NCBI GenBank assembly: GCA_905181725.1
Contig: CAJIYX010000016.1
Span: 1,738-65,737, forward strand
Origin: Alphaproteobacteria bacterium UBA830
GTDB lineage: Bacteria; Pseudomonadota; Alphaproteobacteria; MPNO01; UBA830
Length of the DNA: 64,000 nucleotides
Reading direction: 5' to 3'
Part shown: positions 1-64,000 of the stretch, piece by piece
How positions within the stretch are numbered: the first letter of the stretch is position 1
How the letters are laid out: each line of letters opens with the position of its first letter
Notes under the pieces: model-generated
The model's database searches: none
Seen by the model: only the letters and a program-made list of their open reading frames with translations
What the model was told of the DNA's origin: nothing
Translations under genes and position numbers: made by a program

Positions 1-591
1 ACCCTCGGCCTGCTTGATGACGGCCAAGCCGACCGCCTGAAAGAGGCGGGGCTCGATTACTACAATCACAATATCGATACATCCGAGGCGTTCTACGAAG
101 AGATTATCTCGACCCGCACGTTTGCCGACCGGCTCGACACCCTCGCCCGCGTCCGCGATGCCGGCATCAATGTCTGCTGCGGCGGCATCGTCGGCATGGG
201 CGAAGTCCGGGGCGACCGCGCAGATATGCTGCAGGAACTGGCGACGCTTCCCGAACACCCGGAAAGCGTGCCGCTCAACATGCTGGTCGCCGTACCTGGC
301 ACGCCGCTTGCCAATGTGGATCCGCTCGATCCGCTGGAACTGGTGCGCGCCATCGCGACGGCCCGCCTGATGATGCCGAAATCCATGGTCCGGTTATCCG
401 CCGGGCGCCTCGAAATGAATGCCTCGACCCAGGCGCTGTGTTTCCTAGCGGGTGCGAATTCGATCTTCTATGGCGACACCCTGCTGACCACCGGCAACCC
501 GGCCCAGCAGACCGACCGGGACCTGTTCGACAAGCTCGGCGTGCGTCCCATGCCGATAGAAGCGCAGGCGGGCCTGCCCGCCGCCGAATAG
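1..591 (+). CDS. bioB: Biotin synthase (5' part outside window)
   Basis: Frame 1 is open from base 1: [28 protein letters not shown]...[10 protein letters not shown]...PESVPLNML...RLSAGR...[14 protein letters not shown], the BioB C-terminal motifs; stop TAG at 589-591. Confidence 0.97.
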
Positions 592-595
592 GCCG

Positions 596-1867
596 ATGCC
601 GGGCGCCCCGACCGCCCATATCTGGCTGCCTTATACCCAGATGCAGGATGCGCCTGAGCCGCTGCGGGCCGCACGCACCGCGGGATCGCGGATCATCCTG
701 GAGGACAGGCGCGAACTGATCGATGCCGTCGCATCGTGGTGGACGGCGTGCCACGGCTATAACCACCCGCATATCGTGATGGCGATGGAAAAGCAGCTTC
801 ACACCATGCCGCATGTGATGTTCGGCGGGCTTGTACATGAACCGGCGGAAAAACTTGCCGCCCGTCTGGCCGTGATGCTGCCCGGCCCGCTCAACCGGGT
901 GTTCTTTGCCGATTCCGGCTCGGTCGCGGTCGAGGTCGCGATGAAAATGTCGGTGCAGTTCTGGCTCAATCAGGGCGATACCGGCCGCACCCGCTTCCTC
1001 AGCTTCCGCGACGGCTATCACGGCGACACGCTGGCCGCGATGTCGGTCACCGACCCGGACGAGGGCATGCATGCGCTGTTCAAAGGCTACCTGCCTGAAC
1101 AGGTAATAGCACCCATCCCGCGGGACGAGGCGAGCGCCGACACATTCCGGCAATTGCTGCACGATCACCAGGGTGAGATCGCTGCCGTGATCGTGGAACC
1201 GCTGGTCCAATGTGCGGGTGGCATGAAGATGCACGATGCGGCCACGCTGAAGGGCATCGCCGACGCCGCCAAAGACGCCGGTGTGTTGCTGATCTGCGAC
1301 GAAATCGCGGTCAATTTCGGGCGCACCGGCACCCTGTTCGCGCACACGCAGGCGAACATCGCCCCCGACATCATCTGCCTCGGAAAGGCACTGACCGGCG
1401 GGGTGATCAACCTCGCGGCCACGGTTGCCACCGCGGACCTGTTCGACGCATTCCTGTCCGACCGCGCGGAGGCAGCGCTCATGCACGGCCCGACCTATAT
1501 GGCGAGCCCGCTGGCCTGTGCCGCCGCCAACGCCTCGCTCGACCTGTTCGACAGCGAACCCCGCCTGCAGCAGGTCGCGACAATAGAAGCACAGCTCAAA
1601 AGAGATCTCGCACCACTGGCCTCGTTACCGGGAGTTGTGGACGTGCGGGTAAAGGGTGCCATCGGCGCAGTGCAGGTCTCGGAGTTGCACAATCTCGACT
1701 GGCTGAAAGCGCAGTTCGTCGAGGCTGGCATCTGGCTGCGCCCGTTCGGCAACGTGATCTACACCATGCCGCCCTATACAGTGACGTCCGCGGAACTTTC
1801 CGCGATTACGGGTGCCATGGCGAAAATCCTGCCGCGCTGGGCCGCGCGCGAAATCGACGCAGAGTAA
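596..1867 (+). CDS. bioA: Adenosylmethionine-8-amino-7-oxononanoate aminotransferase
   Basis: HIWLPYTQM, DAVASWW, GYHGDT, EPLVQCAGGM, PLP lysine in GKALTGG, HGPTYMASPLACAAA; 4 bp downstream of bioB. Confidence 0.96.
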   Translation: MPGAPTAHIWLPYTQMQDAPEPLRAARTAGSRIILEDRRELIDAVASWWTACHGYNHPHIVMAMEKQLHTMPHVMFGGLVHEPAEKLAARLAVMLPGPLNRVFFADSGSVAVEVAMKMSVQFWLNQGDTGRTRFLSFRDGYHGDTLAAMSVTDPDEGMHALFKGYLPEQVIAPIPRDEASADTFRQLLHDHQGEIAAVIVEPLVQCAGGMKMHDAATLKGIADAAKDAGVLLICDEIAVNFGRTGTLFAHTQANIAPDIICLGKALTGGVINLAATVATADLFDAFLSDRAEAALMHGPTYMASPLACAAANASLDLFDSEPRLQQVATIEAQLKRDLAPLASLPGVVDVRVKGAIGAVQVSELHNLDWLKAQFVEAGIWLRPFGNVIYTMPPYTVTSAELSAITGAMAKILPRWAAREIDAE

Positions 1868-1914
1868 AAGTACCGGGCAGGCTGTTTCCGGCAGATGCCG
1901 ACGAGCCGAAGATG

Positions 1915-2352
1915 TCAGCTGTGCCGGTAGCGGCGGTAAAAGCCTAGCGCCATGATCGCTAACCCAAGGATCGCAAGCGGCGCGGGCTCGGGAATCTCGG
2001 TGGCTTCTTCATACACATCCCACTCAGCGCGATTGAACAGCGCCCAACGCACGTCGCCTGACGATCCGACAGGGGCAAGTGTAAAACCGGTTGCACCGAG
2101 CTGCATTGTGCCGACAGCCCCGGTCTGCACGTCCTGGCGGCCGACCGCACCGTCAGGCGGCCAGATCGCATCCGCGTTGCGGAGCGAGATCGTGCCGGCG
2201 GACATCCCGGAACCAATCACGAATTCCGGCGTGTCGCTGGTGCGTAGAATATCCGCGCCCACCCCGGCCCCTGCCGAAAGCGGCAGCAGAGACAACGCAA
2301 GTGTCACGCCAACGACATGCGAAATTTCTTTCGCATTCCTCATAATTCTCAT
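1915..2352 (-). CDS. Small PEP-CTERM sorting-domain exported protein
   Basis: N-terminal signal-like segment (VVGVTLALSLLPLSAGA) and C-terminal IPEPAPLAILGLAIMALGFYRRYRHS (PEP + TM helix + basic tail). Start may be 2343. Confidence 0.8.
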   Translation of the reverse strand: MRIMRNAKEISHVVGVTLALSLLPLSAGAGVGADILRTSDTPEFVIGSGMSAGTISLRNADAIWPPDGAVGRQDVQTGAVGTMQLGATGFTLAPVGSSGDVRWALFNRAEWDVYEEATEIPEPAPLAILGLAIMALGFYRRYRHS

Positions 2353-2494
2353 CCGGAGCCTACCCAGTGGAATTCAACTACCTGTCTTTTCTAACATGAC
2401 CGACGCAGGAGGCAATCCTGCAAAGGTCCACGGCAACATAAAGACACAACTCCCGCCCTGCTGATCCTCAGCAAGAGAATGTGGAATAGCGGCG

Positions 2495-3112
2495 CTAAAA
2501 CTGGTGGGTGAACACCTTCGCGCCGTAGGTGGCCTCTATATAGCGCCCGAACCGGAACTTGATCTCGGGGCCGTCCATCGGTGGCTCTTCGATCCGGTGA
2601 TCCGCCGCATTCATTGGATCGAGTTCCAGAACCACAAAACGATGGCCTTCCTCATTACCGCGGAAAGCGGCATCGAAACCGTCTTCAAGCGCCGCCATAT
2701 TGTCGAAATTCCAGCAGCTCTCCAGCCCCATGGATTTTGCCATTGCGACAAAGTCCGTCACCGGCTTGTTCGGCAGGTCGAGATCGGACGTGCCGCCATA
2801 GACCCGGTTCGACACCAGAATATGCACGAAGTTCGGCAGGTTCAGATCGCGCTCGACCATCAGCATGGCCGGGTTCATCACGAATGCGCCGTCTCCCATA
2901 AACGCCCAGACCTTCGCCTGCGGCAGGCCGTAGGCCACACCAGACGCAAATAATGTCGACATGCTCATCGACGCATCTAGATAGAATGTCTTGTCCGCAT
3001 CCTTGGTGACATCCCACCACATCTGGGACGAATTGCCGGCGGAGGTGACCACCAGCTCCTCCTGGCGTTTAGCGGCGAGGAACTGGAAAGCATCGCGATA
3101 GGGAATGGCCAT
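2495..3112 (-). CDS. ThDP-dependent decarboxylase beta subunit (ComE/phosphonopyruvate decarboxylase-like)
   Basis: ThDP-binding motif MGDGAFVMN...VSNRVYGGT; FYLDASMSM; stand-alone PP domain of 205 aa. Confidence 0.85.
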   Translation of the reverse strand: MAIPYRDAFQFLAAKRQEELVVTSAGNSSQMWWDVTKDADKTFYLDASMSMSTLFASGVAYGLPQAKVWAFMGDGAFVMNPAMLMVERDLNLPNFVHILVSNRVYGGTSDLDLPNKPVTDFVAMAKSMGLESCWNFDNMAALEDGFDAAFRGNEEGHRFVVLELDPMNAADHRIEEPPMDGPEIKFRFGRYIEATYGAKVFTHQF

Positions 3113-3114
3113 GA

Positions 3115-3627
3115 TTAGGTCTCCCCGCGCAGCACATCGCGCGTCATGATCGCCACGACCGGGCGGCTGACGGTACGGGAATGATCGCAGGCACGCTTGA
3201 TCAGCGGGATCTTGTCGGCGCTGTCGATGATCTCGTATGTCAGGTTGATCGCATCGAGCGACGGCAGAAAATACAGCCCGTTGGAGACATGGAATTTCGC
3301 TTTGTCGCCGGGTGCGCCGCGCAGGGTCGCCAGGATCATCATCGGAATTTCATAGGTGTAGTTGATCTTGGTGATCGCGTAGATCAGCGTCATCAGCCCC
3401 GATGCGCCCATCACCGCCATCGAGCCGGTACCCGAAAAGAATGCCCCGGAACATAGCCCGACCGCCGATTCTTCGCGGTTTACCGGGACATGGCGAAACC
3501 GGTCGTCATGGTCGAATTCGCGGATGACATCTGCCACCCAGTTATCGGGCAGACTGGCGACCAGGCTGATATCACACGCCGCCGCCTGTTCAACGACGAG
3601 TTCGGCAATCTCTTTTCGGGTGTTCAC
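3115..3627 (-). CDS. ThDP-dependent decarboxylase alpha subunit (ComD-like)
   Basis: LPDNW...PVNREESAVGLCSGAFFSG with the catalytic Glu; stand-alone PYR domain; 2 bp from the beta subunit. Confidence 0.85.
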   Translation of the reverse strand: MNTRKEIAELVVEQAAACDISLVASLPDNWVADVIREFDHDDRFRHVPVNREESAVGLCSGAFFSGTGSMAVMGASGLMTLIYAITKINYTYEIPMMILATLRGAPGDKAKFHVSNGLYFLPSLDAINLTYEIIDSADKIPLIKRACDHSRTVSRPVVAIMTRDVLRGET

Positions 3628-3639
3628 GAAATGTTTCCC

Positions 3640-4107
3640 CTAGCGCTGCGGCGCATCGGCACGGGCAATATCGCCGGTGCCGTCGATCAGGATCGCCGCG
3701 AACCGGCAGGGCGCCGTCCCCCGGTTGATCCAGTTATGGCGGGTCCCCTGTTGCACCAGCACATCGCCCGACCGCAACGTGACAGTCTCGGCATCCAGCA
3801 CCATGTCCATCTCGCCGGACATGACGATGACGTAATCGACGGTTTCGGTGAAATGGGGTTCCGCCGTCACACCGGGCTGGATTTCGAGAATACGGATCAG
3901 TGTGCCGTTTTCAGGCGGCGGACGGCCGACTTCGCGGGCACCGGCATCGGTGCCGATATCCCAGCGCGCGGCCGCGCCATCGGTCACCCAGACCAGGCGC
4001 GAATCGTGCCCAGGACGGCGTGATGTGGCGTTCGATGCCACATCGTCGATCTGCACGCAGGATTGCCCTGCTTCGTTATGTCCCGTGACCACGCGTCTTA
4101 CATCCAT
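3640..4107 (-). CDS. Cupin domain protein
   Basis: RRVVTGHNEAGQS start and cupin motifs HFTETVDYVIVMSGE...GDVLVQQGTRHNWINRG. Confidence 0.9.
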   Translation of the reverse strand: MDVRRVVTGHNEAGQSCVQIDDVASNATSRRPGHDSRLVWVTDGAAARWDIGTDAGAREVGRPPPENGTLIRILEIQPGVTAEPHFTETVDYVIVMSGEMDMVLDAETVTLRSGDVLVQQGTRHNWINRGTAPCRFAAILIDGTGDIARADAPQR

Positions 4108-4208
4108 GAATGAGCTCTCCGGTCAAAATCATCTGTCCCGCGAAGAATACGACTCTGTCGAAGGTCGATCAATTCCTCGACGGATACCAGACAAGTCCAG
4201 AAAACCGG

Positions 4209-5558
4209 TTAGTCCGGCCGCTCGATCCCGACTTTTTTCAGCGCTTTGGCCTGACGTTTTTCCAGTTCATCGACATCGAATCTACCGATCATGTCATGGA
4301 ACAGCGAATGCCAGTTCAACTCGGCCTTCAGATGAAGAAATACCGACCCCAGCCCGATCGCAGCGCGGTCCATGAGGACGAATTCGCGCGGCGGGGTGAC
4401 GCCGCCGAGACGGCGCAATTCGGTGTGTACCTTGTTGGCGACCTTGGCTCCGTATATGGTGCCGTCGGTTTCCTGGATGCGGCGCGGCCGGTCTTCGAGC
4501 AACGGGCCATAGACAAATTCGGCCCACATGTTCAGCGTATCAATCACCTCGTTCGACAGCCCGGTGAAGCCCCAGGTCTCGTAGGCATGGACCGCGAGCG
4601 CCCGATCGTTGTTCTCCAGCGAGTGATAGAGATCGATCACACCCTTCACAAAACGCGGTTCGAATATCCGGATGCAGCCGAGATCCATCAGGTTGATCGA
4701 CGCGTCTTCGCGCACCGAATAATTCCCGAGATGCGGATCGCCGTGGATGGTGCCGTAGTTGTAGAACGGCACGTACCACGCCCGGAACATATTCTCCGCG
4801 ACCCGGTTGCGGGTTTCCTGATCGGTGTCGACCCATTCCATCATCCGCGTGCCGTCCAACCAGCTCATCGTCAGCAGGCGATCGGTCGACAGTTCGGGCA
4901 CCGGCTCGGGCACGTGGACGCCTTTTTCCTGTGCCAGCATGTCGCGATAAAGATCGATATGTTTGCGTTCGAGCACGTAGTCGAGCTCTTCGCGCAACCG
5001 GTCCGACACTTCGCGGTGAATTTCGCTCGCGTTCACCGCCTTGTCGTAGCGGTGATAGAGCGAAAAGACGATGCGCAGCTGCTTGAGGTCGGCTTCGACC
5101 GCCGATTTCATATCGGGGTATTGCAGCTTGCACGCCAGATCGCGCCCGTCGGGATGGACCGCCTTGTGAACCTGGCCGAGCGATGCAGCCGCCGCGGCGT
5201 CGCGCTCGAACGATTTGTACCTGTCCTGCCAGTCGGCCCCGAGTTCTGTCGCCATCCGGCGCCGGACGAACAGCCAGCCCATCGGCGGCGCGTTTGACTG
5301 CAGCTCGGCCAGTTCCTCGATGTATTCCTCCGGCAGCATGTCGGGCACGGTCGACATGATCTGGGCAACCTTCATCAGCGGGCCTTTCAGCCCGCCAAGC
5401 GCCTGTTTCAGGTCTTCGGCGTGCTTGCCCTTGTCGAGCTTCATACCGAGATAGCGTTCTCCGGCGACACGCGCCGCCAGCCCGCCGACCGCGCGGCCGA
5501 CCTTCGCATAGCGCTTTGCACGTCCGCCCAAACTGTTGCTTTCGGAGAAATCAGCCAT
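4209..5558 (-). CDS. ABC1/AarF/UbiB family atypical kinase
   Basis: KGPLMKVAQ, AAAASLGQVHKA, ACKLQYP, ELDYVLE, HGDPHLGNY, MDLGC motifs. Confidence 0.93.
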   Translation of the reverse strand: MADFSESNSLGGRAKRYAKVGRAVGGLAARVAGERYLGMKLDKGKHAEDLKQALGGLKGPLMKVAQIMSTVPDMLPEEYIEELAELQSNAPPMGWLFVRRRMATELGADWQDRYKSFERDAAAAASLGQVHKAVHPDGRDLACKLQYPDMKSAVEADLKQLRIVFSLYHRYDKAVNASEIHREVSDRLREELDYVLERKHIDLYRDMLAQEKGVHVPEPVPELSTDRLLTMSWLDGTRMMEWVDTDQETRNRVAENMFRAWYVPFYNYGTIHGDPHLGNYSVREDASINLMDLGCIRIFEPRFVKGVIDLYHSLENNDRALAVHAYETWGFTGLSNEVIDTLNMWAEFVYGPLLEDRPRRIQETDGTIYGAKVANKVHTELRRLGGVTPPREFVLMDRAAIGLGSVFLHLKAELNWHSLFHDMIGRFDVDELEKRQAKALKKVGIERPD

Positions 5559-5615
5559 GCAGGTACCGCGCTACCCGGGTCAATCCCGCCTTCAACCCCT
5601 GGATCGATCCCTGAA

Positions 5616-7427
5616 TCAATCCATGCCCTCCAGCTCGTCGATCAGGCCGCTGACCACGCTGATCCCCTTTTGCCAGAACGCCGGATCGGACGCATCCAGC
5701 CCGAACGGTGCCAGCAATTCGGTATGGCGCAGCGTTCCCCCGGCGCGCAGCATGTCGAGATACTTGTCGGCAAACCCGTCCGACGCCTGCTCGTACACCC
5801 CATACAGCGAGTTCACCAGGCAATCGCCAAACGCATAGGCGTACACGTAGAACGGCGAATGGATGAAATGCGGGATGTAGGTCCAGTACCACCGGTAATT
5901 GTCATCGAAACGGATCGCCGGACCGAGGCTTTCGGTCTGAACGCCCATCCAGAGATCGCAGATATCTTCCGCCGTCAGTTCGCCGTCGCACCGTGCGGTA
6001 TGAACGCGGAGTTCAAAATTGAAAAACGCAATCTGGCGGACGACCGTGTTGAGCATGTCCTCGACCTTGCCGGCCAGCATCACCTTGCGCTTCGCCGGAT
6101 CATCCTGTGAGCGCAGCATCCGACGGAAGGTCAGCATCTCGCCGAACACCGATGCGGTTTCCGCCAACGTCAGCGGCGTATCTGCCATCAGGTTGCCCTG
6201 GGGGGCGGCCAGCACCTGATGACAGCCATGACCCAGCTCATGCGCCAGGGTCATCACGTCACGGGTTTTGCCCTGATAGTTCAGCAGCAGATAGGGGTGC
6301 GCCGACGGCACGGTCGGATGCGCGAACGCGCCGGATGATTTGCCTTCGCGCACCGGTGCGTCGATCCACGCGTTGTCGAAGAACTGCTTACCAATATCGG
6401 CAAGATCGGTGGAAAAATCGCCATAGGCGGTCAGCACGGTCTCTGTCGCCTGTTTCCACGGGATGACGCTGTTATCGGCATCGGGTAGCGGGGCATTGCG
6501 GTCCCAGTGGTCGAGCTGATCCTTGCCGAACCATTTTGCCTTCATCGCGTAATAGCGGTGCGACAGGGCCGGATAGGCGTGCTGCACCGCCTTGTTCAGC
6601 GCGTCGACGACCTCGTCCTCGACCTGGTTGGCGAGGTTGCGCGACGATTCCGGGCGCGCAAAATGGCGCCACTTATCATCTATCTCCTTGTCTTTGGCGA
6701 GCGTGTTGGTAATCAGCGAGAACGTGCGGGCATGCTTCTTCAATTCCTCACCCAGGGTTTCGGATGCCTTTTTACGCACGCCCTCGTCCGGGTTTGACAG
6801 CATATTCATCACCTCTTCGGAGGTGAGCACCCTGCCGTCGTGATCGAAGCGCATATCGGCCATGGTCTCGTCAAACAGACGGTTCCAGGCAGCGCGGCCG
6901 GCGACCCGCTTGTCATGCAGCAGGCGCTCGATTTCCTCATCGAGCTGATGCGGGCGGAACAGCCGCGCATCATCGACCCAGGGTTTGTACTTTGCCGCTT
7001 CGGCCGATTTGAGCTGCCTGGTCAGCACCTCGTCATCAATCTCGTTGAGCTCCAGCGCAAAAAACAGCATATGGGCAGAGATATCGTTCACCCGCTCCTG
7101 CATGGTCTGATAGAAGCGCCCGACATCGGGATCGGACACGTTGCCGGCATAGACGAGCTGCGCATAGGACATCACGCGGCCCATGATCTCGTCGACGGCC
7201 TCGTATTCCGCAATCGCCGTACCCAGCGCCTTACCGCTCAGGCCCGCCAGCTTGCCCTTGTAGCGGCCCGGGAACGCGTGGGCATCTTTCGCAGCACGGT
7301 CGAGGTCTGCGTTCAACTCTGGGCTGTCATTTCCCGGATAGAGATCGACGAGGTCCCATACGGGCAAATCACCCAATATCTGGTTTTTCGGGTCTTTATT
7401 CGTCTCGTTGGCAGCTGCGGTTGTCAT
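5616..7427 (-). CDS. pepF: M3 family oligoendopeptidase F
   Basis: LPVWDLVDLY start, HELGHGCH zincin motif, LAETASVFGE, HFIHSPFYVYAYAFG. Start set at ATG 7427 (MTTAAAN). Confidence 0.93.
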   Translation of the reverse strand: MTTAAANETNKDPKNQILGDLPVWDLVDLYPGNDSPELNADLDRAAKDAHAFPGRYKGKLAGLSGKALGTAIAEYEAVDEIMGRVMSYAQLVYAGNVSDPDVGRFYQTMQERVNDISAHMLFFALELNEIDDEVLTRQLKSAEAAKYKPWVDDARLFRPHQLDEEIERLLHDKRVAGRAAWNRLFDETMADMRFDHDGRVLTSEEVMNMLSNPDEGVRKKASETLGEELKKHARTFSLITNTLAKDKEIDDKWRHFARPESSRNLANQVEDEVVDALNKAVQHAYPALSHRYYAMKAKWFGKDQLDHWDRNAPLPDADNSVIPWKQATETVLTAYGDFSTDLADIGKQFFDNAWIDAPVREGKSSGAFAHPTVPSAHPYLLLNYQGKTRDVMTLAHELGHGCHQVLAAPQGNLMADTPLTLAETASVFGEMLTFRRMLRSQDDPAKRKVMLAGKVEDMLNTVVRQIAFFNFELRVHTARCDGELTAEDICDLWMGVQTESLGPAIRFDDNYRWYWTYIPHFIHSPFYVYAYAFGDCLVNSLYGVYEQASDGFADKYLDMLRAGGTLRHTELLAPFGLDASDPAFWQKGISVVSGLIDELEGMD

Positions 7428-7491
7428 GTCTGGTTCCCTTTCGCTCCCCACGATATAAGTTGTCGAAAGCAATACGCCAACAGGGTGACCG

Positions 7492-9261
7492 ATGGATTAC
7501 GACGTTTGTACAAGCCTGCCGGCTATGTTTTTCGACAATACGGCAGAAATGGGAGACCGCAGCTTTCTATGGGAGCGGCGCGACGGTACCTGGCACCCGG
7601 TCAGCGGATCAGAGGCCAGCAGCCAGGCCACAGCGCTGAGCAGCGCCCTGAAAGCGCTCGGCGTCATCAAGGGCGACCGGGTAGCACTTGTCTCGGAAAA
7701 TCGCCCGGAATGGCTGGTCGCCGATATCGGCATTATGGCCGCCGGCGCCGTTGCGGTCCCCGCCTATGTCACCAATCAGGCCAGCGACCATCTGCACATC
7801 CTGCGCGACAGCGGCGCAAAGGGCGCCATCGTCTCCGGTCCTGCCCTCGCTAAAAACCTGCTGCCCGCCGCCCGGGAAGCAGGCCTCGAATTCATCATTT
7901 CCATGGCACCGCTCGACGGCGAAACAGACGGGCCGGTAATTCACCTGTGGTCCGACCTGCTCGCCGCCCAGGACGGCGCGACCCCGGATGTATCTGCGAT
8001 TGCCCGCACCGACACAGCCTGTCTCATTTACACATCCGGCACAGGCGGCACGCCAAAGGGCGTGATGCTGAGCCACGGCGCGATCATCTCGAACTGCAAA
8101 GGCGCCCATCACCTGCTGCTCGATTTCGGGCTGGATGACGAGGTGTTCCTGTCCTTCCTGCCGCTGTCGCATTCGTACGAGCACACGGCAGGGCTGATGT
8201 TTCCGCTGTCTATCAAGGCGGAAATCTATTACGCGGAATCCGTCGACAAGCTCGCGGCCAACATGGAAGAGGTAAAACCGACGATCATGACCGCGGTGCC
8301 GCGCCTGTACGAGACGATGTACGGACGCATCGTGCGCGGCGTGCAGCAGAAAGGCGGGCTGTCGGAAAAACTGTTCATGAAAGCGGTCGCGACCGGGCGC
8401 AAGAAATACGAAGGCACGCGGCTGTCGCTGGGTGAGACCCTGCTGGACCCTATACTGACCAAACTGGTCCGCAAGAAAGTGGCTGGGCGTTTCGGCGGTC
8501 GGCTGAAAGCCATGGTATCGGGCGGGGCGCCGCTGAACTACGAGGTCGGCGTGTTCTTCAAAGCGCTCGACGTCGAATTGCTGCAGGGATACGGGCAGAC
8601 CGAATCCGCGCCGATCATCAGCTGTAACCCGGCCAGCAACAACAAGCTGCGCACCGTGGGCCCGCCATTTGTCGATATCGACCTGAAGATCGCCCCTGAC
8701 GGCGAAATCCTGGTGCGCGGCGAACTGGTAATGCAGGGATACTGGAATAACCCGGATGCGACCACCGAAGCGATCAGCGACGGCTGGCTCCATACCGGCG
8801 ATATCGGCGAAGTGGACAATCACGGCCACCTGAAAATCACCGACCGCAAGAAAGACATTATCGTTAATTCGGGCGGCGACAATATCGCCCCGCAGCGGAT
8901 CGAGGGCTTCCTCGACCTGCAGCCTGAAATCGCGCAATCGATGGTCTATGGCGACCAGAAACCGAATATCGTCGCCCTGATCGTGCCGCACCCGGATTTC
9001 GCCGCCGACTGGGCGAAGGCGAACGGGAAAAAAATGGATATGGTGGCCCTAGTCGGCGATGCCGATTTCCGCAAGGCGATCTCCGCCGCCGTTGACCGGG
9101 TCAACACCGACATGTCGGTGATCGAGCGCGTGCGCAAATTCATACTGGCGGCCGAGGCATTCACCACCGATAACGAGATGATGACCCCGTCGATGAAAAT
9201 TCGCCGTCATGTGATCCTCGAGAATTACGGAGAGGCGCTGGAAGCGCTTTACATACGCTGA
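7492..9261 (+). CDS. Long-chain fatty acid-CoA ligase (AMP-dependent synthetase)
   Basis: YTSGTGGTPKGVMLSH, FLPLSHSYE, QGYGQTE, WLHTGDIG, DRKKDII, TPSMKIRR. Confidence 0.93.
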   Translation: MDYDVCTSLPAMFFDNTAEMGDRSFLWERRDGTWHPVSGSEASSQATALSSALKALGVIKGDRVALVSENRPEWLVADIGIMAAGAVAVPAYVTNQASDHLHILRDSGAKGAIVSGPALAKNLLPAAREAGLEFIISMAPLDGETDGPVIHLWSDLLAAQDGATPDVSAIARTDTACLIYTSGTGGTPKGVMLSHGAIISNCKGAHHLLLDFGLDDEVFLSFLPLSHSYEHTAGLMFPLSIKAEIYYAESVDKLAANMEEVKPTIMTAVPRLYETMYGRIVRGVQQKGGLSEKLFMKAVATGRKKYEGTRLSLGETLLDPILTKLVRKKVAGRFGGRLKAMVSGGAPLNYEVGVFFKALDVELLQGYGQTESAPIISCNPASNNKLRTVGPPFVDIDLKIAPDGEILVRGELVMQGYWNNPDATTEAISDGWLHTGDIGEVDNHGHLKITDRKKDIIVNSGGDNIAPQRIEGFLDLQPEIAQSMVYGDQKPNIVALIVPHPDFAADWAKANGKKMDMVALVGDADFRKAISAAVDRVNTDMSVIERVRKFILAAEAFTTDNEMMTPSMKIRRHVILENYGEALEALYIR

Positions 9262-9275
9262 GCGGCGCATTCCCG

Positions 9276-9310
9276 GACACATCCCCGGCACGGGCCCCGA
9301 CACATCCCCG
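9276..9310. repeat. Degenerate 11-12 bp direct-repeat array after the acyl-CoA ligase stop
   Basis: GACACATCCCCG at 9276-9287 and 9299-9310, flanked by related GCATTCCC/GCATCCC units. Confidence 0.6.
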
Positions 9311-9395
9311 TCGCATCCCTGTGACAATTTTCGGACTTTTCGAAGTTTTGCATAGATGATTCCCGTTTACCCCTATCTATAGGGAGGTAAATTCG

Positions 9396-9452
9396 GTGGC
9401 TATCTACCGGACTCATTGCCTAGACTGTCCCTTCAAGGAGTTAGAACGTTGA
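9396..9452 (+). CDS. Putative 18-codon leader ORF (MAIYRTHCLDCPFKELER)
   Basis: GGAGG at 9383-9387, GTG at 9396, TGA at 9450-9452 overlapping the TTG start of the BON gene. Short; could be chance. Confidence 0.3.
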   Translation: MAIYRTHCLDCPFKELER

Positions 9453-10042
9453 TCAGCATCTCATCAAAAATTTACGGCGGCGCAACGATTGCCCTGGTTG
9501 GCCTGCTTGCCGCCTGCACGCAGCCCACCGGTCTCGTAAATGTCGCCTCCTCGCCGGCCGAGGACCGCTCGATCGAAACCCTGCGCGATGACACCGCGAT
9601 CACGTTCGATATCAACGAAATACTGCTCGGTGAGAAATACCGGGACCTGTTTGCCGAGATTTCGACCGACGCCTATGAGCGGGTTGTCCTGCTAACCGGC
9701 ACGGTCAAGTTCGCCCAGAACAAACGGCGCGCATCGGACCTGGTGCGCAGCGTCAAAGGCGTCAAACGGATCATCAATGAGCTGCAGGTCACCAGCGATT
9801 ACGGTATCAGCTCGGCCGCCAACGATTTGTGGATCGAAACCAAACTGAAGGTGCTGCTGCTTGGCACTAAAGGTATCCGGTCTATCAATTATCGGTGGCG
9901 GTCGATCAACGGCACCGTCTATGTGATCGGCGCCGGCCGCTCACAGCGGGAACTCAACACCGTGCTCGACGTGATCCGGAAGACAGAGCGGGTGAAAAAG
10001 GTCGTCAATCACGCCTGGGTGCGCCCGCCAAAGGCACTTTGA
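9449..10042 (+). CDS. BON-domain lipoprotein (DolP/YraP/OsmY-like)
   Basis: Lipobox LLAAC; two BON domains (DDTAIT...VLLTGTV; NDLWIETKLK...NGTVYVIG). Start set at TTG 9449 behind AAGGAG; the ORF track starts at 9416. Confidence 0.88.
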   Translation: MISISSKIYGGATIALVGLLAACTQPTGLVNVASSPAEDRSIETLRDDTAITFDINEILLGEKYRDLFAEISTDAYERVVLLTGTVKFAQNKRRASDLVRSVKGVKRIINELQVTSDYGISSAANDLWIETKLKVLLLGTKGIRSINYRWRSINGTVYVIGAGRSQRELNTVLDVIRKTERVKKVVNHAWVRPPKAL

Positions 10043-10078
10043 CGCACAACACGAACACCAATCAGAAGGAACGCATGA

Positions 10079-10780
10079 ATGGCGGATACGGAAACAGCGC
10101 TGATCGTCGGCGCGGGACAGGGGCTTAGCGCCTCGCTGGCGCGACTGTTTGCAGCAGAAGGTATGAATATCGCAATCGCGGCCCGCAATACCGGCAAGCT
10201 TGCCGGCCTGTGCAGCGACACGGGTGCTACGGCCTATGCCTGCGACGCCGTCGATGCCGGACAGGTCGACGCGCTTTTCGCCGCCGTGACCGCCGATATG
10301 GGGGAACCCGATGTCGTGGTCTATAACGCGTCGAACCGCGCCCGTGGGCCGATCCAGGATCTGGATCCCGAGGCCGTGCGCACGGCGATCGAAATCAGCT
10401 GTTTCGGCGGCTTCCTGGTCGCCCAGGCTGCGGCCAAGCAGATGATCGCCCGCAAACAGGGTACCATTCTCCTGACCGGTGCGTCGGCCAGCGTGAAGGG
10501 CTACCCAAACTCATCGTCCTTCGCGATGGGCAAGTTCGGCCTGCGCGGTCTGGCCCAGTCGCTGGCCCGCGAATTGCAGCCGCAGAACATTCACGTCGCC
10601 CATTTCGTGATCGACGGCGGGATCCTGCAGGGTCCGGACGACACCCGCGGCGCCGAGCGCGGTGAAGACGCCATGCTGCTGCCCGACGAGATCGCCAAGG
10701 ACTACCTGCATGTTCATCGTCAGCACCGGTCATCCTGGACATGGGAGCTCGAATTGCGGCCCTGGGTCGAAAAATTCTGA
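10079..10780 (+). CDS. Short-chain dehydrogenase/reductase
   Basis: ALIVGAGQGLS, VYNAS, TGASAS, FAMGKFGLRGLAQSLAREL, HVAHFVIDG. Confidence 0.92.
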   Translation: MADTETALIVGAGQGLSASLARLFAAEGMNIAIAARNTGKLAGLCSDTGATAYACDAVDAGQVDALFAAVTADMGEPDVVVYNASNRARGPIQDLDPEAVRTAIEISCFGGFLVAQAAAKQMIARKQGTILLTGASASVKGYPNSSSFAMGKFGLRGLAQSLARELQPQNIHVAHFVIDGGILQGPDDTRGAERGEDAMLLPDEIAKDYLHVHRQHRSSWTWELELRPWVEKF

Positions 10781-10836
10781 CGCGAAACTGTTTTTCATCA
10801 TCCCCGCATAGGTGTGGATTACGAAACATCCAAAAG

Positions 10837-10867
10837 AAAAAGGCCGGTCAATGACCGGCCTTTTTTT
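10837..10867. terminator. Bidirectional intrinsic terminator between the SDR gene and gapR
   Basis: AAAAAGGCCGGTCA-A-TGACCGGCCTTTTTTT: perfect stem with A/T tracts on both sides, between convergent genes. Confidence 0.9.
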
Positions 10868-10896
10868 ATCGGAGCGCCCGACGGTTATGCTGCCGA

Positions 10897-11163
10897 TTAC
10901 TCGGCGGCAAGCGGCCGCTCGAGCATGCCAAGTGCTGACAGATACGTATCGAGCAGGAATTCGGCTTCCTGACGGTCATTTTCTTCCATTTTGCGCAGGC
11001 TGATCACCTTGCGCATGGTCTTCACGTCGAAACCGGTGCCCTTGGCCTCGGAATAGATTTCCTTGATATCGGCCAAAAGGGCCGCTTTTTCCTCTTCGAG
11101 CCGTTCGATCCGCTCGATAAATGATTTCAGCCGATCCTGCGCTACCGGGCCACCTTCAGACAT
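10897..11163 (-). CDS. gapR: Nucleoid-associated protein GapR (DUF2312/UPF0335)
   Basis: DRLKSFIERIERLEEEKAALLADIKEIYSEAKGTGFDVK...LLDTYLSALGM, the GapR signature. Confidence 0.93.
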   Translation of the reverse strand: MSEGGPVAQDRLKSFIERIERLEEEKAALLADIKEIYSEAKGTGFDVKTMRKVISLRKMEENDRQEAEFLLDTYLSALGMLERPLAAE

Positions 11164-11247
11164 TAGAACTCTCCCACTCTGTCCCGTTTGATGTGTTGGC
11201 GACTGTAGGAGAGGGTCTGCGAATCGGGAAGAAAGTCGCGGCTCAGG

Positions 11248-11256
11248 TTATCCACA
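11248..11256 (+). promoter_or_regulatory. Perfect DnaA box upstream of gapR
   Basis: TTATCCACA at 11248-11256, about 85 bp upstream of the gapR start in the intergenic region. Confidence 0.5.
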
Positions 11257-11312
11257 GAAGTGCATTTTTCAGGGGAAAACTCAGCGTATCCGGCCGATTT
11301 CCTCCGACCGGG

Positions 11313-11609
11313 TCAGTGTCCCTTATTCGCTGCGGTAAACTGGGCCTTCTGTTCCGGCGTTGCGTCCGCCTGATACTTGTCGCGCCATTCGCCGAAAGGC
11401 ATGCCGTAGACAATCTCCCGGGCTGCATCCTTGTCCATATCGATGCCCTTTCCGTTCGCGGCTTCCTGGTACCAGCGGCTGAGGCAGTTACGGCAGAATC
11501 CCGACAGGTTCATCAGATCGATGTTCTGCACGTCGGTACGTTCACGCAGATGATCGACGAGGCTGCGGAAAGCGGCGGCTTCTAGCTCGAGACGGGTCTG
11601 GTCATCCAT
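11313..11609 (-). CDS. DUF1244 family protein
   Basis: ELEAAAFRSLVDHLRERTDVQNIDLMNLSGFCRNCLSRWY...REIVYGMPFGEW; start at ATG 11609. Confidence 0.9.
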   Translation of the reverse strand: MDDQTRLELEAAAFRSLVDHLRERTDVQNIDLMNLSGFCRNCLSRWYQEAANGKGIDMDKDAAREIVYGMPFGEWRDKYQADATPEQKAQFTAANKGH

Positions 11610-11722
11610 GGTCTGTTTCCTCCGTGACGGTGTGTGAAGTTGATATAGGGCGGATTGCCGCCACATGCAAAACCGGATTCACCCGTTGGAGGCATCGCCG
11701 TCAGACGATATAAGGCGGTACC

Positions 11723-12643
11723 ATGTCTCTGTCCCCCTCCTCCACCGATGGCCGGCTACGCATTGAACGCATCGCGATACTTGCCCTGTTCATCGGCGCC
11801 ATCACGATCGCGTTTGCGCCCATCCTGGTGCGGCTGAGCGAAGTAGGACCGTCGGCAACCGGGTTTCACCGCTTTCTGCTGGCGATCCCGCTCTACTGGG
11901 CGATTGCCGCGACCCTGCCGCGCCCGGCGCTAGCCGAAGGATCCGAACGCCCCGGGACGGTAAGGGATTTCGTGCTCATCGCCATGGCCGGGGTGTATCT
12001 CGCCGCCGATGTCGCGGTCTGGCATTATTCGATCCAGATGACCACGGTTGCGAATTCGACCCTGCTCGCCAATGTCGCCCCGGTCTTCGTCGTTCTGGGC
12101 GGCTGGCTGCTGTTCCGGACCCGGGTGACGGGCACCTACCTGATCGGGCTTGCCGCGGCCATGACCGGCGTGTTCATTCTGTCGCGGGCCAGCCTGTCGC
12201 TCAGCCAGGATCATTTTATCGGCGACCTGCTCGGCATCCTAACTGCCGTCTTTTATGCCGCCTACCAGATGTCGGTCGAACGCCTGCGTAAGCGATTTTC
12301 TACGGTCACGATTATGAAATACGCCATCCCCGTCAGCGCGCTGGTCATGCTGCCCGTCGCCCTCGCCAGCGGCGAAGACCTGCTGCCGGTCACGCTCGCG
12401 GGCTGGGGGTTCCTGATCGCACTGGCCGCCGGGCCGCAGGTATTCGGCCAGGGGCTGATCGCCTGGGCGCTGGCGCATCTGCCCGTGGCGTTTGCCTCGG
12501 TCAGCCTGCTGGTGCAACCGGTGACAGCCGCACTTGTCGCCTGGGCCCTGTTCGGCGAGCATATCGGCCTGCAGCAGGGTATCGGCGCAGTGATTGTGCT
12601 GGGCGGTATCATGCTGGCCCGACGCGGAAGTATCCGACGATGA
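11723..12643 (+). CDS. EamA/DMT family transporter
   Basis: About 10 hydrophobic segments in two EamA repeats (TTVANSTLLAN...; GQGLIAWAL...QPVTAA). Confidence 0.9.
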   Translation: MSLSPSSTDGRLRIERIAILALFIGAITIAFAPILVRLSEVGPSATGFHRFLLAIPLYWAIAATLPRPALAEGSERPGTVRDFVLIAMAGVYLAADVAVWHYSIQMTTVANSTLLANVAPVFVVLGGWLLFRTRVTGTYLIGLAAAMTGVFILSRASLSLSQDHFIGDLLGILTAVFYAAYQMSVERLRKRFSTVTIMKYAIPVSALVMLPVALASGEDLLPVTLAGWGFLIALAAGPQVFGQGLIAWALAHLPVAFASVSLLVQPVTAALVAWALFGEHIGLQQGIGAVIVLGGIMLARRGSIRR

Positions 12644-13944
12644 ACGCCGCGGAGATGAACACGGTGCCCGAACGCGACACGCTGCGCCGTCTGTTCGATG
12701 CTGCTGTGACCGCCGCCAATCCGGCGGCTGTCATGGCGCCGCACCTGCCGGACCCGCCGCCGGGCCGCACGCTGGTTCTCGCCGCGGGCAAAGCTGCCGC
12801 CTCCATGGCACATGCGGTCGAGCAGCACTGGCCCGGAGATATCAGCCACCTTACCGGACTTGCCGTCACCCGCTATGGCCATGGCATGGCCTGCGCCCGG
12901 ATAGAAATTATCGAGGCGGGACACCCCCTGCCCGATGCCGCGGGACACGCGGCGGCACAACGGTTTCTGGAACTTGCGCATTCACTGACCGCGAACGATC
13001 TACTTCTGTGCCTGATGTCGGGTGGCGCATCCGCCCTGCTGGTTGAACCAACAGTGGGTCTGTCACTGGATGATAAGCAGGCCGTCAGCCGCGCGTTGCT
13101 GCATTCCGGCGCCCCTATCGACGAGATGAACTGCGTGCGCAAACACCTGTCGGCGATCAAGGGCGGGCGTCTTGCGGCGGCCGCACACCCGGCGCGTGTG
13201 GTGACGCTGGCGATCTCCGACGTCCCGGGAGACGATCCCGCCGTGATCGGCTCAGGCCCCACGGTAGGCGATCCGACAACCTGCGCGGATGCACTTGCCA
13301 TTGCCGCGCTGCGCGGAATTGCACTCCCCGCAACCGCGGCCTCGGCACTCTCCGCCGGCGTATGGGAATCCATCAAACCCGATAACCCGGTGCTCGCAAG
13401 CGGTACATTCCGGATGATCGCGCAATCCGCCGATGCCCAAACCGCAGCAGCGGAAACGGCGCGGGACGCCGGTCTTGCGCCCACCCAGCTGGGCGACGAC
13501 CTCGAAGGCGAAGCGCGCGATGTGGCCACCGGTCATGCACGGCTTGCGCTGGCGGCCGATCCGGGCGTCATCCTTCTTTCAGGCGGGGAAACCACGGTAA
13601 CGGTCGATACATCTGCCGGACCGCCCGGGCGTGGCGGGCGGAATTGCGAATATCTGCTGGCGCTGGCAATCGCCCTGGACGGCGCGCACGGTATTCACGC
13701 GCTAGCCTGCGACACCGACGGGATCGACGGCACCGAAGATGCGGCCGGCGCGTTTATCGGCCCGGAGACGCTGACCCGCGCGGCGGCGCTCGGTCTGGAT
13801 GCACATGCCATGCTGCACGACCACGACAGCTACACATTCTTCGACCGCCTCGACGATCTGATCGTCACCGGGCCGACCCGGACCAACGTGAACGACTTCC
13901 GCGCAATCCTCGTAACCAGCACTTTCGGCGGTAGCGCAGTATGA
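12640..13944 (+). CDS. Glycerate 2-kinase (class II, MOFRL/TtuD family)
   Basis: AAGKAAASMA, EAGHPLPD, SGGASAL, RKHLSAIKGG, SDVPGDD, SGGETTV, GGRNCE, DTDGIDG, TRTNVNDFR; ATGA overlap with the DMT gene. Confidence 0.93.
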   Translation: MNAAEMNTVPERDTLRRLFDAAVTAANPAAVMAPHLPDPPPGRTLVLAAGKAAASMAHAVEQHWPGDISHLTGLAVTRYGHGMACARIEIIEAGHPLPDAAGHAAAQRFLELAHSLTANDLLLCLMSGGASALLVEPTVGLSLDDKQAVSRALLHSGAPIDEMNCVRKHLSAIKGGRLAAAAHPARVVTLAISDVPGDDPAVIGSGPTVGDPTTCADALAIAALRGIALPATAASALSAGVWESIKPDNPVLASGTFRMIAQSADAQTAAAETARDAGLAPTQLGDDLEGEARDVATGHARLALAADPGVILLSGGETTVTVDTSAGPPGRGGRNCEYLLALAIALDGAHGIHALACDTDGIDGTEDAAGAFIGPETLTRAAALGLDAHAMLHDHDSYTFFDRLDDLIVTGPTRTNVNDFRAILVTSTFGGSAV

Positions 13945-13966
13945 TCCGCTGTTCTATAAATCGGTT

Positions 13967-15385
13967 ATGAAACGTAACCGCCGCGCAAAAATCGTTGCGA
14001 CGCTTGGACCCGCAACCAATAACGCCGCGGAAATCGAAAAACTGTTAGAAACCGGCGCCGACGTCTTCCGGCTCAATTTCAGCCACGGCGAACATGGCGA
14101 GCACAAAGCCCGGCTGGACGCGATCCGCGCTGCCGAAAAGAAGTTCGATCGCCCGATCGCTATCCTCGCCGACCTTCAGGGTCCCAAGCTCCGCGTCGGC
14201 ATCATGGCGGATGGCGGCGTCATGCTCGAACAGGGGCAGGTTTTCCGCCTCGACCTGGACGAGGCCACGGGCGATGCAAACCGCGCGCCGCTGCCGCATC
14301 CCGAGATTTTTGCCGCGCTGAGGGAAAACACCGAACTGCTGCTGGATGACGGGAAAATCCGCCTGCGCGTGACCGAGGCCGGCGACGGGTTCGCCAAAAC
14401 GGTCGTCGAAGCCGGCGGCCGCCTCAGCGACCGGAAGGGCGTCAACGTCCCGAAGGCTGTTCTTCCCCTGGCGGCGATGACCGAAAAGGACCGTACCGAT
14501 CTGGACTTTGCGTTGTCGATCGGCGTCGACTGGGTCGCGCTGTCCTTTGTGCAGCGCCCCGAAGACGTCGCGGAAGCCCGGAAGATTATCCAAGGCCGCG
14601 CCGCCGTGCTCTCGAAACTGGAAAAACCGGCGGCGATCGACCGACTGGACGAGATTATCACCCTGTCGGACGCGGTCATGGTGGCACGCGGCGATCTGGG
14701 CGTCGAATTGCCGCCCGAAGATGTACCGAGCCTTCAGAAACAGATCATCCGACGCTGCCGCGAGGCCGGCAAACCAGTCGTCGTCGCAACACAGATGCTG
14801 GAATCGATGATCTCGGCCCCCGCACCGACCCGGGCCGAAGCGTCCGACGTCGCCACCGCAATCTACGATGGTGCCGATGCCGTCATGCTGTCCGCCGAAA
14901 CCGCTGCCGGCCAGTATCCGTTCGAAGCAGTTGCCATCATGGACCGTATCATTGCCCGGGTGGAACGCGACGAAGCGTACCGTGCAATCATGGAGACCAG
15001 CCACCCGGAGCCGGAACGCACAGCACCGGACGCCATCACCGCCGCCGCGCGACAGGTGGCAGAGACCATCGGCGCCGCCGCCATCGTCACCTATACGACA
15101 TCGGGATCAACCACCCTGCGCGCCGCGCGCGAACGCCCGGTTGTGCCGATTTTGTGTCTGACCGAAAGCACGGCGACGGCGCGTCGTCTCGTGCTGGCCT
15201 GGGGTGTCCACAGTGTAATCACCCGGGATGTTCACAATTTTTCCGACATGATCGAAAAAGCCTGCCGCATCGCGCTCAGCGAAGAGCTCGCCAAAAAAGG
15301 CGACCGGCTTGTGGTGACCGCGGGTGTGCCGTTCGGCACGCCGGGGGCAACAAATATCCTGCGGATTGCCTGGGTCGGGGATTAG
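13967..15385 (+). CDS. pyk: Pyruvate kinase
   Basis: KIVATLGPA, FRLNFSHG, DLQGPKLR, ALSFVQ, MVARGDLGVE, ATQMLESM, RAEASDV, VMLSAETA. Confidence 0.98.
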   Translation: MKRNRRAKIVATLGPATNNAAEIEKLLETGADVFRLNFSHGEHGEHKARLDAIRAAEKKFDRPIAILADLQGPKLRVGIMADGGVMLEQGQVFRLDLDEATGDANRAPLPHPEIFAALRENTELLLDDGKIRLRVTEAGDGFAKTVVEAGGRLSDRKGVNVPKAVLPLAAMTEKDRTDLDFALSIGVDWVALSFVQRPEDVAEARKIIQGRAAVLSKLEKPAAIDRLDEIITLSDAVMVARGDLGVELPPEDVPSLQKQIIRRCREAGKPVVVATQMLESMISAPAPTRAEASDVATAIYDGADAVMLSAETAAGQYPFEAVAIMDRIIARVERDEAYRAIMETSHPEPERTAPDAITAAARQVAETIGAAAIVTYTTSGSTTLRAARERPVVPILCLTESTATARRLVLAWGVHSVITRDVHNFSDMIEKACRIALSEELAKKGDRLVVTAGVPFGTPGATNILRIAWVGD

Positions 15386-15407
15386 TCGGGGATTATTCGG
15401 GGACTAA
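15375..15407. repeat. Triple 11-bp tandem repeat spanning the pyk and TPR stop codons
   Basis: TCGGGGATTAG-TCGGGGATTAT-TCGGGGACTAA, followed by ATCCCC (reverse complement of GGGGAT). Confidence 0.75.
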
Positions 15408-15958
15408 ATCCCCTTACCGCGAATTTTTTCCCGCAGCTCGCGGATATGGGTTTCGGCGCCCGGCAGGTACGGGTGCACCCGCATCGCCGCTTCGAACGCC
15501 TTGAGTGCTTCACGTTCGCGATCGAGCGATAGATTTATCAGGGCCATGCCCGACAGCGCACCAAAATGGCGGGGCTCCAGCGTCAGGGTCTTCTGGATAT
15601 CGATCACCGATGCATCGAACCGTCCCAGCAGATAGTTCACAGTCGCGCGCTTGTTCCAGCCCTCGGCGAAGTCGGGCAGCGCTTCAATCACCCGGGTGAA
15701 ATGTTCGAGCGCCGCCTCGTTGTCGCTCACCTCCAATGCCTGCAGGCCGCGTAGCATATTAGCGTCCACCGCCCCATTGCCCGACAGCAGCCAAATCTTC
15801 CAGATCGTCTGTTCGATGGGTGCAGCATCTTCCGGGGTCTCCGCGTTGGCCAGCTCGGCAAAAAGCGTCTCCAGCCGCGGGTCGTTCTGCGCGCCCTGAA
15901 CCGGCACGACAAATACGAGTGTGGCGGCTGTCGCCAGCCAGTGCATAAAGTTTCTCAT
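15404..15958 (-). CDS. Exported tetratricopeptide repeat protein
   Basis: Signal peptide (MRNFMHWLATAATLVFVVPVQGA); TPRs PDFAEGWNKRATVNYLLG...EPRHFGALSGMALI. Start set at 15958. Confidence 0.88.
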   Translation of the reverse strand: MRNFMHWLATAATLVFVVPVQGAQNDPRLETLFAELANAETPEDAAPIEQTIWKIWLLSGNGAVDANMLRGLQALEVSDNEAALEHFTRVIEALPDFAEGWNKRATVNYLLGRFDASVIDIQKTLTLEPRHFGALSGMALINLSLDREREALKAFEAAMRVHPYLPGAETHIRELREKIRGKGI

Positions 15959-16058
15959 CGCTCGTCTGCCATCTTTTCCGTTAATCCGAACACAGTATTG
16001 GCCCGCATCGGACCGGGCACGGCTTTGGCCCGGACCCAGCGCTAACCCAGTCTCTGCA

Positions 16059-17393
16059 CTAACCAAGACCCCGGGGCGCCGGGCCGCCCGTTGCCCAATC
16101 CAGCAATTCCACCGTGTGCACCACCGGCGCATCGACCGCGTCCTGCAGCTGCATCATACAGCCGATATTGCCGGTCGCGATCACATCAGGTGTGGTGCGG
16201 GCAATATTGTCGGCCTTGCGGTCGCGCAGCTGGTTCGCGATTTCCGGCTGAAGCATGTTGTAGGCACCGGCCGACCCACAACACAGGTGCGCTTCACGCG
16301 GCTCGACGACCGTAAAGCCCGCCGCCGCCAGAAGAGCTTTGGGCGCGGTTCTGACCTTCTGGCCGTGCTGCAATGAACAGGCGCTGTGATAGGTCACGTT
16401 TAAATCCCCCGGCACATTCCCGGGCATATCCCCCGTCATATCTGTCGCGCCAGCCTCGTCCGGCATGCCGGTTTCGGCGAGAAATTCAGATATGTCGCGG
16501 GTCAGTGCGCTGATGTTTTTCGCCGCATCTGCAAGATTAGGATCGTTTCGGAGCATAAAACCGTAATCCTTTACCGTCGTCCCGCAACCAGATGCATTGA
16601 TCACGATTGCATCAACGGGTTCGGATTCATGCTCCCGCATCCAGGCACGGACATTTGCGCGGACTGCTTCGAATGCCAGATCTTCCTTGCCGAGATGATG
16701 GGTCAGCGCACCGCAGCAACCGGAACCGTCCGCTACAACGACCTCATGCCCGAGCCGGGTCAGCAGACGCACCGTTGCCTCGTTGATCCGTGCGGCAAGC
16801 ACCTGCTGGACGCAACCGGGCATCAGAAGAACACGTTTTTTGCGTTGCCCTTCGGCCGCCCAGACGATGCGCCCGTCCGGCAGCGGTGCCGACATCGGGG
16901 AGGATGGGGACGACGATGGCACGAGTGCCAGCATCGCCCGCAGCCGGCCCGGCATCAGCGGCGCAAACAGTTTGCCGATTACCGCTATCCGCATCAGCGC
17001 GCGGAACCGGCGCGGATACGGCATCACGGCAGCCAGAATATTGCGCATAAGGCGATCGAATAGCGGCCGCTTGTGGGTCTCTTCAATATGCACCCGGGCA
17101 TGATCGACCAGGTGCATGTAGTTCACCCCCGACGGACAGGTCGTCATACAGGACAGGCAGGACAGGCACCGGTCGACATGTTTCACGATTTTTTCGCTTG
17201 CCGGCCGGTCGTTCTCCAGCATGTCCTTGATCAGGTAGATCCGCCCGCGCGGCGAATCCAGCTCGTCGCCGAGCAGCGCGTAGGTCGGACAGGTCGCGTT
17301 ACAGAACCCGCAATGAACACAGGCGCGCAGAATTTTCTCCGATTCAGCTGTCGCTGGATCGGCAAGCTGGGCGAGCGAGAATTTTGTTTCCAT
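16059..17393 (-). CDS. glcF: Glycolate oxidase iron-sulfur subunit
   Basis: CVHCGFCNATCPT, DSPRGRIYL, CLSCLSCMTTCPSGV, CCG domains (CCGAL; CCGSAGAYN). Confidence 0.95.
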   Translation of the reverse strand: METKFSLAQLADPATAESEKILRACVHCGFCNATCPTYALLGDELDSPRGRIYLIKDMLENDRPASEKIVKHVDRCLSCLSCMTTCPSGVNYMHLVDHARVHIEETHKRPLFDRLMRNILAAVMPYPRRFRALMRIAVIGKLFAPLMPGRLRAMLALVPSSSPSSPMSAPLPDGRIVWAAEGQRKKRVLLMPGCVQQVLAARINEATVRLLTRLGHEVVVADGSGCCGALTHHLGKEDLAFEAVRANVRAWMREHESEPVDAIVINASGCGTTVKDYGFMLRNDPNLADAAKNISALTRDISEFLAETGMPDEAGATDMTGDMPGNVPGDLNVTYHSACSLQHGQKVRTAPKALLAAAGFTVVEPREAHLCCGSAGAYNMLQPEIANQLRDRKADNIARTTPDVIATGNIGCMMQLQDAVDAPVVHTVELLDWATGGPAPRGLG

Positions 17394-17395
17394 GC

Positions 17396-18640
17396 TCAGA
17401 TACCGTCGAACATGCGGCCGGGATTGAGGATGCGTTCCGGATCGAAGGCCTCCTTGATATTCCGGGTCAGACGCTCGACGCCGGCGGTCTCCGGATGGAA
17501 CACCGGCTCGACGGCACGCTGGTCGTCACGCGCTCGCACCAGCAGGGCATGACCGCCGGTAGACACCATCGCCCGGCGGATCACGTAGGAACCCGCATCC
17601 ACCATCCCTGTAACCCGCGCCCAGATCAGCCCGCCACCCCAATCGAGAAAGGCATCCATCTCAAGCCCGGCGTGAAGCCATCCAAGCAAACCGAGCGCTT
17701 CAGCCGGCGGTACGGAAATCCGCCAGATGGCGTCATCACCGCTATTCGCAACCGCGTGGAGTCCCCCGCCAAGGAGCCGGACATCACGGATCTCGCTCCA
17801 GAGTTTGAGGGAGTTGTGGGTATGCAGCTCCTCGATCTCGCCAAATTCGGACAGCTCGTCACGCAGGGCGTCACAGCGGGCATCGACCGAAGAGCCGATC
17901 CCCTCGACACGGACCGCCGCCAGCGCAGTATGTGCGGCGGCAACGTAGGAGATACCCGACCGGGCAGCGGCGGGCGCTGGCATCCAGGCCGCCGCCGAAA
18001 CGTCATGCGGGCTTGAAAGCGCGCGGGTCATGGCATCGATGGCGGTTCCGGCATCCGCGCAGGAAATCAGGACCGTCCGCGTCTTTTCGGGTGCCGGCAG
18101 AACTTTCACCGTTACCTGGGTCATCACGCCGAGCGTACCCCAAGACCCTGCCATCAGTTTGCACAGATCGTAGCCGGTAACATTCTTCACCACGCGCCCG
18201 CCGGATTTAAACACTTCGCCGCGGCCGGAGACGGCTTCAACGCCGAGAAAATGATCACGGGCCGCTCCTGCCTTGATCCGCCTCGGGCCCCCCAGGTTCC
18301 CGGCGACGATACCGCCGATTGTCCCCTCACCCGCTGCGCCGCCCAGAAGCGGTCCGTAATCCGGCGGCTCGAAAGCGAGCATCTGACCATGCTGATCAAG
18401 CTGCAGCTGAATCTGGTTCATCGGCGTACCGGGACCTGCGCGCAACACCAGTTCGTCCGGCTCATAGAGCGAGACGCCCGAAAGCCGCGCGGTGCTCAGC
18501 ACATATTTCAGATCGACGGCCCTGCCAATCGCACGTTTGGAACCCGTACCGGCAATTTCGAGCGGCGTCTTGCTGGCCAGCGCATCGGCGACGATGGCGC
18601 GGACTTCTTCCGTCGTCTCGGGGTCGAATTTTTCAGGCAT
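17396..18640 (-). CDS. glcE: Glycolate oxidase FAD-binding subunit
   Basis: YEPDELV...MLAFEPP, GTIGG, GPRR...ARDHFLG, KSGGRVVKNVTGYDLCKLMAGSWGTLG, FDPERILNPGR. Start set at MPEKFDP. Confidence 0.93.
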   Translation of the reverse strand: MPEKFDPETTEEVRAIVADALASKTPLEIAGTGSKRAIGRAVDLKYVLSTARLSGVSLYEPDELVLRAGPGTPMNQIQLQLDQHGQMLAFEPPDYGPLLGGAAGEGTIGGIVAGNLGGPRRIKAGAARDHFLGVEAVSGRGEVFKSGGRVVKNVTGYDLCKLMAGSWGTLGVMTQVTVKVLPAPEKTRTVLISCADAGTAIDAMTRALSSPHDVSAAAWMPAPAAARSGISYVAAAHTALAAVRVEGIGSSVDARCDALRDELSEFGEIEELHTHNSLKLWSEIRDVRLLGGGLHAVANSGDDAIWRISVPPAEALGLLGWLHAGLEMDAFLDWGGGLIWARVTGMVDAGSYVIRRAMVSTGGHALLVRARDDQRAVEPVFHPETAGVERLTRNIKEAFDPERILNPGRMFDGI

Positions 18641-18648
18641 AGGTGCGT

Positions 18649-20136
18649 TCAGAACCGGGGGAGATCGGGGAAACGGGTCTGACCGCTGTGGATATGCACC
18701 CGGCCAAGTTCGGCGCAGCGATGCAGGATCGGGAAAACCTTGCCGGGATTGAGCTGCTGCGTCGGATCGAACGCACATTTCACCCGCTGCTGCTGGTTGA
18801 GGTCGATTTCGGTAAACATCTCGCCCATCAGATCGCGTTTTTCGACGCCGACACCGTGTTCGCCGGTCAGCACGCCACCAACCTCGACACAGAGCTTCAA
18901 TATATCCGACCCGAAATCCTCCGCCTTTTCCAGTTCGCCCGGTTTGTTGGCATCGTACAGGATCAGCGGGTGCAGGTTGCCGTCTCCGGCATGAAACACA
19001 TTGGCGACACGCAGATCATAGTGTTCTGAAAGTTCGGTCATCCGCGTCAGCACTTCGGACAGCCGGTGGCGCGGGATTGTGCCATCCATGCAGTAGTAAT
19101 CCGGCGAGATGCGACCGACCGCCGGGAAGGCCGCTTTCCGACCTGCCCAGAAATTGTCGCGTTCGGCTTCGGACGTACTGATACGCACCGAATCTGCCTG
19201 GTTTTCACGGGCGATCGCCTCTACCCGGCCGATCAGTTCGTCGACCTCCACCTCGGGGCCATCCAGCTCAACAATCAGCAGAGCCTCGGCATCGAGCGGA
19301 TAGCCGGCATTCACGAACGCCTCCGCCGCATGGATCGCCGGCTTGTCCATCATTTCCATGCCGCCGGGAATAATGCCGGCGCCGATAATCTGGGCAACGC
19401 AGTCCCCCGCGGATTCGCTGGACGGGAAACCGATCAGCAATGCCCTTGCAGTTGCCGGTTTGCGCAGCATCCGGACAGTGACTTCGGTGATAACCCCGAG
19501 CAGCCCTTCAGATCCGGTCACGATACCGAGAAGATCATAGCCACCTGAATCCAGATGCTTGCCGCCCAGTCGGACGGTTTCTCCGTCCATCAGCACCATC
19601 TCGATACCGAGCAGGTTATTGGCCGTCAGGCCGTATTTCAGACAGTGAACACCGCCCGAATTTTCCGCCACATTGCCGCCAATCGAACACGCAATCTGGC
19701 TCGACGGGTCCGGCGCGTAATAGAAACCATCCGCCTCCACCGCATGGGTGATCGCAAGGTTGGTGACACCGGGCTGCGCGGTCACGCAGCGATTGTCGTA
19801 ATCTATGTCGAGAATGCGGTTGAACTTGCCGAGACCTAGCGTAATTCCGTCTTCGAGCGGCAGCGCCCCGCCCGACAGTGACGTACCTGCGCCGCGCGGC
19901 ACGATCTTGACCCCGCTGCCATGGCAGTATTTGAGAATGTCGGAGATCTGCTGCGTCGTTTCCGGTAGCACAACGATCATCGGGAGCTGGCGATAGGCGG
20001 TCAGCCCGTCGCATTCATAGGCGCGGAGCTCTTCTTCCTCGGCAATAACGCCTTCGCCCGGAACGATCCTGCGTAATGCCGCGATGATCTCTCCGCGCCG
20101 GGAAAGGACATCGCGATCTGGATCAGGCATACGCAT
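18649..20136 (-). CDS. glcD: Glycolate oxidase subunit GlcD
   Basis: YECDGLTAY, RGAGTSLSGG, PDPSSQIACSIGGNVAENSGG, FHAGDGNLHP, GEHGVGVEK, LNPGKVFP. Confidence 0.95.
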   Translation of the reverse strand: MRMPDPDRDVLSRRGEIIAALRRIVPGEGVIAEEEELRAYECDGLTAYRQLPMIVVLPETTQQISDILKYCHGSGVKIVPRGAGTSLSGGALPLEDGITLGLGKFNRILDIDYDNRCVTAQPGVTNLAITHAVEADGFYYAPDPSSQIACSIGGNVAENSGGVHCLKYGLTANNLLGIEMVLMDGETVRLGGKHLDSGGYDLLGIVTGSEGLLGVITEVTVRMLRKPATARALLIGFPSSESAGDCVAQIIGAGIIPGGMEMMDKPAIHAAEAFVNAGYPLDAEALLIVELDGPEVEVDELIGRVEAIARENQADSVRISTSEAERDNFWAGRKAAFPAVGRISPDYYCMDGTIPRHRLSEVLTRMTELSEHYDLRVANVFHAGDGNLHPLILYDANKPGELEKAEDFGSDILKLCVEVGGVLTGEHGVGVEKRDLMGEMFTEIDLNQQQRVKCAFDPTQQLNPGKVFPILHRCAELGRVHIHSGQTRFPDLPRF

Positions 20137-20182
20137 GAAAAAGCTCCGTTTTCTGGTCGCTCAGTGTAGCCGAGTGCCCGAC

Positions 20183-20211
20183 AAACGAAAACCGCGCCGA
20201 AAAGGCGCGGT
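20183..20211 (-). terminator. Intrinsic terminator after rpmJ
   Basis: Minus strand ACCGCGCC-TTTTC-GGCGCGGT followed by TTTCGTTT. Confidence 0.75.
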
Positions 20212-20245
20212 CTGTCAGCCAAAAAAGCTGAAATTCAGACGGATA

Positions 20246-20371
20246 TCAGCCCTGACGTGCCTTAAAACGCGGGTTGCGCTTGTTGATCACGTAGGTACGT
20301 CCCTTGCGGCGAACGACGCGGCAAAAGCGATCACGCTTTTTCGCAGATTTGAGCGAATTGACGACTTTCAT
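20246..20371 (-). CDS. rpmJ: 50S ribosomal protein L36, type B (zinc-independent)
   Basis: Hand translation [41 protein letters not shown] (41 aa); below the ORF-track cutoff. Confidence 0.97.
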
Positions 20372-20432
20372 TTTTCTCTTCCTTCAACGCATCTTTTACG
20401 CGTCGGCAGCATTTTTCATCAGATTGGCGCGG

Positions 20433-20461
20433 AACTTAACGGCGGCGCGGTGTCCTGTCAA
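20433..20461 (-). promoter_or_regulatory. Sigma70-type promoter of rpmJ
   Basis: Minus strand TTGACA-17 nt-TAAGTT, about 60 bp upstream of the rpmJ ATG. Confidence 0.65.
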
Positions 20462-20524
20462 CGAATTGTCGGCGCCGACCCGACACTGGCTCAACACCGT
20501 CTCAACACCCTGTCAAAGCCGGTT

Positions 20525-21499
20525 CTACGACACCTCTGATTTCTTGAATGCCTCGATCCGCCTCATTTCGAGCTCTCCGGCCACATAAGTCTCGTTTCGG
20601 CGGTCCCAGAGCTCGGTTTCGCGCACGAGGGCATCAGCGAGATCGCCATCGAGCTCTTTGCCCGTGATCTTTTCAGCCATCTCAACCCAGGCCGTACAGG
20701 CCAGGGCTGTGTACTGCGCGGTTTCGTCGGCGTTTACCCGCACGTCGAAATTCGACGCCTCCAGCTTGTCGATGACCAGACTGACCTCGCACGGAAACAC
20801 GATCGCCGGTTCGCCGTCGATACCCGCAGTCGCAAGCGGGCCCGGCTCTGCCGCCGTTATGAAGCTTTCGGTAATGACAATCGGCTTGCCGAGTTTAACC
20901 GCCGAAGGCACGATTTCAAGGAAAGCATCCTTATCCTCAATCGCAACCAGCGTGTCCCGAAGCAGACAGCCATCGTAAAAATTGGTCTTTAACTCGAAGG
21001 TTGCCGGATCGAAGCCTTTGATGTCGGCCTTTTCTTCGAGCCCTTTGAGCATGGAGGCTTCAAGCGCCTGTTTCGCAAGATCCGGGTTCAGGTCGAATCC
21101 ATCTACATACGATCCGATTTTTTCTGCCACCGCACAGGCACCGCCACCGGGACCTGAGCCAATTTCAAGCATGGTGTTCTCAGCCGTCAGCCCAAACGGC
21201 TGGGCGAGATCGACGATACTTTCCGGCGTTACAGGCGAGACGAATCCCTCGCCCCAGATCAGCTGCACCGGTTCTTGCCGGGCAGGCGACCAGGCCGGGA
21301 CATCCTCTTCGGCCCCGTCGCCAGTATCGGCGGCATCAGCTGCATCGTCGGCACCATTGGCGCCACCGGGCGTGGAGCCGTCACCCGCAACCGCACGGAG
21401 TTCATATCCTTGCCACCACGCGTGCAGACGGTTTTTCAACGAGTGTTTCGGCTCGGTGATCTGTTCGTCTTCGCCTGATTGTTTCAGGGCCTGCGCCAC
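20525..21499 (-). CDS. Class I SAM-dependent methyltransferase-fold protein with an N-terminal extension
   Basis: LIWGEGFVSP...MLEIGSGPGGG...YVDGFD (motif I and acidic post-I); resembles sterol/phosphoethanolamine N-methyltransferase domains. Confidence 0.75.
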   Translation of the reverse strand: MAQALKQSGEDEQITEPKHSLKNRLHAWWQGYELRAVAGDGSTPGGANGADDAADAADTGDGAEEDVPAWSPARQEPVQLIWGEGFVSPVTPESIVDLAQPFGLTAENTMLEIGSGPGGGACAVAEKIGSYVDGFDLNPDLAKQALEASMLKGLEEKADIKGFDPATFELKTNFYDGCLLRDTLVAIEDKDAFLEIVPSAVKLGKPIVITESFITAAEPGPLATAGIDGEPAIVFPCEVSLVIDKLEASNFDVRVNADETAQYTALACTAWVEMAEKITGKELDGDLADALVRETELWDRRNETYVAGELEMRRIEAFKKSEVS

Positions 21500-21566
21500 G
21501 CCGTATTCCTTGTCCAGTAGCCGACAAGATCGTCTCGAACTGCGCTAACAGGCTGACAGCACTTGA

Positions 21567-21582
21567 TTAAATGACGGTTAAC
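21567..21582. promoter_or_regulatory. CtrA consensus binding site
   Basis: TTAA-ATGACGG-TTAAC (TTAA-N7-TTAAC), about 70 bp upstream of the methyltransferase start. Confidence 0.7.
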
Positions 21583-22460
21583 TACTCGCCGACGTAGCGG
21601 AAAGCGAAGGCATCGCCTTCAGGCACGATGAAGCCGGCGGTGGGATTGGGAAAGTGCGATGGGATGATCGTGACGTCGCGATCGGCGTACCGATCGAGAA
21701 ACGCCTTGCGGGTCACGCGCGCGGTCGTCTGGTCGGCGCAGGCAATCGTGCTCCAGTCTGGGATATGGCACTGGATCATGTGATGCATCATGTCGCCGCA
21801 CAGGATCGCCTGATCGCTGCCCGAGGTCACGTTGAGCCCCACCATTCCCGGCGTATGACCGGGCAGCGGCTCGAGCGTCAGCCCGTCTTCGATCGCATAA
21901 TCCATATCGACGATGAGTTCTCGCTTTGCCTCTAGAATCGGGATCACGCTATCGGCGATGTAATCGCCCGTCCGCGTCAACTGGTCCTGCTCGGATTGCT
22001 GCATCCAGAAGTCGAGCTCGGTGCGCGAAAAAATATATTTCGCATTCGGGAAGGTCGGCACCCAGCGGCCGTCTTCGAGTTTCGTATTCCAGCCGACATG
22101 GTCGACATGCATATGAGTGCACAACACGAAGTCGATATCTTCCGGTGTCACACCCGCGGCGCGGAAATTATCCATCCACGGGAAAACCTGATCGTTGAAC
22201 ATATCGCGGTTGCGCGGCTTGTGATTGCCGACACAGGTATCGACCAGAATGGTGTGGTGCGGCGTGCGGATCAGAAAGGCCTGGATGTTAACCACCACCT
22301 TGCCACTGACCGGATCGAAATGGCGCGGCACCATCCAGTCTTTATGGGCCTCCACCGCACGTGGATCCCAGTCGGGAAAAAATTCCGTCGCGCCCAGCAT
22401 CGGCATTTCCATCTCGACGATGCGGGTGACGCTGATATCGCCGAAGCTGAAATCGAACAT
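21582..22460 (-). CDS. Metallo-beta-lactamase fold hydrolase
   Basis: ILVDTCVGNHK, THMHVDHVGWN (HxHxDH), PGHTPG, CGDMMHH, SHF. Start set at MFDFSFG (22460). Confidence 0.92.
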   Translation of the reverse strand: MFDFSFGDISVTRIVEMEMPMLGATEFFPDWDPRAVEAHKDWMVPRHFDPVSGKVVVNIQAFLIRTPHHTILVDTCVGNHKPRNRDMFNDQVFPWMDNFRAAGVTPEDIDFVLCTHMHVDHVGWNTKLEDGRWVPTFPNAKYIFSRTELDFWMQQSEQDQLTRTGDYIADSVIPILEAKRELIVDMDYAIEDGLTLEPLPGHTPGMVGLNVTSGSDQAILCGDMMHHMIQCHIPDWSTIACADQTTARVTRKAFLDRYADRDVTIIPSHFPNPTAGFIVPEGDAFAFRYVGE

Positions 22461-22464
22461 CAGA

Positions 22465-22986
22465 TTACTCGGGCCGGCCGGGATTTTCGTGGCCGCAGCT
22501 GTCGCAGACCTGGTTTGCCGGATCCGCATAAAAAGCTTCGAAGATCGGCGGCATGTCGCGTTCGAGGATATCGATATAGGCGTCCTGGCGGAAAATCTGG
22601 TGGTTGCACTTCTCGCAGAACCACGCAAACCCATCGAGCGGGTCGTCCTTCGAGCGCTTTATCTCGGCGATCATGCCGACCGTGCCGGCGGGGCGCATCG
22701 GCGCATGCGGCACGTAAGCCGGCAACATGAATACATCACCTTCCTTGACCTCGACATCGCGCGCCTTGCCGTCTTCCTGGATACGCAGAACGATATCGCC
22801 CTTGATCTGATAGAAAAACTCTTCAAATGCGTCGATATGATAATCCGTGCGCTTGTTGGGACCGCCGACAACCGTGATCATCAGTTTCGAATCCTTCCAC
22901 AGCGTCTCGCCGCCAACCGGCGGTTTCAGCTTATCGCCGTTATCGGAAATCCATTGCTGTATCTGGAAGGGATTTAGATCGCTCAT
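22465..22986 (-). CDS. nbaC: 3-hydroxyanthranilate 3,4-dioxygenase
   Basis: LKPPVG, VVGGPNKRTDYH, EEFFYQIKG, PHAPMRP, WFCEKC and CDSCG (rubredoxin-like Cys pairs). Confidence 0.95.
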   Translation of the reverse strand: MSDLNPFQIQQWISDNGDKLKPPVGGETLWKDSKLMITVVGGPNKRTDYHIDAFEEFFYQIKGDIVLRIQEDGKARDVEVKEGDVFMLPAYVPHAPMRPAGTVGMIAEIKRSKDDPLDGFAWFCEKCNHQIFRQDAYIDILERDMPPIFEAFYADPANQVCDSCGHENPGRPE

Positions 22987-22998
22987 CGTGTTTCCTCT

Positions 22999-23038
22999 CG
23001 GTCGGTCGGTCGGTCTGTCTGTCTGTCTGTCTGTCTGT
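22999..23038. repeat. Compound tetranucleotide microsatellite (CGGT)4(CTGT)6
   Basis: Read directly; it fills the spacer between the GST pseudogene stop and the GAGG RBS of nbaC. Confidence 0.95.
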
Positions 23039-23784
23039 CAGTTGGCGGGAACCGGTTTCAATGGTCCCCACATCCGGTCTTCAAAGGCTGGCGCTGCTGC
23101 CGCGTAGGATGGCCGTTGCTTAACTGCTGCGACCCATTCCGTCAGCTTTTCGAGCCCGTCGAACACCCATTCTCTATCAAGGTATTATATCCTGTCGACG
23201 ACCCCGGCAAGACAGATATCTGGCAGCGAAAATACACCACCGCAGACCCAGGGGCCACCGCTCTGACGGAACTGATTGTCGAGACGTTCCATGTGCCAGC
23301 GGAGTTTCTTTTCAGCCGCCGCGACCGCGTCAAGATCTGCCGGCGAACTTATCCGCTCCAGATAATCCTGCGCCCGCGCCTGATCGGGGTGCCGACGCGA
23401 CCATTGCGCAAGCTGATCCATACCGTAAGCAGCAGCCCGCATTTTCATCATGGTGTTGAAACTGAGCGTGACGATCAGCCGGAACAGGAATTCTTCCTCT
23501 TCTTTCATCCATTCACGCATTTGCGCCCGCAACACGGGACCTTCGGGCTTTAACGGTGGATCAGGAAAGACTTCATCAAGATATTCGGCAATGTTCGATG
23601 ACTGGATCACCGGGCGCCCGTCATGCACCAGCGTCGGCACCAGGCTATCCTGATATTCGGGCTGATAGTGATCGGACTTATACGTGGTCACCGGGCATAG
23701 CTCTCAGTCTTCCCGTTTTTCGGCAAGAACCATCCGCACTTTCATGCAGCACGGCGAATCCTAGAACTGATAACGCTCTATCAT
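23038..23784 (-). pseudogene. Glutathione S-transferase pseudogene (three in-frame stops)
   Basis: One frame: MIERYQF*DSPCCMKVRMVLAEKRED*ELCP...VPTLVHDG...SSNIAEYLDE...FSLPDICL...DRI*YLDRE...QRPSY; TAG 23761-63, TGA 23704-06, TAA 23185-87. Confidence 0.88.
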
Positions 23785-23928
23785 TTGTAGTCTGTCTTTC
23801 CGAATGAGTAATGACCCTGATTATACCAACTTATTGTTCGGGGAACCTCTCTCGATCGATGTCGGCGGGGGCTGGCATTCCGGGGTTCTTCGTGGCTAGA
23901 TCGCGGGACGATAATTTGGAGCAGGACG

Positions 23929-24981
23929 ATGAAATTCGGTCTCAATTTTTTCCCGAGCTGTGCGCCGGAAGAGCGCTCGGCGGAGAATTACTGGGCAGAC
24001 GCCCTGTATCTGTGCGGGCTGATGGATGAGTTCGGCTATACCCATGTCCGCACCGTCGAACATTACTTTCATCCCTATGGCGGCTACAGCCCGAACCCGG
24101 TCGTGTTCCTCGCCGCCGCCGCGCAGCGCTCGGCAAAAGCGAAGATGATTACCGGCGCGGTTTTGCCGGTGTTCAACAATCCGCTCAAGCTCGCCGGTGA
24201 ACTCGGTATGCTGGATGCGATCTCGAATGGGCGGCTCGAAATCGGTTTCGCCCGTGCCTTCCTACCGAACGAATTCGAAACATTCGGCATCGATATCGAG
24301 GAAAGCCGCGACCGCTACGAGGAAGGCGTCGAACAGATCAGGCTGTTGCTCGAAGAGGAAAACGCGACCCACGAAGGCAGGTTCCACAGCTTCACCGACG
24401 TCACCTCCCTGCCCCGCCCGACCCAGAAACCGCGCCCGCCCTTCTGGGTGGCGGCATTGAGCAGCAAGGCATCGTTCGAATTCGCCGGCCGGAACGGCCA
24501 TTACATCATGGGTATCCCGATGGGCGGTGGATTGATGACGGAGCTCATCGGCACCTATCGTGAGGAATGGAAATCCGCCGGGCATCCGGGCGAGGGCAAG
24601 ATCATGCTGTCGTTTTCGATGTGCGCGGATGAAAACGCCGCGGCCGCACGGGACGCGTTCCGACCGCCGCTGAACGCCTATCTAGACCAGCTAGTGGATG
24701 CCGCCTCAGGCTGGCTGAACGGTACCAGCACCAAGGACTACAAAGGCTATGACAAGATCATCGCGTCGCTGAAGGACGATGATTTCGACAGCCAGATGGA
24801 ACGCGGAATCTGCTGGGCCGGATCGCCCGCCGAGATCACCGACATGATCGCCGATTTCGACCGCCAGATCGGCGGGTTCGATATCGCATCTCTGCATGTC
24901 ATGCCGCATGTGATGGAAGCATCCGTCGCCGAAAAATCAATGCGCCTGTTTTCCGAACACGTCATGCCGAAGTTTAGCTAA
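23929..24981 (+). CDS. Luciferase-like (LLM) flavin-dependent monooxygenase, paralog 1
   Basis: MKFGLNFFP, VEHYFHPYGGYSPNP, NNPLKLAGELGMLDAISNGRLEIGFARA, LPRPTQKPRPPFWVAA. Confidence 0.92.
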   Translation: MKFGLNFFPSCAPEERSAENYWADALYLCGLMDEFGYTHVRTVEHYFHPYGGYSPNPVVFLAAAAQRSAKAKMITGAVLPVFNNPLKLAGELGMLDAISNGRLEIGFARAFLPNEFETFGIDIEESRDRYEEGVEQIRLLLEEENATHEGRFHSFTDVTSLPRPTQKPRPPFWVAALSSKASFEFAGRNGHYIMGIPMGGGLMTELIGTYREEWKSAGHPGEGKIMLSFSMCADENAAAARDAFRPPLNAYLDQLVDAASGWLNGTSTKDYKGYDKIIASLKDDDFDSQMERGICWAGSPAEITDMIADFDRQIGGFDIASLHVMPHVMEASVAEKSMRLFSEHVMPKFS

Positions 24982-25009
24982 GCCCACCTGCCCACCCATC
25001 TGCCCGCTG

Positions 25010-25770
25010 TCAGGATGTCTCCGCCGGGCATTGTGCCGCGCCGAGGATAGGCCCCTGGCGGTTATCCTGTGCCAGCACCGCGCAACCCTCGCCATCCGCC
25101 AGCTCAAAACCGGAAACCGGGATCGCCGTGGGCGTGCCCGACCATTTGCCGATTTTTTTCATACCGGTGACGATATTGTGGCTGAGCAGCGCCTTGCCCT
25201 TGTTCTCGCCCGAGCGCACCCGGGTTTCCTTCTATTTGATAAACCGGACAAGCCAGACCGAGCCCGTCGCCTTGACCGGTCCTGTAAGCGTTACCTTCTC
25301 GACCTTGCCGGACGCGAGGGTCACGCCGACATCGAGGCGTTCTTTGAGACCCTTCTCAGCCTCGCGGATCGCCGAGAGCACCGGCAGGCGGCGCGAGCCC
25401 ACGGCTTCGAGCTTGCCGTCAATGACCATCTGCGGCGTATAGATATTCCCGGTGCGGCAGATCTGCTGGTTATACGTGCGCTGTCGCTGTGTGTAGGCCG
25501 GATTGGAAAACGGATCCTTCCACTTGCCGTCCCCGCCATGCACCAGATTATCCCAGTAATCGACGTGGAATTCGAGCGCGATGACGGTTTTCTGTTCCGA
25601 CAGATCGCCCAGGAACTTCTCCGCCGGCGGACCGGAATAGCAGCCCTGCGACGTGAAAAGCTCAACACCACAGCGCCATTGCGGTCACCGGCGTTTGCGG
25701 CGGGGGCAGCGGCAATGGCCGACATCGTCAGCGCCAGGGCGACCGCGGGAAGAATGCGCATCTGTTTCAT
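25010..25770 (-). pseudogene. DUF1223 (thioredoxin-fold, secreted) pseudogene
   Basis: Signal peptide, then a frameshift near 25665 into VELFTSQGCYSGPPA...FHVDYWD...YTPQMVIDG; in-frame TAG at 25232-34, then RVRSGENKG...HNIV...GPILGAA. Confidence 0.85.
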
Positions 25771-25781
25771 ACGCCTAATAT

Positions 25782-25830
25782 AAAAAACCGCCGCGCCCGT
25801 ACCAGTAAATTTCCGGTGAGGCGCGGCGGC
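25782..25830 (-). terminator. Intrinsic terminator after the FAH gene
   Basis: Minus strand CCGCCGCGCC...GGCGCGGCGG followed by TTTTTT. Confidence 0.7.
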
Positions 25831-25880
25831 TGAAACGTGATCGCCCATGTTGGGGCAAGTCGGGCCAAGTCGGAGCGGTG

Positions 25881-26744
25881 TTATTTCTCGTTTTTGACCG
25901 GGTTCGACAGAATGCCGATCTTTTCAATCTCGATTTCGCAGGTATCGCCGTCCTTCAGGAAAATGGCGGGCTTGCGGACGAAACCGACACCGGCAGGCGT
26001 ACCGGTAAGGATAATATCACCCGGCAGCAGCGTGAACACCTTGGCCAATTCGTGAACAAGGGTCTTGGTATCGAAAATCATTTCGCGGGTGTTCGAATCC
26101 TGCAGCACCTTGCCGTTCACGCGGCACTGCATTTTGAGCCCCTTGGCACCGGCCGGCAGTTCGTCGGCGGTGACGAAATCCGACCCGATTGAGCCCGTGG
26201 CATCGAAGTTCTTGCCCATGGCCCACTGCGACGATTTCATCTGGTAATCGCGGATGGAGCCTTCATTGGCGACCGAATAGCCGGCAACGTAATCGAGCGC
26301 TTCGCTCTTTTTGATGTTGCGGGCCTTCTTGCCGATGACGGCAACCAGCTCGGCCTCGTAATCGAAATGCTTCGACAGTTTCGGCCGGATAATCGGCTGC
26401 CCCTGCGCCACGAAGGACGTGGTGAAACGGGTGAAGACAACCGGATAGGTCGGGATCTTCAAACCGGCTTCTGCGGCATGATCCTTATAGTTCAGCCCGA
26501 TACAGATGATCTTATTGGGCTCCTGGATAGGCGTCAGGTAATTGACGCGGCCCTTTACCATCGCGCGCGGCGGTGCCTTGGCTGCCGCACGGCCAGCCTT
26601 CTGCATCGCACCCTTGCCCTTCGCGATAAGTTCCTTGAGGTCGGTCGGCAGTGTCTTGTCGACCTTGGACAGATCTACCAGACCGGCATCGGTACGGACG
26701 CCGAGCTTGGCCTTGCCGTCTTTTTTGAAAGCGACGAAACGCAT
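25881..26744 (-). CDS. Fumarylacetoacetate hydrolase family protein
   Basis: KIICIGLNYKDHAAE, DYEAEL, NEGSIRDYQ, GKNFD, GDIILTGTPAGVG. Confidence 0.94.
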   Translation of the reverse strand: MRFVAFKKDGKAKLGVRTDAGLVDLSKVDKTLPTDLKELIAKGKGAMQKAGRAAAKAPPRAMVKGRVNYLTPIQEPNKIICIGLNYKDHAAEAGLKIPTYPVVFTRFTTSFVAQGQPIIRPKLSKHFDYEAELVAVIGKKARNIKKSEALDYVAGYSVANEGSIRDYQMKSSQWAMGKNFDATGSIGSDFVTADELPAGAKGLKMQCRVNGKVLQDSNTREMIFDTKTLVHELAKVFTLLPGDIILTGTPAGVGFVRKPAIFLKDGDTCEIEIEKIGILSNPVKNEK

Positions 26745-26862
26745 TTTTTATCTCCCTGTTGCTTGTTCTTTGAAGAGTGATAATTAAGCTGGCAGCCTAC
26801 CCGCCAGCAAAGGAAATCCGCGACGAACCTAAAGGATCGCCGCAGCGGTTCAAGTAGTTTTG

Positions 26863-27555
26863 CTACTGCAGCGCGTAGCCTTTTTCATAGTGCAGGAAAA
26901 TGCCGTCAAAATAGAACCAGCGCATGCGAGCACTTTCACGCGCAAAATGAATCGCGGCTTCTTTCATCTCCGGCGTGGTGCAGTGACGGTCAAGAACTTC
27001 GAATCCCCGGTTGCTGTGTTCGATATCGACTTCGGAATGCAGCCAGAAATGTTTGATGGCTTCTTCGTCGTATTTGTAATTTTCACGCAACGACGGCAAC
27101 ACCCGGCTGTATAGCCTGGGGGACTGGGATTCCGTCCCGATCCGGATCGCCGCGATACCGCAATACCAGGGCGCATCGCGGGCCACCTGTTTCAGCCACG
27201 CGGCCCAGGACCGCGTTGTCGGCAGACCTTCGCCCTGGCGCACCGCACCGAGATCCGCTCCGTTCGCTTCGGCGAACTGAAGGACGATTTCCATGTGCGG
27301 CTCGTCGGGGTCTTCTTCCTCATGGAAATTTGCAATCTCCAGCTCGATCACATCTGCTGGCGCCTTGGAACATATCTGGAAGGTCGCCTCGGTCAGCATG
27401 TTCGATATCCAGTGATAGTGCTCGACCGCCCAGCCCATGCAGGCGTTCTTGCCGAGATCGCCTGCCGCCAGCATGTCCCACATGGGATGATCGGCGCAGT
27501 GCCGCTCGTCGACGGCCGCTTCGAGCGCGAGCCGGAAATCTGACTTACTCATCAC
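26863..27555 (-). CDS. Heme-oxygenase-like diiron (CADD/PqqC/TenA-fold) redox enzyme
   Basis: HPMW...AGDL start; metal-ligand pattern E-x6-H (EEDPDEPH), E (GTESQ), H-x3-D-x2-H (HSEVDIEH). Confidence 0.85.
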   Translation of the reverse strand: MMSKSDFRLALEAAVDERHCADHPMWDMLAAGDLGKNACMGWAVEHYHWISNMLTEATFQICSKAPADVIELEIANFHEEEDPDEPHMEIVLQFAEANGADLGAVRQGEGLPTTRSWAAWLKQVARDAPWYCGIAAIRIGTESQSPRLYSRVLPSLRENYKYDEEAIKHFWLHSEVDIEHSNRGFEVLDRHCTTPEMKEAAIHFARESARMRWFYFDGIFLHYEKGYALQ

Positions 27556-27562
27556 GTTCTCC

Positions 27563-28621
27563 TTACGTTTTCAAAAATTTCGGAATGACCTCGCGGCCGA
27601 ACAATTCCATCGATGCACGTGCCATCTCGACCGGCATCATTTTTGTATTCACCTGCAGCGACGCAACATCAAAACCACCAATCTGCGTATGGAAATCCGA
27701 GATCATGTCACAGCACTCTTCGGGGCTGCCAATGAAGGCTGCACTTTTCTCACGCTGGGTGTGCACGTCCTCTTTCGACAGAACCTCGATCATCTTTTCA
27801 TAGCCGGGATAATCTTTTGAGCTTGCCCCGCTGCCCCAATCCGACGCGGCATCGGTCAGGGTCTCGAAATATGCCTTCACATCCGGGCCAGCCTCATCGA
27901 TTGCCCGTTCGGTCGTCGGCGCGCAATACATCATGAAGGCGAGCGCGACCTTGCCCCTGCCCGGATGGCCCGCTTTCGCCCATTCTTCGTGATAGATGCC
28001 GAGCAATTCGTGCAGCTTGGCGCCACCGATGGGGTTCGCCATGCAGTTGAACCCGTTGCGCCCCGCGAACTCGAAGCTCTCGACGCTCTGCAGCGCGGCA
28101 ACCCAGATCGGCGGATGCGGCTGCTGCGTCGGGCGCGGCAGCGAGGTTACATCTTTGAAGCTGTGGAACTTCCCTTCCATTGAGATGTTTTCGCTCGATA
28201 GCAATGCGCAGATCTGTGCGACACCTTCATCATACCGATCCCGGCTTTCGTCCAGGCTGACGCCAAACCGCCTGAACTCATGGGGCAGAAAGGCGCGCGC
28301 CATACCGATATCGGCGCGGCCGCCGGAAATCGCATCCAGCATCGCGATCTCGCCCGCGAGTTTGAGCGGATTGTTGAACGCGGGCAGTACGGCACCAGTC
28401 ACCAGGCGCGCGTGCTTCGTGCGCTGCGACGCGGCCGACAGAAACACAATCGGGTTCGGGCTGTAACCGCCGTAAGCGTGAAAGTAATGCTCGACCGTGC
28501 GGACATGGGTGTAGCCCAGCGAGTCGCACAGATCGACAAGGCTCAGCGCTTCGTTCCAGTAATCCCATCCCGATTTTTCGGCTTCGCCCACATTGGGGAA
28601 AAAACTGATTCCGAATTCCAT
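27563..28621 (-). CDS. LLM flavin-dependent monooxygenase, paralog 2
   Basis: MEFGISFFP, VEHYFHAYGGYSPNP, NNPLKLAGEIAMLDAISGGR, LPRPTQQPHPPIWVAA; ends 7 bp before the diiron gene. Confidence 0.92.
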   Translation of the reverse strand: MEFGISFFPNVGEAEKSGWDYWNEALSLVDLCDSLGYTHVRTVEHYFHAYGGYSPNPIVFLSAASQRTKHARLVTGAVLPAFNNPLKLAGEIAMLDAISGGRADIGMARAFLPHEFRRFGVSLDESRDRYDEGVAQICALLSSENISMEGKFHSFKDVTSLPRPTQQPHPPIWVAALQSVESFEFAGRNGFNCMANPIGGAKLHELLGIYHEEWAKAGHPGRGKVALAFMMYCAPTTERAIDEAGPDVKAYFETLTDAASDWGSGASSKDYPGYEKMIEVLSKEDVHTQREKSAAFIGSPEECCDMISDFHTQIGGFDVASLQVNTKMMPVEMARASMELFGREVIPKFLKT

Positions 28622-28678
28622 CGCGCCCGCCCCGTTTATTGATTTTGAAGGTTGAATATTAGGGATCAAATGGGCGTT

Positions 28679-28701
28679 TGTCGCCCCGGTGTCGCCCCGG
28701 T
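28679..28701. repeat. 11-bp tandem duplication in the LLM2/MarR intergenic region
   Basis: (TGTCGCCCCGG)2T. Confidence 0.7.
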
Positions 28702-28800
28702 ACGGATCGCCGACTCACGACGGCTATGGTCTTCCTATCCGGTGGTGTAGAACGGTGAGGCGTTCTGCGGAAAGCAGATGATGGCAGCGGAAAGACCACG

Positions 28801-29298
28801 ATGGCCCATGACGGCGACCAGCCGGGAGACATTCCCTATACCGATTTATGGGCACGGCCTGGATTCCTGATCCGCCGGCTGCACCAGCTTCATGTCGCTG
28901 TGTTTCTGGAAGAATGCGGTGATTTCGACGTCACGCCGGTTCAGTATGCCGTGCTCAGCGTACTCTATCGCGGCCAGGCGCTCGACCAGGTATCTGTCGC
29001 CGCCGAAGTCGGGATCGACCGCAATAATGCCGCCGATGTGCTGCGCCGGCTCGAACGCCGCGGCTTCGTCGAACGCATCCCGAGCGAGACCGACCGGCGC
29101 GCCATGCTGAATGCCATTAGCGAGGCGGGGTGCCGGTTCGTGGAAGACGCTCACGGCGCCATGGAACGCGCTCAGGACCGCTTCACCGGCAGCCTCAGCA
29201 AGCGCGACCGAGAGCGGCTGACCAACCTGCTGCAGAGGGTCATGCTCGACAATAACGATTCCGGCCGGGCGCGGCTGAAGACCCGGGACGAGGAGTAA
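28801..29298 (+). CDS. MarR family regulator (PcaV/MobR-like), paralog 1
   Basis: LWARPGFLIRRLHQ...TPVQYAVL...LDQVSVAAEVGIDR...LERRG...DRR; divergent from the LLM2-HDO-FAH genes. Confidence 0.92.
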   Translation: MAHDGDQPGDIPYTDLWARPGFLIRRLHQLHVAVFLEECGDFDVTPVQYAVLSVLYRGQALDQVSVAAEVGIDRNNAADVLRRLERRGFVERIPSETDRRAMLNAISEAGCRFVEDAHGAMERAQDRFTGSLSKRDRERLTNLLQRVMLDNNDSGRARLKTRDEE

Positions 29299-29350
29299 AA
29301 AAGAGCGGACCAACCGGCCCGCCCCTTTCACATCTCAATCGACAGGAAAC

Positions 29351-30688
29351 CTACTCAGCAGCGATTTTCGGCGCGTCAGCTTCGATCGTTTCCACGTTGT
29401 TGCGCTTGGTCGCGAACTTGGCGTCGGCGGGTTCGTAGATATCGTCCTTGATCTTGAAATGCCCGTCGGCGTAATCGGCATCGCTCGTCGGCACCATCTT
29501 GATGGAATCGAACGGGCAGATATCCATGCACAGCTCGCAGCCGATGCACTTGTCGTTATGCACGTTGATCTTGCCGGCTGGATCCTGCGACAGCGCTTCG
29601 TAGAAGCACATCTGAACGCAGACATTGCAGGTCGGGTTCTGACAGGTCTCGGCATTCACCTCGGCGGTCTCGCGGCTTTTGGCGAACTGGTCGGAATAGT
29701 CGGTCGCTGCCGCATCCGAGGCGATGCCGCGCATCGATGCGATGTCCTTGTACTCATGCTCGTCCATGAAACGCTCAAGCCCGCGGATGATGTTGGGCAG
29801 CCATTTCATGCCCTTGACCATCAGCACCGAGCCGACTTCGACGATGTCGGCACCGGTCATGATGAACTCGACGACATCGCGGTGATCGAACACGCCGTTG
29901 GAGCCGGCGATCGGAATGCCGACCTCTTTGTAGATGTTATGGACATAGCGCAGGCTGAGCGGCTTGGTCCACGTGCCACCGATACCGGCAGTGCCACCGA
30001 GACGCGGCTCCGCGGTGTCGATATCGACCGCAAAACCGGTATAGCGGTTAGTCGCGGTGACCGCCGCAGCGCCGGCTTCTTTGACCGCGCGCGCAACGTC
30101 AACCGGCCGCGACTGATCGGGTGTCAGTTTGATGACGACGGGAATATCGACCGCTTCGCAGACAGCCCGGGTGACGTCCGCGGCAACTTCCGGATTCTGG
30201 CCGATCATCGAGCCGCCATGCACGCCGGGCATCAGCGCCGGATGCGGGCAGCCGAAATTGAGTTCGACCATCGGCAGGCCGCAATCCTCGATCGTGCGGC
30301 AGATATCGATCCAGCCCTGGACGTCCTTCGCACCGGCGCTGCCGATCAGATGGGCATCGCGTTCGCGCGCATAGGCGCCGACTTCCTTCAGGTAGGGGAT
30401 CCAGTCCTTGTAATAGGTGCTGGAATAGCCGGACCGGCTGTAGAATTTAAAGTCGCGCGGCACCTTGCCCTTAATGATGTCGCCGCGATCGTTCATGATC
30501 GCGTATTTCGAATTCATGGTAAGGACGGCCATGTCGTCGATATCGGTCAGCGTCTTGATGATCGCGCCCGATGCGCCGTAATCGAATGCCTGTTTCATCA
30601 GGTCCGGGCTGTTCGTCGTTTCCAGCGATGCGATGACCACCGGGTTTTTGAACGGAACGCCGCAGAAGTCCAATTTCATATCGGCCAT
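29351..30688 (-). CDS. PreA-like dihydropyrimidine/dihydroorotate dehydrogenase (FMN) with a C-terminal 2x[4Fe-4S] domain
   Basis: GVPFKNPVVIAS, ELNFGCPH, VVIKLTPD, ATN, GIGG...KPLSL, GSNG, VEVGS, CxxxCxxCxxxC and CIGCELCMDICP. Confidence 0.88.
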   Translation of the reverse strand: MADMKLDFCGVPFKNPVVIASLETTNSPDLMKQAFDYGASGAIIKTLTDIDDMAVLTMNSKYAIMNDRGDIIKGKVPRDFKFYSRSGYSSTYYKDWIPYLKEVGAYARERDAHLIGSAGAKDVQGWIDICRTIEDCGLPMVELNFGCPHPALMPGVHGGSMIGQNPEVAADVTRAVCEAVDIPVVIKLTPDQSRPVDVARAVKEAGAAAVTATNRYTGFAVDIDTAEPRLGGTAGIGGTWTKPLSLRYVHNIYKEVGIPIAGSNGVFDHRDVVEFIMTGADIVEVGSVLMVKGMKWLPNIIRGLERFMDEHEYKDIASMRGIASDAAATDYSDQFAKSRETAEVNAETCQNPTCNVCVQMCFYEALSQDPAGKINVHNDKCIGCELCMDICPFDSIKMVPTSDADYADGHFKIKDDIYEPADAKFATKRNNVETIEADAPKIAAE

Positions 30689-30797
30689 GTCTTACTTCTC
30701 CTCGTTATCTGGTTATCGGCACCGCAATGACGGCGAACTCGCTTCCGATAGACCTGTATTCTGCCGTCAAAATGCGGCAATTTCCAGTTAAAATGTG

Positions 30798-30807
30798 CAG
30801 TATACTA
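30798..30807. promoter_or_regulatory. Putative MarR operator upstream of the preA-like gene
   Basis: CAGTATACTA in the AT-rich spacer between hydantoinase B and preA. Confidence 0.5.
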
Positions 30808-30833
30808 CGTATTAAATCCTCTCTTCCCGCCCT

Positions 30834-32591
30834 CTATTCGGCGGCCATCATGGTGCCGCGCAGCGTTGCCGTCGCATCCGCATCGACGCTTTTGCCGCCC
30901 TTCGCCGCAACGACTCCATACACATCATGCATGGTGGCTTCGGAGATAATCTCGTCGCGCCAGTCGCGCAGGACATGCTCAGGGGCACGCTCCAGCGCCG
31001 GGCCGTATCCGCCGCCGCCGGGCGACTGGGTCACGAAACGCACGTTGTCGGTCCGCCGCAGCCCGTATTTGGGCGCATCCTCGGTCTCGCCGTTGCCATG
31101 ACGCAGATGCATGTTCCCGCAGGCGCCATCGCCGCCGCCGTTGATGCCGTAACCGGTTTCGTAGTTGAGCCCTTCGCCGCGGAACGAATGGACCGCGGGC
31201 GTGAGGATATCGACCTCGTAATCGCAGCCGCTGCCGCCCCGGTATTTTCCCGCACCCGCCGCATCGATGCGGAATTCCTGGCGGTGGAACATCACCGGGT
31301 AAAGCTGCTCATAGACTTCGACATTGGGCATCGTCAGCCCGCCGAGCGTGCAGACATGGCCGATCTGGTTGAAGCCGTCGCGCCCGTCGACCGCGCCGGA
31401 ACCGGCGGCAGCCGCACCATGATAGAACACGTACGGGTGGCCGCTTTCTTCCTTGCCGACGGAAATGCCGAAGACGTTCTTGGCCCAGCCCGCACAGCCG
31501 CGGTCGGGGTCGGCCTGCGCCAGCGCCTTCCACACGGCATGAATGATCTCATGCGCGAAGAACACGGTACACATCGTGGTCGCCGCACCTTCATGGGCAT
31601 TGATGATCGTGCCTTCCGGCGCGATCACATCGACGCAGCGGAAAGCGCCTTCGTTATGCGGCAGATGCGGATCGAGGAACGACGCAAGTGCTGTAAAGAT
31701 CGCCGAATACGTATTGCCGAGGGACGAGTTCTTGAACCCGAGAATCTGCTCATCGGTGCCGGTGAAATCGACCGTCATCTGATCGCCGGCGATGGTCAGC
31801 TTAACCCGGACTGTCACATCGCGGATCTCGAAACAGTCATTGTCGGAGCGGTCTTCCGCCTCGTAAACCCCGTCAGGCAGTTTCGCGATCTCGGCACGGA
31901 CCGAGCGGTCAGCATGGTTGAGCACGCCGGTGAAATAGCCCATCGCCTCATTGATGCCGAGCTCTTCGACCAGGGCCGCAACGCGTTCCATCCCGATCCG
32001 GGTGGAGCCGAGCATGGCGCGCAGATCGCCATCCAGCAGATGCGGCGTGCGGGTGTTGAGCATCAGCAGTTTCCACAGGTCGTCGCGGGTCTTGCCGCCC
32101 TCGACCAGTTTGAGAACCGGCAGGCGCACGCCTTCGGACCAGGCATCGGTCGCAACCGGGTTGTAGGCCCCGGCGGCACCGCCACCGATATCGGATTGAT
32201 GGGCGCGGTTGCAGGTCAGACCGACCATCTGGCCGTCGACAAAAACCGGGCGCGCAATGACCCAGTCGGGCAGATGGTTGCCGCCGGCTTCCCACGGGTC
32301 GTTCAACAGATAGACATCGCCCTCGGCCAGCTCATCGCCGAAATCGCGCAGGATGGCGCGGACGCCGAACCCGCCGCTGCCGGTATGGATCGGGATGCCG
32401 TCGGCCTGGCTGACGACCTCGCCGGTCGGGCCTGCGATGAAGCAGGAAAAGTCATGCGCCTGGCTGAAGATCGGACTACGCGCCGTGCGCACCATCACCC
32501 AGCCCATCTGGTGGGAGATATGATCGAGGCGGTTCTGCGTCAACGCGAGGATGACGGGATCGAGCGTGCCTGTGTCTGCTTGCTGAGCCAT
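30834..32591 (-). CDS. Hydantoinase B/5-oxoprolinase family subunit
   Basis: RTARSPIFSQAHDFSC, NDPWEAGGNHLPD, AHQSDIGGG, EGVRLP, PHNEG, VEVYEQLYP, GAGKYRGG, PGGGGYG. Confidence 0.93.
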   Translation of the reverse strand: MAQQADTGTLDPVILALTQNRLDHISHQMGWVMVRTARSPIFSQAHDFSCFIAGPTGEVVSQADGIPIHTGSGGFGVRAILRDFGDELAEGDVYLLNDPWEAGGNHLPDWVIARPVFVDGQMVGLTCNRAHQSDIGGGAAGAYNPVATDAWSEGVRLPVLKLVEGGKTRDDLWKLLMLNTRTPHLLDGDLRAMLGSTRIGMERVAALVEELGINEAMGYFTGVLNHADRSVRAEIAKLPDGVYEAEDRSDNDCFEIRDVTVRVKLTIAGDQMTVDFTGTDEQILGFKNSSLGNTYSAIFTALASFLDPHLPHNEGAFRCVDVIAPEGTIINAHEGAATTMCTVFFAHEIIHAVWKALAQADPDRGCAGWAKNVFGISVGKEESGHPYVFYHGAAAAGSGAVDGRDGFNQIGHVCTLGGLTMPNVEVYEQLYPVMFHRQEFRIDAAGAGKYRGGSGCDYEVDILTPAVHSFRGEGLNYETGYGINGGGDGACGNMHLRHGNGETEDAPKYGLRRTDNVRFVTQSPGGGGYGPALERAPEHVLRDWRDEIISEATMHDVYGVVAAKGGKSVDADATATLRGTMMAAE

Positions 32592-32595
32592 CTGA

Positions 32596-34671
32596 TCAGT
32601 CCTTCGTCTCGAAGTTGATAGTGTAATTGTTCAACGCGTCGATCGACACCAGGTCGCCCGGCCCGACCAGGATGGTGGTCGTCGCCTCCTCGATAATGGC
32701 GGGACCGGCGAAGGTCTGACCGTGATGCAGATCGGCACCGCGATAAATCGGCGTGTCGAGGAATTCGCCGACCGATTCCGCATAGACCGGGCGGGAATCG
32801 ATGGGCTCGACCGGTTTGTCGACCGGATCGTAGGTCGGGTACTGCAACGGCGGCAGCTTGCCGATACCGACAACCCGCAGCTTGGCGACGTTGATCCGGC
32901 TTTCGGGATTGGTGTGGCCGAACTGGCGGTCGTATTCGCGCTCGAACGCGGCACGGATTTCAGCCGGCGTCGCATCCGGGGCGAGCGAGACGCGCACGTC
33001 CCATTGCTGACCTTCGTAATGCAGGTCGAGCTCGTAACCGAATGTCGTGTCGTCCTTTGTGAAACCTTCTTCGCCGAGCGCATCCAGCGCCTGCACCTCA
33101 AGCTGGGCGTAGCCGTCCGCAATAGCGGACGCGACGTCATCGCCAAGCTCGCGCATCACGACATGCACGAAATCGCGCCGCACATCGGCGTGCTGCATGC
33201 CGATGGCGCAGAATGCACCGGCCTGACGCGGAATATAGACTGCGCGCGCGCCGAGCTTGCGCCCGACACTCGTGCCATGCATCGGCCCGGCGCCACCGCA
33301 GGCGATCAGCATGAACCGGCCGGGGTTGTAGCCGCGCTGGATACTGATGCGCTCGACCGCGTGCAGCAGATTCTGTTCAACAATCCGGATCAGCCCGGCT
33401 GCCGCTTCGGTCCGCGAAATGCCGAGCGGGTTGGCAATCTCGGTATCGATGGCTTTCTCGGCCGCTGCCAGATCAAGCGAGACCGAGCCGCCTGCATACG
33501 GCCCGGGCCGCATCCGCCCCAGCACCAGATGCGCGTCCGTCACGGTCGGGCGTGTCCCGCCATGACCGTAGGCCGCGGGACCCGGGCGCGCGCCGGCACC
33601 TTCGGGCCCAGCATACATCAGACCGGCCGCGTCGATGCCCGCAATCGTGCCGCCGCCCGCGCCGACGGTGTGAATATCGACCGACGGCGTGACCAGATCA
33701 TAATCGTTGACTGACAGCGCATCGGTGATCGCGACGCGCCCTTCATGCATCAGCATCACGTCGCAACTGGTGCCGCCGATTTCCATACTGACCAGATTGT
33801 CTTCGCCAATCCCGGCGGCGAGGTGCTGCATTGCGCCGACACCGGCGGACGGACCCGACAGCAGCAGGTTTACCGGCTGGCGGATCAACTGGTCGAGAGA
33901 GGCCGCCCCGCCATTGCTCTGCAGCATCAGCAGCTTGGTCTTCAGCCCCATGTCGATTAGCTTCTGCTGCAGCGCCGTGAGGTACGATGCTACACGCGGC
34001 ATCACATAGGCGTTCACCGCCGTGGTCGATGTGCGTTCATATTCGCCCATAACCGGCACGATGTCGGACGACACCGAAATCCATTCGCAGATATTTTCTT
34101 CGCGCAGAACCTCGGCGACCGCGTCTTCATGGGCCGTATTGACGAAGCTGTTGAGCAGGCTGACGGCGATGGATTCGACGTCGTTCTCGGCAAAGATTTT
34201 ACAGGCGGCGCGAACGTCATCGAGATTGAGCGCTTCGACTTCAGACCCGTCGGCCGCAATACGCCCGGCAACGGGCAGACGCAGATAGCGCGGCACCAGC
34301 ACCGGCGGATAGGGCGTGCGGTGATCCCAGGGATCCTTGCGCAGGCCGCGGCGCGCTTCGAGGCTGTCGCGAAAGCCCTTTGTGGTCAGCAGACCGACCC
34401 GCGCGCCCTTGCCTTCAAGCAGGGTGTTGGTCGCGACCGTGGAGCCATGCAGGAAAAACTGACAATCGCCGAGAAATTTTTCCATGGTCTGGTCGAGCGC
34501 GGCACAGGCGGTGTTCAGCGCCGAGATCACGCCTTCGCCGGGATCAGCGGGCACCGACGGCACCTTAAAAACATCGGTACGGCCGTTGCTATCGGCGATG
34601 ACAAGATCGGTAAACGTGCCGCCGACATCGACGCCGACGCGCCAGGGCGGTGACTGAATGGTTGTGGTCAT
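32596..34671 (-). CDS. Hydantoinase A/5-oxoprolinase family subunit (ATP-binding)
   Basis: GVDVGGTFTD, HGSTVATNTLLE, EYERTSTT, SGPSAG, IGGTSCDV, GAGGG, AGARPGPAAYG, TVTDA, GGAGPMH, GPAIIEE. Confidence 0.94.
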   Translation of the reverse strand: MTTTIQSPPWRVGVDVGGTFTDLVIADSNGRTDVFKVPSVPADPGEGVISALNTACAALDQTMEKFLGDCQFFLHGSTVATNTLLEGKGARVGLLTTKGFRDSLEARRGLRKDPWDHRTPYPPVLVPRYLRLPVAGRIAADGSEVEALNLDDVRAACKIFAENDVESIAVSLLNSFVNTAHEDAVAEVLREENICEWISVSSDIVPVMGEYERTSTTAVNAYVMPRVASYLTALQQKLIDMGLKTKLLMLQSNGGAASLDQLIRQPVNLLLSGPSAGVGAMQHLAAGIGEDNLVSMEIGGTSCDVMLMHEGRVAITDALSVNDYDLVTPSVDIHTVGAGGGTIAGIDAAGLMYAGPEGAGARPGPAAYGHGGTRPTVTDAHLVLGRMRPGPYAGGSVSLDLAAAEKAIDTEIANPLGISRTEAAAGLIRIVEQNLLHAVERISIQRGYNPGRFMLIACGGAGPMHGTSVGRKLGARAVYIPRQAGAFCAIGMQHADVRRDFVHVVMRELGDDVASAIADGYAQLEVQALDALGEEGFTKDDTTFGYELDLHYEGQQWDVRVSLAPDATPAEIRAAFEREYDRQFGHTNPESRINVAKLRVVGIGKLPPLQYPTYDPVDKPVEPIDSRPVYAESVGEFLDTPIYRGADLHHGQTFAGPAIIEEATTTILVGPGDLVSIDALNNYTINFETKD

Positions 34672-34703
34672 CTGATTGCCGATCCCGTTCGTGGGTGATA
34701 ATT

Positions 34704-34719
34704 AGGGAGTATACTCCCT
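34704..34719. promoter_or_regulatory. 16-bp perfect palindrome upstream of hydantoinase A (putative MarR operator)
   Basis: AGGGAGTATACTCCCT, 33-48 bp upstream of the ATG at 34671. Confidence 0.65.
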
Positions 34720-34735
34720 TTATTCCGTACGCCCG

Positions 34736-35920
34736 TCAATCGTCAAATGGCAACCCGACATAATTCTCGGCAAGGGCCCGCGCGCCGGCCTCGGTGCTGG
34801 TCACGAAATCAAGCTCGGCGAGCTGGGTGCGGCGCTCGAACGGGCTGGATTCCGGAAAACGGTGCATCAGGGTTGTCAGCCACCACGAGAACCGCTGCGC
34901 CTTCCAGACCCGGCGCAGGCAGGTTTCGGAATAGCGCTCCAGCCGACTGTCATCGCCCTTCTTGTAATGATCCATCAGCGCACGCCACAGGTAGCGCACG
35001 TCGCCGACGGCAAGGTTCATCCCTTTCGCACCGGTTGGCGGCACGATATGGGCGGCGTCGCCGACCAGGAACATGTTGCCGAACCGCATGGGCTCGGCGA
35101 CGAAGCTGCGCATCGGCGTGATGCCTTTTTCCAGCAACGGTGCGGGCACCAGGTTTTTCGCGCCTTCATCATCCAGCCGGTAGGCCAGCTCGTCCCAGAT
35201 ACGGTTATCCGACCATTCGTTGATGTCTTCATCCGGTGCGCACTGGAGATAGAACCTGCTCAATGTCATTGACCGCATGCTGTACAACGCGAATCCGTGA
35301 TCGGTATTGGCATAGACCAGCTCGTCCGAGACCGGCGGCGTTTCGACAAGGATGCCGAGCCACGCAAACGGATAGACGCGTTCGAACAGGTTGATACGAT
35401 CATCGGGAATGCTGCTGCGGGACACGCCGTGAAAACCGTCGCACCCGGCGAGAAAATCGCATTGAATTTCATGCGCCTCGCCGTCTCTGCTGTAGCGGAT
35501 CGACGGCTGGTCGGTATCGAAATCGTTTACCGTGACGTCCTCGGCCTCGTACACAATCTGCGCGCCGGCGGCATGAAGCGCGTTGTTCAGGTCCTTTGTC
35601 ACCTCGGTCTGGCCATAGACCATGACGGTCTTGCCGCCGGTCAGTTTCAGAAAATCAATTGCATGGCGCTCACCGTTGAAACACAGCTCGACCCCGCCAT
35701 GGAGCAGCCCTTCTTCATGCATCCGCTCACCGACCTGGGCCTCATCCAGCAGGTCCATGGTGCCCTGTTCGAGCACACCGGCGCGGATACGCCCTTCGAC
35801 GTATGCCCGGCTCTGGCGCTCGACGACGATGCTATCAATCCCCTGTAGTGCCAGCAGGCGTGACAGCAGCAGCCCGGACGGCCCGGCGCCGACGATACCG
35901 ATCTGTGTTTTGTGGATCAT
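34736..35920 (-). CDS. pobA: 4-hydroxybenzoate 3-monooxygenase
   Basis: TQIGIVGAGPSGLLL, RIRAGVLEQG, VYGQTEV, CDGFHG, YPFAWLG, GDAAHIVPPTGAKGMNLA, AENYVGLP. Confidence 0.95.
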   Translation of the reverse strand: MIHKTQIGIVGAGPSGLLLSRLLALQGIDSIVVERQSRAYVEGRIRAGVLEQGTMDLLDEAQVGERMHEEGLLHGGVELCFNGERHAIDFLKLTGGKTVMVYGQTEVTKDLNNALHAAGAQIVYEAEDVTVNDFDTDQPSIRYSRDGEAHEIQCDFLAGCDGFHGVSRSSIPDDRINLFERVYPFAWLGILVETPPVSDELVYANTDHGFALYSMRSMTLSRFYLQCAPDEDINEWSDNRIWDELAYRLDDEGAKNLVPAPLLEKGITPMRSFVAEPMRFGNMFLVGDAAHIVPPTGAKGMNLAVGDVRYLWRALMDHYKKGDDSRLERYSETCLRRVWKAQRFSWWLTTLMHRFPESSPFERRTQLAELDFVTSTEAGARALAENYVGLPFDD

Positions 35921-36356
35921 GATGTGTGTCCCGTTCGGTTTCGGAAATCATACTGCGGCGTTTTATCCTGCCCGGCAATTGCGCAACCGGTCGCAGGCGC
36001 CCGCGGACGGTTTCGCATGCGCTTTCTCCTAAAGCAGGATTTTTTCCTAAAACAGGGGCTTTTCCCTGGAAAACGCCCCGCGGCGAAAAACGTGCAAAAC
36101 AACCCCATACATCCGAAGGGTCGGGACCGGGTTGACCGGTGAAATCCACGATCGCACGTCCCCTGCCCCCTGCCACCTGACCCCAATGGCGGGATTCAGG
36201 CCTACAGGACAAACACCTCCCTTGCCGATGAGGCGGTTTTGTGCAGTTTCAATGATCCGACAGGGTATCATGCATAAGAACAAAACAGAAACACGTGCCG
36301 CCGTTTTTATTCTTCCCGGAGCAGCATTGCTTTTCCGCCGTTAACCGCACCAAAAC

Positions 36357-36451
36357 CGTCGGAATTTCTTACAACTACAGCCTTAACCAACCACTCCGCC
36401 TCGCCAAGCTGTTGAAATACAATACAAGTCAAAAAAGGCACGATTCTTGCA
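36357..36451 (+). promoter_or_regulatory. Sigma54 promoter with a putative enhancer and IHF site, upstream of the large PEP-CTERM gene
   Basis: -24/-12 AGGCACGATTCTTGCA (36436-36451; GG-N10-GC); IHF-like TTTCAACAGCTTG on the minus strand (36405-36417); dyad-like CGTCGG-AATTT-CTTACA (36357-36373). Confidence 0.7.
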
Positions 36452-36527
36452 AGACCTTTCAAACGGCGGTCATCCGGTCAGAAAACCGGAGACCGGGGTT
36501 TGGCAAAAGACACTCAGGGACAGGCAC

Positions 36528-38137
36528 ATGACCACAGGATTTACGCGTTTCGCGGCCATTGCGGTTGCGACAGCAAGCATTTTGACGGCGCAGAGTGCGG
36601 CGGCGGGGGTACTCATTACCTCAAACCCCACCCGAAGCGATTGGTTTGATCCAGGTAACTGGGTTGGGCGGGAATACACCCGACACAGTGGGGGAAGACG
36701 CTCGGCTTACTACCGGGATGATTGTCACCGTGAATGACTTTTCCATCGGTGGCATCAAGCCCCACTCATCACAGTCATTATTCATGGGTACGAACGGATC
36801 AAACACCGGCACTCTGCGGCTTAACGGTATATCTGGTTCGGTCGGCGCGGGCACCGCGGGCTTCGACAGCAGCACCTGTCGCCCACCTCGCGGTCAGCGG
36901 CAGTGGCGTGTTCACAAATGCCGGATCAAGCACTCTGGCAATTGACCGGATCAGCGTGAGTGGCAACGGATTTCTCCGCAATCTCACCAATCCCAGCGGG
37001 CGCATGGACCTCGGCGCCGGTCAGCACCAAATAGAAGATTCCGGCGGGATGGACAACACGGGTATCCTGCAACTGTCCGGGACCCTGACCCTGCGCAACA
37101 ACAGCGAGGTCCTGAACGATAGCCCCGGTGATTTCTCGAATTCAGGTGGTCAATTTTTCATCGCAAACACGAACAAATTCGAAAACAAAGGATCATTCAC
37201 GCACTCAGCAGGCCTGATGCAAACAACAAGTGCCGGTCAGCTTCTGAATAGCGACACGTTCTCCATAACCGGCGGTAATCGCCTCCTGCTGGGCACTACG
37301 CAGAGCCTGAACACGGATAATTTTTCCCAGACATCCGGCAACACAGATATTGGAAGTGGTTTCTTCGTCAATTCGAACACTTTCAATAATATTGGCAATT
37401 ACAACCACAACGGCAGCACGACGAATATCAATAACGGCGCGATACTGCTGAACGACTTCTTTTACACTCACAACGACGGCGCCCTGACGGTGCACGCCGG
37501 CGGGCAGTTCACCAACAGCCTCATCAACACCCTTAACGGCGGGACGGTCCAGGTAAGTGCCGGCGGCACGCTCAACGGCACCGGTTCCACATCTCTGAAC
37601 GGCGGCACGCTGGTTATGAACGGCCTGATGGTCCAGTCCGGCGTGACAATCACGGACAGTACGCTGCAGGGATCCGGAACGGTGCGTAGTCACGTGAACA
37701 ATACCGGCGGCACGGTCGGCCCCGGTAATTCGCCGGACACGCTGACGGTCGACGGCAATTACACGCAAGGGTCCGGCGGCACGCTGGCGATGGAAATAGA
37801 CTCCCTGCTTTCCTGTGACGTGCTCGACATCAGCGGCATCGCGGCGCTGGACGGTATTCTCGACCTGACGGTCGATGCCGGGTATGCGGCCTCGGCAATG
37901 GACGGCGACAGCTTCACTATCGTTGAATGGGACAGTTTTTCGGGCGCGTTCGCGACCGTGAACGGGCTTAACTTCGCCACCGGCAAGTTTTTCACCCTGC
38001 ATTACGGCGAAAGCGGCCTGACGCTGACGGTGAATGCCCAGACCGTCGTCGGCGTGCCGGAACCCGGCACGATCGCGCTGTTCGGGCTGGGTGTGGCCGG
38101 GATCGGGTTCGCCCGGCGGCGTCGGCAGCGGTCTTAA
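36528..38137 (+). pseudogene. Large beta-helix-like PEP-CTERM surface protein with two +1 frameshifts
   Basis: Signal peptide MTTGFTRFAAIAVATASILTAQSAAA...DWFDPGNWVG; shift near 36667 to GNTPDTVG...FDSST; shift near 36876 to VAHLAVSG...GPGNSPDTLTVDGNYTQ...VPEPGTIALFGLGVAGIGFARRRRQRS. Confidence 0.85.
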
Positions 38138-38146
38138 AGTAAGACC

Positions 38147-38172
38147 GTCATCCCCGCGAAAGCCGGGATGAC
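38147..38172. repeat. REP-like hairpin with a GAAA tetraloop
   Basis: GTCATCCC-CGCGAAAGCC-GGGATGAC. Confidence 0.65.
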
Positions 38173-38187
38173 GCCTCAATAAAATTC

Positions 38188-38273
38188 TATTCCCCCGCCC
38201 TTGTGGCGGGGGCCCATTTTTGACAACGCGCCTTTTGTCCGCCCTGGGTCCCCGCCACAAGGGCGGGGGAATA
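38188..38273. repeat. REPIN/MITE-like 29-bp inverted repeat pair
   Basis: TATTCCCCCGCCCTTGTGGCGGGGGCCCA (38188-38216) and TGGGTCCCCGCCACAAGGGCGGGGGAATA (38245-38273); one mismatch, 28-nt spacer. Confidence 0.85.
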
Positions 38274-38313
38274 ATACTATTAAAACCCAATGAAGCCGTG
38301 GCGGCTCTCGTAT

Positions 38314-39384
38314 CTACGCCGCCGCGACGCCGTCGGTTTTCTGCTCATCCCCGTACAGGCGGCGCAGAACACGGCGCATGGCCAGCAGGCCTTCATCGGC
38401 CGGGATCGTGCCACGCGGGTTCGCATCGCGGCTGGGGGATTGCGGGTCCATATCGATGGCGCGCTGCTGGGCCTCGTAAATATCGAGATCCTCTTTGAGC
38501 ACGCCGTCCATCTGTTCGACGAACAGGCCGCGCATGTGATCCGGCACCATGTCCCTGTGCCCGGCGACGGTCCAGAACTGGTGCGTCGTGGTCTCGGTCT
38601 CGGGCGTCATCGCGTGATAGACGACGAAGCCCCACTTACCCTGATCGTTATTGCGCGTGTCGGTATCGGCACCGACCCCGGCATCGACCGAGCCGTTATT
38701 GATATTGATATAGGCAGGCGGCAGGAACTGGCTCATCTGCCAGCGGTCGATATTGGTCTCGTACCCGGCATATTCACGAAACGCGAGCGCCGGTTCGATA
38801 TCTTCCATCCAGCGCGTCACCCGCACGTTGTCGTCTTCCAGATCGACCGACAGGTTGGCGGCTTCCGCGACCGCGCGATTGCCGGTGGTCGAGCCATGCA
38901 CATAGGTCAGGTGCGACAGGTCCAGCAGGTTGTCGAGCACGAGGCGGTATCCGGCCTTCACGTATGTCTGGCCCTGCGCGCGGATCCAGTCTTCATCCAG
39001 GTTGTGCTTCGGGTATGCGGGGATGGTCGCTTCATCGGCAAGCGCGGGGTCGCCCGGCCAGTAGAATACCCAGCCATGGCGTTCGGCGACCGGATAGGTG
39101 CGCACTGTCGCCCAGTCCGGCGGCGTAGGCGAGCCCGGCAGATGGGTGCAACTGCCGGAACAGTCATAGACCATGCCGTGATAGCCGCATTCGATCTCGT
39201 CGCCGATCAACCGGCCTTCGGAGAGCGGCAGGTTGCGATGCGGACAGCGGTTTTCAAGGGCGACCGGCGTGCCGTCTTCCTTGCGGTAGAGCACGACATA
39301 TTCGTTCAGAAGAACGCGCCCCAGGAGTTCGCGCCCGACGTCTTTCGACCAGGCGGCTACGTACCAGGCATTTTTCAGGAACAT
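38314..39384 (-). CDS. VanA-type Rieske oxygenase (O-demethylase-like, alpha-only type)
   Basis: MFLKNAWYVAAW, CPHRNLPLSEG...CGYHG, DNLLDLSHLTYVH, NIDRWQ, HAMTPET, EDLDIYEAQQ, DEG...RR. Confidence 0.92.
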   Translation of the reverse strand: MFLKNAWYVAAWSKDVGRELLGRVLLNEYVVLYRKEDGTPVALENRCPHRNLPLSEGRLIGDEIECGYHGMVYDCSGSCTHLPGSPTPPDWATVRTYPVAERHGWVFYWPGDPALADEATIPAYPKHNLDEDWIRAQGQTYVKAGYRLVLDNLLDLSHLTYVHGSTTGNRAVAEAANLSVDLEDDNVRVTRWMEDIEPALAFREYAGYETNIDRWQMSQFLPPAYININNGSVDAGVGADTDTRNNDQGKWGFVVYHAMTPETETTTHQFWTVAGHRDMVPDHMRGLFVEQMDGVLKEDLDIYEAQQRAIDMDPQSPSRDANPRGTIPADEGLLAMRRVLRRLYGDEQKTDGVAAA

Positions 39385-39483
39385 CTTTTTTCTCCCACGA
39401 CGGTATATGTCTGTCCACGTCTGACTGCTTCCGACCACGTCTGTCTAGATTTTACCACGGCCGCCCGGCGCCGCATATTTCAT

Positions 39484-39539
39484 CAGTATACCCCGTTAAT
39501 TCCTGTTCACAACCGGATTCAACAAATCTCAGTATACTG
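39484..39539. promoter_or_regulatory. Two putative MarR operator sites in the Rieske/MarR2 divergent promoter
   Basis: CAGTATACCC (39484-39493) and perfect CAGTATACTG (39530-39539). Confidence 0.6.
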
Positions 39540-39567
39540 CGGACTGCCCAGCCGATATGGTTTCGCC

Positions 39568-40089
39568 ATGACAGAAACCAAACCTAAAACCGGCGGCTCT
39601 TCAACGAGCACCGGATCTGGCGGCTCATTAACGAGCCTGTGGGAACGCCCCGGCTATCTTGTCCGTCGGCTGCATCAGATCCATGTCGCTATCTTTCTGG
39701 ACGAATGCAGCGATTACGCCACCACGCCGGTGCAGTATGCGGTGATGACCGCCCTACTCAACAATCCCGGCGCGGATCAGGTCACGCTTGCCAATGATGC
39801 CGGAATCGATCGCACAAATATCTCCGACGTGCTCGCGCGGCTGGCGGAGCGCGGCCTGGTCAAACGCGAAGCGGGGAAACAGGACCGCCGGATGCGGGTC
39901 GCCAATCTGACCCAAGAGGGCGACCGGATCGCCCGCGATATGGAACACGCATCGCTCAGCGCGCAAGCCCGGCTGATGGCGCCGCTCTCGGCGGAAAAAC
40001 GCGATCAGCTCATGTCATTGATGGGCGAACTGGTCGATGCCAATAACGAATTCAGCCGTGCACCCGCCCGCAAACGTCCCGCCGATTAA
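39568..40089 (+). CDS. MarR family regulator (PcaV/MobR-like), paralog 2
   Basis: LWERPGYLVRRLHQIHVAIF...TPVQYAVM...DQVTLANDAGIDRTN...DRRMR; clearly homologous to the MarR at 28801. Confidence 0.92.
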   Translation: MTETKPKTGGSSTSTGSGGSLTSLWERPGYLVRRLHQIHVAIFLDECSDYATTPVQYAVMTALLNNPGADQVTLANDAGIDRTNISDVLARLAERGLVKREAGKQDRRMRVANLTQEGDRIARDMEHASLSAQARLMAPLSAEKRDQLMSLMGELVDANNEFSRAPARKRPAD

Positions 40090-40111
40090 TACCCCCGACA
40101 AGAACCTCCCA

Positions 40112-40140
40112 TAAAAAAAGGGGCGGCCGAAGCCACCCCT
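40112..40140 (-). terminator. Intrinsic terminator after dctP
   Basis: Minus strand AGGGGTGGC-TTCG-GCCGCCCCT followed by a T run (cUUCGg tetraloop). Confidence 0.85.
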
Positions 40141-40168
40141 GATTTTCGCATTCGCTAAAAAGCGCGAT

Positions 40169-41173
40169 TTACATGTTGCGCTTGGCCGCGTCCTTGAGCA
40201 GGCCGTAAATCTTGCGCACGCCTTCGTTCTTGTGCTTACCGAGGAATTCGTCGCCCAGCGGACGCACGGTGTCCATGAACGCTTTCTGATCGGCGGAGGA
40301 CAGGCGGATCACTTCGGCGCCGTTATCCTTCCATAGTTTTTCGGCTTTCTTGCCGAAAGCAGCAGCGGTGTCGTTGTTCCACTGACTCATGGCGGCAAGC
40401 TCGGACGTGACAGCGTCACGCTGTTTCGCCGACAGTTTTTTGAGCCAGATGTCGCTCACCATCACGACGCTGGGAATCATCCCGCTTTCGACAACGGTGA
40501 TCGACTTGGTGACCGTGAAGAACTTCGATCCGCCCATGACGATGATCGAGCTGCGCACCGCGTCGACCGTGCCGCGCTGCAACGCCGGCAGCACTTCGGT
40601 ATAGGGGATCGGCACACCGGCGGCGCCGAACTTGCGGACCAGGGTGCTTTCCATCTTGGTGGCGAGCACACGAATCTTGCGGCCCTTGAAGTCCGCCAAG
40701 GTGCGGATCGGTTTCTTGCTGGCGAATGAAGTCGGCCCGTAGACATACATCGATGCCATGGTGATGCCGCGCGCCGAAGCGAGCTTGGAATACGGTTTGA
40801 AGAACGCCGGATCATTCAGCGATTTAAACGCGTGGTTGATATCGGTGAACAGACCCGGGGCATCCGGCACCTGGAAGGCGGGATTAATCCCGACGAGGAA
40901 GCCCGGCGGCGTGATCAACGCTTCGAGCGTGCCGAACTGGAGACCTTCGATCATCCGCGGAATTTTCCCGATCTGACCGGCCGGGAAGATGCTGACCTTG
41001 ATGCCTAGTTCCTTGTTGCCGCCAATCCGTTTCTGGATTTCCTGCGCGATCGCGTGCTGCGGATCGTTGATAGTACCGTAGCCGATCTTCATTTCGCTTT
41101 GTGCGGTCGCAGCGGTCGCAAAACCAGCGACGGCGAGCGCCGCAATCGCGCCAAGATATTTGTGTGTCGTCAT
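40169..41173 (-). CDS. TRAP transporter substrate-binding protein (DctP family), no dctQM adjacent
   Basis: Signal peptide; FPAGQIG, VPDAPGLF, DFKGRKIRV, VPIPYTEVLPALQRGTVD. Confidence 0.9.
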   Translation of the reverse strand: MTTHKYLGAIAALAVAGFATAATAQSEMKIGYGTINDPQHAIAQEIQKRIGGNKELGIKVSIFPAGQIGKIPRMIEGLQFGTLEALITPPGFLVGINPAFQVPDAPGLFTDINHAFKSLNDPAFFKPYSKLASARGITMASMYVYGPTSFASKKPIRTLADFKGRKIRVLATKMESTLVRKFGAAGVPIPYTEVLPALQRGTVDAVRSSIIVMGGSKFFTVTKSITVVESGMIPSVVMVSDIWLKKLSAKQRDAVTSELAAMSQWNNDTAAAFGKKAEKLWKDNGAEVIRLSSADQKAFMDTVRPLGDEFLGKHKNEGVRKIYGLLKDAAKRNM

Positions 41174-41353
41174 CGTGACTCTCCCATTCAAAATAAAATC
41201 CCAGTCCAGACTCTAACGGGCGGCGCTCAACATGCCAATTATCGTTAGAAATCTAACCATCAGTATGGTGAGCGGTCTCGCAGCGAGTCAATAGAGCGGC
41301 ACCGCCGGATCGTGTTAAATGGACGGAAGGAAACAGGATAGAAGGACGCAAAA

Positions 41354-41758
41354 ATGACCAGTAAATCCGTCGGCACCAGCCCCGCAACAGTGGCCCCGCC
41401 TATGAAGCCCCATTATTCAAACAGTATCCGGACCAAAAGCGGCCCGCTGCTTTTCGTGGCCGGACAGGTCGCTCTGAACGCGGAGAGCAAGCTGGTCGGC
41501 GAAGGCGATATCCGGGCCCAGACAACGCAGGTGCTTGAAAATATCCGGGCCATCGTCGAAGCGAATGGCGCGACCATGGCCGATCTTGCGCAGGTGACGG
41601 TCTATGTCACGAACATAGCGGCGTTCAGCCTGGTTTCCGACATCCGCGAACGCTATTTCCCGGCCGACGGCCCGGCATCCGCAATTGTCGAGGTATCGGC
41701 GCTCGCCTGGCCGGAATTCCTGATCGAGATCTCCGCCGTCGCCGCGCTGCCCGGATAG
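41354..41758 (+). CDS. RidA/YjgF family imine deaminase
   Basis: HYSNSI, LFVAGQVAL, GDIRAQTTQVLENI, VYVTN, IRERYF, PASAIVEVSALAWPEFLIEISAVA (catalytic Arg present). Confidence 0.92.
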   Translation: MTSKSVGTSPATVAPPMKPHYSNSIRTKSGPLLFVAGQVALNAESKLVGEGDIRAQTTQVLENIRAIVEANGATMADLAQVTVYVTNIAAFSLVSDIRERYFPADGPASAIVEVSALAWPEFLIEISAVAALPG

Positions 41759-42354
41759 GGCATCCCGTCCACACCGATCAGCCCGCGCGACACCAGGTCA
41801 TCGACAGTGCGGCGGAACTGTTCGCCCGCCGCCGGGCGCTTCCAGGCCTCCAGCCAGTTCTGTTCGACAAAAGCGTGAATGGCCGGCTGACCGAGCACCG
41901 CCTCCCACAGGATGCCGAGCAACGACGCCATCAGCTCTTCATGCTCTTTGACCGTGTCGCTCGCATAGCGCGCGGCGTCTGCATCGGCCACGCAGCCAGT
42001 TTCAGGCCCGGCACCCAGACCAAAATCCGGCAGGTGGCGCCGGTCGGGCGGCGCGATCTGCCAGTGGGCAAGCTCATGGACCAGGACGGAGGCCTCGCTC
42101 TGCGTGCGGATCGCGTGGCCGTCCCAGCTGAACGCCGTCGACGGCTTTTCGTGAATGACCGGAACGCCGAATGACATGACAAGATCGAGCGCCGCCTGCC
42201 GATGCGCCGGTGTGTCATAGGGCGCATCGAATGCTGCACGGCTGCCCGCAATCAGATCGAACGCCGCCCGCGCCGGGGTGGCGAGGGCGAAGTAGGATTC
42301 AAACCCGGCAAGCGCTCTGGTCAAGGTATCGCGGTTTATCGGTGTCAATCTCAT
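41653..42354 (-). CDS. Hypothetical HExxH protein, distantly EpmC/YfcM-like
   Basis: VHELAHWQIAPPDRRHLPDFGLG...EHEE; the 3' end overlaps the RidA gene by about 106 bp. Confidence 0.6.
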   Translation of the reverse strand: MRLTPINRDTLTRALAGFESYFALATPARAAFDLIAGSRAAFDAPYDTPAHRQAALDLVMSFGVPVIHEKPSTAFSWDGHAIRTQSEASVLVHELAHWQIAPPDRRHLPDFGLGAGPETGCVADADAARYASDTVKEHEELMASLLGILWEAVLGQPAIHAFVEQNWLEAWKRPAAGEQFRRTVDDLVSRGLIGVDGMPYPGSAATAEISIRNSGQASADTSTIADAGPSAGK

Positions 42355-42440
42355 GGGGACGCAATATAGACCTGTCAGGCGGCAAATGCTTACATTCGGC
42401 TTGCCGGGCGGCGATGATCCCGGCGGGTGAAATCGGCCCA

Positions 42441-42481
42441 GACAGGTCGGTGACAGGTCGGCGGCAAGACGGCGGCAAGAC
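42441..42481. repeat. Two adjacent 11-bp tandem duplications
   Basis: (GACAGGTCGGN)2 followed by (CGGCGGCAAGA)2. Confidence 0.75.
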
Positions 42482-42494
42482 AGGACACAACGCG

Positions 42495-42954
42495 ATGGTA
42501 TATGGCTGGTCCGAAGACATGACAGCGGGCGACGCCGATACTATCGGCGACTACGTCGTGGATGAGGCCGAAATGGTTGCCTTCGCCGAGAAATAGGACC
42601 CGTTTCCCTTTTCATGTCGACCGCGAACAGGCTGCAAAATCCATCCATGGCGGACTGATCGCCTCGGGTGAGTACACCATGGAGATCAAACAGATACTGC
42701 TTCACAGGAAAGGTATCCCGCCTGGCGTAATGGTGTCGCTCGGCTCTGACGAACTGCGCTATCTCAAGCCGGTCCGGGCGGGCGACCGGATCAGCGTCCG
42801 GCTCGAAGTACTGGAAAAGCGGGAGTCCCGTTCAAAACCAGATCGTAGCATTGTGCGTGTCCGGACCACGCTGCAAAATCAGGACAATACGGACCTGCTG
42901 ACCTATATCGAGAATGTCCTCATTGCCAAGAACATTCCCGAAGAGACTTCATGA
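42495..42954 (+). pseudogene. MaoC-like dehydratase pseudogene
   Basis: MVYGWSEDMTAGD...VAFAEK*DPFPF (TAG 42594-96), then a +1 shift into HVDREQAAKSIHGGLIASG...LRYLKPVRAGD...SKPDRSIV. Confidence 0.85.
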
Positions 42955-43460
42955 CAAACGCCCCGCTCCCCTCGACGGCAGATACCGCCCCGGCGCTTTG
43001 AGTGTCCGACCTTCGGAAATCCTACCATCTTGGTAAGGACAGTATTCCGGTGCTGCAGGGCCTCTCGCTCAATATCGCGCCAGGCGAAATGGTGGCGATC
43101 ATGGTACCCAGCGGTTCGGGCAAGACGACGCTGATACAGGTCCGCGCCCGCCACCGCGAATTCGCCGTGCTGAAATCGATCGGCATCAGCCGTGGGCAAG
43201 TCGCCCGGATGCTGCTGATCGTAGGCACCATCATCGGCTGCGTCAGCGCAGCACTCTCGATCATCATCGGTAACGGGCTCGGCGCGAGCAACATCCGGTT
43301 TCTCTACCACTTCACCCAGTTCGACTACTTCCTGCGGATATCGCTGCCGGCGTGGCTCCATATCTCCGCATTCTGCACACTTACCTGCGTAATCGCTTCA
43401 ATCTACCTGGCATTTATCGCCAACCGGGCCTCTTCGACGGGATCGCTGCACTACGTATAG
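42951..43460 (+). pseudogene. Collapsed ABC exporter remnant: LolD/MacB ATPase N-terminus joined to an FtsX-type permease C-terminus
   Basis: ATGA-coupled to MaoC; TGA at 42999-43001; VSDLRKSY...VLQGLSLNIAPGEMVAIMVPSGSGKTTL joined directly to RHREFAVLKSIGISRGQV...ANRAS. Confidence 0.8.
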
Positions 43461-43468
43461 CGGCGAAC

Positions 43469-43484
43469 ATTAAAAAAGTTTAAT
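43469..43484. promoter_or_regulatory. Inverted repeat upstream of the response regulator (possible autoregulatory box)
   Basis: ATTAA-N6-TTAAT, about 70 bp upstream of the ATG at 43556. Confidence 0.3.
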
Positions 43485-43555
43485 CGGCCCAGGCTTGCGA
43501 AACCCGCCACTTGGCCCATACATATCTTGTGAACAACTGGGAAATCAGTCGATCC

Positions 43556-44242
43556 ATGCGCGTTCTGGTTATTGAAGACGATGCCGATGTCGCCATCTAT
43601 ATCGTGAAGGCGCTGGCGGAGGCCGGCCACAATCCGTCCCATGCCGATAACGGCAAGGATGGACTGGTGATGGCAACCACCGAGAATTTCGATGTGCTGG
43701 TGGTCGACCGCATGCTGCCCGGCCCCGACGGGTTGACGATCATTCGCACGTTGCGGGCATCCGAAGACCAGACCCCGGCGCTGATCCTGAGCGCGCTGGG
43801 CGATGTCGACGACAAGGTAAAGGGCCTCAAGGCCGGTGGCGACGATTACCTGACCAAACCGTTTGCCGCCGCCGAACTGCTCGCCCGACTTGAGGCGCTG
43901 ACACGGCGCGCATCGGCCAAGGGCGAGCCGGCGGAGACGAAACTGTCGGTCGCCGATCTGGAGATGGACCTGCTGTCACGTTCGGTCAGCCGGGCCGGCA
44001 CATCAATCGATCTGCAGCCGCGCGAATTCCGGCTGCTCGAATGCCTGATGCGCAATGCCGGCAGTGTCGTCACCCGCACCATGCTGCTCGAAGACGTGTG
44101 GGATTATCATTTCGATCCGCAGACCAATGTCATCGACGTCCATGTCAGCCGGTTGCGCCAGAAGGTCGACAAGGATTTCGACACGCCCCTTATCCAGACG
44201 GTGCGCGGCGCCGGATACGTATTGCGCGAAGCAGATAAGTGA
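43556..44242 (+). CDS. OmpR-family response regulator
   Basis: MRVLVIEDD, VDRMLPGPDG, GGDDYLTKPF, LQPREFRLLE, VWDYHFDPQTNVIDVHVSRLR, TVRGAGY. Confidence 0.96.
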   Translation: MRVLVIEDDADVAIYIVKALAEAGHNPSHADNGKDGLVMATTENFDVLVVDRMLPGPDGLTIIRTLRASEDQTPALILSALGDVDDKVKGLKAGGDDYLTKPFAAAELLARLEALTRRASAKGEPAETKLSVADLEMDLLSRSVSRAGTSIDLQPREFRLLECLMRNAGSVVTRTMLLEDVWDYHFDPQTNVIDVHVSRLRQKVDKDFDTPLIQTVRGAGYVLREADK

Positions 44243-45594
44243 AAACCGCCCGCCTCTTGCGAAGCGCGACGTTCCGGCTGGCGCTGCTGTATATGCTGAT
44301 CTTCGGCGGCTCGGTCGCGGTGCTGCTGGGTTTTCTGTACTGGGCGACCGTGGGTGTGTTGTCAGAACAGATGGATGAGACGATCCAGGCCGACATCACG
44401 GGCCTGGCCGAACAATATGAACGCCGCGGCACGCCGGGCATTGCCGCTATTATCGGCGAGCGCATCCGCAAGGATCCCGGCGGCCGGACCGTCTATCTGT
44501 TGACCGACCCGCTCCGGCGTCCCCTTGTCGGCAACCTTGACAGCTGGCCAACCGTCGAACCCGATACAGGCGGCTGGATCACGTTCGAGCTGGTCGACCG
44601 TGCCGATCCCGACGGTAGACCGCACCTCGCGCGTGCAAAGCGCTTCGTGCTGCAGGGCGGGTTGAACCTACTGGTGGGCCGCGAAGTCCGCGAACTGGAA
44701 CGCACCCGGCGCATGATCGTGAACGCGATGATCTGGGGGATTGCTATCACTCTGGCCCTTGCCTTCGCCGGCGGCATCGCCATGAGCCGCAGTACCGCAC
44801 GGCGAATCGATGCCATCAACCAAACCAGCCGCGACATCATGAGCGGCGATCTGGACCGCCGCATTCCGGCAGGGGGCACGGGCGATGAATTCGATCAGCT
44901 TGCCGGCAATCTCAACGCCATGCTCGACCGGATCCAGGGGCTGATGGAGGGACTAGGCCATGTATCTGACAACATCGCCCACGACCTGCGCACCCCGCTG
45001 ACGCGTCTACGCGGACGGCTGGAGGACCTGGACGACCCTACATTGGCGGCAGGCGATCGCACGCAGCGGATCGATGCCGCAATCGCCGAGGCCGACACCC
45101 TGTTATCGATGTTCAACGCTTTGCTGCGGATCGCCCAGATTGAGGCGGGCGGACGGCGGGACAATTTTGCAACGGTTGATCTGGCCGCGGTACTGAGCGA
45201 CGTCGCCGAGCTATACGAGCCCGTGGCGCAGGAGAAAGGTCTGAATTTTTCCGCCCATGTGGAAGCCGCCGAGACCGTGTCTGCCGACCGCGACCTGCTG
45301 TTTCAGTCCGTTGCAAACCTTGCCGATAACGCGATCAAGTATACGCCTGCAGGGGGATCGGTGACCCTGCACGCCACCGGCAGATCGATTACCGTGTCGG
45401 ATACCGGCCCCGGCGTGCCGAAAGAGGCGCGAAATGATGTATTTCGCCGGTTTCACCGGCTCGAAGAAAGCCGGAACGCACCGGGCAGCGGGCTCGGCCT
45501 CAGCCTCGTAAAGGCAGTCGCCCAGCTTCATGGTGGTGAGGTCCGGCTCGAAGACAACCGGCCCGGCCTCAAGGCTACCCTGACCCTAGGCTGA
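44239..45594 (+). CDS. Sensor histidine kinase (HAMP-HisKA-HATPase)
   Basis: Two TM segments, GDEFDQLA (HAMP), AHDLRTPLTRL, NLADNAIKYT, DTGPG, GSGLGLSLV. Confidence 0.95.
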   Translation: MKTARLLRSATFRLALLYMLIFGGSVAVLLGFLYWATVGVLSEQMDETIQADITGLAEQYERRGTPGIAAIIGERIRKDPGGRTVYLLTDPLRRPLVGNLDSWPTVEPDTGGWITFELVDRADPDGRPHLARAKRFVLQGGLNLLVGREVRELERTRRMIVNAMIWGIAITLALAFAGGIAMSRSTARRIDAINQTSRDIMSGDLDRRIPAGGTGDEFDQLAGNLNAMLDRIQGLMEGLGHVSDNIAHDLRTPLTRLRGRLEDLDDPTLAAGDRTQRIDAAIAEADTLLSMFNALLRIAQIEAGGRRDNFATVDLAAVLSDVAELYEPVAQEKGLNFSAHVEAAETVSADRDLLFQSVANLADNAIKYTPAGGSVTLHATGRSITVSDTGPGVPKEARNDVFRRFHRLEESRNAPGSGLGLSLVKAVAQLHGGEVRLEDNRPGLKATLTLG

Positions 45595-45650
45595 TCCGCA
45601 CGGTATCCCGCCACGTAACGACACCACCTATCGATATCAGAGAAACCGCC

Positions 45651-47030
45651 TTGATCCAGAATACCCGCATCCAGAACCTGAACGACCATGAGCGCCGCGC
45701 CGACGGCGCCTACGTGCTATACTGGATGCAGGAATCGCAACGCGCCCGCGGCAACGCGGCACTGGAAATGGCGATCCGCGGCGCTAATAAATACGGCCTC
45801 CCGGTGGTTGTCTGTTTCGGTCTGATGGACGGCTACCCCGAAGCCAATGAACGGCATTACGCCTTCATGCTCGACGGCCTTGCCGATTGCGCCGCCGAAT
45901 TTCAGGCGCGCGGGATCGCCTTTGTCCTGCGCCGCGGCATGCCGGGCGACGTTGCCCTGGAACTGTCGCACAAAGCCGCCGCCGTGATCTGCGACCGCAG
46001 TTATATACCGGCACAACGGGAATGGCGCACGGCACTGGCAGAGGCGGCCACCTGCCCGGTCGTGCAGGTAGAGACCGAGGTCGTTGTTCCGGTCGACGTG
46101 GCATCCGACAAATCGGAATACGCGGCCCGCACGATCCGCCCGCGCATTCACCGGGTATGGGACGAATATCTCGTGCCACTGGACGAAACCGAGCCGGAAA
46201 TGCCCGCCGATGGTCTGCCGCTGGAAAGCGATTTCGATCTGTCCGATCCGGCGGCCCTGCTGAGCACGCTCGACCTCGACCGATCCGTCAAACCGGTCAA
46301 ACGGTTTCGCGGGGGACGGGTGGCGGCGCTGGAAATGCTCAACCGCTTCGTGGACGATGTGCTGGACGGATACGCAAAGGGACGGAACGAGCCATCTTCG
46401 GCGCAGACGTCTTTCCTCAGCCCCTATCTGCATTTCGGCCATATCTCGCCGGTTGAAATGGCGCTGGCGGCGCGCGATTCCGGCATTGGAGCGACAGAGG
46501 ACCGCGGATCGTTCATCGAGGAACTGGTCGTCCGCCGTGAGCTTGCGATGAATTATGCGAATTTCGCGATCGGGTTCGAGACCTATGACGCTCTGCCAGA
46601 CTGGGCGCGAAAGACGTTGTCGGAGCATGCCGGCGACGAGCGCGAATACGTCTATGACCGCGCAGCGCTTGAAGCCTGCGGGACGCATGATGCGCACTGG
46701 AACGATGCGATGCGCGAGATGGTGCATACCGGTTTCATGCATAATTACATGCGGATGTACTGGGCGAAAAAGATCCTCGAGTGGAGTGCAACGCCCGAAG
46801 ACGCCTTTAACACGACGCTGGCGCTGAACAACAAATACTTCCTCGACGGGCGCGACCCCAATTCATACGCCAATGTCGCGTGGTGCTTCGGGCTCCACGA
46901 CCGTGCCTGGACAGAACGCCAAGTGTTCGGAAAAATCCGCTACATGAACGCCAACGGGCTGAACCGGAAATTCGACATGGAAGCCTATACCGCCTTTGTC
47001 GATTCCGTCGTGAAAGCGGAACAGGCGTGA
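45651..47030 (+). CDS. phr: Class II CPD photolyase
   Basis: YVLYWMQ...R..GN.AL, SEYAARTIRP, SFLSPYLHFGHIS, FIEELVVRRELA, MHNYMRMYWAKKILEW, DGRDPNSYANVAWCFGLHDR, FGKIRYMN. Confidence 0.93.
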   Translation: MIQNTRIQNLNDHERRADGAYVLYWMQESQRARGNAALEMAIRGANKYGLPVVVCFGLMDGYPEANERHYAFMLDGLADCAAEFQARGIAFVLRRGMPGDVALELSHKAAAVICDRSYIPAQREWRTALAEAATCPVVQVETEVVVPVDVASDKSEYAARTIRPRIHRVWDEYLVPLDETEPEMPADGLPLESDFDLSDPAALLSTLDLDRSVKPVKRFRGGRVAALEMLNRFVDDVLDGYAKGRNEPSSAQTSFLSPYLHFGHISPVEMALAARDSGIGATEDRGSFIEELVVRRELAMNYANFAIGFETYDALPDWARKTLSEHAGDEREYVYDRAALEACGTHDAHWNDAMREMVHTGFMHNYMRMYWAKKILEWSATPEDAFNTTLALNNKYFLDGRDPNSYANVAWCFGLHDRAWTERQVFGKIRYMNANGLNRKFDMEAYTAFVDSVVKAEQA

Positions 47031-47041
47031 TCGCAGGTTCA

Positions 47042-47949
47042 CTATTCCCAGGGTGGAACCGGCGTCATCTTCTCAGCCAGAAAATCGACAAAGGCACGGG
47101 TTGCGGGCGGTACCAGCCGGCGGCTGGGATAGACTCGTGAATAACGTTTTCCTGTGGATTCTGCCAGTCCGCCATAACCTGTACGAGCCGCTCGGCTTTC
47201 AGGTCTGGCCCGACCAAGAACGTTGCCAGACGCGCAATGCCGAAGCCACCCAATGCCAGGTCGCGGATCGCCTCACCCGAATTGGCGGAGAAGTTCGACG
47301 CCACCTTGACGCCGCGCGGCCCGGTCGGCCCGTTGAAACGCCAGGTATCGGAATAGACCGTCGAATAGATCAGCGCGTTATGGGCGCTGAGGTCCCCCGG
47401 TTCCGTCGGCGTGCCATGAGCGCGCAGATATTCGGGCGATGCACACACAACCCGACGGTCGGGCACGAGACGCCGGGCGATCAGCGTGGAATCTGCGGGC
47501 GCCGACACCCGCACGGCCACATTTACGCCCTCATCTACCATATCGATCAGCTGGTCCGAAAACAGGACATCCACCCGCACATCCGGAAACCGCGCGACGA
47601 ATTCCGGCACCAGCGGCACGATCTGGCGCTGGCCGAACGAGATGGACGCGGTGATGCGCAACCGGCCGCGCGGTCGGTCGGATGCATCGCCGACGGCGCG
47701 TTCCGCCGCGTGGATATAGGACAGGATCGACTGGGATCTTTCATAGAACTCGCGGCCGACATCGGTCAGGCTGATGCGCCGTGTCGAACGGTTCAGCAGT
47801 CGGGCGCCGAGCCGCGCTTCAAGACGGCTGATCTGTTTGGAGACCGCCGAGGGCGTGATCCCCAGAATCCGCGCCGCCGCCGAAAAATTGCCGGCATCGA
47901 CCGCGGAAACGAAAACCGTCATCTCTATGCTCGATGCCGCAGAAGCCGT
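47042..47949 (-). pseudogene. LysR-family regulator (CrgA/DmlR type) with a C-terminal frameshift and a possibly mutated start
   Basis: GNFSAAARILGITPSAVSKQISRLEARLG HTH; 1-nt deletion near 47135 (IH|VYPSRRLVPPATRAFVDFL...PPWE* in the shifted frame); ACG at 47949 follows an AGGGA RBS. Confidence 0.75.
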
Positions 47950-48065
47950 GTTCTGTTCCCTGAATTCACAGATAATATGCCGAACAATACTATTATCATC
48001 TTCAGTGGCATCAATTACAAACACGCAACGTTAAAATACACCTGGCCACAGGCAGGAGAACAGTT

Positions 48066-49172
48066 ATGAAGATCGGATTTTTCACGATGCCGGTACACCG
48101 GCTGGACAAGAATTATACCGAGTGTCTGAAGGAAGACCGCGAGGCCATCATTCTGGCCGACAAGCTCGGGTATTCTGAAGCATATGTCGGCGAACACGTC
48201 ACCGACGCCGCCGAAAGCATCACCAATTCGATGCTGTTTCAGGCAAGCCTGATCGCCGAAACCAAACAGATCAAACTCGGCACCGGCACGACGAACCTGT
48301 CGCATAGCCATCCGGTCCTGGTCGCCGCCCAAGCGGCCATGTTGGATCACCTGCTCGAAGGCCGGTTCATTTTCGGCGTTAGCCCGGGCGCACTCGAATC
48401 CGATGCCGAGGCGCTCGGCATTCGCGGCGTCGACCGCAATGCCATGTTCGTAGAAGCCATCGATCACATCATCAACATCTGGACTGGTGAACCTCCTTAC
48501 GATCTGAAGGGCGAGTTCTGGAACATCACGACGCGTGAAACCCAGTTTGCGGAAATCGGCCTCGGCCCGATCGCAAAGCCCTTTCAGAAACCCTACCCGC
48601 CGATCGTCGGCACCGTGGTTGCACCGTTCTCCAAGGGTGTGATCGAAATGGGCAAGAAGGGCTTCCTGCCGATCTCGGCCAATTTCCTGCTCGCCAAATG
48701 GGTTGAAACCCATTGGGGCAATTATGCCAAGGGCTGCGAAGAAGGCGGTCGCCCCGCGAATACCGCAGACTGGCGTGTCGCCCGGTCGATCTTTGTCCAT
48801 GACGATCACGACACCGCCGTTAAGTACGGCAAGACGGACGACCGGAGCCCCTACCGGTTCTATTACAAGCAGCTCTATACCAAGCTGCTCAAGGCCGGCC
48901 GCCATGAAGTCTTCAAGCCGTCGCGCGATTTCCCGGACGACCATCTGTCGCTCGATTACATCCTCGACGAACTGGTCATCTGCGGCGACGTCAACAGCGT
49001 GGTCGATCAGATCCTCGCCTTCCGCGAAGTCACCGGTGACTTCGGCACCCTGCTTTATGCCGGCAAGGACTGGGAAGACAAGGAGCTGGGCAAGCGGTCG
49101 ATGGAACTGATGGCCGAAAAAGTCATGCCTGCGGTCAATGCGGCGATCGGTCAAACCGCAGCGGCGGAATAG
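48066..49172 (+). CDS. LLM flavin-dependent oxidoreductase (different subfamily from paralogs 1 and 2)
   Basis: MKIGFFTMPVH, YVGEH, KLGTG, HPVLVAAQAAMLDHLLEGRFIFGVSPG, SMELMAEKVMP. Confidence 0.92.
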   Translation: MKIGFFTMPVHRLDKNYTECLKEDREAIILADKLGYSEAYVGEHVTDAAESITNSMLFQASLIAETKQIKLGTGTTNLSHSHPVLVAAQAAMLDHLLEGRFIFGVSPGALESDAEALGIRGVDRNAMFVEAIDHIINIWTGEPPYDLKGEFWNITTRETQFAEIGLGPIAKPFQKPYPPIVGTVVAPFSKGVIEMGKKGFLPISANFLLAKWVETHWGNYAKGCEEGGRPANTADWRVARSIFVHDDHDTAVKYGKTDDRSPYRFYYKQLYTKLLKAGRHEVFKPSRDFPDDHLSLDYILDELVICGDVNSVVDQILAFREVTGDFGTLLYAGKDWEDKELGKRSMELMAEKVMPAVNAAIGQTAAAE

Positions 49173-49193
49173 AGATTCGGCTATACTGGCTGG

Positions 49194-49628
49194 ATGGCGA
49201 TTACCGACGATAAACCGCTCTCCCTCGTTCACATGCTGTCGAACCGGATCAGCCGCGCGTTCTTTGACGAGGTTGAGACGAAATACGGCGTGTCGCTTGC
49301 CGAGTGGCGGGTGATCCTTACCCTGATATCGGAACCCGGCGTGTCCGGCGCCGACATCACCAACCGATGGGCGATGGAGAAAATGGCCGTCAACCGGGCA
49401 GTTCAGCGCCTCGTCGATGCCGAATACGTTACCCGCAGCCGCGACCCGGATGACCGGCGCAGCTACCGACTGGCGCTGACGGCGAAGGGCACCAAGCTGC
49501 ATGACAAGATCGCGCCGACCGCGAACAAACGCTACGCGGAGCTGATTTCCTCCGTTCCGCGCGAGGAACTCGATGCGATGGTGGCGACGCTCCAGACCAT
49601 GATCGCCCGCGCGGAAGAACTGAACTGA
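49194..49628 (+). CDS. MarR family regulator
   Basis: YGVSLAEWRVIL, MEKMAVNRAVQRL, DPDDRRS...LT.KG. Confidence 0.9.
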   Translation: MAITDDKPLSLVHMLSNRISRAFFDEVETKYGVSLAEWRVILTLISEPGVSGADITNRWAMEKMAVNRAVQRLVDAEYVTRSRDPDDRRSYRLALTAKGTKLHDKIAPTANKRYAELISSVPREELDAMVATLQTMIARAEELN

Positions 49629-49710
49629 GCGCTGATCGGTTCGCTCGCGGGTTTGCCCAGGGGTCTGAATACCGACCTGAACACGCCCTCCACCGTTATC
49701 CGGAGCCGAC

Positions 49711-50649
49711 ATGACCGCGATCGTCCACATCATCGTGCCGGTCTTCGCGCTCATCCTTGTCGGCTACGCTGTCGGCCGGACACCTAAATGGACCCCAGAC
49801 GCGACGAAGTATTTCAACAATTTCGTCTTTTATGTCGCGCTGCCGACGCTGCTGTTCGGCGCGCTGGCCAGCGGCCGGGCTTTCAACGGGGTAGACCCGC
49901 TTATCGCCGCCGCCTATTTCGGTGGCAGTCTGATCTCGATGGCGCTGATCATAGTACTTTCGCGGGCGCTGTTCCGTCTGCCCGGCGAGGAGCTTGCCCT
50001 GCTCGGCATGGGTGCTGGATTTTCGAACACCGTTCTGCTCGGCCTGCCGCTGATCGTCCTGACCTTCGGCGATGCGGCGGTCGGCCCGATCACCGCGATC
50101 ATCGCCTTCAACACGCTGCTGCTCTTGCCGGTCACGATCCTGATCATCGAAGTATCGCGTGGCCGGGCAAGCCAGCGGGGACTGCCGGCCATTGTCGTCG
50201 CCCCGATCCGTGCCCTCAGCCGCAACCCGATCCTACTCGCCATCGTCGCAGGATCGGCATGGAGCTTTACCGGCATCGGCCTTGCCGTCCCGGTAGAACG
50301 CTATATCGAGATGATGTCGGGTGCGGCCGGCCCGTGTGCGTTGTTTGTCCTTGGCGCAAGCCTCGCGGAATACAAGATCGCGGGACGCCCCGCCGAGACC
50401 GCGATCATGGCAGGGTTCAAACTGATCGTTCACCCGATCATAGTCTGGCTGCTCTGTACGCAGGTATTTGTGCTGGATGACCTGACCACCGGTGTCGCGA
50501 CCATGATGGCCGCCATCCCGGTCGGCGCGACGGTGTTTACCGTGGCCCAGCAATACCGGACATTCGTCGGACCGGTAACGTCCGCGATCCTGATATCCAC
50601 CGGCATCTCGGCGGGCACACTGGCAGTGGTGATCTCGCTTCTGACGTAG
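49711..50649 (+). CDS. AEC (auxin efflux carrier) family transporter
   Basis: FVFYVALPTLLF, FSNTVLLGLPL, NPILLAI, LFVLGASL, KLIVHP, AAIPVG. Confidence 0.92.
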   Translation: MTAIVHIIVPVFALILVGYAVGRTPKWTPDATKYFNNFVFYVALPTLLFGALASGRAFNGVDPLIAAAYFGGSLISMALIIVLSRALFRLPGEELALLGMGAGFSNTVLLGLPLIVLTFGDAAVGPITAIIAFNTLLLLPVTILIIEVSRGRASQRGLPAIVVAPIRALSRNPILLAIVAGSAWSFTGIGLAVPVERYIEMMSGAAGPCALFVLGASLAEYKIAGRPAETAIMAGFKLIVHPIIVWLLCTQVFVLDDLTTGVATMMAAIPVGATVFTVAQQYRTFVGPVTSAILISTGISAGTLAVVISLLT

Positions 50650-50689
50650 AGCTCTGCTGAACGCAGGCCCCCGTCGAAGCAGGAAACCG

Positions 50690-50896
50690 CTAGGCGGCGC
50701 TAGGCATTTCCTGAAAGCGGCTCTGATCGAGCAATCCGCTCCGAGCAATGATCTTGGTCGTGGACCGGTCTCTGACGCCGACCATTTTGACGTGCGGGAT
50801 AGACGTCGACAGATCACTCAGCGTATCGATCTCCCAGAGGAGGCCTTCGCTGGCACGAAACTGCTGGCCGGGGCGGATATCCGTGGATTTGGGCAT
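50690..50896 (-). CDS. Small hypothetical protein (68 aa)
   Basis: Fills the gap downstream of add on the same strand; sequence GQQFR...WEI...IPHVKM...D..TTKII...LLDQSRF looks like a compact beta domain. Confidence 0.6.
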   Translation of the reverse strand: MPKSTDIRPGQQFRASEGLLWEIDTLSDLSTSIPHVKMVGVRDRSTTKIIARSGLLDQSRFQEMPSAA

Positions 50897-50938
50897 TCTG
50901 AATAAGCTATCGAATGCGATGTAAAGCCGTAGCCTAAT

Positions 50939-51949
50939 TTATTCCTCTGCCACTGCCTGAATTTCTAACAACCACCTCGCTTTCTCATCAGCCTTAAGAA
51001 ACGACGCGACAATGGAATTTCGCGCCAGTGTCACGATGTCGTCCTGCGAAATATCCAGCGCATCCCGGACCACGAGGTAATTATCCAGAACGTATCCGCC
51101 GAAATAAGCCGGATCGTCCGAATTGACCGTCGCCATCAATCCGGCATCCAGCATCGCGCGAAGCGGGTGCCGCGACATGTCGGTGACGCCCTGCAGCCGG
51201 TAATTCGATAACGGACAGACCGTCAGGGGCATGTTTTCGCGGCCAAGGCGCGCGACCAGATCAGGGTCGGCCATCGCCGCATTGCCGTGATCGACCCGGT
51301 CGACATGCAGCAGATCCAGCGCATCGCGGACATATTCGGGCGGGCCTTCTTCGCCCGCATGGGCGACGAGTTTGAAACCGGCGTCTCGCGCCTTCGCAAA
51401 CACCCGCTGAAACTTCTGCGGCGGATGACCGAGCTCTGACGAATCCAGACCGACGCCGATAATCCGGTCTCGGTGCGCCATCGCCGCCTCAAGCACCGGG
51501 AACGCTTCGTCCTCGTCGAGATGACGGAGGAAACACATGATGATACGCGACGTGATTCCGTGTGCCGCCTCGGCATCGCGCAACGCCCGCCATATGCCGT
51601 CCAGCGCGACCTCGAACGCCACGCCGCGTTCGGTATGCCCCTGCGGATCGAAAAATATTTCAGTATGGACGACACCATCGGCGACAGCGCGTGTCATATA
51701 GGCCGCCGTCAGATCGTAGAAATCTTGCTCTTTGAGCAGCACGCTCATACCGGCATAGTACAGATCGAGAAACGCCTGCAGGTCGGCAAAATCATAGGCC
51801 GCCTTCAAATCATCGACCGTCGCATAGGGCAAACTCACATCGTTGCGCCGGGCGATCTCGAACATCAGCTCAGGCTCAAAACTGCCTTCAATGTGCAGAT
51901 GCAGTTCGGCCTTCGGCAGGCGGCGGATAAAGTCGTCTGAAACGGCCAT
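50939..51949 (-). CDS. add: Adenine/adenosine deaminase
   Basis: LPKAELHLHIEGS, EIFFDPQGH, GLDSSE, VAHAGEEGP, RVDHG, LTVCPLSN, NSDDPAYFGG. Confidence 0.95.
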   Translation of the reverse strand: MAVSDDFIRRLPKAELHLHIEGSFEPELMFEIARRNDVSLPYATVDDLKAAYDFADLQAFLDLYYAGMSVLLKEQDFYDLTAAYMTRAVADGVVHTEIFFDPQGHTERGVAFEVALDGIWRALRDAEAAHGITSRIIMCFLRHLDEDEAFPVLEAAMAHRDRIIGVGLDSSELGHPPQKFQRVFAKARDAGFKLVAHAGEEGPPEYVRDALDLLHVDRVDHGNAAMADPDLVARLGRENMPLTVCPLSNYRLQGVTDMSRHPLRAMLDAGLMATVNSDDPAYFGGYVLDNYLVVRDALDISQDDIVTLARNSIVASFLKADEKARWLLEIQAVAEE

Positions 51950-52058
51950 GCTTAATGTGCGCTCTCTGAGGCTGTCAGTATGGGGCCTGTTAGGATGCAA
52001 TTTTCATATGCTATCCTTAGACAAGATAACAATACCGCAGTACAGGGGTGCCAAAAAA

Positions 52059-53690
52059 ATGAGCAACGGTAAAAGCTACGATTATGTCATTGTGGGCGCA
52101 GGATCCGCGGGCTGCACGTTGGCCAACCGGCTGACCGAAGATCCGAACGTCCAGGTACTGGTGATCGAGGCCGGCGGTAGTGACCGTAACCCGCTCATTA
52201 CGGTGCCGCTCGGCTGGGGCAAGATCCTGTTTGAGCGCCTGTATGACTGGGGCTATTTCACCGAGGAAGAAGGCGAATTTAACGGCCGCAAGGTCGAATG
52301 CGCGCGCGGCAAGGTGCTTGGCGGGTCGTCATCGATCAACGCCATGGCCTATGTCCGCTGCCACCGCGAAGATTATGACCGGTGGAGCCGCAATGGCTGC
52401 ACGGGCTGGTCCTATGCTGATATTTTGCCTTATTTCATCAAGTCGGAAGATTGGGAAAAAGGCGATGAGCCCCTGCGTGGCACCGGCGGCCCGCTGACGA
52501 CGATGGAGAACAAGTACCCTGATCCCCTGCTGGAAGCCTGGCTGCAGGCCGGCGAACAGGCCGGCTTTTCACGCACCGCCGATTACAACGGCCCCCAGAA
52601 CGAAGGGCTTGGTACGCTGCAATCGACCATCCGCAACGGACGACGCTGCAGCGCCGCCGTCGCCTATCTGCGCCCCGCCATGAAGCGCTCGAACCTGACC
52701 GTCATCACCAAGGCGATGGCACATCGCGTGGTGCTCGAAGGCACCAAGGCGGTTGGCATCGAATATTCGACCGGTGGCAACAGCACCACCATCGCCCGGG
52801 CCAAGCGCGACGTTATCGTCGCCGGTGGCGTGATCAATTCGCCGCAACTGCTGATGTTGTCGGGCATCGGCGATAGCAAGCACCTTGCAGAACACGGTAT
52901 TTCGACCGCTGTCGATCTGAAGGGTGTCGGCCAGAACCTGCAGGATCATCTGTCGGTCGGTGTCGAATACGAACGTATCGGCGACGGCCCGTTTGTCGGC
53001 CGTCTGCGCTGGGACCGGCTCGCCATGTCGATGGCGCAGGCCTATATCTTCGGCACCGGTTTCGCGACCGAGATGCCGGGACCGCTGACCGGTTATATCG
53101 CTTCTCAGAAAGGAATGGCGCAGCCGGACCTGCAATTGCTGGCACGCTTCATTCCGCCGGAATCACAGCCGTGGATGCCGCTGACGGGTAAAAAACCGAA
53201 GGATGCTTTTATGGTGCGGCCGGTTGTGCTGCATCCGAAAAGCCGCGGCGGGCTGAAACTTGCATCGGCCAATCCCGGCGATCATCCGAAAATCCATCAG
53301 AATTTTCTGTCGGATCCCGCCGACTGGAAAACCCTCAAGGACGGCATCGCCATCGTGAAGGATATCGCCAGCCAGAAAGCGCTGGACGGTTTCCGCGGTC
53401 CGGAAATACAGCCGAAGGACGAATCGCTCGACGACTTCATCAAGCGCACTGCGTGGACGGTTCATCACCCGCTCGGCACCTGCAAGATGGGGCCGGACAG
53501 CGACGAGATGGCCGTGGTCGATCCCGAATTCCGCGTGCGCGGCACGGAGAACCTGCGGGTCATCGATGCATCGGTCTTCCCGGACATGCTCGGCGGCAAC
53601 ATCAACGCACCGACGATCGCCTTTGCCGAACGGGCAGCCGACTTGCTGCTCGGCAAGATCCCGCTTGCCCCGATCGAGGTCGCAGCCTAG
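52059..53690 (+). CDS. GMC family FAD oxidoreductase (choline dehydrogenase-like)
   Basis: YDYVIVGAGSAGC, RGKVLGGSSSIN, SPQLLMLSGIG, GQNLQDH, HHPLGTCKMG, VIDASVFP, NINAPTI. Confidence 0.94.
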   Translation: MSNGKSYDYVIVGAGSAGCTLANRLTEDPNVQVLVIEAGGSDRNPLITVPLGWGKILFERLYDWGYFTEEEGEFNGRKVECARGKVLGGSSSINAMAYVRCHREDYDRWSRNGCTGWSYADILPYFIKSEDWEKGDEPLRGTGGPLTTMENKYPDPLLEAWLQAGEQAGFSRTADYNGPQNEGLGTLQSTIRNGRRCSAAVAYLRPAMKRSNLTVITKAMAHRVVLEGTKAVGIEYSTGGNSTTIARAKRDVIVAGGVINSPQLLMLSGIGDSKHLAEHGISTAVDLKGVGQNLQDHLSVGVEYERIGDGPFVGRLRWDRLAMSMAQAYIFGTGFATEMPGPLTGYIASQKGMAQPDLQLLARFIPPESQPWMPLTGKKPKDAFMVRPVVLHPKSRGGLKLASANPGDHPKIHQNFLSDPADWKTLKDGIAIVKDIASQKALDGFRGPEIQPKDESLDDFIKRTAWTVHHPLGTCKMGPDSDEMAVVDPEFRVRGTENLRVIDASVFPDMLGGNINAPTIAFAERAADLLLGKIPLAPIEVAA

Positions 53691-53718
53691 TTCAGGTTAA
53701 AGCGAGAGAGGATAGAGC

Positions 53719-54174
53719 ATGACCGCAAAGATTAGCGTCGAGCGGGTCGATCACACGGGCATCCGGGTCGCCGACCCGGACCGTGCGATCAAATTCTACG
53801 AGATGCTCGGGTTCGAGGTGATTACCCGGGTGACGTTCGATCCGGTCATCATTATCCGGAATGAGCAAGACGTGGAGATCAACCTGATCATCAATGCCGC
53901 CGCGGAACATGACGGCAGCAACATCCTGATGGATGTCGACACCAAGTATGCGGGCATCACCCATCTGGCGCTACGCGTGTCGTCCATCGTCGACACCATG
54001 GCGGTGCTGAAGGAAAACGGTGTCGCCATCACGCAGGGCCCGGTGATGTTCGGCGGTGACGGTCACGTATCTCTGTTTGTCCGCGACCCCGACCGCAACG
54101 TGCTGGAGCTTCGCGCCCGCGCCGAGAACCTCGACGAGATCGAGGGGCTGGAGAAGTACGAAAACGTCAACTAG
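53719..54174 (+). CDS. VOC/glyoxalase family protein
   Basis: VDHTGIRV...EINLI...GITHLALRV...LFVRDPDRNVLEL. Confidence 0.92.
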   Translation: MTAKISVERVDHTGIRVADPDRAIKFYEMLGFEVITRVTFDPVIIIRNEQDVEINLIINAAAEHDGSNILMDVDTKYAGITHLALRVSSIVDTMAVLKENGVAITQGPVMFGGDGHVSLFVRDPDRNVLELRARAENLDEIEGLEKYENVN

Positions 54175-54219
54175 GCAAACGGAAAACTTCACCCCTGCCA
54201 CATTGGCCGAGGGGCAGAT

Positions 54220-54255
54220 TGGCCGGTGTGACGGGTTTGGCCGGGGTGACGGGTT
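54220..54255. repeat. 18-bp tandem duplication between convergent genes
   Basis: TGGCCGGTGTGACGGGTT followed by TGGCCGGGGTGACGGGTT. Confidence 0.75.
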
Positions 54256-54277
54256 CCGGCAGGGTTAGCCGGTCAGA

Positions 54278-54814
54278 TTACAGCCACCACTGAATAACGT
54301 ATTCATATGGACCTTCACGGTTCACCAGATCGGTCCGCTGCAAAGCGATACGATACCCATCGCCAGTTTTCTTCAGCAGATGGCGATACTTGCCGGTGAA
54401 ATTCCGCACTTCATACCGGAAATACTCGGCGCAGTGAAACCGCGACCGGACGATGATGTCACCGTTGGCCTCTTCGCTTTCGATGACGACGTTGGAGACC
54501 ACATGGCAGAGCCGGTTATGCGGTGCCTGGCTATGTGCCCGCGGGTGCGTGTTCCGGGCGATCCGCATTTGCATCAGATAAGTGTCTTCCCAAAACACGT
54601 TGGGCTGACCGTCGCCTTCCACCTGATCCTCTTCCGACGGCATCCAGTAGCGGCCTTCATCGCCGAACAAGGCAAGCCAGTCATCCCATTGCTTTTCATC
54701 GATGATTTCCGCCTGGCGGTACAGGAACCGCTCCACAGCCAGCTGGGTCTCAACGCTGACATCGGCGACAGCCTGTGCATTGCCTGCAGCGAGAATTTCA
54801 GTCGCGCTTCCCAT
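54278..54814 (-). CDS. Aromatic ring-hydroxylating dioxygenase beta subunit
   Basis: ERFLYRQAEIIDEKQWDDWLALF...YWMP...RLCHVVSNV...RTDLVN. Confidence 0.92.
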   Translation of the reverse strand: MGSATEILAAGNAQAVADVSVETQLAVERFLYRQAEIIDEKQWDDWLALFGDEGRYWMPSEEDQVEGDGQPNVFWEDTYLMQMRIARNTHPRAHSQAPHNRLCHVVSNVVIESEEANGDIIVRSRFHCAEYFRYEVRNFTGKYRHLLKKTGDGYRIALQRTDLVNREGPYEYVIQWWL

Positions 54815-54816
54815 GA

Positions 54817-56139
54817 TCAGGCCTCCTTCTCGGCGGTCATGTAATCCCGCCAGGCATGCATCATATGCCGCAGCGGCATTTCGCTCATGGTATCGGGAGC
54901 GGAATAGGTCTTATCGCCGTCGACGATATCCTGGCCGGCATTGCGGTGGAAACTCACCCATTCACGCGCCGATGATTCCAGCCCGTGCTGACATTTCCAC
55001 CAGTTGAACAGGTCGTCCGCATTCACAAGCGTGGATGGCGAGTTGACCAGGTAATAATACGCCAGTGACCGGCGGTAGATCTCTTCCGGCGCATCTTTCA
55101 GCCGGAAATGCCATATCTCGGTCAGCGTCTTGTCCGGGCCAAGCGGGCGAATCGTGCGGAGTTGCTGTAGCGGCGGCTGGACCGAATTGCACGGATAAAC
55201 CAGCATGTGATGAATATTCACAGCGAGAATTTCTTCGGCCTTTTCCTCGCCATAAGCGGCGTACATACGGCGCACATATTCGTTCGTATCCGGATCGTCG
55301 GGGCGCAATCCCATGTACCCTTCGAGACTGCTGTGGCCGTTCGGAAAGCCGATGGTACCGAACTTGGTCCAGCCGTCATGTCCAAGCCGGGCAAAATCAG
55401 ACAGAAAGCTGAGTTCCAGCGGCACTTCCTTGCCGTCGGCACGAATTTTTGCCTCCACCTGCTGCGCGGACTTTCCCGTGGATTCATGGGTCACGCCGGG
55501 ATGAGACGCGTCGAGCTGGTTCTCCAGAAAGATTTTCCAGTTGGACTGCTGCACCATGCGGAAGCAGCTTCCCACAACTTCGGTTTCCTTGCCGGGTGCA
55601 CGGTCGATCAGCTGATCGAATGCCGCCGCGGATTCACCGAGATGCGCGCGCAAATAGGCACCGCCTTCGGTCAGCTTGGCAAACCAGAACCCGCGGTAAT
55701 TGTCGGAACGGGCGGGGCGCGCCATGTGGAATTCCGGATCGTTGAAATCGAGGTTCGTGCCTTCATAGCCCTGTTTGGCCGGCATGCTTTCAAGCTTGCC
55801 GTCGAGGTGGAAGGTCCACGCGTGATAGGAGCAGTAAAAATTATTGCCGGTATTACCCTTGCGCGCCGTACACAGCTGCGCGCCTCGATGGGGGCAGCGA
55901 TTGTAAAGAACGTGAACTTCGCCATTCTTGTCTTTGACCATCACCATCGGCTGACGGCCGACCTGGGCGAGATAGTAATCGCCCGGTTCTTTTACCTGGC
56001 TTTCATGCCCAATATAGATCCACGTGTTCTCAAAAATCCGTTCCATTTCGAGATCGAAAATCTCGGGGTCGGTATAGGCTTTACGGTGCGCGCGGTCTGG
56101 TTCGACCATTGCGCCAATCTGTTTAGTGGTCCAGCTCAT
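54817..56139 (-). CDS. Aromatic ring-hydroxylating Rieske dioxygenase alpha subunit
   Basis: NRCPHRG...CSYHAW (Rieske), NWKIFLENQLDASHPGVTH and NADD (mononuclear Fe). Start set at MSWTTKQ. Confidence 0.93.
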   Translation of the reverse strand: MSWTTKQIGAMVEPDRAHRKAYTDPEIFDLEMERIFENTWIYIGHESQVKEPGDYYLAQVGRQPMVMVKDKNGEVHVLYNRCPHRGAQLCTARKGNTGNNFYCSYHAWTFHLDGKLESMPAKQGYEGTNLDFNDPEFHMARPARSDNYRGFWFAKLTEGGAYLRAHLGESAAAFDQLIDRAPGKETEVVGSCFRMVQQSNWKIFLENQLDASHPGVTHESTGKSAQQVEAKIRADGKEVPLELSFLSDFARLGHDGWTKFGTIGFPNGHSSLEGYMGLRPDDPDTNEYVRRMYAAYGEEKAEEILAVNIHHMLVYPCNSVQPPLQQLRTIRPLGPDKTLTEIWHFRLKDAPEEIYRRSLAYYYLVNSPSTLVNADDLFNWWKCQHGLESSAREWVSFHRNAGQDIVDGDKTYSAPDTMSEMPLRHMMHAWRDYMTAEKEA

Positions 56140-56274
56140 GTCTCTCTCCCGGTCGGTCGCGGTGGGTTGCTTGATCGGGGCGTTCCCGATCAGGCGCCCG
56201 TTGGAGAGAGTGTTGCGGTTTAAAACGCGCCGGACTAGCCGCAAAACGCGTCAAATATCCTGAATACGCAAATT

Positions 56275-57288
56275 TTATGCGTTTCGAAGCGTTTCCGACG
56301 GCAATGCGCCGAACCGTTCCTTATATGCCTGTGCAAACTTGCTGAGGTGATTGAAACCACAATCAAGCGCGACCTCTGTGACGGAAACGTTACCGACACC
56401 CTGCTGTTTAAGCACCAGCCGCGCATTATCCAGCCGGACATTTCGCAGATAAACCATCGGCGTCACACCGTAATATTTCCGGAAACCCGCGTGAAGCGAC
56501 CGGCGGCTAACGCCGCTGGCGCGCACCATATCGTCGAGGCCGACCACCTCCCGCGAATGGCTGTGAATATAAGCGGCCGCGTGGCGCACATGACGGGGAC
56601 GCAGCGTCGGCGATGTGTCGGACAGCAGGTGGGTATAGTTGTGCGGCAGCGCGTTCAGCATCATGTCGAGCAGCATCTGCTTGGCGCCACCACTGCCCGC
56701 CCCGCCAAAGAACGATCCTTCGAGTTCCAGATCCTGCGCAAGCAGGTCGATCATCTTGCCCAGTGTCGCCACGCCCCCGGATAAAGGGCAGGGCGTCTGA
56801 TCAAACACCAGCGGATCGCGCACGGGCATGCCGATGCGGCGTTCCAGAGCGGCTTCCATATCGGTCTGGTGGGTTTTGATCATCATCTGGCGGCCATCGG
56901 TCTGCCACACCTTCGTGTGGGGTCCGTTGGCGTTGATCATGTAAATCTCGCCGGGGCGAAACGCGCGGTCCGCCCGCATCTGGCCCACCGCCATCTGGCC
57001 CGCCAGATTGATTTCGCACAGATAGATATTGGCCATGTTCGGCACGTTGATCCGTACCTCGCCCTCGCCGATCATCGAATACGCCATTTCATGAAAGGTC
57101 AGCGTGCCGAGAGATGCTGTGCGGAAGCGCACCATCGCGGGCCGTTTTTCGCGTGAATCATGAGCAAGCGAATGCGAAATGATACTCTGACCGACGATCT
57201 CGCTGGTTTCCCGCGGGTCGCTGGAGACGAAATAGGGCGTCCAGCGCCCCGTCGTCCCACCCGAATCTCTGGAAGCAATTTGCTGCAT
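56275..57288 (-). CDS. AraC family regulator (BenR/AntR-like)
   Basis: AraC-binding-like N-domain; C-terminal SGVSRRSLHAGFRKYYGVTPM...LDCGFNHLSKFAQAYKERFG..PSETL. Start uncertain (57288 or 57393). Confidence 0.9.
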   Translation of the reverse strand: MQQIASRDSGGTTGRWTPYFVSSDPRETSEIVGQSIISHSLAHDSREKRPAMVRFRTASLGTLTFHEMAYSMIGEGEVRINVPNMANIYLCEINLAGQMAVGQMRADRAFRPGEIYMINANGPHTKVWQTDGRQMMIKTHQTDMEAALERRIGMPVRDPLVFDQTPCPLSGGVATLGKMIDLLAQDLELEGSFFGGAGSGGAKQMLLDMMLNALPHNYTHLLSDTSPTLRPRHVRHAAAYIHSHSREVVGLDDMVRASGVSRRSLHAGFRKYYGVTPMVYLRNVRLDNARLVLKQQGVGNVSVTEVALDCGFNHLSKFAQAYKERFGALPSETLRNA

Positions 57289-57408
57289 GGTGAAGGAAGC
57301 TTGAACGGATTTCGCACCGAAATCAATTTTACTTCTTCCCCCCTTTGACAAGCTGCGGGGAGCGCGAAAGAGTATCGCCGCATTCATGTCCAAACATCAG
57401 GTGATCAG

Positions 57409-59028
57409 TTGAGCCCAAATTCGACAAATGAAAGACCGGCACTGGCGGGCGCAATCGCGGCCACGCTTTCATCTCGCGGCGTGAAACGTATCTTCGGTGT
57501 GCCGGGCGGCGGATCGAGCCTCGACCTGATCGACGCCGCCGCACAGGAACGGATCGAGTTCATCCTGTGCCGGAATGAAACGGCCGCCGCGATCATGGCG
57601 GCGGTGACGGGCGAACTGACGGGTATTCCCGGCATCGTGCTGACCGGCATCGGCCCGGGGGCCGCCAGCGTGGTAAATGGCATCGCCTACGCATCGCTCG
57701 AACGGGCGCCGATCATCGTGATCACCGATGCCCATGAAGAAACCGCCACCGCGCCACCCCATCAGATATTCGACCAGCAGGCCCTGTTCGCGCCGATCTC
57801 GAAAGCGCAGCGGCGGCTGACACCGGCAACGGGTGCCGCGGATTTCGAAGCCCTTTTCGATCTTGCGGCCGCGGAGCCGCCGGGCCCGGTCCATTTCGAC
57901 CTGTCGGCGCAGGATGCCGCTGCCGCCGCCGCACCAATACTAGTCCGTTCGCCGCCCGCGCCGCACATGCTAGAGGAACCCGCGTTGGCAAAGGCGGGTG
58001 ATCTGCTCGCTACCGCAAAGCGTCCTGTTCTTATTGTCGGCCATCAATGCCGCACCGCGGATCGAGCCACGGCTGCCAACGAGTTGGCCCACGCGCTGGG
58101 CGGTCCGGCCATGACGACATACAAGGCCAAGGGCGTCGTGTCCGAAGACGGCCCGCATTTTATCGGGCTGTTCACCAACGCGAAGCTCGACCACGGCATC
58201 CTCGCGCAGGCCGATCTGATCGTGTTCTGCGGGGTCGATCCCGTGGAAATGATCCCGGGCGCGTGGCCGAATGAAGTGCCGGTCATTGTGCTGTCTGAAA
58301 CACCCGGCCTCGCCTGGCCATTTGCTGTGGATGCCGAAATCGCCGGTCCGGTTGCGGTCAGCGCCGCGCGACTGGCGCACATACCGGTAAAACCCGGCTG
58401 GCCCGAAAACCAGATCGCCGATTTCAGAAAGGGCATTATCGAGACGCTGGCCAATGCCGGCGGCGATGGCCGCTCACCCGATGCGGTGATCGACGCCATT
58501 GCTGAGGCGGCACCACCCGGCGCGCGTCTGGCGGTCGATGCCGGCGCGCATATGTTCTCCGCCATGGCGCGCTGGCCGGCGCGCTTACCCCATGACGTGA
58601 TGAAATCTAACGGGTTGTCGAGCATGGGGTTTGCCGTGCCCGCCGCGCTTGCAAGCTGGCTGGAACAGCCCGACCGGCACACGATCGCGGTCACCGGGGA
58701 TGGCGGCATGATGATGTGTCTGGCGGAACTGTCCACCGCTGCCCGGCTGGGTGCCGCGATGACCGTGGTCGTGCTGAACGATGCCGCGCTCTCGCTCATC
58801 GATATCAAACAACAGCGACAACAACGTCCGCCGCTCGGAGTACGATATCCACGACCCGATTTCGCGACGGCGGCGCGTGGCATGGGGTGCGCATCTTGGA
58901 CCGTGGCGGCGCTCGACCCGCTCGAATTCGCGCTGGCGGAAGCGTTCGAGACCGAAGGACCAACGCTGCTCGATGTCAGCATCGATCCGTCGGGCTATCG
59001 CGAGCAGTTGATGGCGCTGCGCGGTTAG
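57409..59028 (+). CDS. ThDP-dependent enzyme, acetolactate synthase-like
   Basis: FGVPGGG, RNETAAAIMA, GPGAASVVNG, TTYKAKGV, DAGAH, SNGLSSMGFAVPAA, TGDGG...LND. Confidence 0.92.
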   Translation: MSPNSTNERPALAGAIAATLSSRGVKRIFGVPGGGSSLDLIDAAAQERIEFILCRNETAAAIMAAVTGELTGIPGIVLTGIGPGAASVVNGIAYASLERAPIIVITDAHEETATAPPHQIFDQQALFAPISKAQRRLTPATGAADFEALFDLAAAEPPGPVHFDLSAQDAAAAAAPILVRSPPAPHMLEEPALAKAGDLLATAKRPVLIVGHQCRTADRATAANELAHALGGPAMTTYKAKGVVSEDGPHFIGLFTNAKLDHGILAQADLIVFCGVDPVEMIPGAWPNEVPVIVLSETPGLAWPFAVDAEIAGPVAVSAARLAHIPVKPGWPENQIADFRKGIIETLANAGGDGRSPDAVIDAIAEAAPPGARLAVDAGAHMFSAMARWPARLPHDVMKSNGLSSMGFAVPAALASWLEQPDRHTIAVTGDGGMMMCLAELSTAARLGAAMTVVVLNDAALSLIDIKQQRQQRPPLGVRYPRPDFATAARGMGCASWTVAALDPLEFALAEAFETEGPTLLDVSIDPSGYREQLMALRG

Positions 59029-59041
59029 AATCAGATCCCGC

Positions 59042-60727
59042 TTATTTTTTGGCCATGGCCTTGGCAAAGGAATCGCGAAGGCCGACCGTGCGGTTAAAGA
59101 CCGGGTTTTCGGCGGTCGCGTCGGGGTCGGTGCAGAAATAGCCGAGCCGCTCGAACTGCACGACCTCGCCCGCCGGTATATCGGCGAGGACAGGTTCCAG
59201 TTTGCAGCCGGTCAGAACTTCAAGCGAATCGGGGTTCAGAGCGGACACAAAATCTTCCGCGGCGCCCGGATTCTCATCGGCAAAGAGCGGGTTGTAGAGC
59301 CGCACCTCAGCCTCCACCGCATGCTGTGCCGACACCCAGTGCAGCGTACCTTTGACCTTGCGCCCGTCGGGCGAATCTCCGCCGCGGGTTTCGGGATCAT
59401 AGGTACAGCGCAGCTCGATCACCTCGCCGGCATCGTCCTTGATGACATCCGTGCAGGTCACGAAATAGGCCGCGCGCAGACGAACCTCGCGCCCTAGGCT
59501 CAACCGAAAAAACTTCTTCGGCGCGTCTTCCATGAAATCGTCGCGCTCAACATATATCTCGCGGCAGAACGGCACCTTGCGCGTCCCCGCCGTCTCATCG
59601 CGCGGATTATTGACCGCATCGACTTCCTCGATCTGGCCTTCAGGATAATTTTCGATCACGACCTTGAGCGGGCGTAACACCCCCATCCGGCGCAGTGCGG
59701 AATCGTTCAGCGGATCGCGGATGCAATGTTCGAGCATCGCCGCTTCGACCGTGCCCTCGTTCTTCGAAATCGACAAACGGCTGATGAAGTCGCGGATTGC
59801 CGATGCCGGCACGCCGCGGCGGCGCAGCCCGGAAACCGTCGGCATGCGCGGGTCGTCCCAGCCGGCGACATGACCATCCGCCACAAGCTGCGTCAGCAGG
59901 CGCTTGGACAGTATGGAGTGGGTCATGTTCAGGCGCGAAAATTCATACTGTCGCGGGCGCGCAGGCACCGGCAGGTTTTCGATCAGCCAGTCATAGAGCG
60001 GACGGTGGTCTTCGAATTCCAGCGTACACAATGAATGGGTGACGCCTTCCATCGCATCGGTCTGTCCATGGGCGAAATCATAGGTTGGATAAATGCACCA
60101 CGCATCGCCAGTACGCGGATGCGGCGCGCGGACAATCCGGTACAGGACCGGATCGCGCAGATTGATATTGCCCGCCGCCATATCGATCCTGGCGCGCAGC
60201 ACGCGGGCGCCGTCTTCGAATTCGCCGGCCCGCATCCGGCGGAACAGATCAAGGTTTTCGTCGACACTACGGCTCCGCGACGGGCTTTCGCGCCCGGGCT
60301 CGGTCAGGGTGCCACGGTATTCGCGCATTTCATCCGCCGACAGGTCTTCGATATAGGCCAGGCCCTTGCCGATCAGGTGTTCGGCCCATTCGTACAGTTT
60401 TTCGAAATTATCGGATGTGTATTTGACGTCGCCGTCCCAGCCGACATCCAGCCACTTCACGTCGGCCTGAATGGCGTCGATAAATTCCTGGTCTTCCTTC
60501 GCCGGGTTTGTGTCATCGAAACGCAGATTGCAGTGGCCGCCGAATTCCTGCGCCACGCCGAAGTTGAGGCAGATCGACTTGGCATGGCCGATATGCAGAT
60601 AGCCGTTGGGCTCCGGCGGAAAACGCGTCGCCAGGTGATCGACCGTACCGTTCGCCAGGTCGCCCCGGACCCGGTCGCGGATAAAATCATGCACCTCTTC
60701 GGGTGCCGCAGTGTCTTCGGTATTCAT
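59042..60727 (-). CDS. glnS: Glutamine-tRNA ligase
   Basis: [93 protein letters not shown]. Confidence 0.97.
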
Positions 60728-60890
60728 GGCACAGCATATAGCACGCCGGATTCGATGCGCTAAGAGGCAATAGCGCGGTTTCTCTATGCAGTCATTGCGG
60801 CAACACATTGGACAGACCGGCCGGTCTGCCTCTCTTACCGCCCGGATTTCTGATAGTCTGCGTTCAAGCAATAAGAAACACGGAACACCG

Positions 60891-61781
60891 ATGCTCAAAA
60901 CCGGACCCGCCGCCGGCATCTTCTGGATGTGCATGGCGACGCTTATCAGTTCTATTTCAGGCGCGATGGTCCGCGAGCTGGCGGGCGAAATCCCGACATT
61001 CGAACTAGTTTTCTTCCGCAACGTGATCGCCGTGGTCGTCCTTATCCCCATCGTGCTCCGTCAGGGTGTCGGATTGCCGGACCGAAGCCAGCTGCCGTTT
61101 TACGGGATGCGGATTCTGTTTGCGTTCTGCGCGATGGTGTTTCTGTTCTATGCACTGGCCCGTATGCCGCTCGCTGATGTGTATGCGCTGCAATACACAA
61201 TCCCGCTATTCACCATTCTGCTCGCCGTCCTGTTCCTCAGGCAGAAAGCGGATATCCACAGCTGGGCTGCAGTTTTTGTCGGGTTTGTCGGCACGCTGAT
61301 CGTAATGCGGCCGGGGATCATCGAGATCACGCTTGCCGCGCTGGGGGCGATCACCGCGGCCTGCCTGTCGGCAGGGTCGAACACGACGATCAAAATACTG
61401 GCACGCAAGGACAACGCCGAAGCCATCACATTATGGACCAATATCGGTATGCTGCCGCTGGCGCTTGTACCGACCCTGTTTGTCTGGGTGAACCCGACGG
61501 CCGAACAATGGCCGCTGATCATCGGCGTCGGCGTCGTCAGTAGTATCGGCGGCTATTGCTTTACCCGCGCGGTATCGGCGGCGGATGCACGAATTGTGCA
61601 ACCCTTCCAGTTTTCGCGCATGGTTTTTGCCACGGCGATCGGCTGGATCATGTTTTCGGAATTCCCCGACCTCTGGACATGGATAGGCGCCGCCGTGATT
61701 TTCAGTGCGTCATACTATATCGTCTACCGGGAAGGGCGGGCGCGGAAAGCCGCACAGAAGGCGCAACAGGCCGCCGATTAG
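60891..61781 (+). CDS. EamA/DMT family transporter
   Basis: [54 protein letters not shown]. Confidence 0.92.
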
Positions 61782-61800
61782 AGGGCAAACGAACAGATAG

Positions 61801-63378
61801 ATGACAGACACTGTCCCGCCACCGCCGCAAACCCCCTATCGCAGCGTTCTTGCGATGATCCGCGAACACGCGCGCCGCGCGCCGGCGCAGGACTGCCTGG
61901 TCGCCATCGATCAGAATACCGCCCTGACATGGCACCAGCTTTACCGCCTCACCAACAAACTATCCGCCTGGCTACAGGCGCAAGGTATCGGCGCGAATGA
62001 CCGCATTCTGGTCCTGACCGACAATTCGCTCGAGAACCTGATCCTCTACTTCGGTATCCAGCGCCATGGGGCGACATTCTGCACCGTCAATGTCGACATC
62101 AATGCGCACCATATGCGCGAGATTATCGACCGGCTCGCACCGAAAATCGTGCTCTGGCACGACGCGCTCGACCTGTCCGAGATTCGCCAAACCGCGCCCG
62201 GCACCTGGGTGTCGTTCGGCACCGCCGATCCGGACGGCGCCACCGCGGCGGATGGCGGCCTGTTTGAAGCGCTGAACGCGTTCGACGGGGATGCAGAACC
62301 TGACGAGGTTTCCACCGAGAACGATGCCGCGGTCATCTGTTTCACGTCAGGTACGTCCGACAGGCCCAAGGGCGTGATCCACAGTTTCGGCAATTACAAC
62401 GCCATCGGCGCGCAGACCGCCTATCTCTGGGGCCTGACCGGGGACGACCGGGTTCTCGAATACAGATCGTTCTCGTGGTCATCGTCACACCAGATCGTCC
62501 TGCAGCCGCTGCTGTTGGGCGGCGGTTGTGTGGTATTCGCACCTAAATTCTCTTTCAGCCGCCTGTTCGACTGGATCCGCGATTACCGGATCACCAAAGC
62601 CATCGGCATTCCGACCGTGGTCAACATGCTGCTCGACCGGCAGGCAGATAAAGAGACCGGCTCGCTTGAGACGCTAGAATTCATGAGCTGCAGCACGGCG
62701 CCGTTGATGGAAGAACAGCATCGCCGGTTCGAGGCGACATACCGCATCAAACTGATCCAGCATTACGGGATGAGCGAGGGCGGCACGGTCGCGGGCAACC
62801 ATCATCTGTCTCGCCGCATCGGCAGTGTCGGCAAGCCCGGGATCGGCCAGAACCTCGCCATCATCGATGAAGGCGGCAACACCGTACCCGCAGGCATAGA
62901 GGGCGAAATTGAAATCGGCGGGATGCAGAACGCGACTGCCTATCTGAACCCCGACGGGAGTATCGAGGCCGTGCGCGGCAAACGGCTGAAAACCGGCGAT
63001 CTCGGCGTTCTAGACGATGACGGCTATCTGCGGATAACGGGGCGCGCCAAGGAACTGATCATTCGCGGCGGCGTCAATATCGCGCCGCTGGAGATCGACA
63101 ATATCGTCATGCAGCATGACGACGTGATGGAGGTCTGCACCGTCGGTGCCCAGGATGCGATGTACGGCGAAGCGGTCGTCTGCTTTGTTGTGCCGCGGAC
63201 AGGCCGGCCGCTGACGGCGGACAATATTGTGCAACACTGCGCCGGGCTGCTACCCGATTTCAAACAACCGGCGAAAATCGTTATCATCAATAAAGTAACC
63301 CGCAACGCCCGGGGAAAGGTCGACAGGAACGCCATGAAAATTATCTGGACGAATACACATTCCGGGCACGCGTCATGA
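61801..63378 (+). CDS. Class I adenylate-forming enzyme (acyl-CoA synthetase-like)
   Basis: FTSGTSDRPKGVIHS, QHYGMSE, GSVGKP, KTGDLG, GRAKELIIRGG.NIAP.EID, GKVDR. Confidence 0.92.
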   Translation: MTDTVPPPPQTPYRSVLAMIREHARRAPAQDCLVAIDQNTALTWHQLYRLTNKLSAWLQAQGIGANDRILVLTDNSLENLILYFGIQRHGATFCTVNVDINAHHMREIIDRLAPKIVLWHDALDLSEIRQTAPGTWVSFGTADPDGATAADGGLFEALNAFDGDAEPDEVSTENDAAVICFTSGTSDRPKGVIHSFGNYNAIGAQTAYLWGLTGDDRVLEYRSFSWSSSHQIVLQPLLLGGGCVVFAPKFSFSRLFDWIRDYRITKAIGIPTVVNMLLDRQADKETGSLETLEFMSCSTAPLMEEQHRRFEATYRIKLIQHYGMSEGGTVAGNHHLSRRIGSVGKPGIGQNLAIIDEGGNTVPAGIEGEIEIGGMQNATAYLNPDGSIEAVRGKRLKTGDLGVLDDDGYLRITGRAKELIIRGGVNIAPLEIDNIVMQHDDVMEVCTVGAQDAMYGEAVVCFVVPRTGRPLTADNIVQHCAGLLPDFKQPAKIVIINKVTRNARGKVDRNAMKIIWTNTHSGHAS

Positions 63379-64000
63379 GCGACGCCATGGTCATCCGCGG
63401 CGGCCACGTCATCGACGGGACCGGCACGCCGGGGGTTGAGACCGATATCGCGATCAGCGGCGGGCGTATTACCGAGATCGGCCACTATATTTCCGGCAAT
63501 GGCGCCGAGGTGGTCGACGCGACCGGCAAAGTCGTGGCCCCCGGATTTATCGATATTAAAACCCATTCGGACTGGACCCTGCCGTTGATGCCGCAGGCGG
63601 AAAGCAAGATCCGCCAGGGTGTCACCACCGAAGTGATCGGCCATTGCGGCTATTCCTGCGCACCAACCCTGCCGAACAAGGTCGAGGCGCTGGCCGATTA
63701 TCTGAGCCCGAGCGCACCGTGGCTTACCTTCCGGCCGACGAATTTCCACGACTACCTCGACCAGTACCCCGCCCTGTCGGTGAACACGGTACATCTGGTC
63801 GGCCACAACACGCTGCGCCTGATGGCGATGGGGATGGAAGACCGCCCGCCGACCCCGGCAGAGCTCGAACACATGCGCGCCCTGTTGAGCGAAGCGCTCG
63901 CCGCAGGAGCGCTCGGCATGTCGTCCGGCCTGTTCACGGCGCCGGGCTCCTATTCGGATGTCGAGGAAATGGTCTCTCTGGGCCGCACGTTGTCGGCCGA
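63375..64000 (+). CDS. D-aminoacylase-like amidohydrolase (3' part outside window)
   Basis: Hand translation MSDAMVIRGGHVIDGTG...DIAISGGRITEIG...VAPGFIDIKTHSD...RQGVTTEVIGHCG; ATGA overlap with the ligase gene. Confidence 0.9.
   Translation, partial: MSDAMVIRGGHVIDGTGTPGVETDIAISGGRITEIGHYISGNGAEVVDATGKVVAPGFIDIKTHSDWTLPLMPQAESKIRQGVTTEVIGHCGYSCAPTLPNKVEALADYLSPSAPWLTFRPTNFHDYLDQYPALSVNTVHLVGHNTLRLMAMGMEDRPPTPAELEHMRALLSEALAAGALGMSSGLFTAPGSYSDVEEMVSLGRTLSA

Follow-up and report, generated by a model that had tools for sequence, protein, structure and literature searches.

A conserved alphaproteobacterial gene cluster with a possible role in ene-lactam N-heterocycle catabolism

Introduction

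Does a dense 20-kb run of catabolic genes in Alphaproteobacteria bacterium UBA830 encode a single pathway and, if so, for what kind of substrate? The window analysed here, a 64,000-nucleotide stretch of contig CAJIYX010000016.1, had received a first-pass annotation in which the whole run was read as one catabolic system, degrading an N-heterocycle or aromatic amide through an aminophenol-type intermediate. Every gene named in that annotation was recovered in its place by Pfam and NCBIfam profile searches, and the locus is syntenic and co-regulated in appearance, but it does not form one obligatory set. It is best explained as an invariant engine, comprising a PreA-like enzyme, HyuAB, a fumarylacetoacetate hydrolase (FAH)-family enzyme and the regulator MarR1, served by interchangeable peripheral oxygenases. 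Catabolism of a carboxylated ene-lactam N-heterocycle, via reduction, ATP-driven ring opening and C–C hydrolysis, is the function that we favour, at roughly even confidence. No published pathway with this enzyme combination was found in the literature, in agreement with the earlier impression that none has been described.

Conservation of the locus

Synteny, proposed in the first-pass annotation as a check on the grouping, was found: the 20-kb order recurs at 74–97% amino acid identity in four other species, three of them from the same genus and the fourth from a different one. The order MBL–HAO–GST–LLM1–DUF1223–FAH–LLM2–MarR1–PreA–HyuB–HyuA–PobA–VanA–MarR2–DctP–Rid is present whole in same-genus genomes G004 and G007 and in G024, from another genus; same-genus G006 has the identical order minus PobA. 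Across the family (26 species), HyuA, HyuB, PreA, MarR1 and FAH co-occur at all loci examined (∼20 species); the VanA-type oxygenase, Rid, MBL, DctP and MarR2 frequently join them; and HDO, LLM1, LLM2, HAO and PobA are variable. The single 20-kb pathway is thus not sustained, HDO, both LLMs, HAO and PobA being dispensable accessories. Since the cluster persists in some species without HDO, the LLMs or VanA, the tie of these genes to the engine is positional only. The gene to the left for an FAD-linked oxidase is the glcD of a glcDEF operon, which lies outside the cluster.

Decay is evident at several points. The GST gene (23185–23691, minus strand; partial Pfam GST_N and GST_C) is truncated at both ends, as the annotation had recognised, with an intact copy of ∼245 aa in same-genus G004. 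Two further features of the interval were missing from the earlier gene list. A DUF1223 pseudogene (25013–25666, start approximate, minus strand) carries an in-frame stop and has lost its CxxC motif; by tblastn it is 71% identical over 218 aa to its L006 orthologue (Pfam DUF1223), with a '*' within the alignment and CYSGPP in place of CYSCPP. A PEP-CTERM protein gene (36529–38137, plus strand; Pfam PEP-CTERM), apparently frameshifted, with signal peptide and main ORF in different frames, is an unrelated insertion not found between pobA and vanA in G004 or G024.

Regulators and operators

The two MarR-family regulators, MarR1 (28801–29298, plus strand; Pfam MarR) and MarR2 (39568–40089, plus strand; its Pfam MarR match falling in the C-terminal portion of ORF 38290–40089 and the start codon being taken from a reading of the sequence), are homologous as annotated, at 44% identity; for both, the top models are HpaR and Saro_0803, far under cut-off. 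Upstream of each of hyuA, preA and vanA is a palindrome of 22–24 bp with AGTATACT at its centre. The window contains three copies of this centre where 0.09 would be expected, and the 3.13-Mb genome contains nine, three of them at this locus. The preA operator (30790–30815, core AGTATACT at 30799–30806) recurs in the same position in L006, L008, L012, L090–L093 and L095; that upstream of hyuA (GGGAGTATACTCCC, 34705–34718) is conserved in L001/L018, L006, L013, L017, L091, L093 and L095; and the divergent vanA–marR2 promoter region (39484–39538) holds a CAGTATACTG palindrome (39530–39539) and a half-site (39484–39491), with a matching site upstream of vanA in L008 and L092. The proposal that the promoters share a palindrome therefore stands for hyuA, preA and vanA/marR2 but not for the marR1–LLM2 intergenic region. 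That divergent marR1–LLM2/FAH interval carries a different conserved element, CGTTCTACACC(A) (28745–28753), common to the window, L006, L009, L012, L090, L091, L092 and L095. The protein that probably binds the AGTATACT operators is MarR1, as it is the sole MarR in loci that keep them (L013, L017, L018, L092).

The invariant enzymes

The PreA-like protein (29351–30688, minus strand; Pfam DHO_dh and Fer4_21) is an orphan FMN/2x[4Fe-4S] enzyme of the DPD/DHODH family, present in 23 of 26 family genomes and in all 13 of those of high quality, with identities that follow taxonomy. Its best NCBIfam model is PreA, at 224.8 bits against a cut-off of 335, and neither PreT nor another NAD(P)H-binding partner was found at any locus examined. 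The protein aligns to pig DPD residues 531–838 and 945–1006, keeping N668, C671 and N736, whereas T737 is replaced by Arg. N144, C147, K187, N214, R215 and R85 of the PreA-like enzyme are invariant in 118 relatives, with R85 in a loop that aligns to the DPD loop without similarity; the invariance of R85 and R215 suggests an anionic substrate. Outside the family, orthologues at 60–73% identity adjoin MarR, CoxLMS Mo-hydroxylase, HyuAB, amidase and ferredoxin genes, and some orthologues adjoin M20 peptidases or amidases.

HyuB (30834–32591, minus strand; Pfam Hydantoinase_B) and HyuA (32596–34671, minus strand; Pfam Hydant_A_N, Hydantoinase_A and Hydant_A_C) are the beta and alpha subunits of an ATP-dependent lactamase/hydantoinase. 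The top NCBIfam model for HyuB is caprolactamase beta (367 bits, cut-off 1000), and HyuA, with PDB matches to 6yra (E=4e-134) and N-methylhydantoinase 7hk5 (E=2e-125), lies nearest caprolactamase and N-methylhydantoinase, not the carboxylases of its family. The FAH-family enzyme (25881–26744, minus strand; Pfam FAA_hydrolase), found at all family loci examined, has L-2,4-diketo-3-deoxyrhamnonate hydrolase (8gsr) as its top PDB match, followed by HpaG; these relatives are distant (E ∼1e-48), and by analogy with them it is probably a 2,4-diketo-acid C–C hydrolase or decarboxylase. None of HyuAB, PreA-like, FAH, VanA or the two LLMs comes near any NCBIfam equivalog cut-off.

Aromatic-acid enzymes and the case for separate modules

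PobA (34736–35920, minus strand), between vanA and hyuA, exceeds the equivalog cut-off of TIGR02360 (615.6 bits against 538.7) and by this measure is a canonical 4-hydroxybenzoate 3-monooxygenase. It is found at the cluster only in the window, G004, G007 and G024; in G006, G014 and G021 it is missing and vanA abuts hyuA. Elsewhere in the genome, LigB-type and intradiol dioxygenases could take its product, and a second pobA lies beside ligB. HAO, 3-hydroxyanthranilate 3,4-dioxygenase (22465–22986, minus strand), likewise exceeds the cut-off of TIGR03037, the nbaC equivalog (216.5 bits against 145.95), and is confined among the loci examined to the genus of the window, the closely related metagenome contig L099 and G024, the HAO-bearing loci by label being L006, L090, L091 and L099 only. 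HAO was the sole pointer to an aminophenol-type intermediate, and with so narrow a distribution that intermediate is not supported. The two enzymes are best explained as ordinary aromatic-acid enzymes that came to sit within the cluster in this genus.

These assignments invite the reading that known modules are merely juxtaposed: PobA leading to protocatechuate cleavage, HAO to a 3-hydroxyanthranilate/NAD route, VanA acting as a vanillate-type demethylase, HyuAB as a 5-oxoprolinase-like housekeeping lactamase, PreA as a pyrimidine reductase and FAH in a gentisate- or homoprotocatechuate-type step. The free variation of the accessory genes accords with it, as does the genome at large, which holds at least eight HyuAB pairs, at least eight VanA-type genes and at least eight CoxL genes, with FAH paralogues also numerous; at such a density of catabolic genes some adjacency may be incidental. 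We nevertheless regard a lack of any common pathway as unlikely, given that HyuAB, PreA, MarR1 and FAH are never apart in ∼20 species, that a single conserved operator type precedes vanA, hyuAB and preA, that the core enzymes, VanA and both LLMs fall far short of every equivalog cut-off, and that the PreA-like enzyme lacks PreT and departs from DPD at T737 and in the R85 loop.

Transport, Rid and the case for pyrimidines

A DctP-family TRAP solute-binding protein (40169–41191, minus strand; Pfam DctP) is an orphan with no DctQM genes beside it. The cluster has TRAP or TAXI-TRAP components attached, and DctP orthologues adjoin it in L014, L093, L095, L096–L098 and L099. Its top PDB match is the distantly related 4nn3 (E=8e-32), a structure solved with orotic acid bound (PMC11668362). 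The Rid-family protein (41354–41758, plus strand; Pfam Ribonuc_L-PSP) matches RutC weakly. It had been labelled RidA, a name that no longer fits: it scores 86.9 against a RidA cut-off of 106.25 and reads GPASAIVEV in place of PARSxVEV, with Ser for the catalytic Arg. The MBL-fold hydrolase (21582–∼22472, minus strand; Pfam Lactamase_B), a frequent accessory of the lactonase/methyl-parathion-hydrolase clade, has a long ORF to 22634 that overlaps HAO; orthologues of 292–305 aa place the true start near 22472. Its top PDB matches are MBL-fold hydrolase 7y7u, AHL lactonase 4zo2 and MPH-type hydrolases, distant relatives (E ∼1e-22) from which its role can only be guessed.

The orotate-binding relative of DctP and the RutC match, together with the family, conserved catalytic Cys and top NCBIfam model of the PreA-like enzyme, are consistent with a variant reductive catabolism of uracil, thymine or orotate in which ATP-driven HyuAB replaces dihydropyrimidinase or dihydroorotase; the M20 peptidases and amidases beside some PreA-like orthologues could then serve as carbamoylases. 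This appears quite improbable, as the PreA score is below cut-off, PreT is missing, no carbamoyl-amino-acid amidohydrolase occurs at any locus of the window's family, the T737 replacement falls in the DPD pyrimidine site and the R85 loop is unlike that of DPD, and FAH, VanA and MarR-type control are ill-suited to pyrimidine pathways.

Accessory oxygenases

LLM1 (23929–24981, plus strand; Pfam Bac_luciferase), a luciferase-like FMN-dependent monooxygenase at about half of family loci, and LLM2 (27563–28621, minus strand, by Pfam) are 58% identical, bearing out their annotation as paralogues. LLM2, 7 bp upstream of HDO, matches 7BIP (E=2.3e-86), the rishirilide enzyme RslO1 (PMC8093152). HDO (26863–27552, minus strand; PF14518 and PF03070) is a CADD-like heme-oxygenase-like dimetal oxidase whose invariant E80, H87, E142, H173, D177 and H180 match, in alignment, the ligand motifs of 4-aminobenzoate synthase 9pj4, with W26 and V152 at the positions of the Tyr and Lys. 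The gene is intact and under purifying selection (dN/dS = 0.04 against L006) and is carried by 13 of 26 family genomes; within the genus of the window, the other six genomes all cleanly lack it. All four combinations of HDO and LLM2 presence and absence are seen among family loci. The VanA/DdmC-type Rieske monooxygenase (38314–39384, minus strand; Pfam Rieske and VanA_C) matches DdmC (E=1e-44), with intact CPH...CGYH and DNLLDLSHLTYVH motifs and no reductase gene nearby; CoxL adjoins vanA in L010–L012.

A biosynthetic secondary-metabolite cluster, with LLM2 and HDO as tailoring oxygenases of polyketide or amino-acid-derived products, would suit the RslO1 kinship and the biosynthetic roles of characterised HDOs (PMC13185094), but is very hard to credit where PKS, NRPS, terpene and RiPP core genes are all missing, the rest of the cluster persists in relatives that do without LLM2 or HDO, and solute-binding proteins, MarR repressors, FAH, lactamase and PobA indicate breakdown.

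Proposed pathway

The ene-lactam route that we favour is put together from sequence and gene context. A carboxylated, unsaturated cyclic amide with six (possibly five) ring members, resembling a pyridone- or pyrimidone-carboxylate, would be taken up with the assistance of the TRAP binding protein. The PreA-like enzyme would then reduce the ring double bond in conjugation with the amide carbonyl, in the manner of DPD and DHODH, with the conserved Cys as proton donor and electrons from a partner entering via the two Fe–S clusters, after which HyuAB may hydrolyse the now non-aromatic lactam at the expense of ATP. These two steps, reduction of a C=C adjacent to an amide and ATP-dependent lactam opening, are the part of the annotated N-heterocycle or amide degradation that fits all the comparative evidence, including the Mo-hydroxylase, HyuAB and amidase neighbours of PreA-like orthologues outside the family; the aminophenol route is not supported. 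Ammonia would be lost from the opened amino or enamine acid, a deamination left without an assigned catalyst by a Rid protein without the Arg that imine hydrolysis requires, and the resulting beta-dicarbonyl acid could be cleaved or decarboxylated by FAH to yield central metabolites. The VanA-type oxygenase, LLM1, LLM2, the CADD-like HDO and, in some relatives, a CoxL-type Mo-hydroxylase may act as optional front-end or side-branch oxygenases that fit related substrates to the engine, with repression presumably exerted through a ∼22-bp palindrome (AATACGTAGTATACTACGTATT-like), one each before vanA, hyuAB and preA. The best explanation for the host family, uncultured marine Alphaproteobacteria, is that it carries this locus as a vertically inherited, MarR-controlled catabolic system.

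Gene content of the island

The minus strand of the island (21582–41758) carries genes for MBL, 3-hydroxyanthranilate 3,4-dioxygenase (HAO), a GST remnant, FAH, a CADD-like heme-oxygenase-like dimetal oxidase (HDO), the luciferase-like monooxygenase LLM2, a PreA-like reductase, HyuB, HyuA, PobA, a VanA-type Rieske oxygenase and DctP, with the luciferase-like monooxygenase LLM1, MarR1, MarR2 and a Rid-family protein encoded on the plus strand. These gene calls were confirmed by a six-frame ORF listing and by Pfam and NCBIfam scans of the window, and every gene named in the first-pass annotation was found where it had been placed. LLM1 and LLM2 are 58% identical, MarR1 and MarR2 44%; in NCBIfam, HyuA, HyuB, PreA-like, FAH, VanA, both LLMs, MBL and both MarRs fall far under every curated cut-off.

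The MBL ORF is over-long, running into HAO, with orthologues of ∼296 aa. Other genes in the island are decayed or disrupted. The GST, described as decayed from the outset, is a genuine remnant (23185–23691, minus strand) truncated at both ends, and is intact in same-genus genomes without HDO, including G004. A DUF1223 pseudogene between LLM1 and FAH (25013–25666, minus strand) has an in-frame stop and has lost its CxxC motif; this gene, too, is intact in same-genus genomes without HDO. Between PobA and VanA, a PEP-CTERM gene (36402–38137) is split over two frames by a frameshift or assembly error, the signal peptide (start 36529) being out of frame with the 467-aa body (36734–38137); it is missing at the corresponding position in G004 and in G024, a family genome outside the genus. 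An FAD-linked oxidase considered as a cluster member was rejected, as it is glcD of a glcDEF operon to the left of the cluster, followed by glycerate kinase and pyruvate kinase, which are conserved chromosomal neighbours.

Distribution and synteny

The window comes from contig C16 of G000, a metagenome-assembled genome (MAG) of 3.13 Mb that is 87% complete. All 80 loci with a close HDO relative come from MAGs (Alphaproteobacteria/Rhodospirillaceae, Defluviicoccus, Binatia and Chloroflexota), as does every named source of PreA-like relatives; no cultured carrier was found among the HDO and PreA-like matches. The first survey, a tblastn matrix over these 80 loci with ORF clustering, was baited with HDO, and found HyuA-HyuB-PreA-(MarR1)-(LLM2)-HDO-FAH together in every locus where HDO identity reaches 76%; in one complete chromosome those six genes stand alone, between mreCD-pbp2-rodA and unrelated genes. 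From these HDO-baited loci, HDO was initially assumed to be the defining core of the cluster, an assumption dropped after a survey of the 26-species family of uncultured marine Alphaproteobacteria to which the genome belongs. PreA-like is present in 23 of the 26 species genomes, including 13 of 13 high-quality ones, with identity that tracks taxonomy; HDO is present in 13, and is lacking from all six further genomes in the window's genus.

Synteny in other genomes is borne out by same-genus genomes G004 and G007, in which the entire island, taking in PobA, VanA, MarR2, DctP, Rid and a flanking two-component system, is kept in identical order at 74–97% amino acid identity, with HDO missing; the island is also present in same-genus G006, where PobA is missing. 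In all three, HDO is cleanly absent, leaving an LLM2–FAH spacer of 150–186 bp, and the junction between presence and absence is a clean ∼0.7-kb indel. Trimmed forms occur in family genomes outside the genus, comprising Rid-DctP-MarR2-VanA-HyuAB-PreA-MarR1-FAH-LLM1-MBL (G014), Rid-VanA-HyuAB-PreA-MarR1-FAH-MBL (G021) and HyuAB-PreA-MarR1...FAH (G010), and a metagenome contig with PreA 92% identical has neither LLM2 nor HDO. Across these loci HyuA, HyuB, PreA-like, MarR1 and FAH are invariant; VanA, Rid, MBL, DctP and MarR2 are frequent; and HDO, LLM1, LLM2, HAO, PobA, a CoxL-type Mo-hydroxylase (related loci L010–L012), a MetE-like protein and a TAXI-TRAP transporter are variable.

The lack of HDO in six same-genus genomes prompted consideration of horizontal transfer or misbinning of the island; both were rejected because the same-genus genomes hold the same island minus HDO, and because HDO differs from its closest orthologue by a dS of ∼1.25 with a dN/dS of 0.04, while pyruvate kinase on the same contig, 89–95% identical to that of same-genus genomes, argues separately against misbinning. 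The window HDO is intact with all ligands kept, under strong purifying selection by the same measures (dN/dS 0.04, dS 1.25), which indicates that it was inherited vertically from long ago and lost from sister species. Separately, a ∼390-aa MetE-like protein (partial Meth_synt_2 match) is inserted between marR1 and LLM2 in three related loci (L008, L010, L015), and also lies near HDO in Binatia loci (L004/L005).

The PreA-like reductase

PreA-like consists of Pfam domains DHO_dh and Fer4_21, corresponding to an FMN domain and a C-terminal 2×[4Fe-4S] domain, and its alignment covers pig DPD residues 531–838 and 945–1006. The motif ELNFGCPH aligns to ELNLSCPH of DPD, with the Cys invariant in 118 relatives; N668, C671 and N736 are kept, and T737 is replaced by Arg. 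The pig DPD positions (N609, N668, C671, N736 and T737) were placed on this alignment; C671 is the proton donor of DPD, with C147 of PreA-like at this conserved Cys. Invariant among the 118 relatives are C147, N144, K187, N214, R215 and a loop, FYSRSGYS, with R85. PreA-like differs from DPD in R215, the Arg at the T737 position, and in this second invariant Arg, R85, whose loop lies opposite the N609 region and is without similarity to that of DPD; on the strength of their conservation, the two Arg residues may be carboxylate binders. The pyrimidine-binding N609 and T737 are not retained, the PreA equivalog model (NCBIfam) scores 224.8 bits against a cut-off of 335, and no gene for PreT, the FAD/NAD(P)H subunit, adjoins PreA-like in the window or in ∼25 related loci.

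A metagenome scan with the PreA alignment returned mostly canonical PreA (∼30% identity) because ELNFGCPH is common to both, leaving ∼20 informative loci. Outside the family, PreA-like orthologues of 60–73% identity adjoin MarR, CoxLMS Mo-hydroxylases, HyuAB, an amidase, a DAO-type oxidase and a 7Fe ferredoxin, and others adjoin M20 peptidases, MFS transporters, Rid and VanA-type genes. As Mo-hydroxylases of the xanthine-oxidase family install a carbonyl beside a ring nitrogen, their recurrence points to N-heteroaromatics as substrates.

HyuAB and associated hydrolases

The lactamase architecture is present as adjacent Hydantoinase_A and Hydantoinase_B subunits, and among PDB entries HyuA matches 6yra (P. 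jessenii; 452 bits, E = 4e-134) and N-methylhydantoinase 7hk5 (423 bits, E = 2e-125), with hydrolases well ahead of carboxylases (acetophenone carboxylase 328 bits, acetone carboxylase 243 bits). Equivalog identity is not reached, with CapA at 591.8 bits and CapB at 366.7 bits versus cut-offs of 1000. The two-subunit Hydantoinase_A/B architecture is shared with caprolactamase CapAB, 5-oxoprolinase and N-methylhydantoinase, whereas a constant PreA-like partner, as in the loci of this family, is not a known feature of these systems.

The nearest matches of FAH are L-2,4-diketo-3-deoxyrhamnonate hydrolase and HpaG, and those of MBL are AHL-lactonase and methyl-parathion-hydrolase type enzymes. 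The protein initially named RidA does have the YjgF/Rid fold (Pfam Ribonuc_L-PSP, E = 6e-29), but the name holds no further than this: in its sequence, GPASAIVEV, a Ser replaces the catalytic Arg (E. coli R105), and it scores 86.9 bits in TIGR00004 against a cut-off of 106.25. In RidA, Arg105 is the catalytic residue. For DctP, the best match, 4nn3 (114 bits, a weak hint), was solved with bound orotic acid (PMC11668362).

Oxygenases

The best match of HDO is the 4-aminobenzoate synthase 9pj4 (profile E = 6e-24), with ligands E80, H87, E142, H173, D177 and H180 invariant in the alignment and lining up with those of 9pj4. The heme-oxygenase-like fold and the metal-ligand motifs (E-x6-H, E, H-x3-D-x2-H) are common to CADD/PabS-type enzymes; in contrast, the sacrificial Tyr27 and Lys152 that CADD consumes are replaced here by W26 (most relatives have T) and V152. 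With both residues absent, a role for HDO as a pABA synthase was rejected. HDO differs further from CADD/PabS in being dispensable within the window's genus and in its occurrence in catabolic clusters beside FAH, bicupins, Amidohydro_2, Mo-hydroxylases and carboxylate transporters. Over the broader HDO family, the genes most often found nearby encode TctC/TctA and TRAP transporters, bicupins, Amidohydro_2, CoA-transferases, SDRs and Mo-hydroxylases, which is a catabolic setting.

A different arrangement was observed in L019–L031 (MAGs of Defluviicoccus and other Alphaproteobacteria; HDO 68–73% identity), where an HDO-paralogue/Rid/HDO trio is followed ∼4.3 kb downstream by a VanA-type oxygenase 63–67% identical to that of the window; in L003/L029 the trio adjoins a CoxSML Mo-hydroxylase, a xanthine/uracil permease and a creatininase-fold protein.

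The nearest match of VanA is dicamba O-demethylase, and the Rieske CxH...CxxH motif, the VanA_C domain and the DxxHxxxxH iron site are intact. An oxygenase with Rieske and VanA_C domains, divergent from a MarR gene, is shared with VanAB/DdmABC; unlike those systems, the oxygenase shares its predicted regulon with lactamase and reductase genes instead of ring-cleavage genes, and neither a VanB-type reductase nor a ferredoxin with its reductase was found in the window interval or orthologous loci.

PobA (TIGR02360, 615.6 bits versus a cut-off of 538.7) and HAO (TIGR03037, 216.5 versus 145.95) are canonical. No Amidohydro_2 or aldehyde dehydrogenase gene, as candidates for ACMS decarboxylase and semialdehyde dehydrogenase, lies within 21582–41758; elsewhere G000 encodes 6–7 LigB-type and two intradiol dioxygenases, and a further pobA adjoins ligB. 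The best view of PobA and HAO is that they are standard enzymes embedded in the cluster, and the aminophenol-type intermediate proposed in the first-pass annotation is for this reason unsupported as a trait of the conserved system.

The nearest match of LLM2 is RslO1 (PDB 7BIP; PMC8093152). Beyond the island, the window has a third luciferase-like monooxygenase (48066–49172), followed by a third MarR (49194–49628) and a Mem_trans/AEC-type transporter (49711–50649), and a further LLM beside a MarR, 57–59% identical to LLM1 and LLM2, is found on contig C11 of G000. A second catabolic neighbourhood occupies the right flank, where a Rieske ring-hydroxylating alpha subunit (Ring_hydroxyl_A type, 475 aa) adjoins an AraC-family regulator (54817–57393), with a GMC oxidoreductase, adenosine deaminase and a ThDP enzyme nearby. 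Paralogy among catabolic genes in G000 is very high for a 3.1-Mb MAG, with at least eight HyuA/HyuB pairs, at least eight CoxL-type large subunits, at least eight VanA-type Rieske oxygenases and several FAH alongside the 6–7 LigB dioxygenases; PreA-like and HDO are single copy.

Regulation

The palindrome AGTATACT occurs three times in the window versus 0.09 expected, and nine times in the whole genome. The window sites are at 30799, between hyuB and preA; at 34708, between pobA and hyuA, as GGGAGTATACTCCC; and at 39531, between vanA and marR2, with a half-site at 39484. Extended to about AATACGTAGTATACTACGTATT, the element lies upstream of hyuA, preA and vanA in relatives from several genera, and by this conservation is a phylogenetic footprint of a predicted regulon uniting vanA, hyuAB and preA. 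The notion of a palindrome shared by the island's promoters holds for these three genes and fails for marR1: AGTATACT was not found in the marR1 promoter (the marR1–LLM2/FAH intergenic region) with up to two mismatches allowed, where a separate conserved element, CGTTCTACACC(A), is present instead.

The MarR proteins have a winged-helix domain, are encoded divergently to target genes and are accompanied by the palindromic element; their best NCBIfam models, Saro_0803 and HpaR, are both far under cut-off. As some loci with the element have a MarR1 orthologue as their sole MarR, MarR1 is the likeliest putative binder of AGTATACT. Two more AGTATACT sites, on G000 contigs C22 (15707) and C162 (12124), are AT-rich with tandem half-sites TTGTATACTTAGTATACTAAAA and AAATAGTATACTAAGTATAGTA, and may represent a paralogous regulon; C22 also holds a HyuAB pair, a DctP paralogue and a LigB fragment, and contig C96 a MarR 41–45% identical to MarR1 and MarR2.

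A proposed reduce-open-cleave route

A route in which a carboxylated unsaturated cyclic amide is reduced, opened and cleaved fits the gene content, synteny, palindromic element and residue conservation observed directly, and we give this general mechanism about an even chance of being correct, its individual steps being those that we infer. PreA-like would saturate the C=C adjoining the amide, HyuAB would hydrolyse the stable lactam at the expense of ATP, nitrogen would be released as ammonia, and FAH would split or decarboxylate the beta-dicarbonyl acid, with VanA, the LLMs, HDO and, in relatives, CoxL acting as possible front-end or side-branch modules. The deamination step is without an assigned gene because Rid lacks the Arg.

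The cluster resembles the reductive pyrimidine and nicotinate-fermentation routes while being built from other enzyme families. With the PreTA/PydA route it shares a DPD/DHODH-family FMN and 2×[4Fe-4S] subunit, the catalytic Cys, two ring-binding Asn residues, and the logic of reducing a C=C beside an amide before hydrolysing the ring. It differs in having neither PreT nor a carbamoylase, in the attachment of FAH and Rieske oxygenase genes, and in the ring opener, ATP-dependent HyuAB here as opposed to an amidohydrolase-superfamily enzyme. The anaerobic fermentation of nicotinate by Eubacterium barkeri employs a Mo-containing nicotinate dehydrogenase, 6-hydroxynicotinate reductase and enamidase. 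The same events (hydroxylation beside the ring nitrogen, pyridone reduction and ene-lactam hydrolysis) would be common to both, and Mo-hydroxylases accompany PreA-like orthologues in several relatives; however, reduction and ring opening fall to other enzyme families, and the setting of the window locus is aerobic, O2-dependent oxygenases being present. No Mo-hydroxylase orthologue is encoded in the window; within G000, the best match to the cluster-linked CoxL of L011 is 42% identical.

A more elaborate reading, which we consider improbable, joins a closed electron circuit between VanA and PreA-like to a catabolic CADD-like HDO that is partly redundant with a flavin-dependent LLM. The Rieske oxygenase, without a reductase gene, and PreA-like, without PreT, would exchange electrons through the two [4Fe-4S] clusters of PreA-like, directly or via one small ferredoxin, which would tie ring oxygenation stoichiometrically to ring dehydrogenation or reduction, free of NAD(P)H; the donor in relatives would be a lone CoxL-type Mo-hydroxylase. 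If true, HDO would be the first of the dimetal heme-oxygenase-like enzymes to act on a small molecule in catabolism.

Homarine catabolism was rejected for the reduce-open-cleave cluster, as the enzymes of the homABCDER operon (a TgnAB-like flavoenzyme pair, a peptidase and an aldehyde dehydrogenase; PMC13236597) are unrelated to it. The initial impression that this gene combination matches no described pathway has stood up: literature searches, including HDO with hydantoinase, hyuA/hyuB with DPD, kynurenate, and caprolactamase with N-heterocycle, found no description of the PreA-like/HyuAB/FAH combination.

Implications

Related modules are found in MAGs labelled Burkholderiaceae, Hyphomicrobiales and Betaproteobacteria. 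The conserved 22-bp predicted operator and the two MarRs offer a direct handle on the inducer via repressor ligand screening. Knowledge of the substrate would assign a function to an orphan DPD/DHODH branch and to a new ATP-dependent lactamase, a type of enzyme of interest for the hydrolysis of stable lactams, and would show whether CADD-type dimetal oxidases act in catabolism. Within the family, the set of PreA-like, HyuAB and FAH with MarR1 is nearly universal, on the distribution of PreA-like (23 of 26 species genomes), with none of its enzymes reaching an equivalog cut-off, and identification of its substrate would extend the marine dissolved organic nitrogen cycle by a further route.

Follow-up and report, generated by a model that had tools for sequence, protein, structure and literature searches.

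Based on the comparative analysis of a 64,000-nucleotide stretch of DNA (the window), the pairing of a PreA-like flavoenzyme with the ATP-dependent hydrolase HyuAB points to an undescribed route for the breakdown of a nitrogen-ring acid in a marine alphaproteobacterium. The flavoenzyme, a 445-aa PreA-like reductase, is referred to here by the working name DHFS (Table 1). We moderately favour the reading that DHFS is a ferredoxin- or Fe-S-fed ene-reductase acting on a hydroxylated N-heteroaromatic (pyridone-type) carboxylate, with lactam hydrolysis by HyuAB to follow. In the proposed mechanism, electrons donated by a soluble ferredoxin, or by some other Fe-S/flavoprotein, would pass through the [4Fe-4S] pair of DHFS to the FMN, to be delivered as hydride, with Cys147 as the proton source. 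The bond reduced would be a C=C in conjugation with the lactam C=O of a 2-pyridone-type ring, for example 6-hydroxypicolinate or 6-hydroxynicotinate, whose carboxylate could plausibly be bound by two new Arg residues of DHFS (Arg85 and Arg215, a role read purely from the alignment). The de-aromatised lactam would then be opened by the HyuAB lactamase. Upstream steps in this lineage may be provided by the VanA/DdmC-like Rieske demethylase together with an unlinked Qor-like molybdenum hydroxylase, and the genes may be controlled by MarR-type repressors recognising AGTATACT. A literature search returned no published characterisation of DHFS.

Table 1. Coordinates of the DHFS-hyuAB locus and its surroundings in the window
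Feature	Coordinates	Strand	Description
FAH-family hydrolase/decarboxylase	25881..26744	-	PF01557, 232.6 bits; syntenic with the cluster in family f1
Heme-oxygenase-like diiron (CADD/PqqC-like) protein	26863..27555	-	PF14518; TIGR04305 76 bits, below cut-off
Luciferase-like monooxygenase	27563..28669	-	PF00296; inserted at genus level between the diiron and MarR1 genes
MarR1	28801..29298	+	MarR family, PF01047; convergent with DHFS; syntenic across family f1
DHFS	29351..30688	-	DHODH/DPD-fold FMN ene-reductase (predicted), C-terminal 2x[4Fe-4S] domain, ~45-aa conserved tail
AGTATACT palindrome	30799..30806	.	Between hyuB and DHFS (145-bp gap), 111 bp ahead of the DHFS ATG; putative MarR operator
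hyuB	30834..32591	-	585 aa; Hydantoinase_B PF02538, 503.6 bits; predicted ATP-dependent lactamase/hydantoinase subunit
hyuA	32596..34671	-	691 aa; Hydant_A_N PF05378, Hydantoinase_A PF01968, Hydant_A_C PF19278; ASKHA ATPase subunit
AGTATACT palindrome	34708..34715	.	37 bp ahead of the hyuA ATG
pobA, 4-hydroxybenzoate 3-monooxygenase	34736..35920	-	TIGR02360, 615.6 bits, above the 538.7 cut-off
VanA/DdmC-like Rieske oxygenase	38314..39438	-	Rieske + VanA_C; probable O- or N-demethylase
AGTATACT palindrome	39531..39538	.	Divergent MarR2/Rieske-oxygenase promoter region; 1-mismatch copy at 39485
MarR2	39568..40089	+	MarR family, PF01047, 42 bits; divergent from the Rieske gene
DctP-type TRAP solute-binding protein	40169..41191	-	PF03480, 172 bits; carboxylate uptake; syntenic in family f1

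By sequence and by fold, DHFS is most similar to E. coli PreA of the PreA-PreT system and to domains IV-V of mammalian DPD (1gt8/1h7w). The FMN motifs, catalytic Cys and two 4Fe-4S sites noted in the preliminary description are borne out both by Pfam (DHO_dh, PF01180, 108.6 bits against a gathering cut-off of 27, plus Fer4_21/Fer4) and by alignment to pig DPD. DHFS has the PreA-type layout, in which a 2x[4Fe-4S] domain comes after an FMN-binding TIM barrel; it keeps the Asn and Cys of ELNxxCPH and, from sequence, the Asn/Lys framework around FMN. In the HMMER alignment, ELNFGCPH of DHFS lies opposite ELNLSCPH of pig DPD, so that Asn668 and Cys671 are retained. The cluster ligands are eight Cys arranged as C-x4-C-x2-C-x3-C and C-x2-C-x2-C-x3-C-P, and all eight, like Cys147, are invariant across the DHFS family. 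The N-terminal Fe-S domain of DPD is absent, residue 2 of DHFS aligning to DPD residue 531. An AF2 model (pLDDT 77, with low confidence around residues 148-156 and 215-238) retrieved pig DPD as the best Foldseek match (E 2.6e-28, TMq 0.60-0.62), followed by DHODB.

Within this common architecture, at about 24-30% identity to PreA/DPD, the substrate side of the active site is rewritten. The by-eye reading of the substrate loop as FYSRSGYS and of the TNT motif as TNR is upheld by the HMMER alignment to pig DPD (1gt8): FYSRSGYS stands opposite FLNIELIS, replacing Asn609 and Glu611 each by Ser (Ser84 and Ser86 of DHFS), and TATNR stands opposite TATNT, with Asn736 retained and Thr737 replaced by Arg215. 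Asn609, Glu611 and Thr737 are the pyrimidine contacts in pig DPD. The NxE loop has become SRSG, KLTPN reads KLTPDQ, SGIGG reads GSNG, and a conserved C-terminal tail of ~45 aa is added. The neighbouring genes, for HyuAB or an amidase, are likewise not those of pyrimidine metabolism. Some 60 canonical PreA sequences all carry NNIELI and INT(I/V)xS where DHFS has FYSRSGYS and TATNR, and they have ELNFGCPHG where DHFS has ELNFGCPHP. Among 13 species-level DHFS loci at 65-77% identity, FYSRSGYS and TATNR vary hardly or not at all, which argues against chance drift. The score of DHFS against the NCBIfam PreA model NF006183 (224.8 bits; 223.4 in the genome scan) falls below the equivalog cut-off of 335, and a tree splits the tight DHFS clade (65-100% identity) from canonical PreA with an SH-aLRT of 98. 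Judged by alignment and phylogeny, DHFS forms a clade of its own, strongly conserved, within the class-1 DHODH/DPD fold. Given the sub-threshold score, the separate clade and the family-wide replacement of pyrimidine-contact residues, it is not an ordinary PreA, in agreement with the variant proposed at the outset, and 'preA' should no longer be used as its label.

The reported absence of a PreT partner from the window extends to the genome as a whole: in the 87% complete assembly no PreT was found, and the sole Fer4_20 match is gltD (TIGR01317, 673 bits), which directly follows gltB on contig C40. Eight near-complete relatives agree, each having one Fer4_20 gene except for one relative with two. 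Across the loci compared there is likewise no electron donor gene consistently beside DHFS. Individual loci are suggestive in this respect. In a Dehalococcoidales operon a 2-oxoacid:ferredoxin oxidoreductase is encoded directly upstream of the DHFS-type gene, and at another locus an Fpr-like reductase follows hyuB. From these two loci, and from the biochemical precedent of PydAc, we tentatively infer a ferredoxin-type donor for DHFS. PydAc of Clostridium chromiireducens is a ferredoxin-dependent DPD that takes electrons from ferredoxin or viologen via its Fe-S clusters; it lacks the FAD/NADPH module, keeps both ferredoxin domains, reduces uracil and belongs to a Pyd cluster of strict anaerobes (PMC7332683). 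DHFS resembles it as a DPD-family protein without the FAD/NADPH module, but differs in the missing N-terminal Fe-S domain, in the replaced uracil residues, in having HyuAB and MarR as neighbours rather than PydB/PydC, and in occurring mostly in aerobic Proteobacteria. Class 1B DHODH (PyrD-PyrK) shares with DHFS a barrel with a Cys base; there the electrons pass via a separate Fe-S/flavin protein, whereas in DHFS the Fe-S domain is part of the same chain and the orotate/uracil loop is replaced.

The hydrolase encoded alongside is predicted to be a lactamase. HyuA and HyuB are two subunits with complete domain sets encoded by adjacent genes, the hyuA stop lying 4 bp ahead of the hyuB start. Among solved structures, HyuA is nearest to caprolactamase 6yra_A (452 bits) and N-methylhydantoinase 7hk5 (423 bits), and HyuB to the same two enzymes (6yra_B, 299 bits; 7hk5, 233 bits). 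These are the closest ATP-dependent lactam hydrolases of the HyuA/HyuB type, and to our knowledge neither has been reported with a DHODH-like partner. Narrower assignments were set aside. Against the caprolactamase models CapA/CapB (NF050156/NF050157), HyuA and HyuB score 591.8 and 366.7 bits, far below the equivalog cut-off of 1000. For acetone/acetophenone carboxylase, the Apc models give 329 and 149 bits against cut-offs of 1500; carboxylase matches in the PDB are weaker than the lactamase matches, and no gene for a carboxylase-type third subunit lies between hyuA and DHFS.

Regarding the substrate, the proposal of a non-uracil N-heterocycle gains support from a molybdenum hydroxylase that adjoins DHFS in 9 of the 17 loci first sampled, as well as in one further locus; quinoline 2-oxidoreductase is the best match to the large subunit of this hydroxylase (481 bits). 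TRAP or MFS transporters also adjoin DHFS. A Desulfobacter homologue (43% identical) shares its operon with genes for a BCCT transporter, a methyltransferase of the MttB family and a molybdenum hydroxylase. The cluster under study has no molybdenum hydroxylase adjoining DHFS. Elsewhere in the genome are found a Qor-like molybdenum hydroxylase unlinked to DHFS (contig C62), a 112-aa 4Fe-4S ferredoxin (C119) and the organism's own PyrK-PyrD1B pair (C52).

The nicotinate route of Eubacterium barkeri, compared here by pathway description, shares the proposed logic: a molybdenum hydroxylase forms the pyridone, a ferredoxin-linked Fe-S flavoenzyme reduces a ring C=C and an amidohydrolase opens the lactam. 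The enzymes there are Hnr (EC 1.3.7.1) and enamidase, as opposed to DHFS with the ATP-dependent HyuAB or an amidase-signature enzyme. Hnr homologues are carried by alphaproteobacterial nicotinate clusters of the Azorhizobium type (PMC3511419). Among the best 25 of 78 NCBIfam matches listed, none is named 6-hydroxynicotinate reductase.

The gene neighbourhoods also bear on the direction of catalysis. DHFS could instead dehydrogenate a saturated lactam, imide or dihydro-heterocycle, with electrons leaving via [4Fe-4S] to ferredoxin or the respiratory chain and HyuAB acting earlier or on another intermediate. Some members of the fold family, DHODH 1A/1B, are dehydrogenases physiologically, the host lineage looks aerobic (pobA, the Rieske oxygenase and luciferase-like monooxygenases nearby), and a partner supplying reductant is not encoded nearby. 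We nonetheless regard the oxidative direction as rather improbable, since the neighbouring molybdenum hydroxylases, which make the oxidised pyridone, and the ferredoxin-reducing 2-oxoacid oxidoreductase beside the gene in an anaerobe fit hydroxylation followed by reduction. In DPD the arrangement with a Cys proton donor, kept in DHFS, serves reduction.

A more specific extension of the preferred, reductive reading is offered as speculation, with odds that we put clearly on the low side. DHFS and the Qor-like molybdenum hydroxylase might form an oxygen-independent 'hydroxylate-then-reduce' module, in which the two electrons taken from the N-heteroaromatic acid at molybdenum would go back via Fe-S/ferredoxin to FMN in DHFS and there de-aromatise the ring they came from, without NAD(P)H. 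The module would be fed by the Rieske demethylase in aerobes, or by the MttB methyltransferase and BCCT transporter in anaerobes, and would end in ATP-driven lactam hydrolysis. If true, it would represent a second, undescribed marine-bacterial route for pyridinium betaines (for example homarine or trigonelline, by way of picolinate or nicotinate).

The functional coupling of DHFS to a ring-opening enzyme, as anticipated in the preliminary description, is supported on several lines. About 14 genomes of family f1 keep the order hyuA-hyuB-DHFS in synteny, with identities of 74-97%. Orthologues of hyuA occur in 26 of 27 DHFS-positive relatives and 0 of 14 DHFS-negative ones, a profile that reflects few independent events, as families f1 and f210 carry both genes and the other families neither; the count includes genomes with DHFS and hyuA 0.7-1.4 Mb apart. 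In Burkholderiaceae, a DHFS of 65% identity neighbours HyuA/HyuB of only 35/30% identity, and in other lineages an amidase lies directly downstream of DHFS. With non-orthologous HyuAB or an amidase next to DHFS elsewhere, DHFS seems to have gained a ring-opening hydrolase on several independent occasions.

Coordinates and order of the supposed hyuA-hyuB-preA operon are as previously given, with the three genes head to tail on the minus strand, but the single operon calls for a correction. As an operator-like palindrome occupies the hyuB-DHFS gap, hyuAB and DHFS are better read as one regulon, possibly of two transcripts. The window holds three exact AGTATACT sites where 0.09 are expected. A site 45-130 bp upstream of DHFS recurs in 12 of 20 relatives' loci and likewise in three other loci; that ahead of hyuA is kept at 16-45 bp in eight relatives and is also present at one further locus; and three loci have it upstream of the Rieske gene. 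It is absent in three f210 genomes where hyuA and DHFS are unlinked. MarR1 next to DHFS is kept in eleven of the compared loci.

It might still be that hyuAB and DHFS are unrelated neighbours. HyuAB would then be an ordinary 5-oxoprolinase or a lactamase of general use, and DHFS an enoate reductase in its own right, reducing for instance a C=C in the side chain of some lignin-type aromatic acid on which the Rieske demethylase, PobA and the FAH-family enzyme nearby also act. The 145-bp gap with its own putative operator ahead of DHFS would accord with this, as would family f210, where the genes are often unlinked and DHFS adjoins an MFS transporter only. Together, pobA, the Rieske demethylase and the FAH-family gene could indicate aromatic rather than heterocyclic substrates, and the VanA-like, PobA, HpcE-like FAH and HpaR-like MarR matches lend the locus an aromatic-acid flavour. 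Chance adjacency is, however, made unlikely, slightly more so than the oxidative direction, by co-occurrence that holds even where the genes are unlinked, by the palindrome common to hyuA and DHFS, by the independent pairing of DHFS with other amide-bond hydrolases, and by the absence of pobA from most syntenic relatives. Least credible by far is a ferredoxin-dependent or partner-swapped uracil/thymine dihydropyrimidine dehydrogenase feeding the dihydropyrimidinase-family enzyme on contig C39 (TIGR02033, 556 bits): PreA-like architecture, the presence of that gene and the existence of a ferredoxin-dependent DPD (PMC7332683) would suit it, but the uracil contacts are all invariantly replaced, the PreA score is too low, the C39 gene lies beside a FAD_binding_2 flavoprotein, an SDR and a DHDPS-like gene and not beside beta-ureidopropionase, and PydAc keeps the N-terminal Fe-S domain that DHFS is without (PMC7332683).

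The remaining genes differ in how closely they follow the cluster. The Rieske oxygenase upstream of hyuA is kept in family f1 and has dicamba O-demethylase DdmC as its nearest solved structure (156 bits); for the FAH-family protein, these are the diketo-acid hydrolase 8gsr and HpcE. The diiron gene is syntenic downstream of MarR1 at six loci. Because pobA, between the Rieske gene and hyuA, is present in only some relatives and missing from seven, it is probably outside the core cluster. The luciferase-like monooxygenase occurs at this place only in five of the loci. MarR2 was initially masked by a spurious 599-aa ORF, and AGTATACT is also found at other MarR-linked promoters of the genome.

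The window's flavoprotein DHFS, an FMN protein of the DHODH/DPD fold with two C-terminal [4Fe-4S] motifs, belongs to the DPD/DHODH kind as a variant whose substrate pocket is rewritten; it lacks PreT (the NAD(P)H subunit that partners PreA) and has a conserved functional link to the hydrolysis of lactams or amides. The preliminary description had read an operon of hyuA, hyuB and a PreA-like gene, and both the open reading frames and the Pfam domains agree with it (see the table); the hyuB start follows the hyuA stop by 4 bp. HMMER alignment to pig dihydropyrimidine dehydrogenase (DPD; 1gt8), which pairs DHFS residues 2-308 with DPD 531-838 and the Fe-S part with DPD 945-1006, together with Pfam bears out the FMN fold, the catalytic Cys and two 4Fe-4S motifs built from eight Cys; an N-terminal Fe-S domain is absent from DHFS in this alignment. 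The substrate-loop changes first noticed by eye are reproduced: FYSRSGYS stands opposite DPD FLNIELIS (Asn609 to Ser, Glu611 to Ser) and TATNR opposite TATNT (Asn736 retained, Thr737 to Arg), with Asn668 and Cys671 retained where ELNFGCPH meets ELNLSCPH. These positions, replaced or kept, are known from the pig DPD structures to contact the pyrimidine. An AlphaFold2 model of DHFS (pLDDT 77, pTM 0.71) finds its nearest match in pig DPD, at E 2.6e-28 and a TMq of about 0.6, with DHODB second; it was not used for side-chain placement because the active-site loop 148-156 and residues 215-238 are of low confidence.

Features discussed, with positions in the window or in the contig or locus named
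Feature	Position	Strand	Description
hyuA	window 32596-34671	minus	691 aa; complete HyuA domain set (Pfam)
hyuB	window 30834-32591	minus	585 aa; Hydantoinase_B (Pfam)
DHFS	window 29351-30688	minus	445 aa; DHO_dh 108.6 bits and 4Fe-4S dicluster domains (Pfam)
DHFS C-terminal tail	window 29351-29485		residues ~400-445
Rieske oxygenase	window 38314-39438	minus	VanA/DdmC-like
MarR2	window 39568-40089	plus	173 aa; MarR-family regulator
Rejected reading frame	window 38290-40089	plus	599 aa; artefact
233-aa protein	window 41653-42354
GlcF-like and GlcD-like genes	window 16059-20136
PyrK-PyrD pair (L003)	host C52:998-2811
Dihydropyrimidinase-family cluster (L131)	host C39:1154-6324
Molybdenum hydroxylase cluster (L132)	host C62:748-6773
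DUF2848-cupin-amidase cluster (L133)	host C108:31994-34579
AGTATACT copy	host C162:12124
AGTATACT copy	host C22:15707
Operon, Dehalococcoidales MAG	L028:70-6857
Operon, Desulfobacter sp. MAG	L029:10001-18069		same-strand

PreA is the top NCBIfam model for DHFS, though the 224.8 bits fall short of its curated cut-off, 335. Full-length relatives run to hundreds in a large protein collection, the best 120 all at least 65% identical, and those that carry a name go under '4Fe-4S dicluster-binding protein', 'PreA', 'tRNA-dihydrouridine synthase' or 'dihydroorotate dehydrogenase subfamily 1'. Motifs were compared across 80 species-level loci. Thirteen family members (65-77% identity) show FYSRSGYS, ELNFGCPHP, KLTPDQ, TATNR(Y/H)TG and GSNG; about 60 canonical PreA (27-33%) show NNIELI, ELNFGCPHG, KLTPN, INTxxS and SGIGG; and a small sister group from anaerobes (43-47%; Dehalococcoidales, Desulfobacter, Desulfohalobiaceae) shows LYSRSG and NRF. 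Ten members of 64-89% identity show no variation in F82-Y-S-R-S-G-Y88, in T211-A-T-N-R215 or in any of the eight Cys, and the maximum-likelihood tree splits the family with its anaerobe sister group from PreA on a long branch (SH-aLRT 98). Score, motif set and tree uphold the proposal of a rewritten-loop variant rather than an ordinary PreA; judged by sequence, DHFS is a distinct family and not a drifted PreA, a name unsuitable for it. No published characterisation of the family was found in the literature searched.

As previously noted, PreT is absent from the window, and the host genome gives the same picture: in the assembly (87% complete, 177 contigs) the single gene with the Fer4_20 domain of PreT is of gltD type: it lies directly after gltB, and the model for the small subunit of glutamate synthase gives it 673 bits. 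Eight near-complete DHFS-carrying relatives have one Fer4_20 gene each, two in one of them, by domain count only. A partner of FNR/VanB type has zero PF00175 matches in the host genome, where the Fpr-like protein of locus L013 likewise finds no tblastn match. The sole PyrK-like gene of the host encodes an electron-transfer subunit paired with, and overlapping, a class-1B PyrD, whose 323.7 bits exceed the cut-off; with a class-2 pyrD on contig C176 the host has two dihydroorotate dehydrogenase systems, and DHFS is thus dispensable for pyrimidine synthesis. One 4Fe-4S ferredoxin was found in the genome (112 aa, contig C119). A DPD-type enzyme running on ferredoxin without an NAD(P)H module is known in PydAc, a uracil reductase that has retained the N-terminal Fe-S domain absent from DHFS (PMC7332683). 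Beyond its Fe-S domain DHFS carries a tail of ~45 residues in which E419, K424, F425, T427, N430 and N431 are conserved in the family; canonical PreA matches stop at about DHFS residue 390-405, so that the tail has no PreA counterpart in the comparison set. The tail, where AlphaFold2 confidence stays below 50, may serve as a peptide on which the electron donor docks.

In one marine family of Alphaproteobacteria DHFS is all but universal: it occurs in 27 of 41 close relatives, nearly all from family f1 and its sister family f210, against no more than 2 of 400 genomes from the rest of the class. Metagenomes commonly carry it, with 516 proteins at E<=1e-10 among 8000 candidates scored. The gene order in f1 is x233 - DctP - MarR2 <-> Rieske oxygenase - (pobA) - hyuA - hyuB - DHFS <- MarR1 - (LLM) - diiron protein - FAH hydrolase, and around hyuA-hyuB-DHFS it is kept at 74-97% identity. 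HyuA orthologues (at least 73% identity) accompany DHFS in 26 of the 27 positive genomes, the exception having DHFS at a contig edge, and occur in none of the 14 negative ones, a profile of limited statistical weight since few independent gains or losses lie behind it; the co-occurrence persists in f210 genomes that carry the pair at a distance of 0.7-1.4 Mb. Burkholderiaceae loci run MarR-DHFS-HyuA-HyuB-DctP-molybdenum hydroxylase, with DHFS 65% identical to that of the window compared with only 35% for HyuA and 30% for HyuB. In other lineages the gene directly after DHFS encodes an amidase-signature enzyme, in many cases accompanied by a small cupin and DUF2848, and a transporter alone adjoins it in a minority of loci outside f1. 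Our strongest argument is that a highly conserved reductase has repeatedly gained different amide-bond hydrolases, which points to a product that is a lactam or amide needing to be opened. Synteny in f1, co-occurrence and repeated hydrolase pairing thus sustain the suggested tie between reduction and ring opening, and computation, as far as it reaches, supports the preliminary interpretation.

HyuAB itself is nearest to caprolactamase and N-methylhydantoinase, yet far below the equivalog cut-offs. The host also encodes DUF2848, a small cupin and an amidase in one cluster, with 45-52% identity to the genes flanking DHFS in other lineages; being unlinked from DHFS, this cluster may provide the host with a second, alternative ring-opening system. 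The idea that DUF2848 has a concealed FAH fold and so parallels the FAH gene of the window was rejected (hhalign probability 0.5%, not significant). In a further, unassigned ring-opening cluster of the host, a member of the dihydropyrimidinase/D-hydantoinase family (556 bits on TIGR02033) is grouped with genes for a flavoprotein (FAD_binding_2), an SDR, a V4R protein and a DHDPS-like protein; neither DPD nor beta-ureidopropionase is encoded in it.

Three copies of the palindrome AGTATACT lie in the window, where 0.09 would be expected: one precedes hyuA by 37 bp, one sits in the 145-bp hyuB-DHFS gap 111 bp before DHFS, and the third is in the divergent promoter between MarR2 and the Rieske oxygenase gene, where a one-mismatch copy 46 bp off makes a second site. 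A 599-aa frame spanning these last two genes is an artefact. Across loci of 20 relatives (at most 20 kb each), all exact copies lie upstream of DHFS (12 loci), hyuA (8), or a Rieske or MarR gene. The palindrome is further found before DHFS in L017, L018 and L097 and before hyuA in L009. We read this as putative co-regulation of hyuAB and DHFS, probably as two transcripts in the window, by MarR-type repressors. In three f210 genomes the palindrome is absent upstream of the unlinked hyuA and DHFS, even with one mismatch. The whole host genome holds only nine copies; one separates an HpaB-like monooxygenase gene from a divergent MarR gene on C162 and another, with duplicated half-sites, precedes a 191-aa gene on C22, which rules out AGTATACT as an exclusive marker of a hyuAB/DHFS regulon. 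Paralogous MarR regulators of the host seem to use one common box.

Regarding the substrate, the neighbouring genes are informative. A three-subunit molybdenum hydroxylase adjoins DHFS in 9 of the 17 loci first sampled, and in L095, its large subunit closest to quinoline 2-oxidoreductase (481 bits). Unlinked from DHFS, the host has a Qor-like cluster in which two tandem large subunits are joined by FAD and 2Fe-2S subunits, the best host homologues of the Burkholderiaceae DHFS-adjacent hydroxylase (55% and 51% for the large subunits, 45% and 66% for the others), and orthologues of the cluster occur throughout families f1, f210 and f211. TRAP or MFS transporters accompany DHFS, suggesting an anionic substrate. 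In the Desulfobacter operon, a DHFS-like gene (43% identity) is followed by genes for a betaine-type BCCT transporter, an MttB-family methyltransferase and a molybdenum hydroxylase (FAD and large subunits), an arrangement suggestive of an anaerobic pathway for an N-heteroaromatic acid that is methylated (betaine-type); the DdmC/VanA-like Rieske oxygenase before hyuA in f1 would be the aerobic counterpart of such demethylation. The tight Dehalococcoidales operon (2-oxoacid:ferredoxin oxidoreductase alpha/beta/gamma - cupin - DUF2848 - DHFS-like - GntR - CN-hydrolase) hints at ferredoxin supply and a 2-oxoacid end product. This suggests a pathway in which an N-heteroaromatic carboxylate, possibly methylated, would lose its methyl group, be hydroxylated beside the ring nitrogen, have a conjugated C=C reduced by DHFS and finally undergo ring hydrolysis. 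Picolinate-type chemistry would lead to 2-oxoadipate, fitting the 2-oxoacid oxidoreductase, and nicotinate-type chemistry to 2-formylglutarate, on which the FAH-family enzyme could act.

Oxygenase routes dominate what is known of how bacteria degrade pyridine-type ring acids (picolinate, nicotinate, their N-methyl betaines, quinoline acids), and to our knowledge the enzymes for the hydroxylate-then-reduce steps of physiological studies are mostly without assignment. If the proposal is true, the DHFS clade, which recurs in Burkholderiaceae and has more distant homologues in anaerobes, is a sequence-defined candidate ring reductase with SRSG and TNR as diagnostic motifs; the DPD/DHODH family would extend to a new substrate class and to PreT-independent electron supply, and the annotations 'tRNA-dihydrouridine synthase', 'PreA' and 'dihydroorotate dehydrogenase' on these genes would need correction. 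The closest enzymes, PreA and DPD, have fold, Cys and Fe-S domain in common with DHFS but differ in score, substrate residues and partner. The nicotinate route via 6-hydroxynicotinate reductase (Hnr) and enamidase follows the same overall logic with different proteins, and alphaproteobacterial nicotinate THON clusters are reported with Hnr homologues (PMC3511419). The recently published homarine operon homABCDER, a TgnAB-like flavin pair with a peptidase and an ALDH, is unrelated to the DHFS cluster. Elsewhere in the window, and unrelated to DHFS, a GlcF-like Fe-S protein with two CxxCxxCxxxCP motifs adjoins a GlcD-like FAD-linked oxidase. In f1 the 233-aa protein, which has a sub-threshold EpmC match and no significant family match, keeps its position relative to DctP and the cluster, at 56-70% identity.
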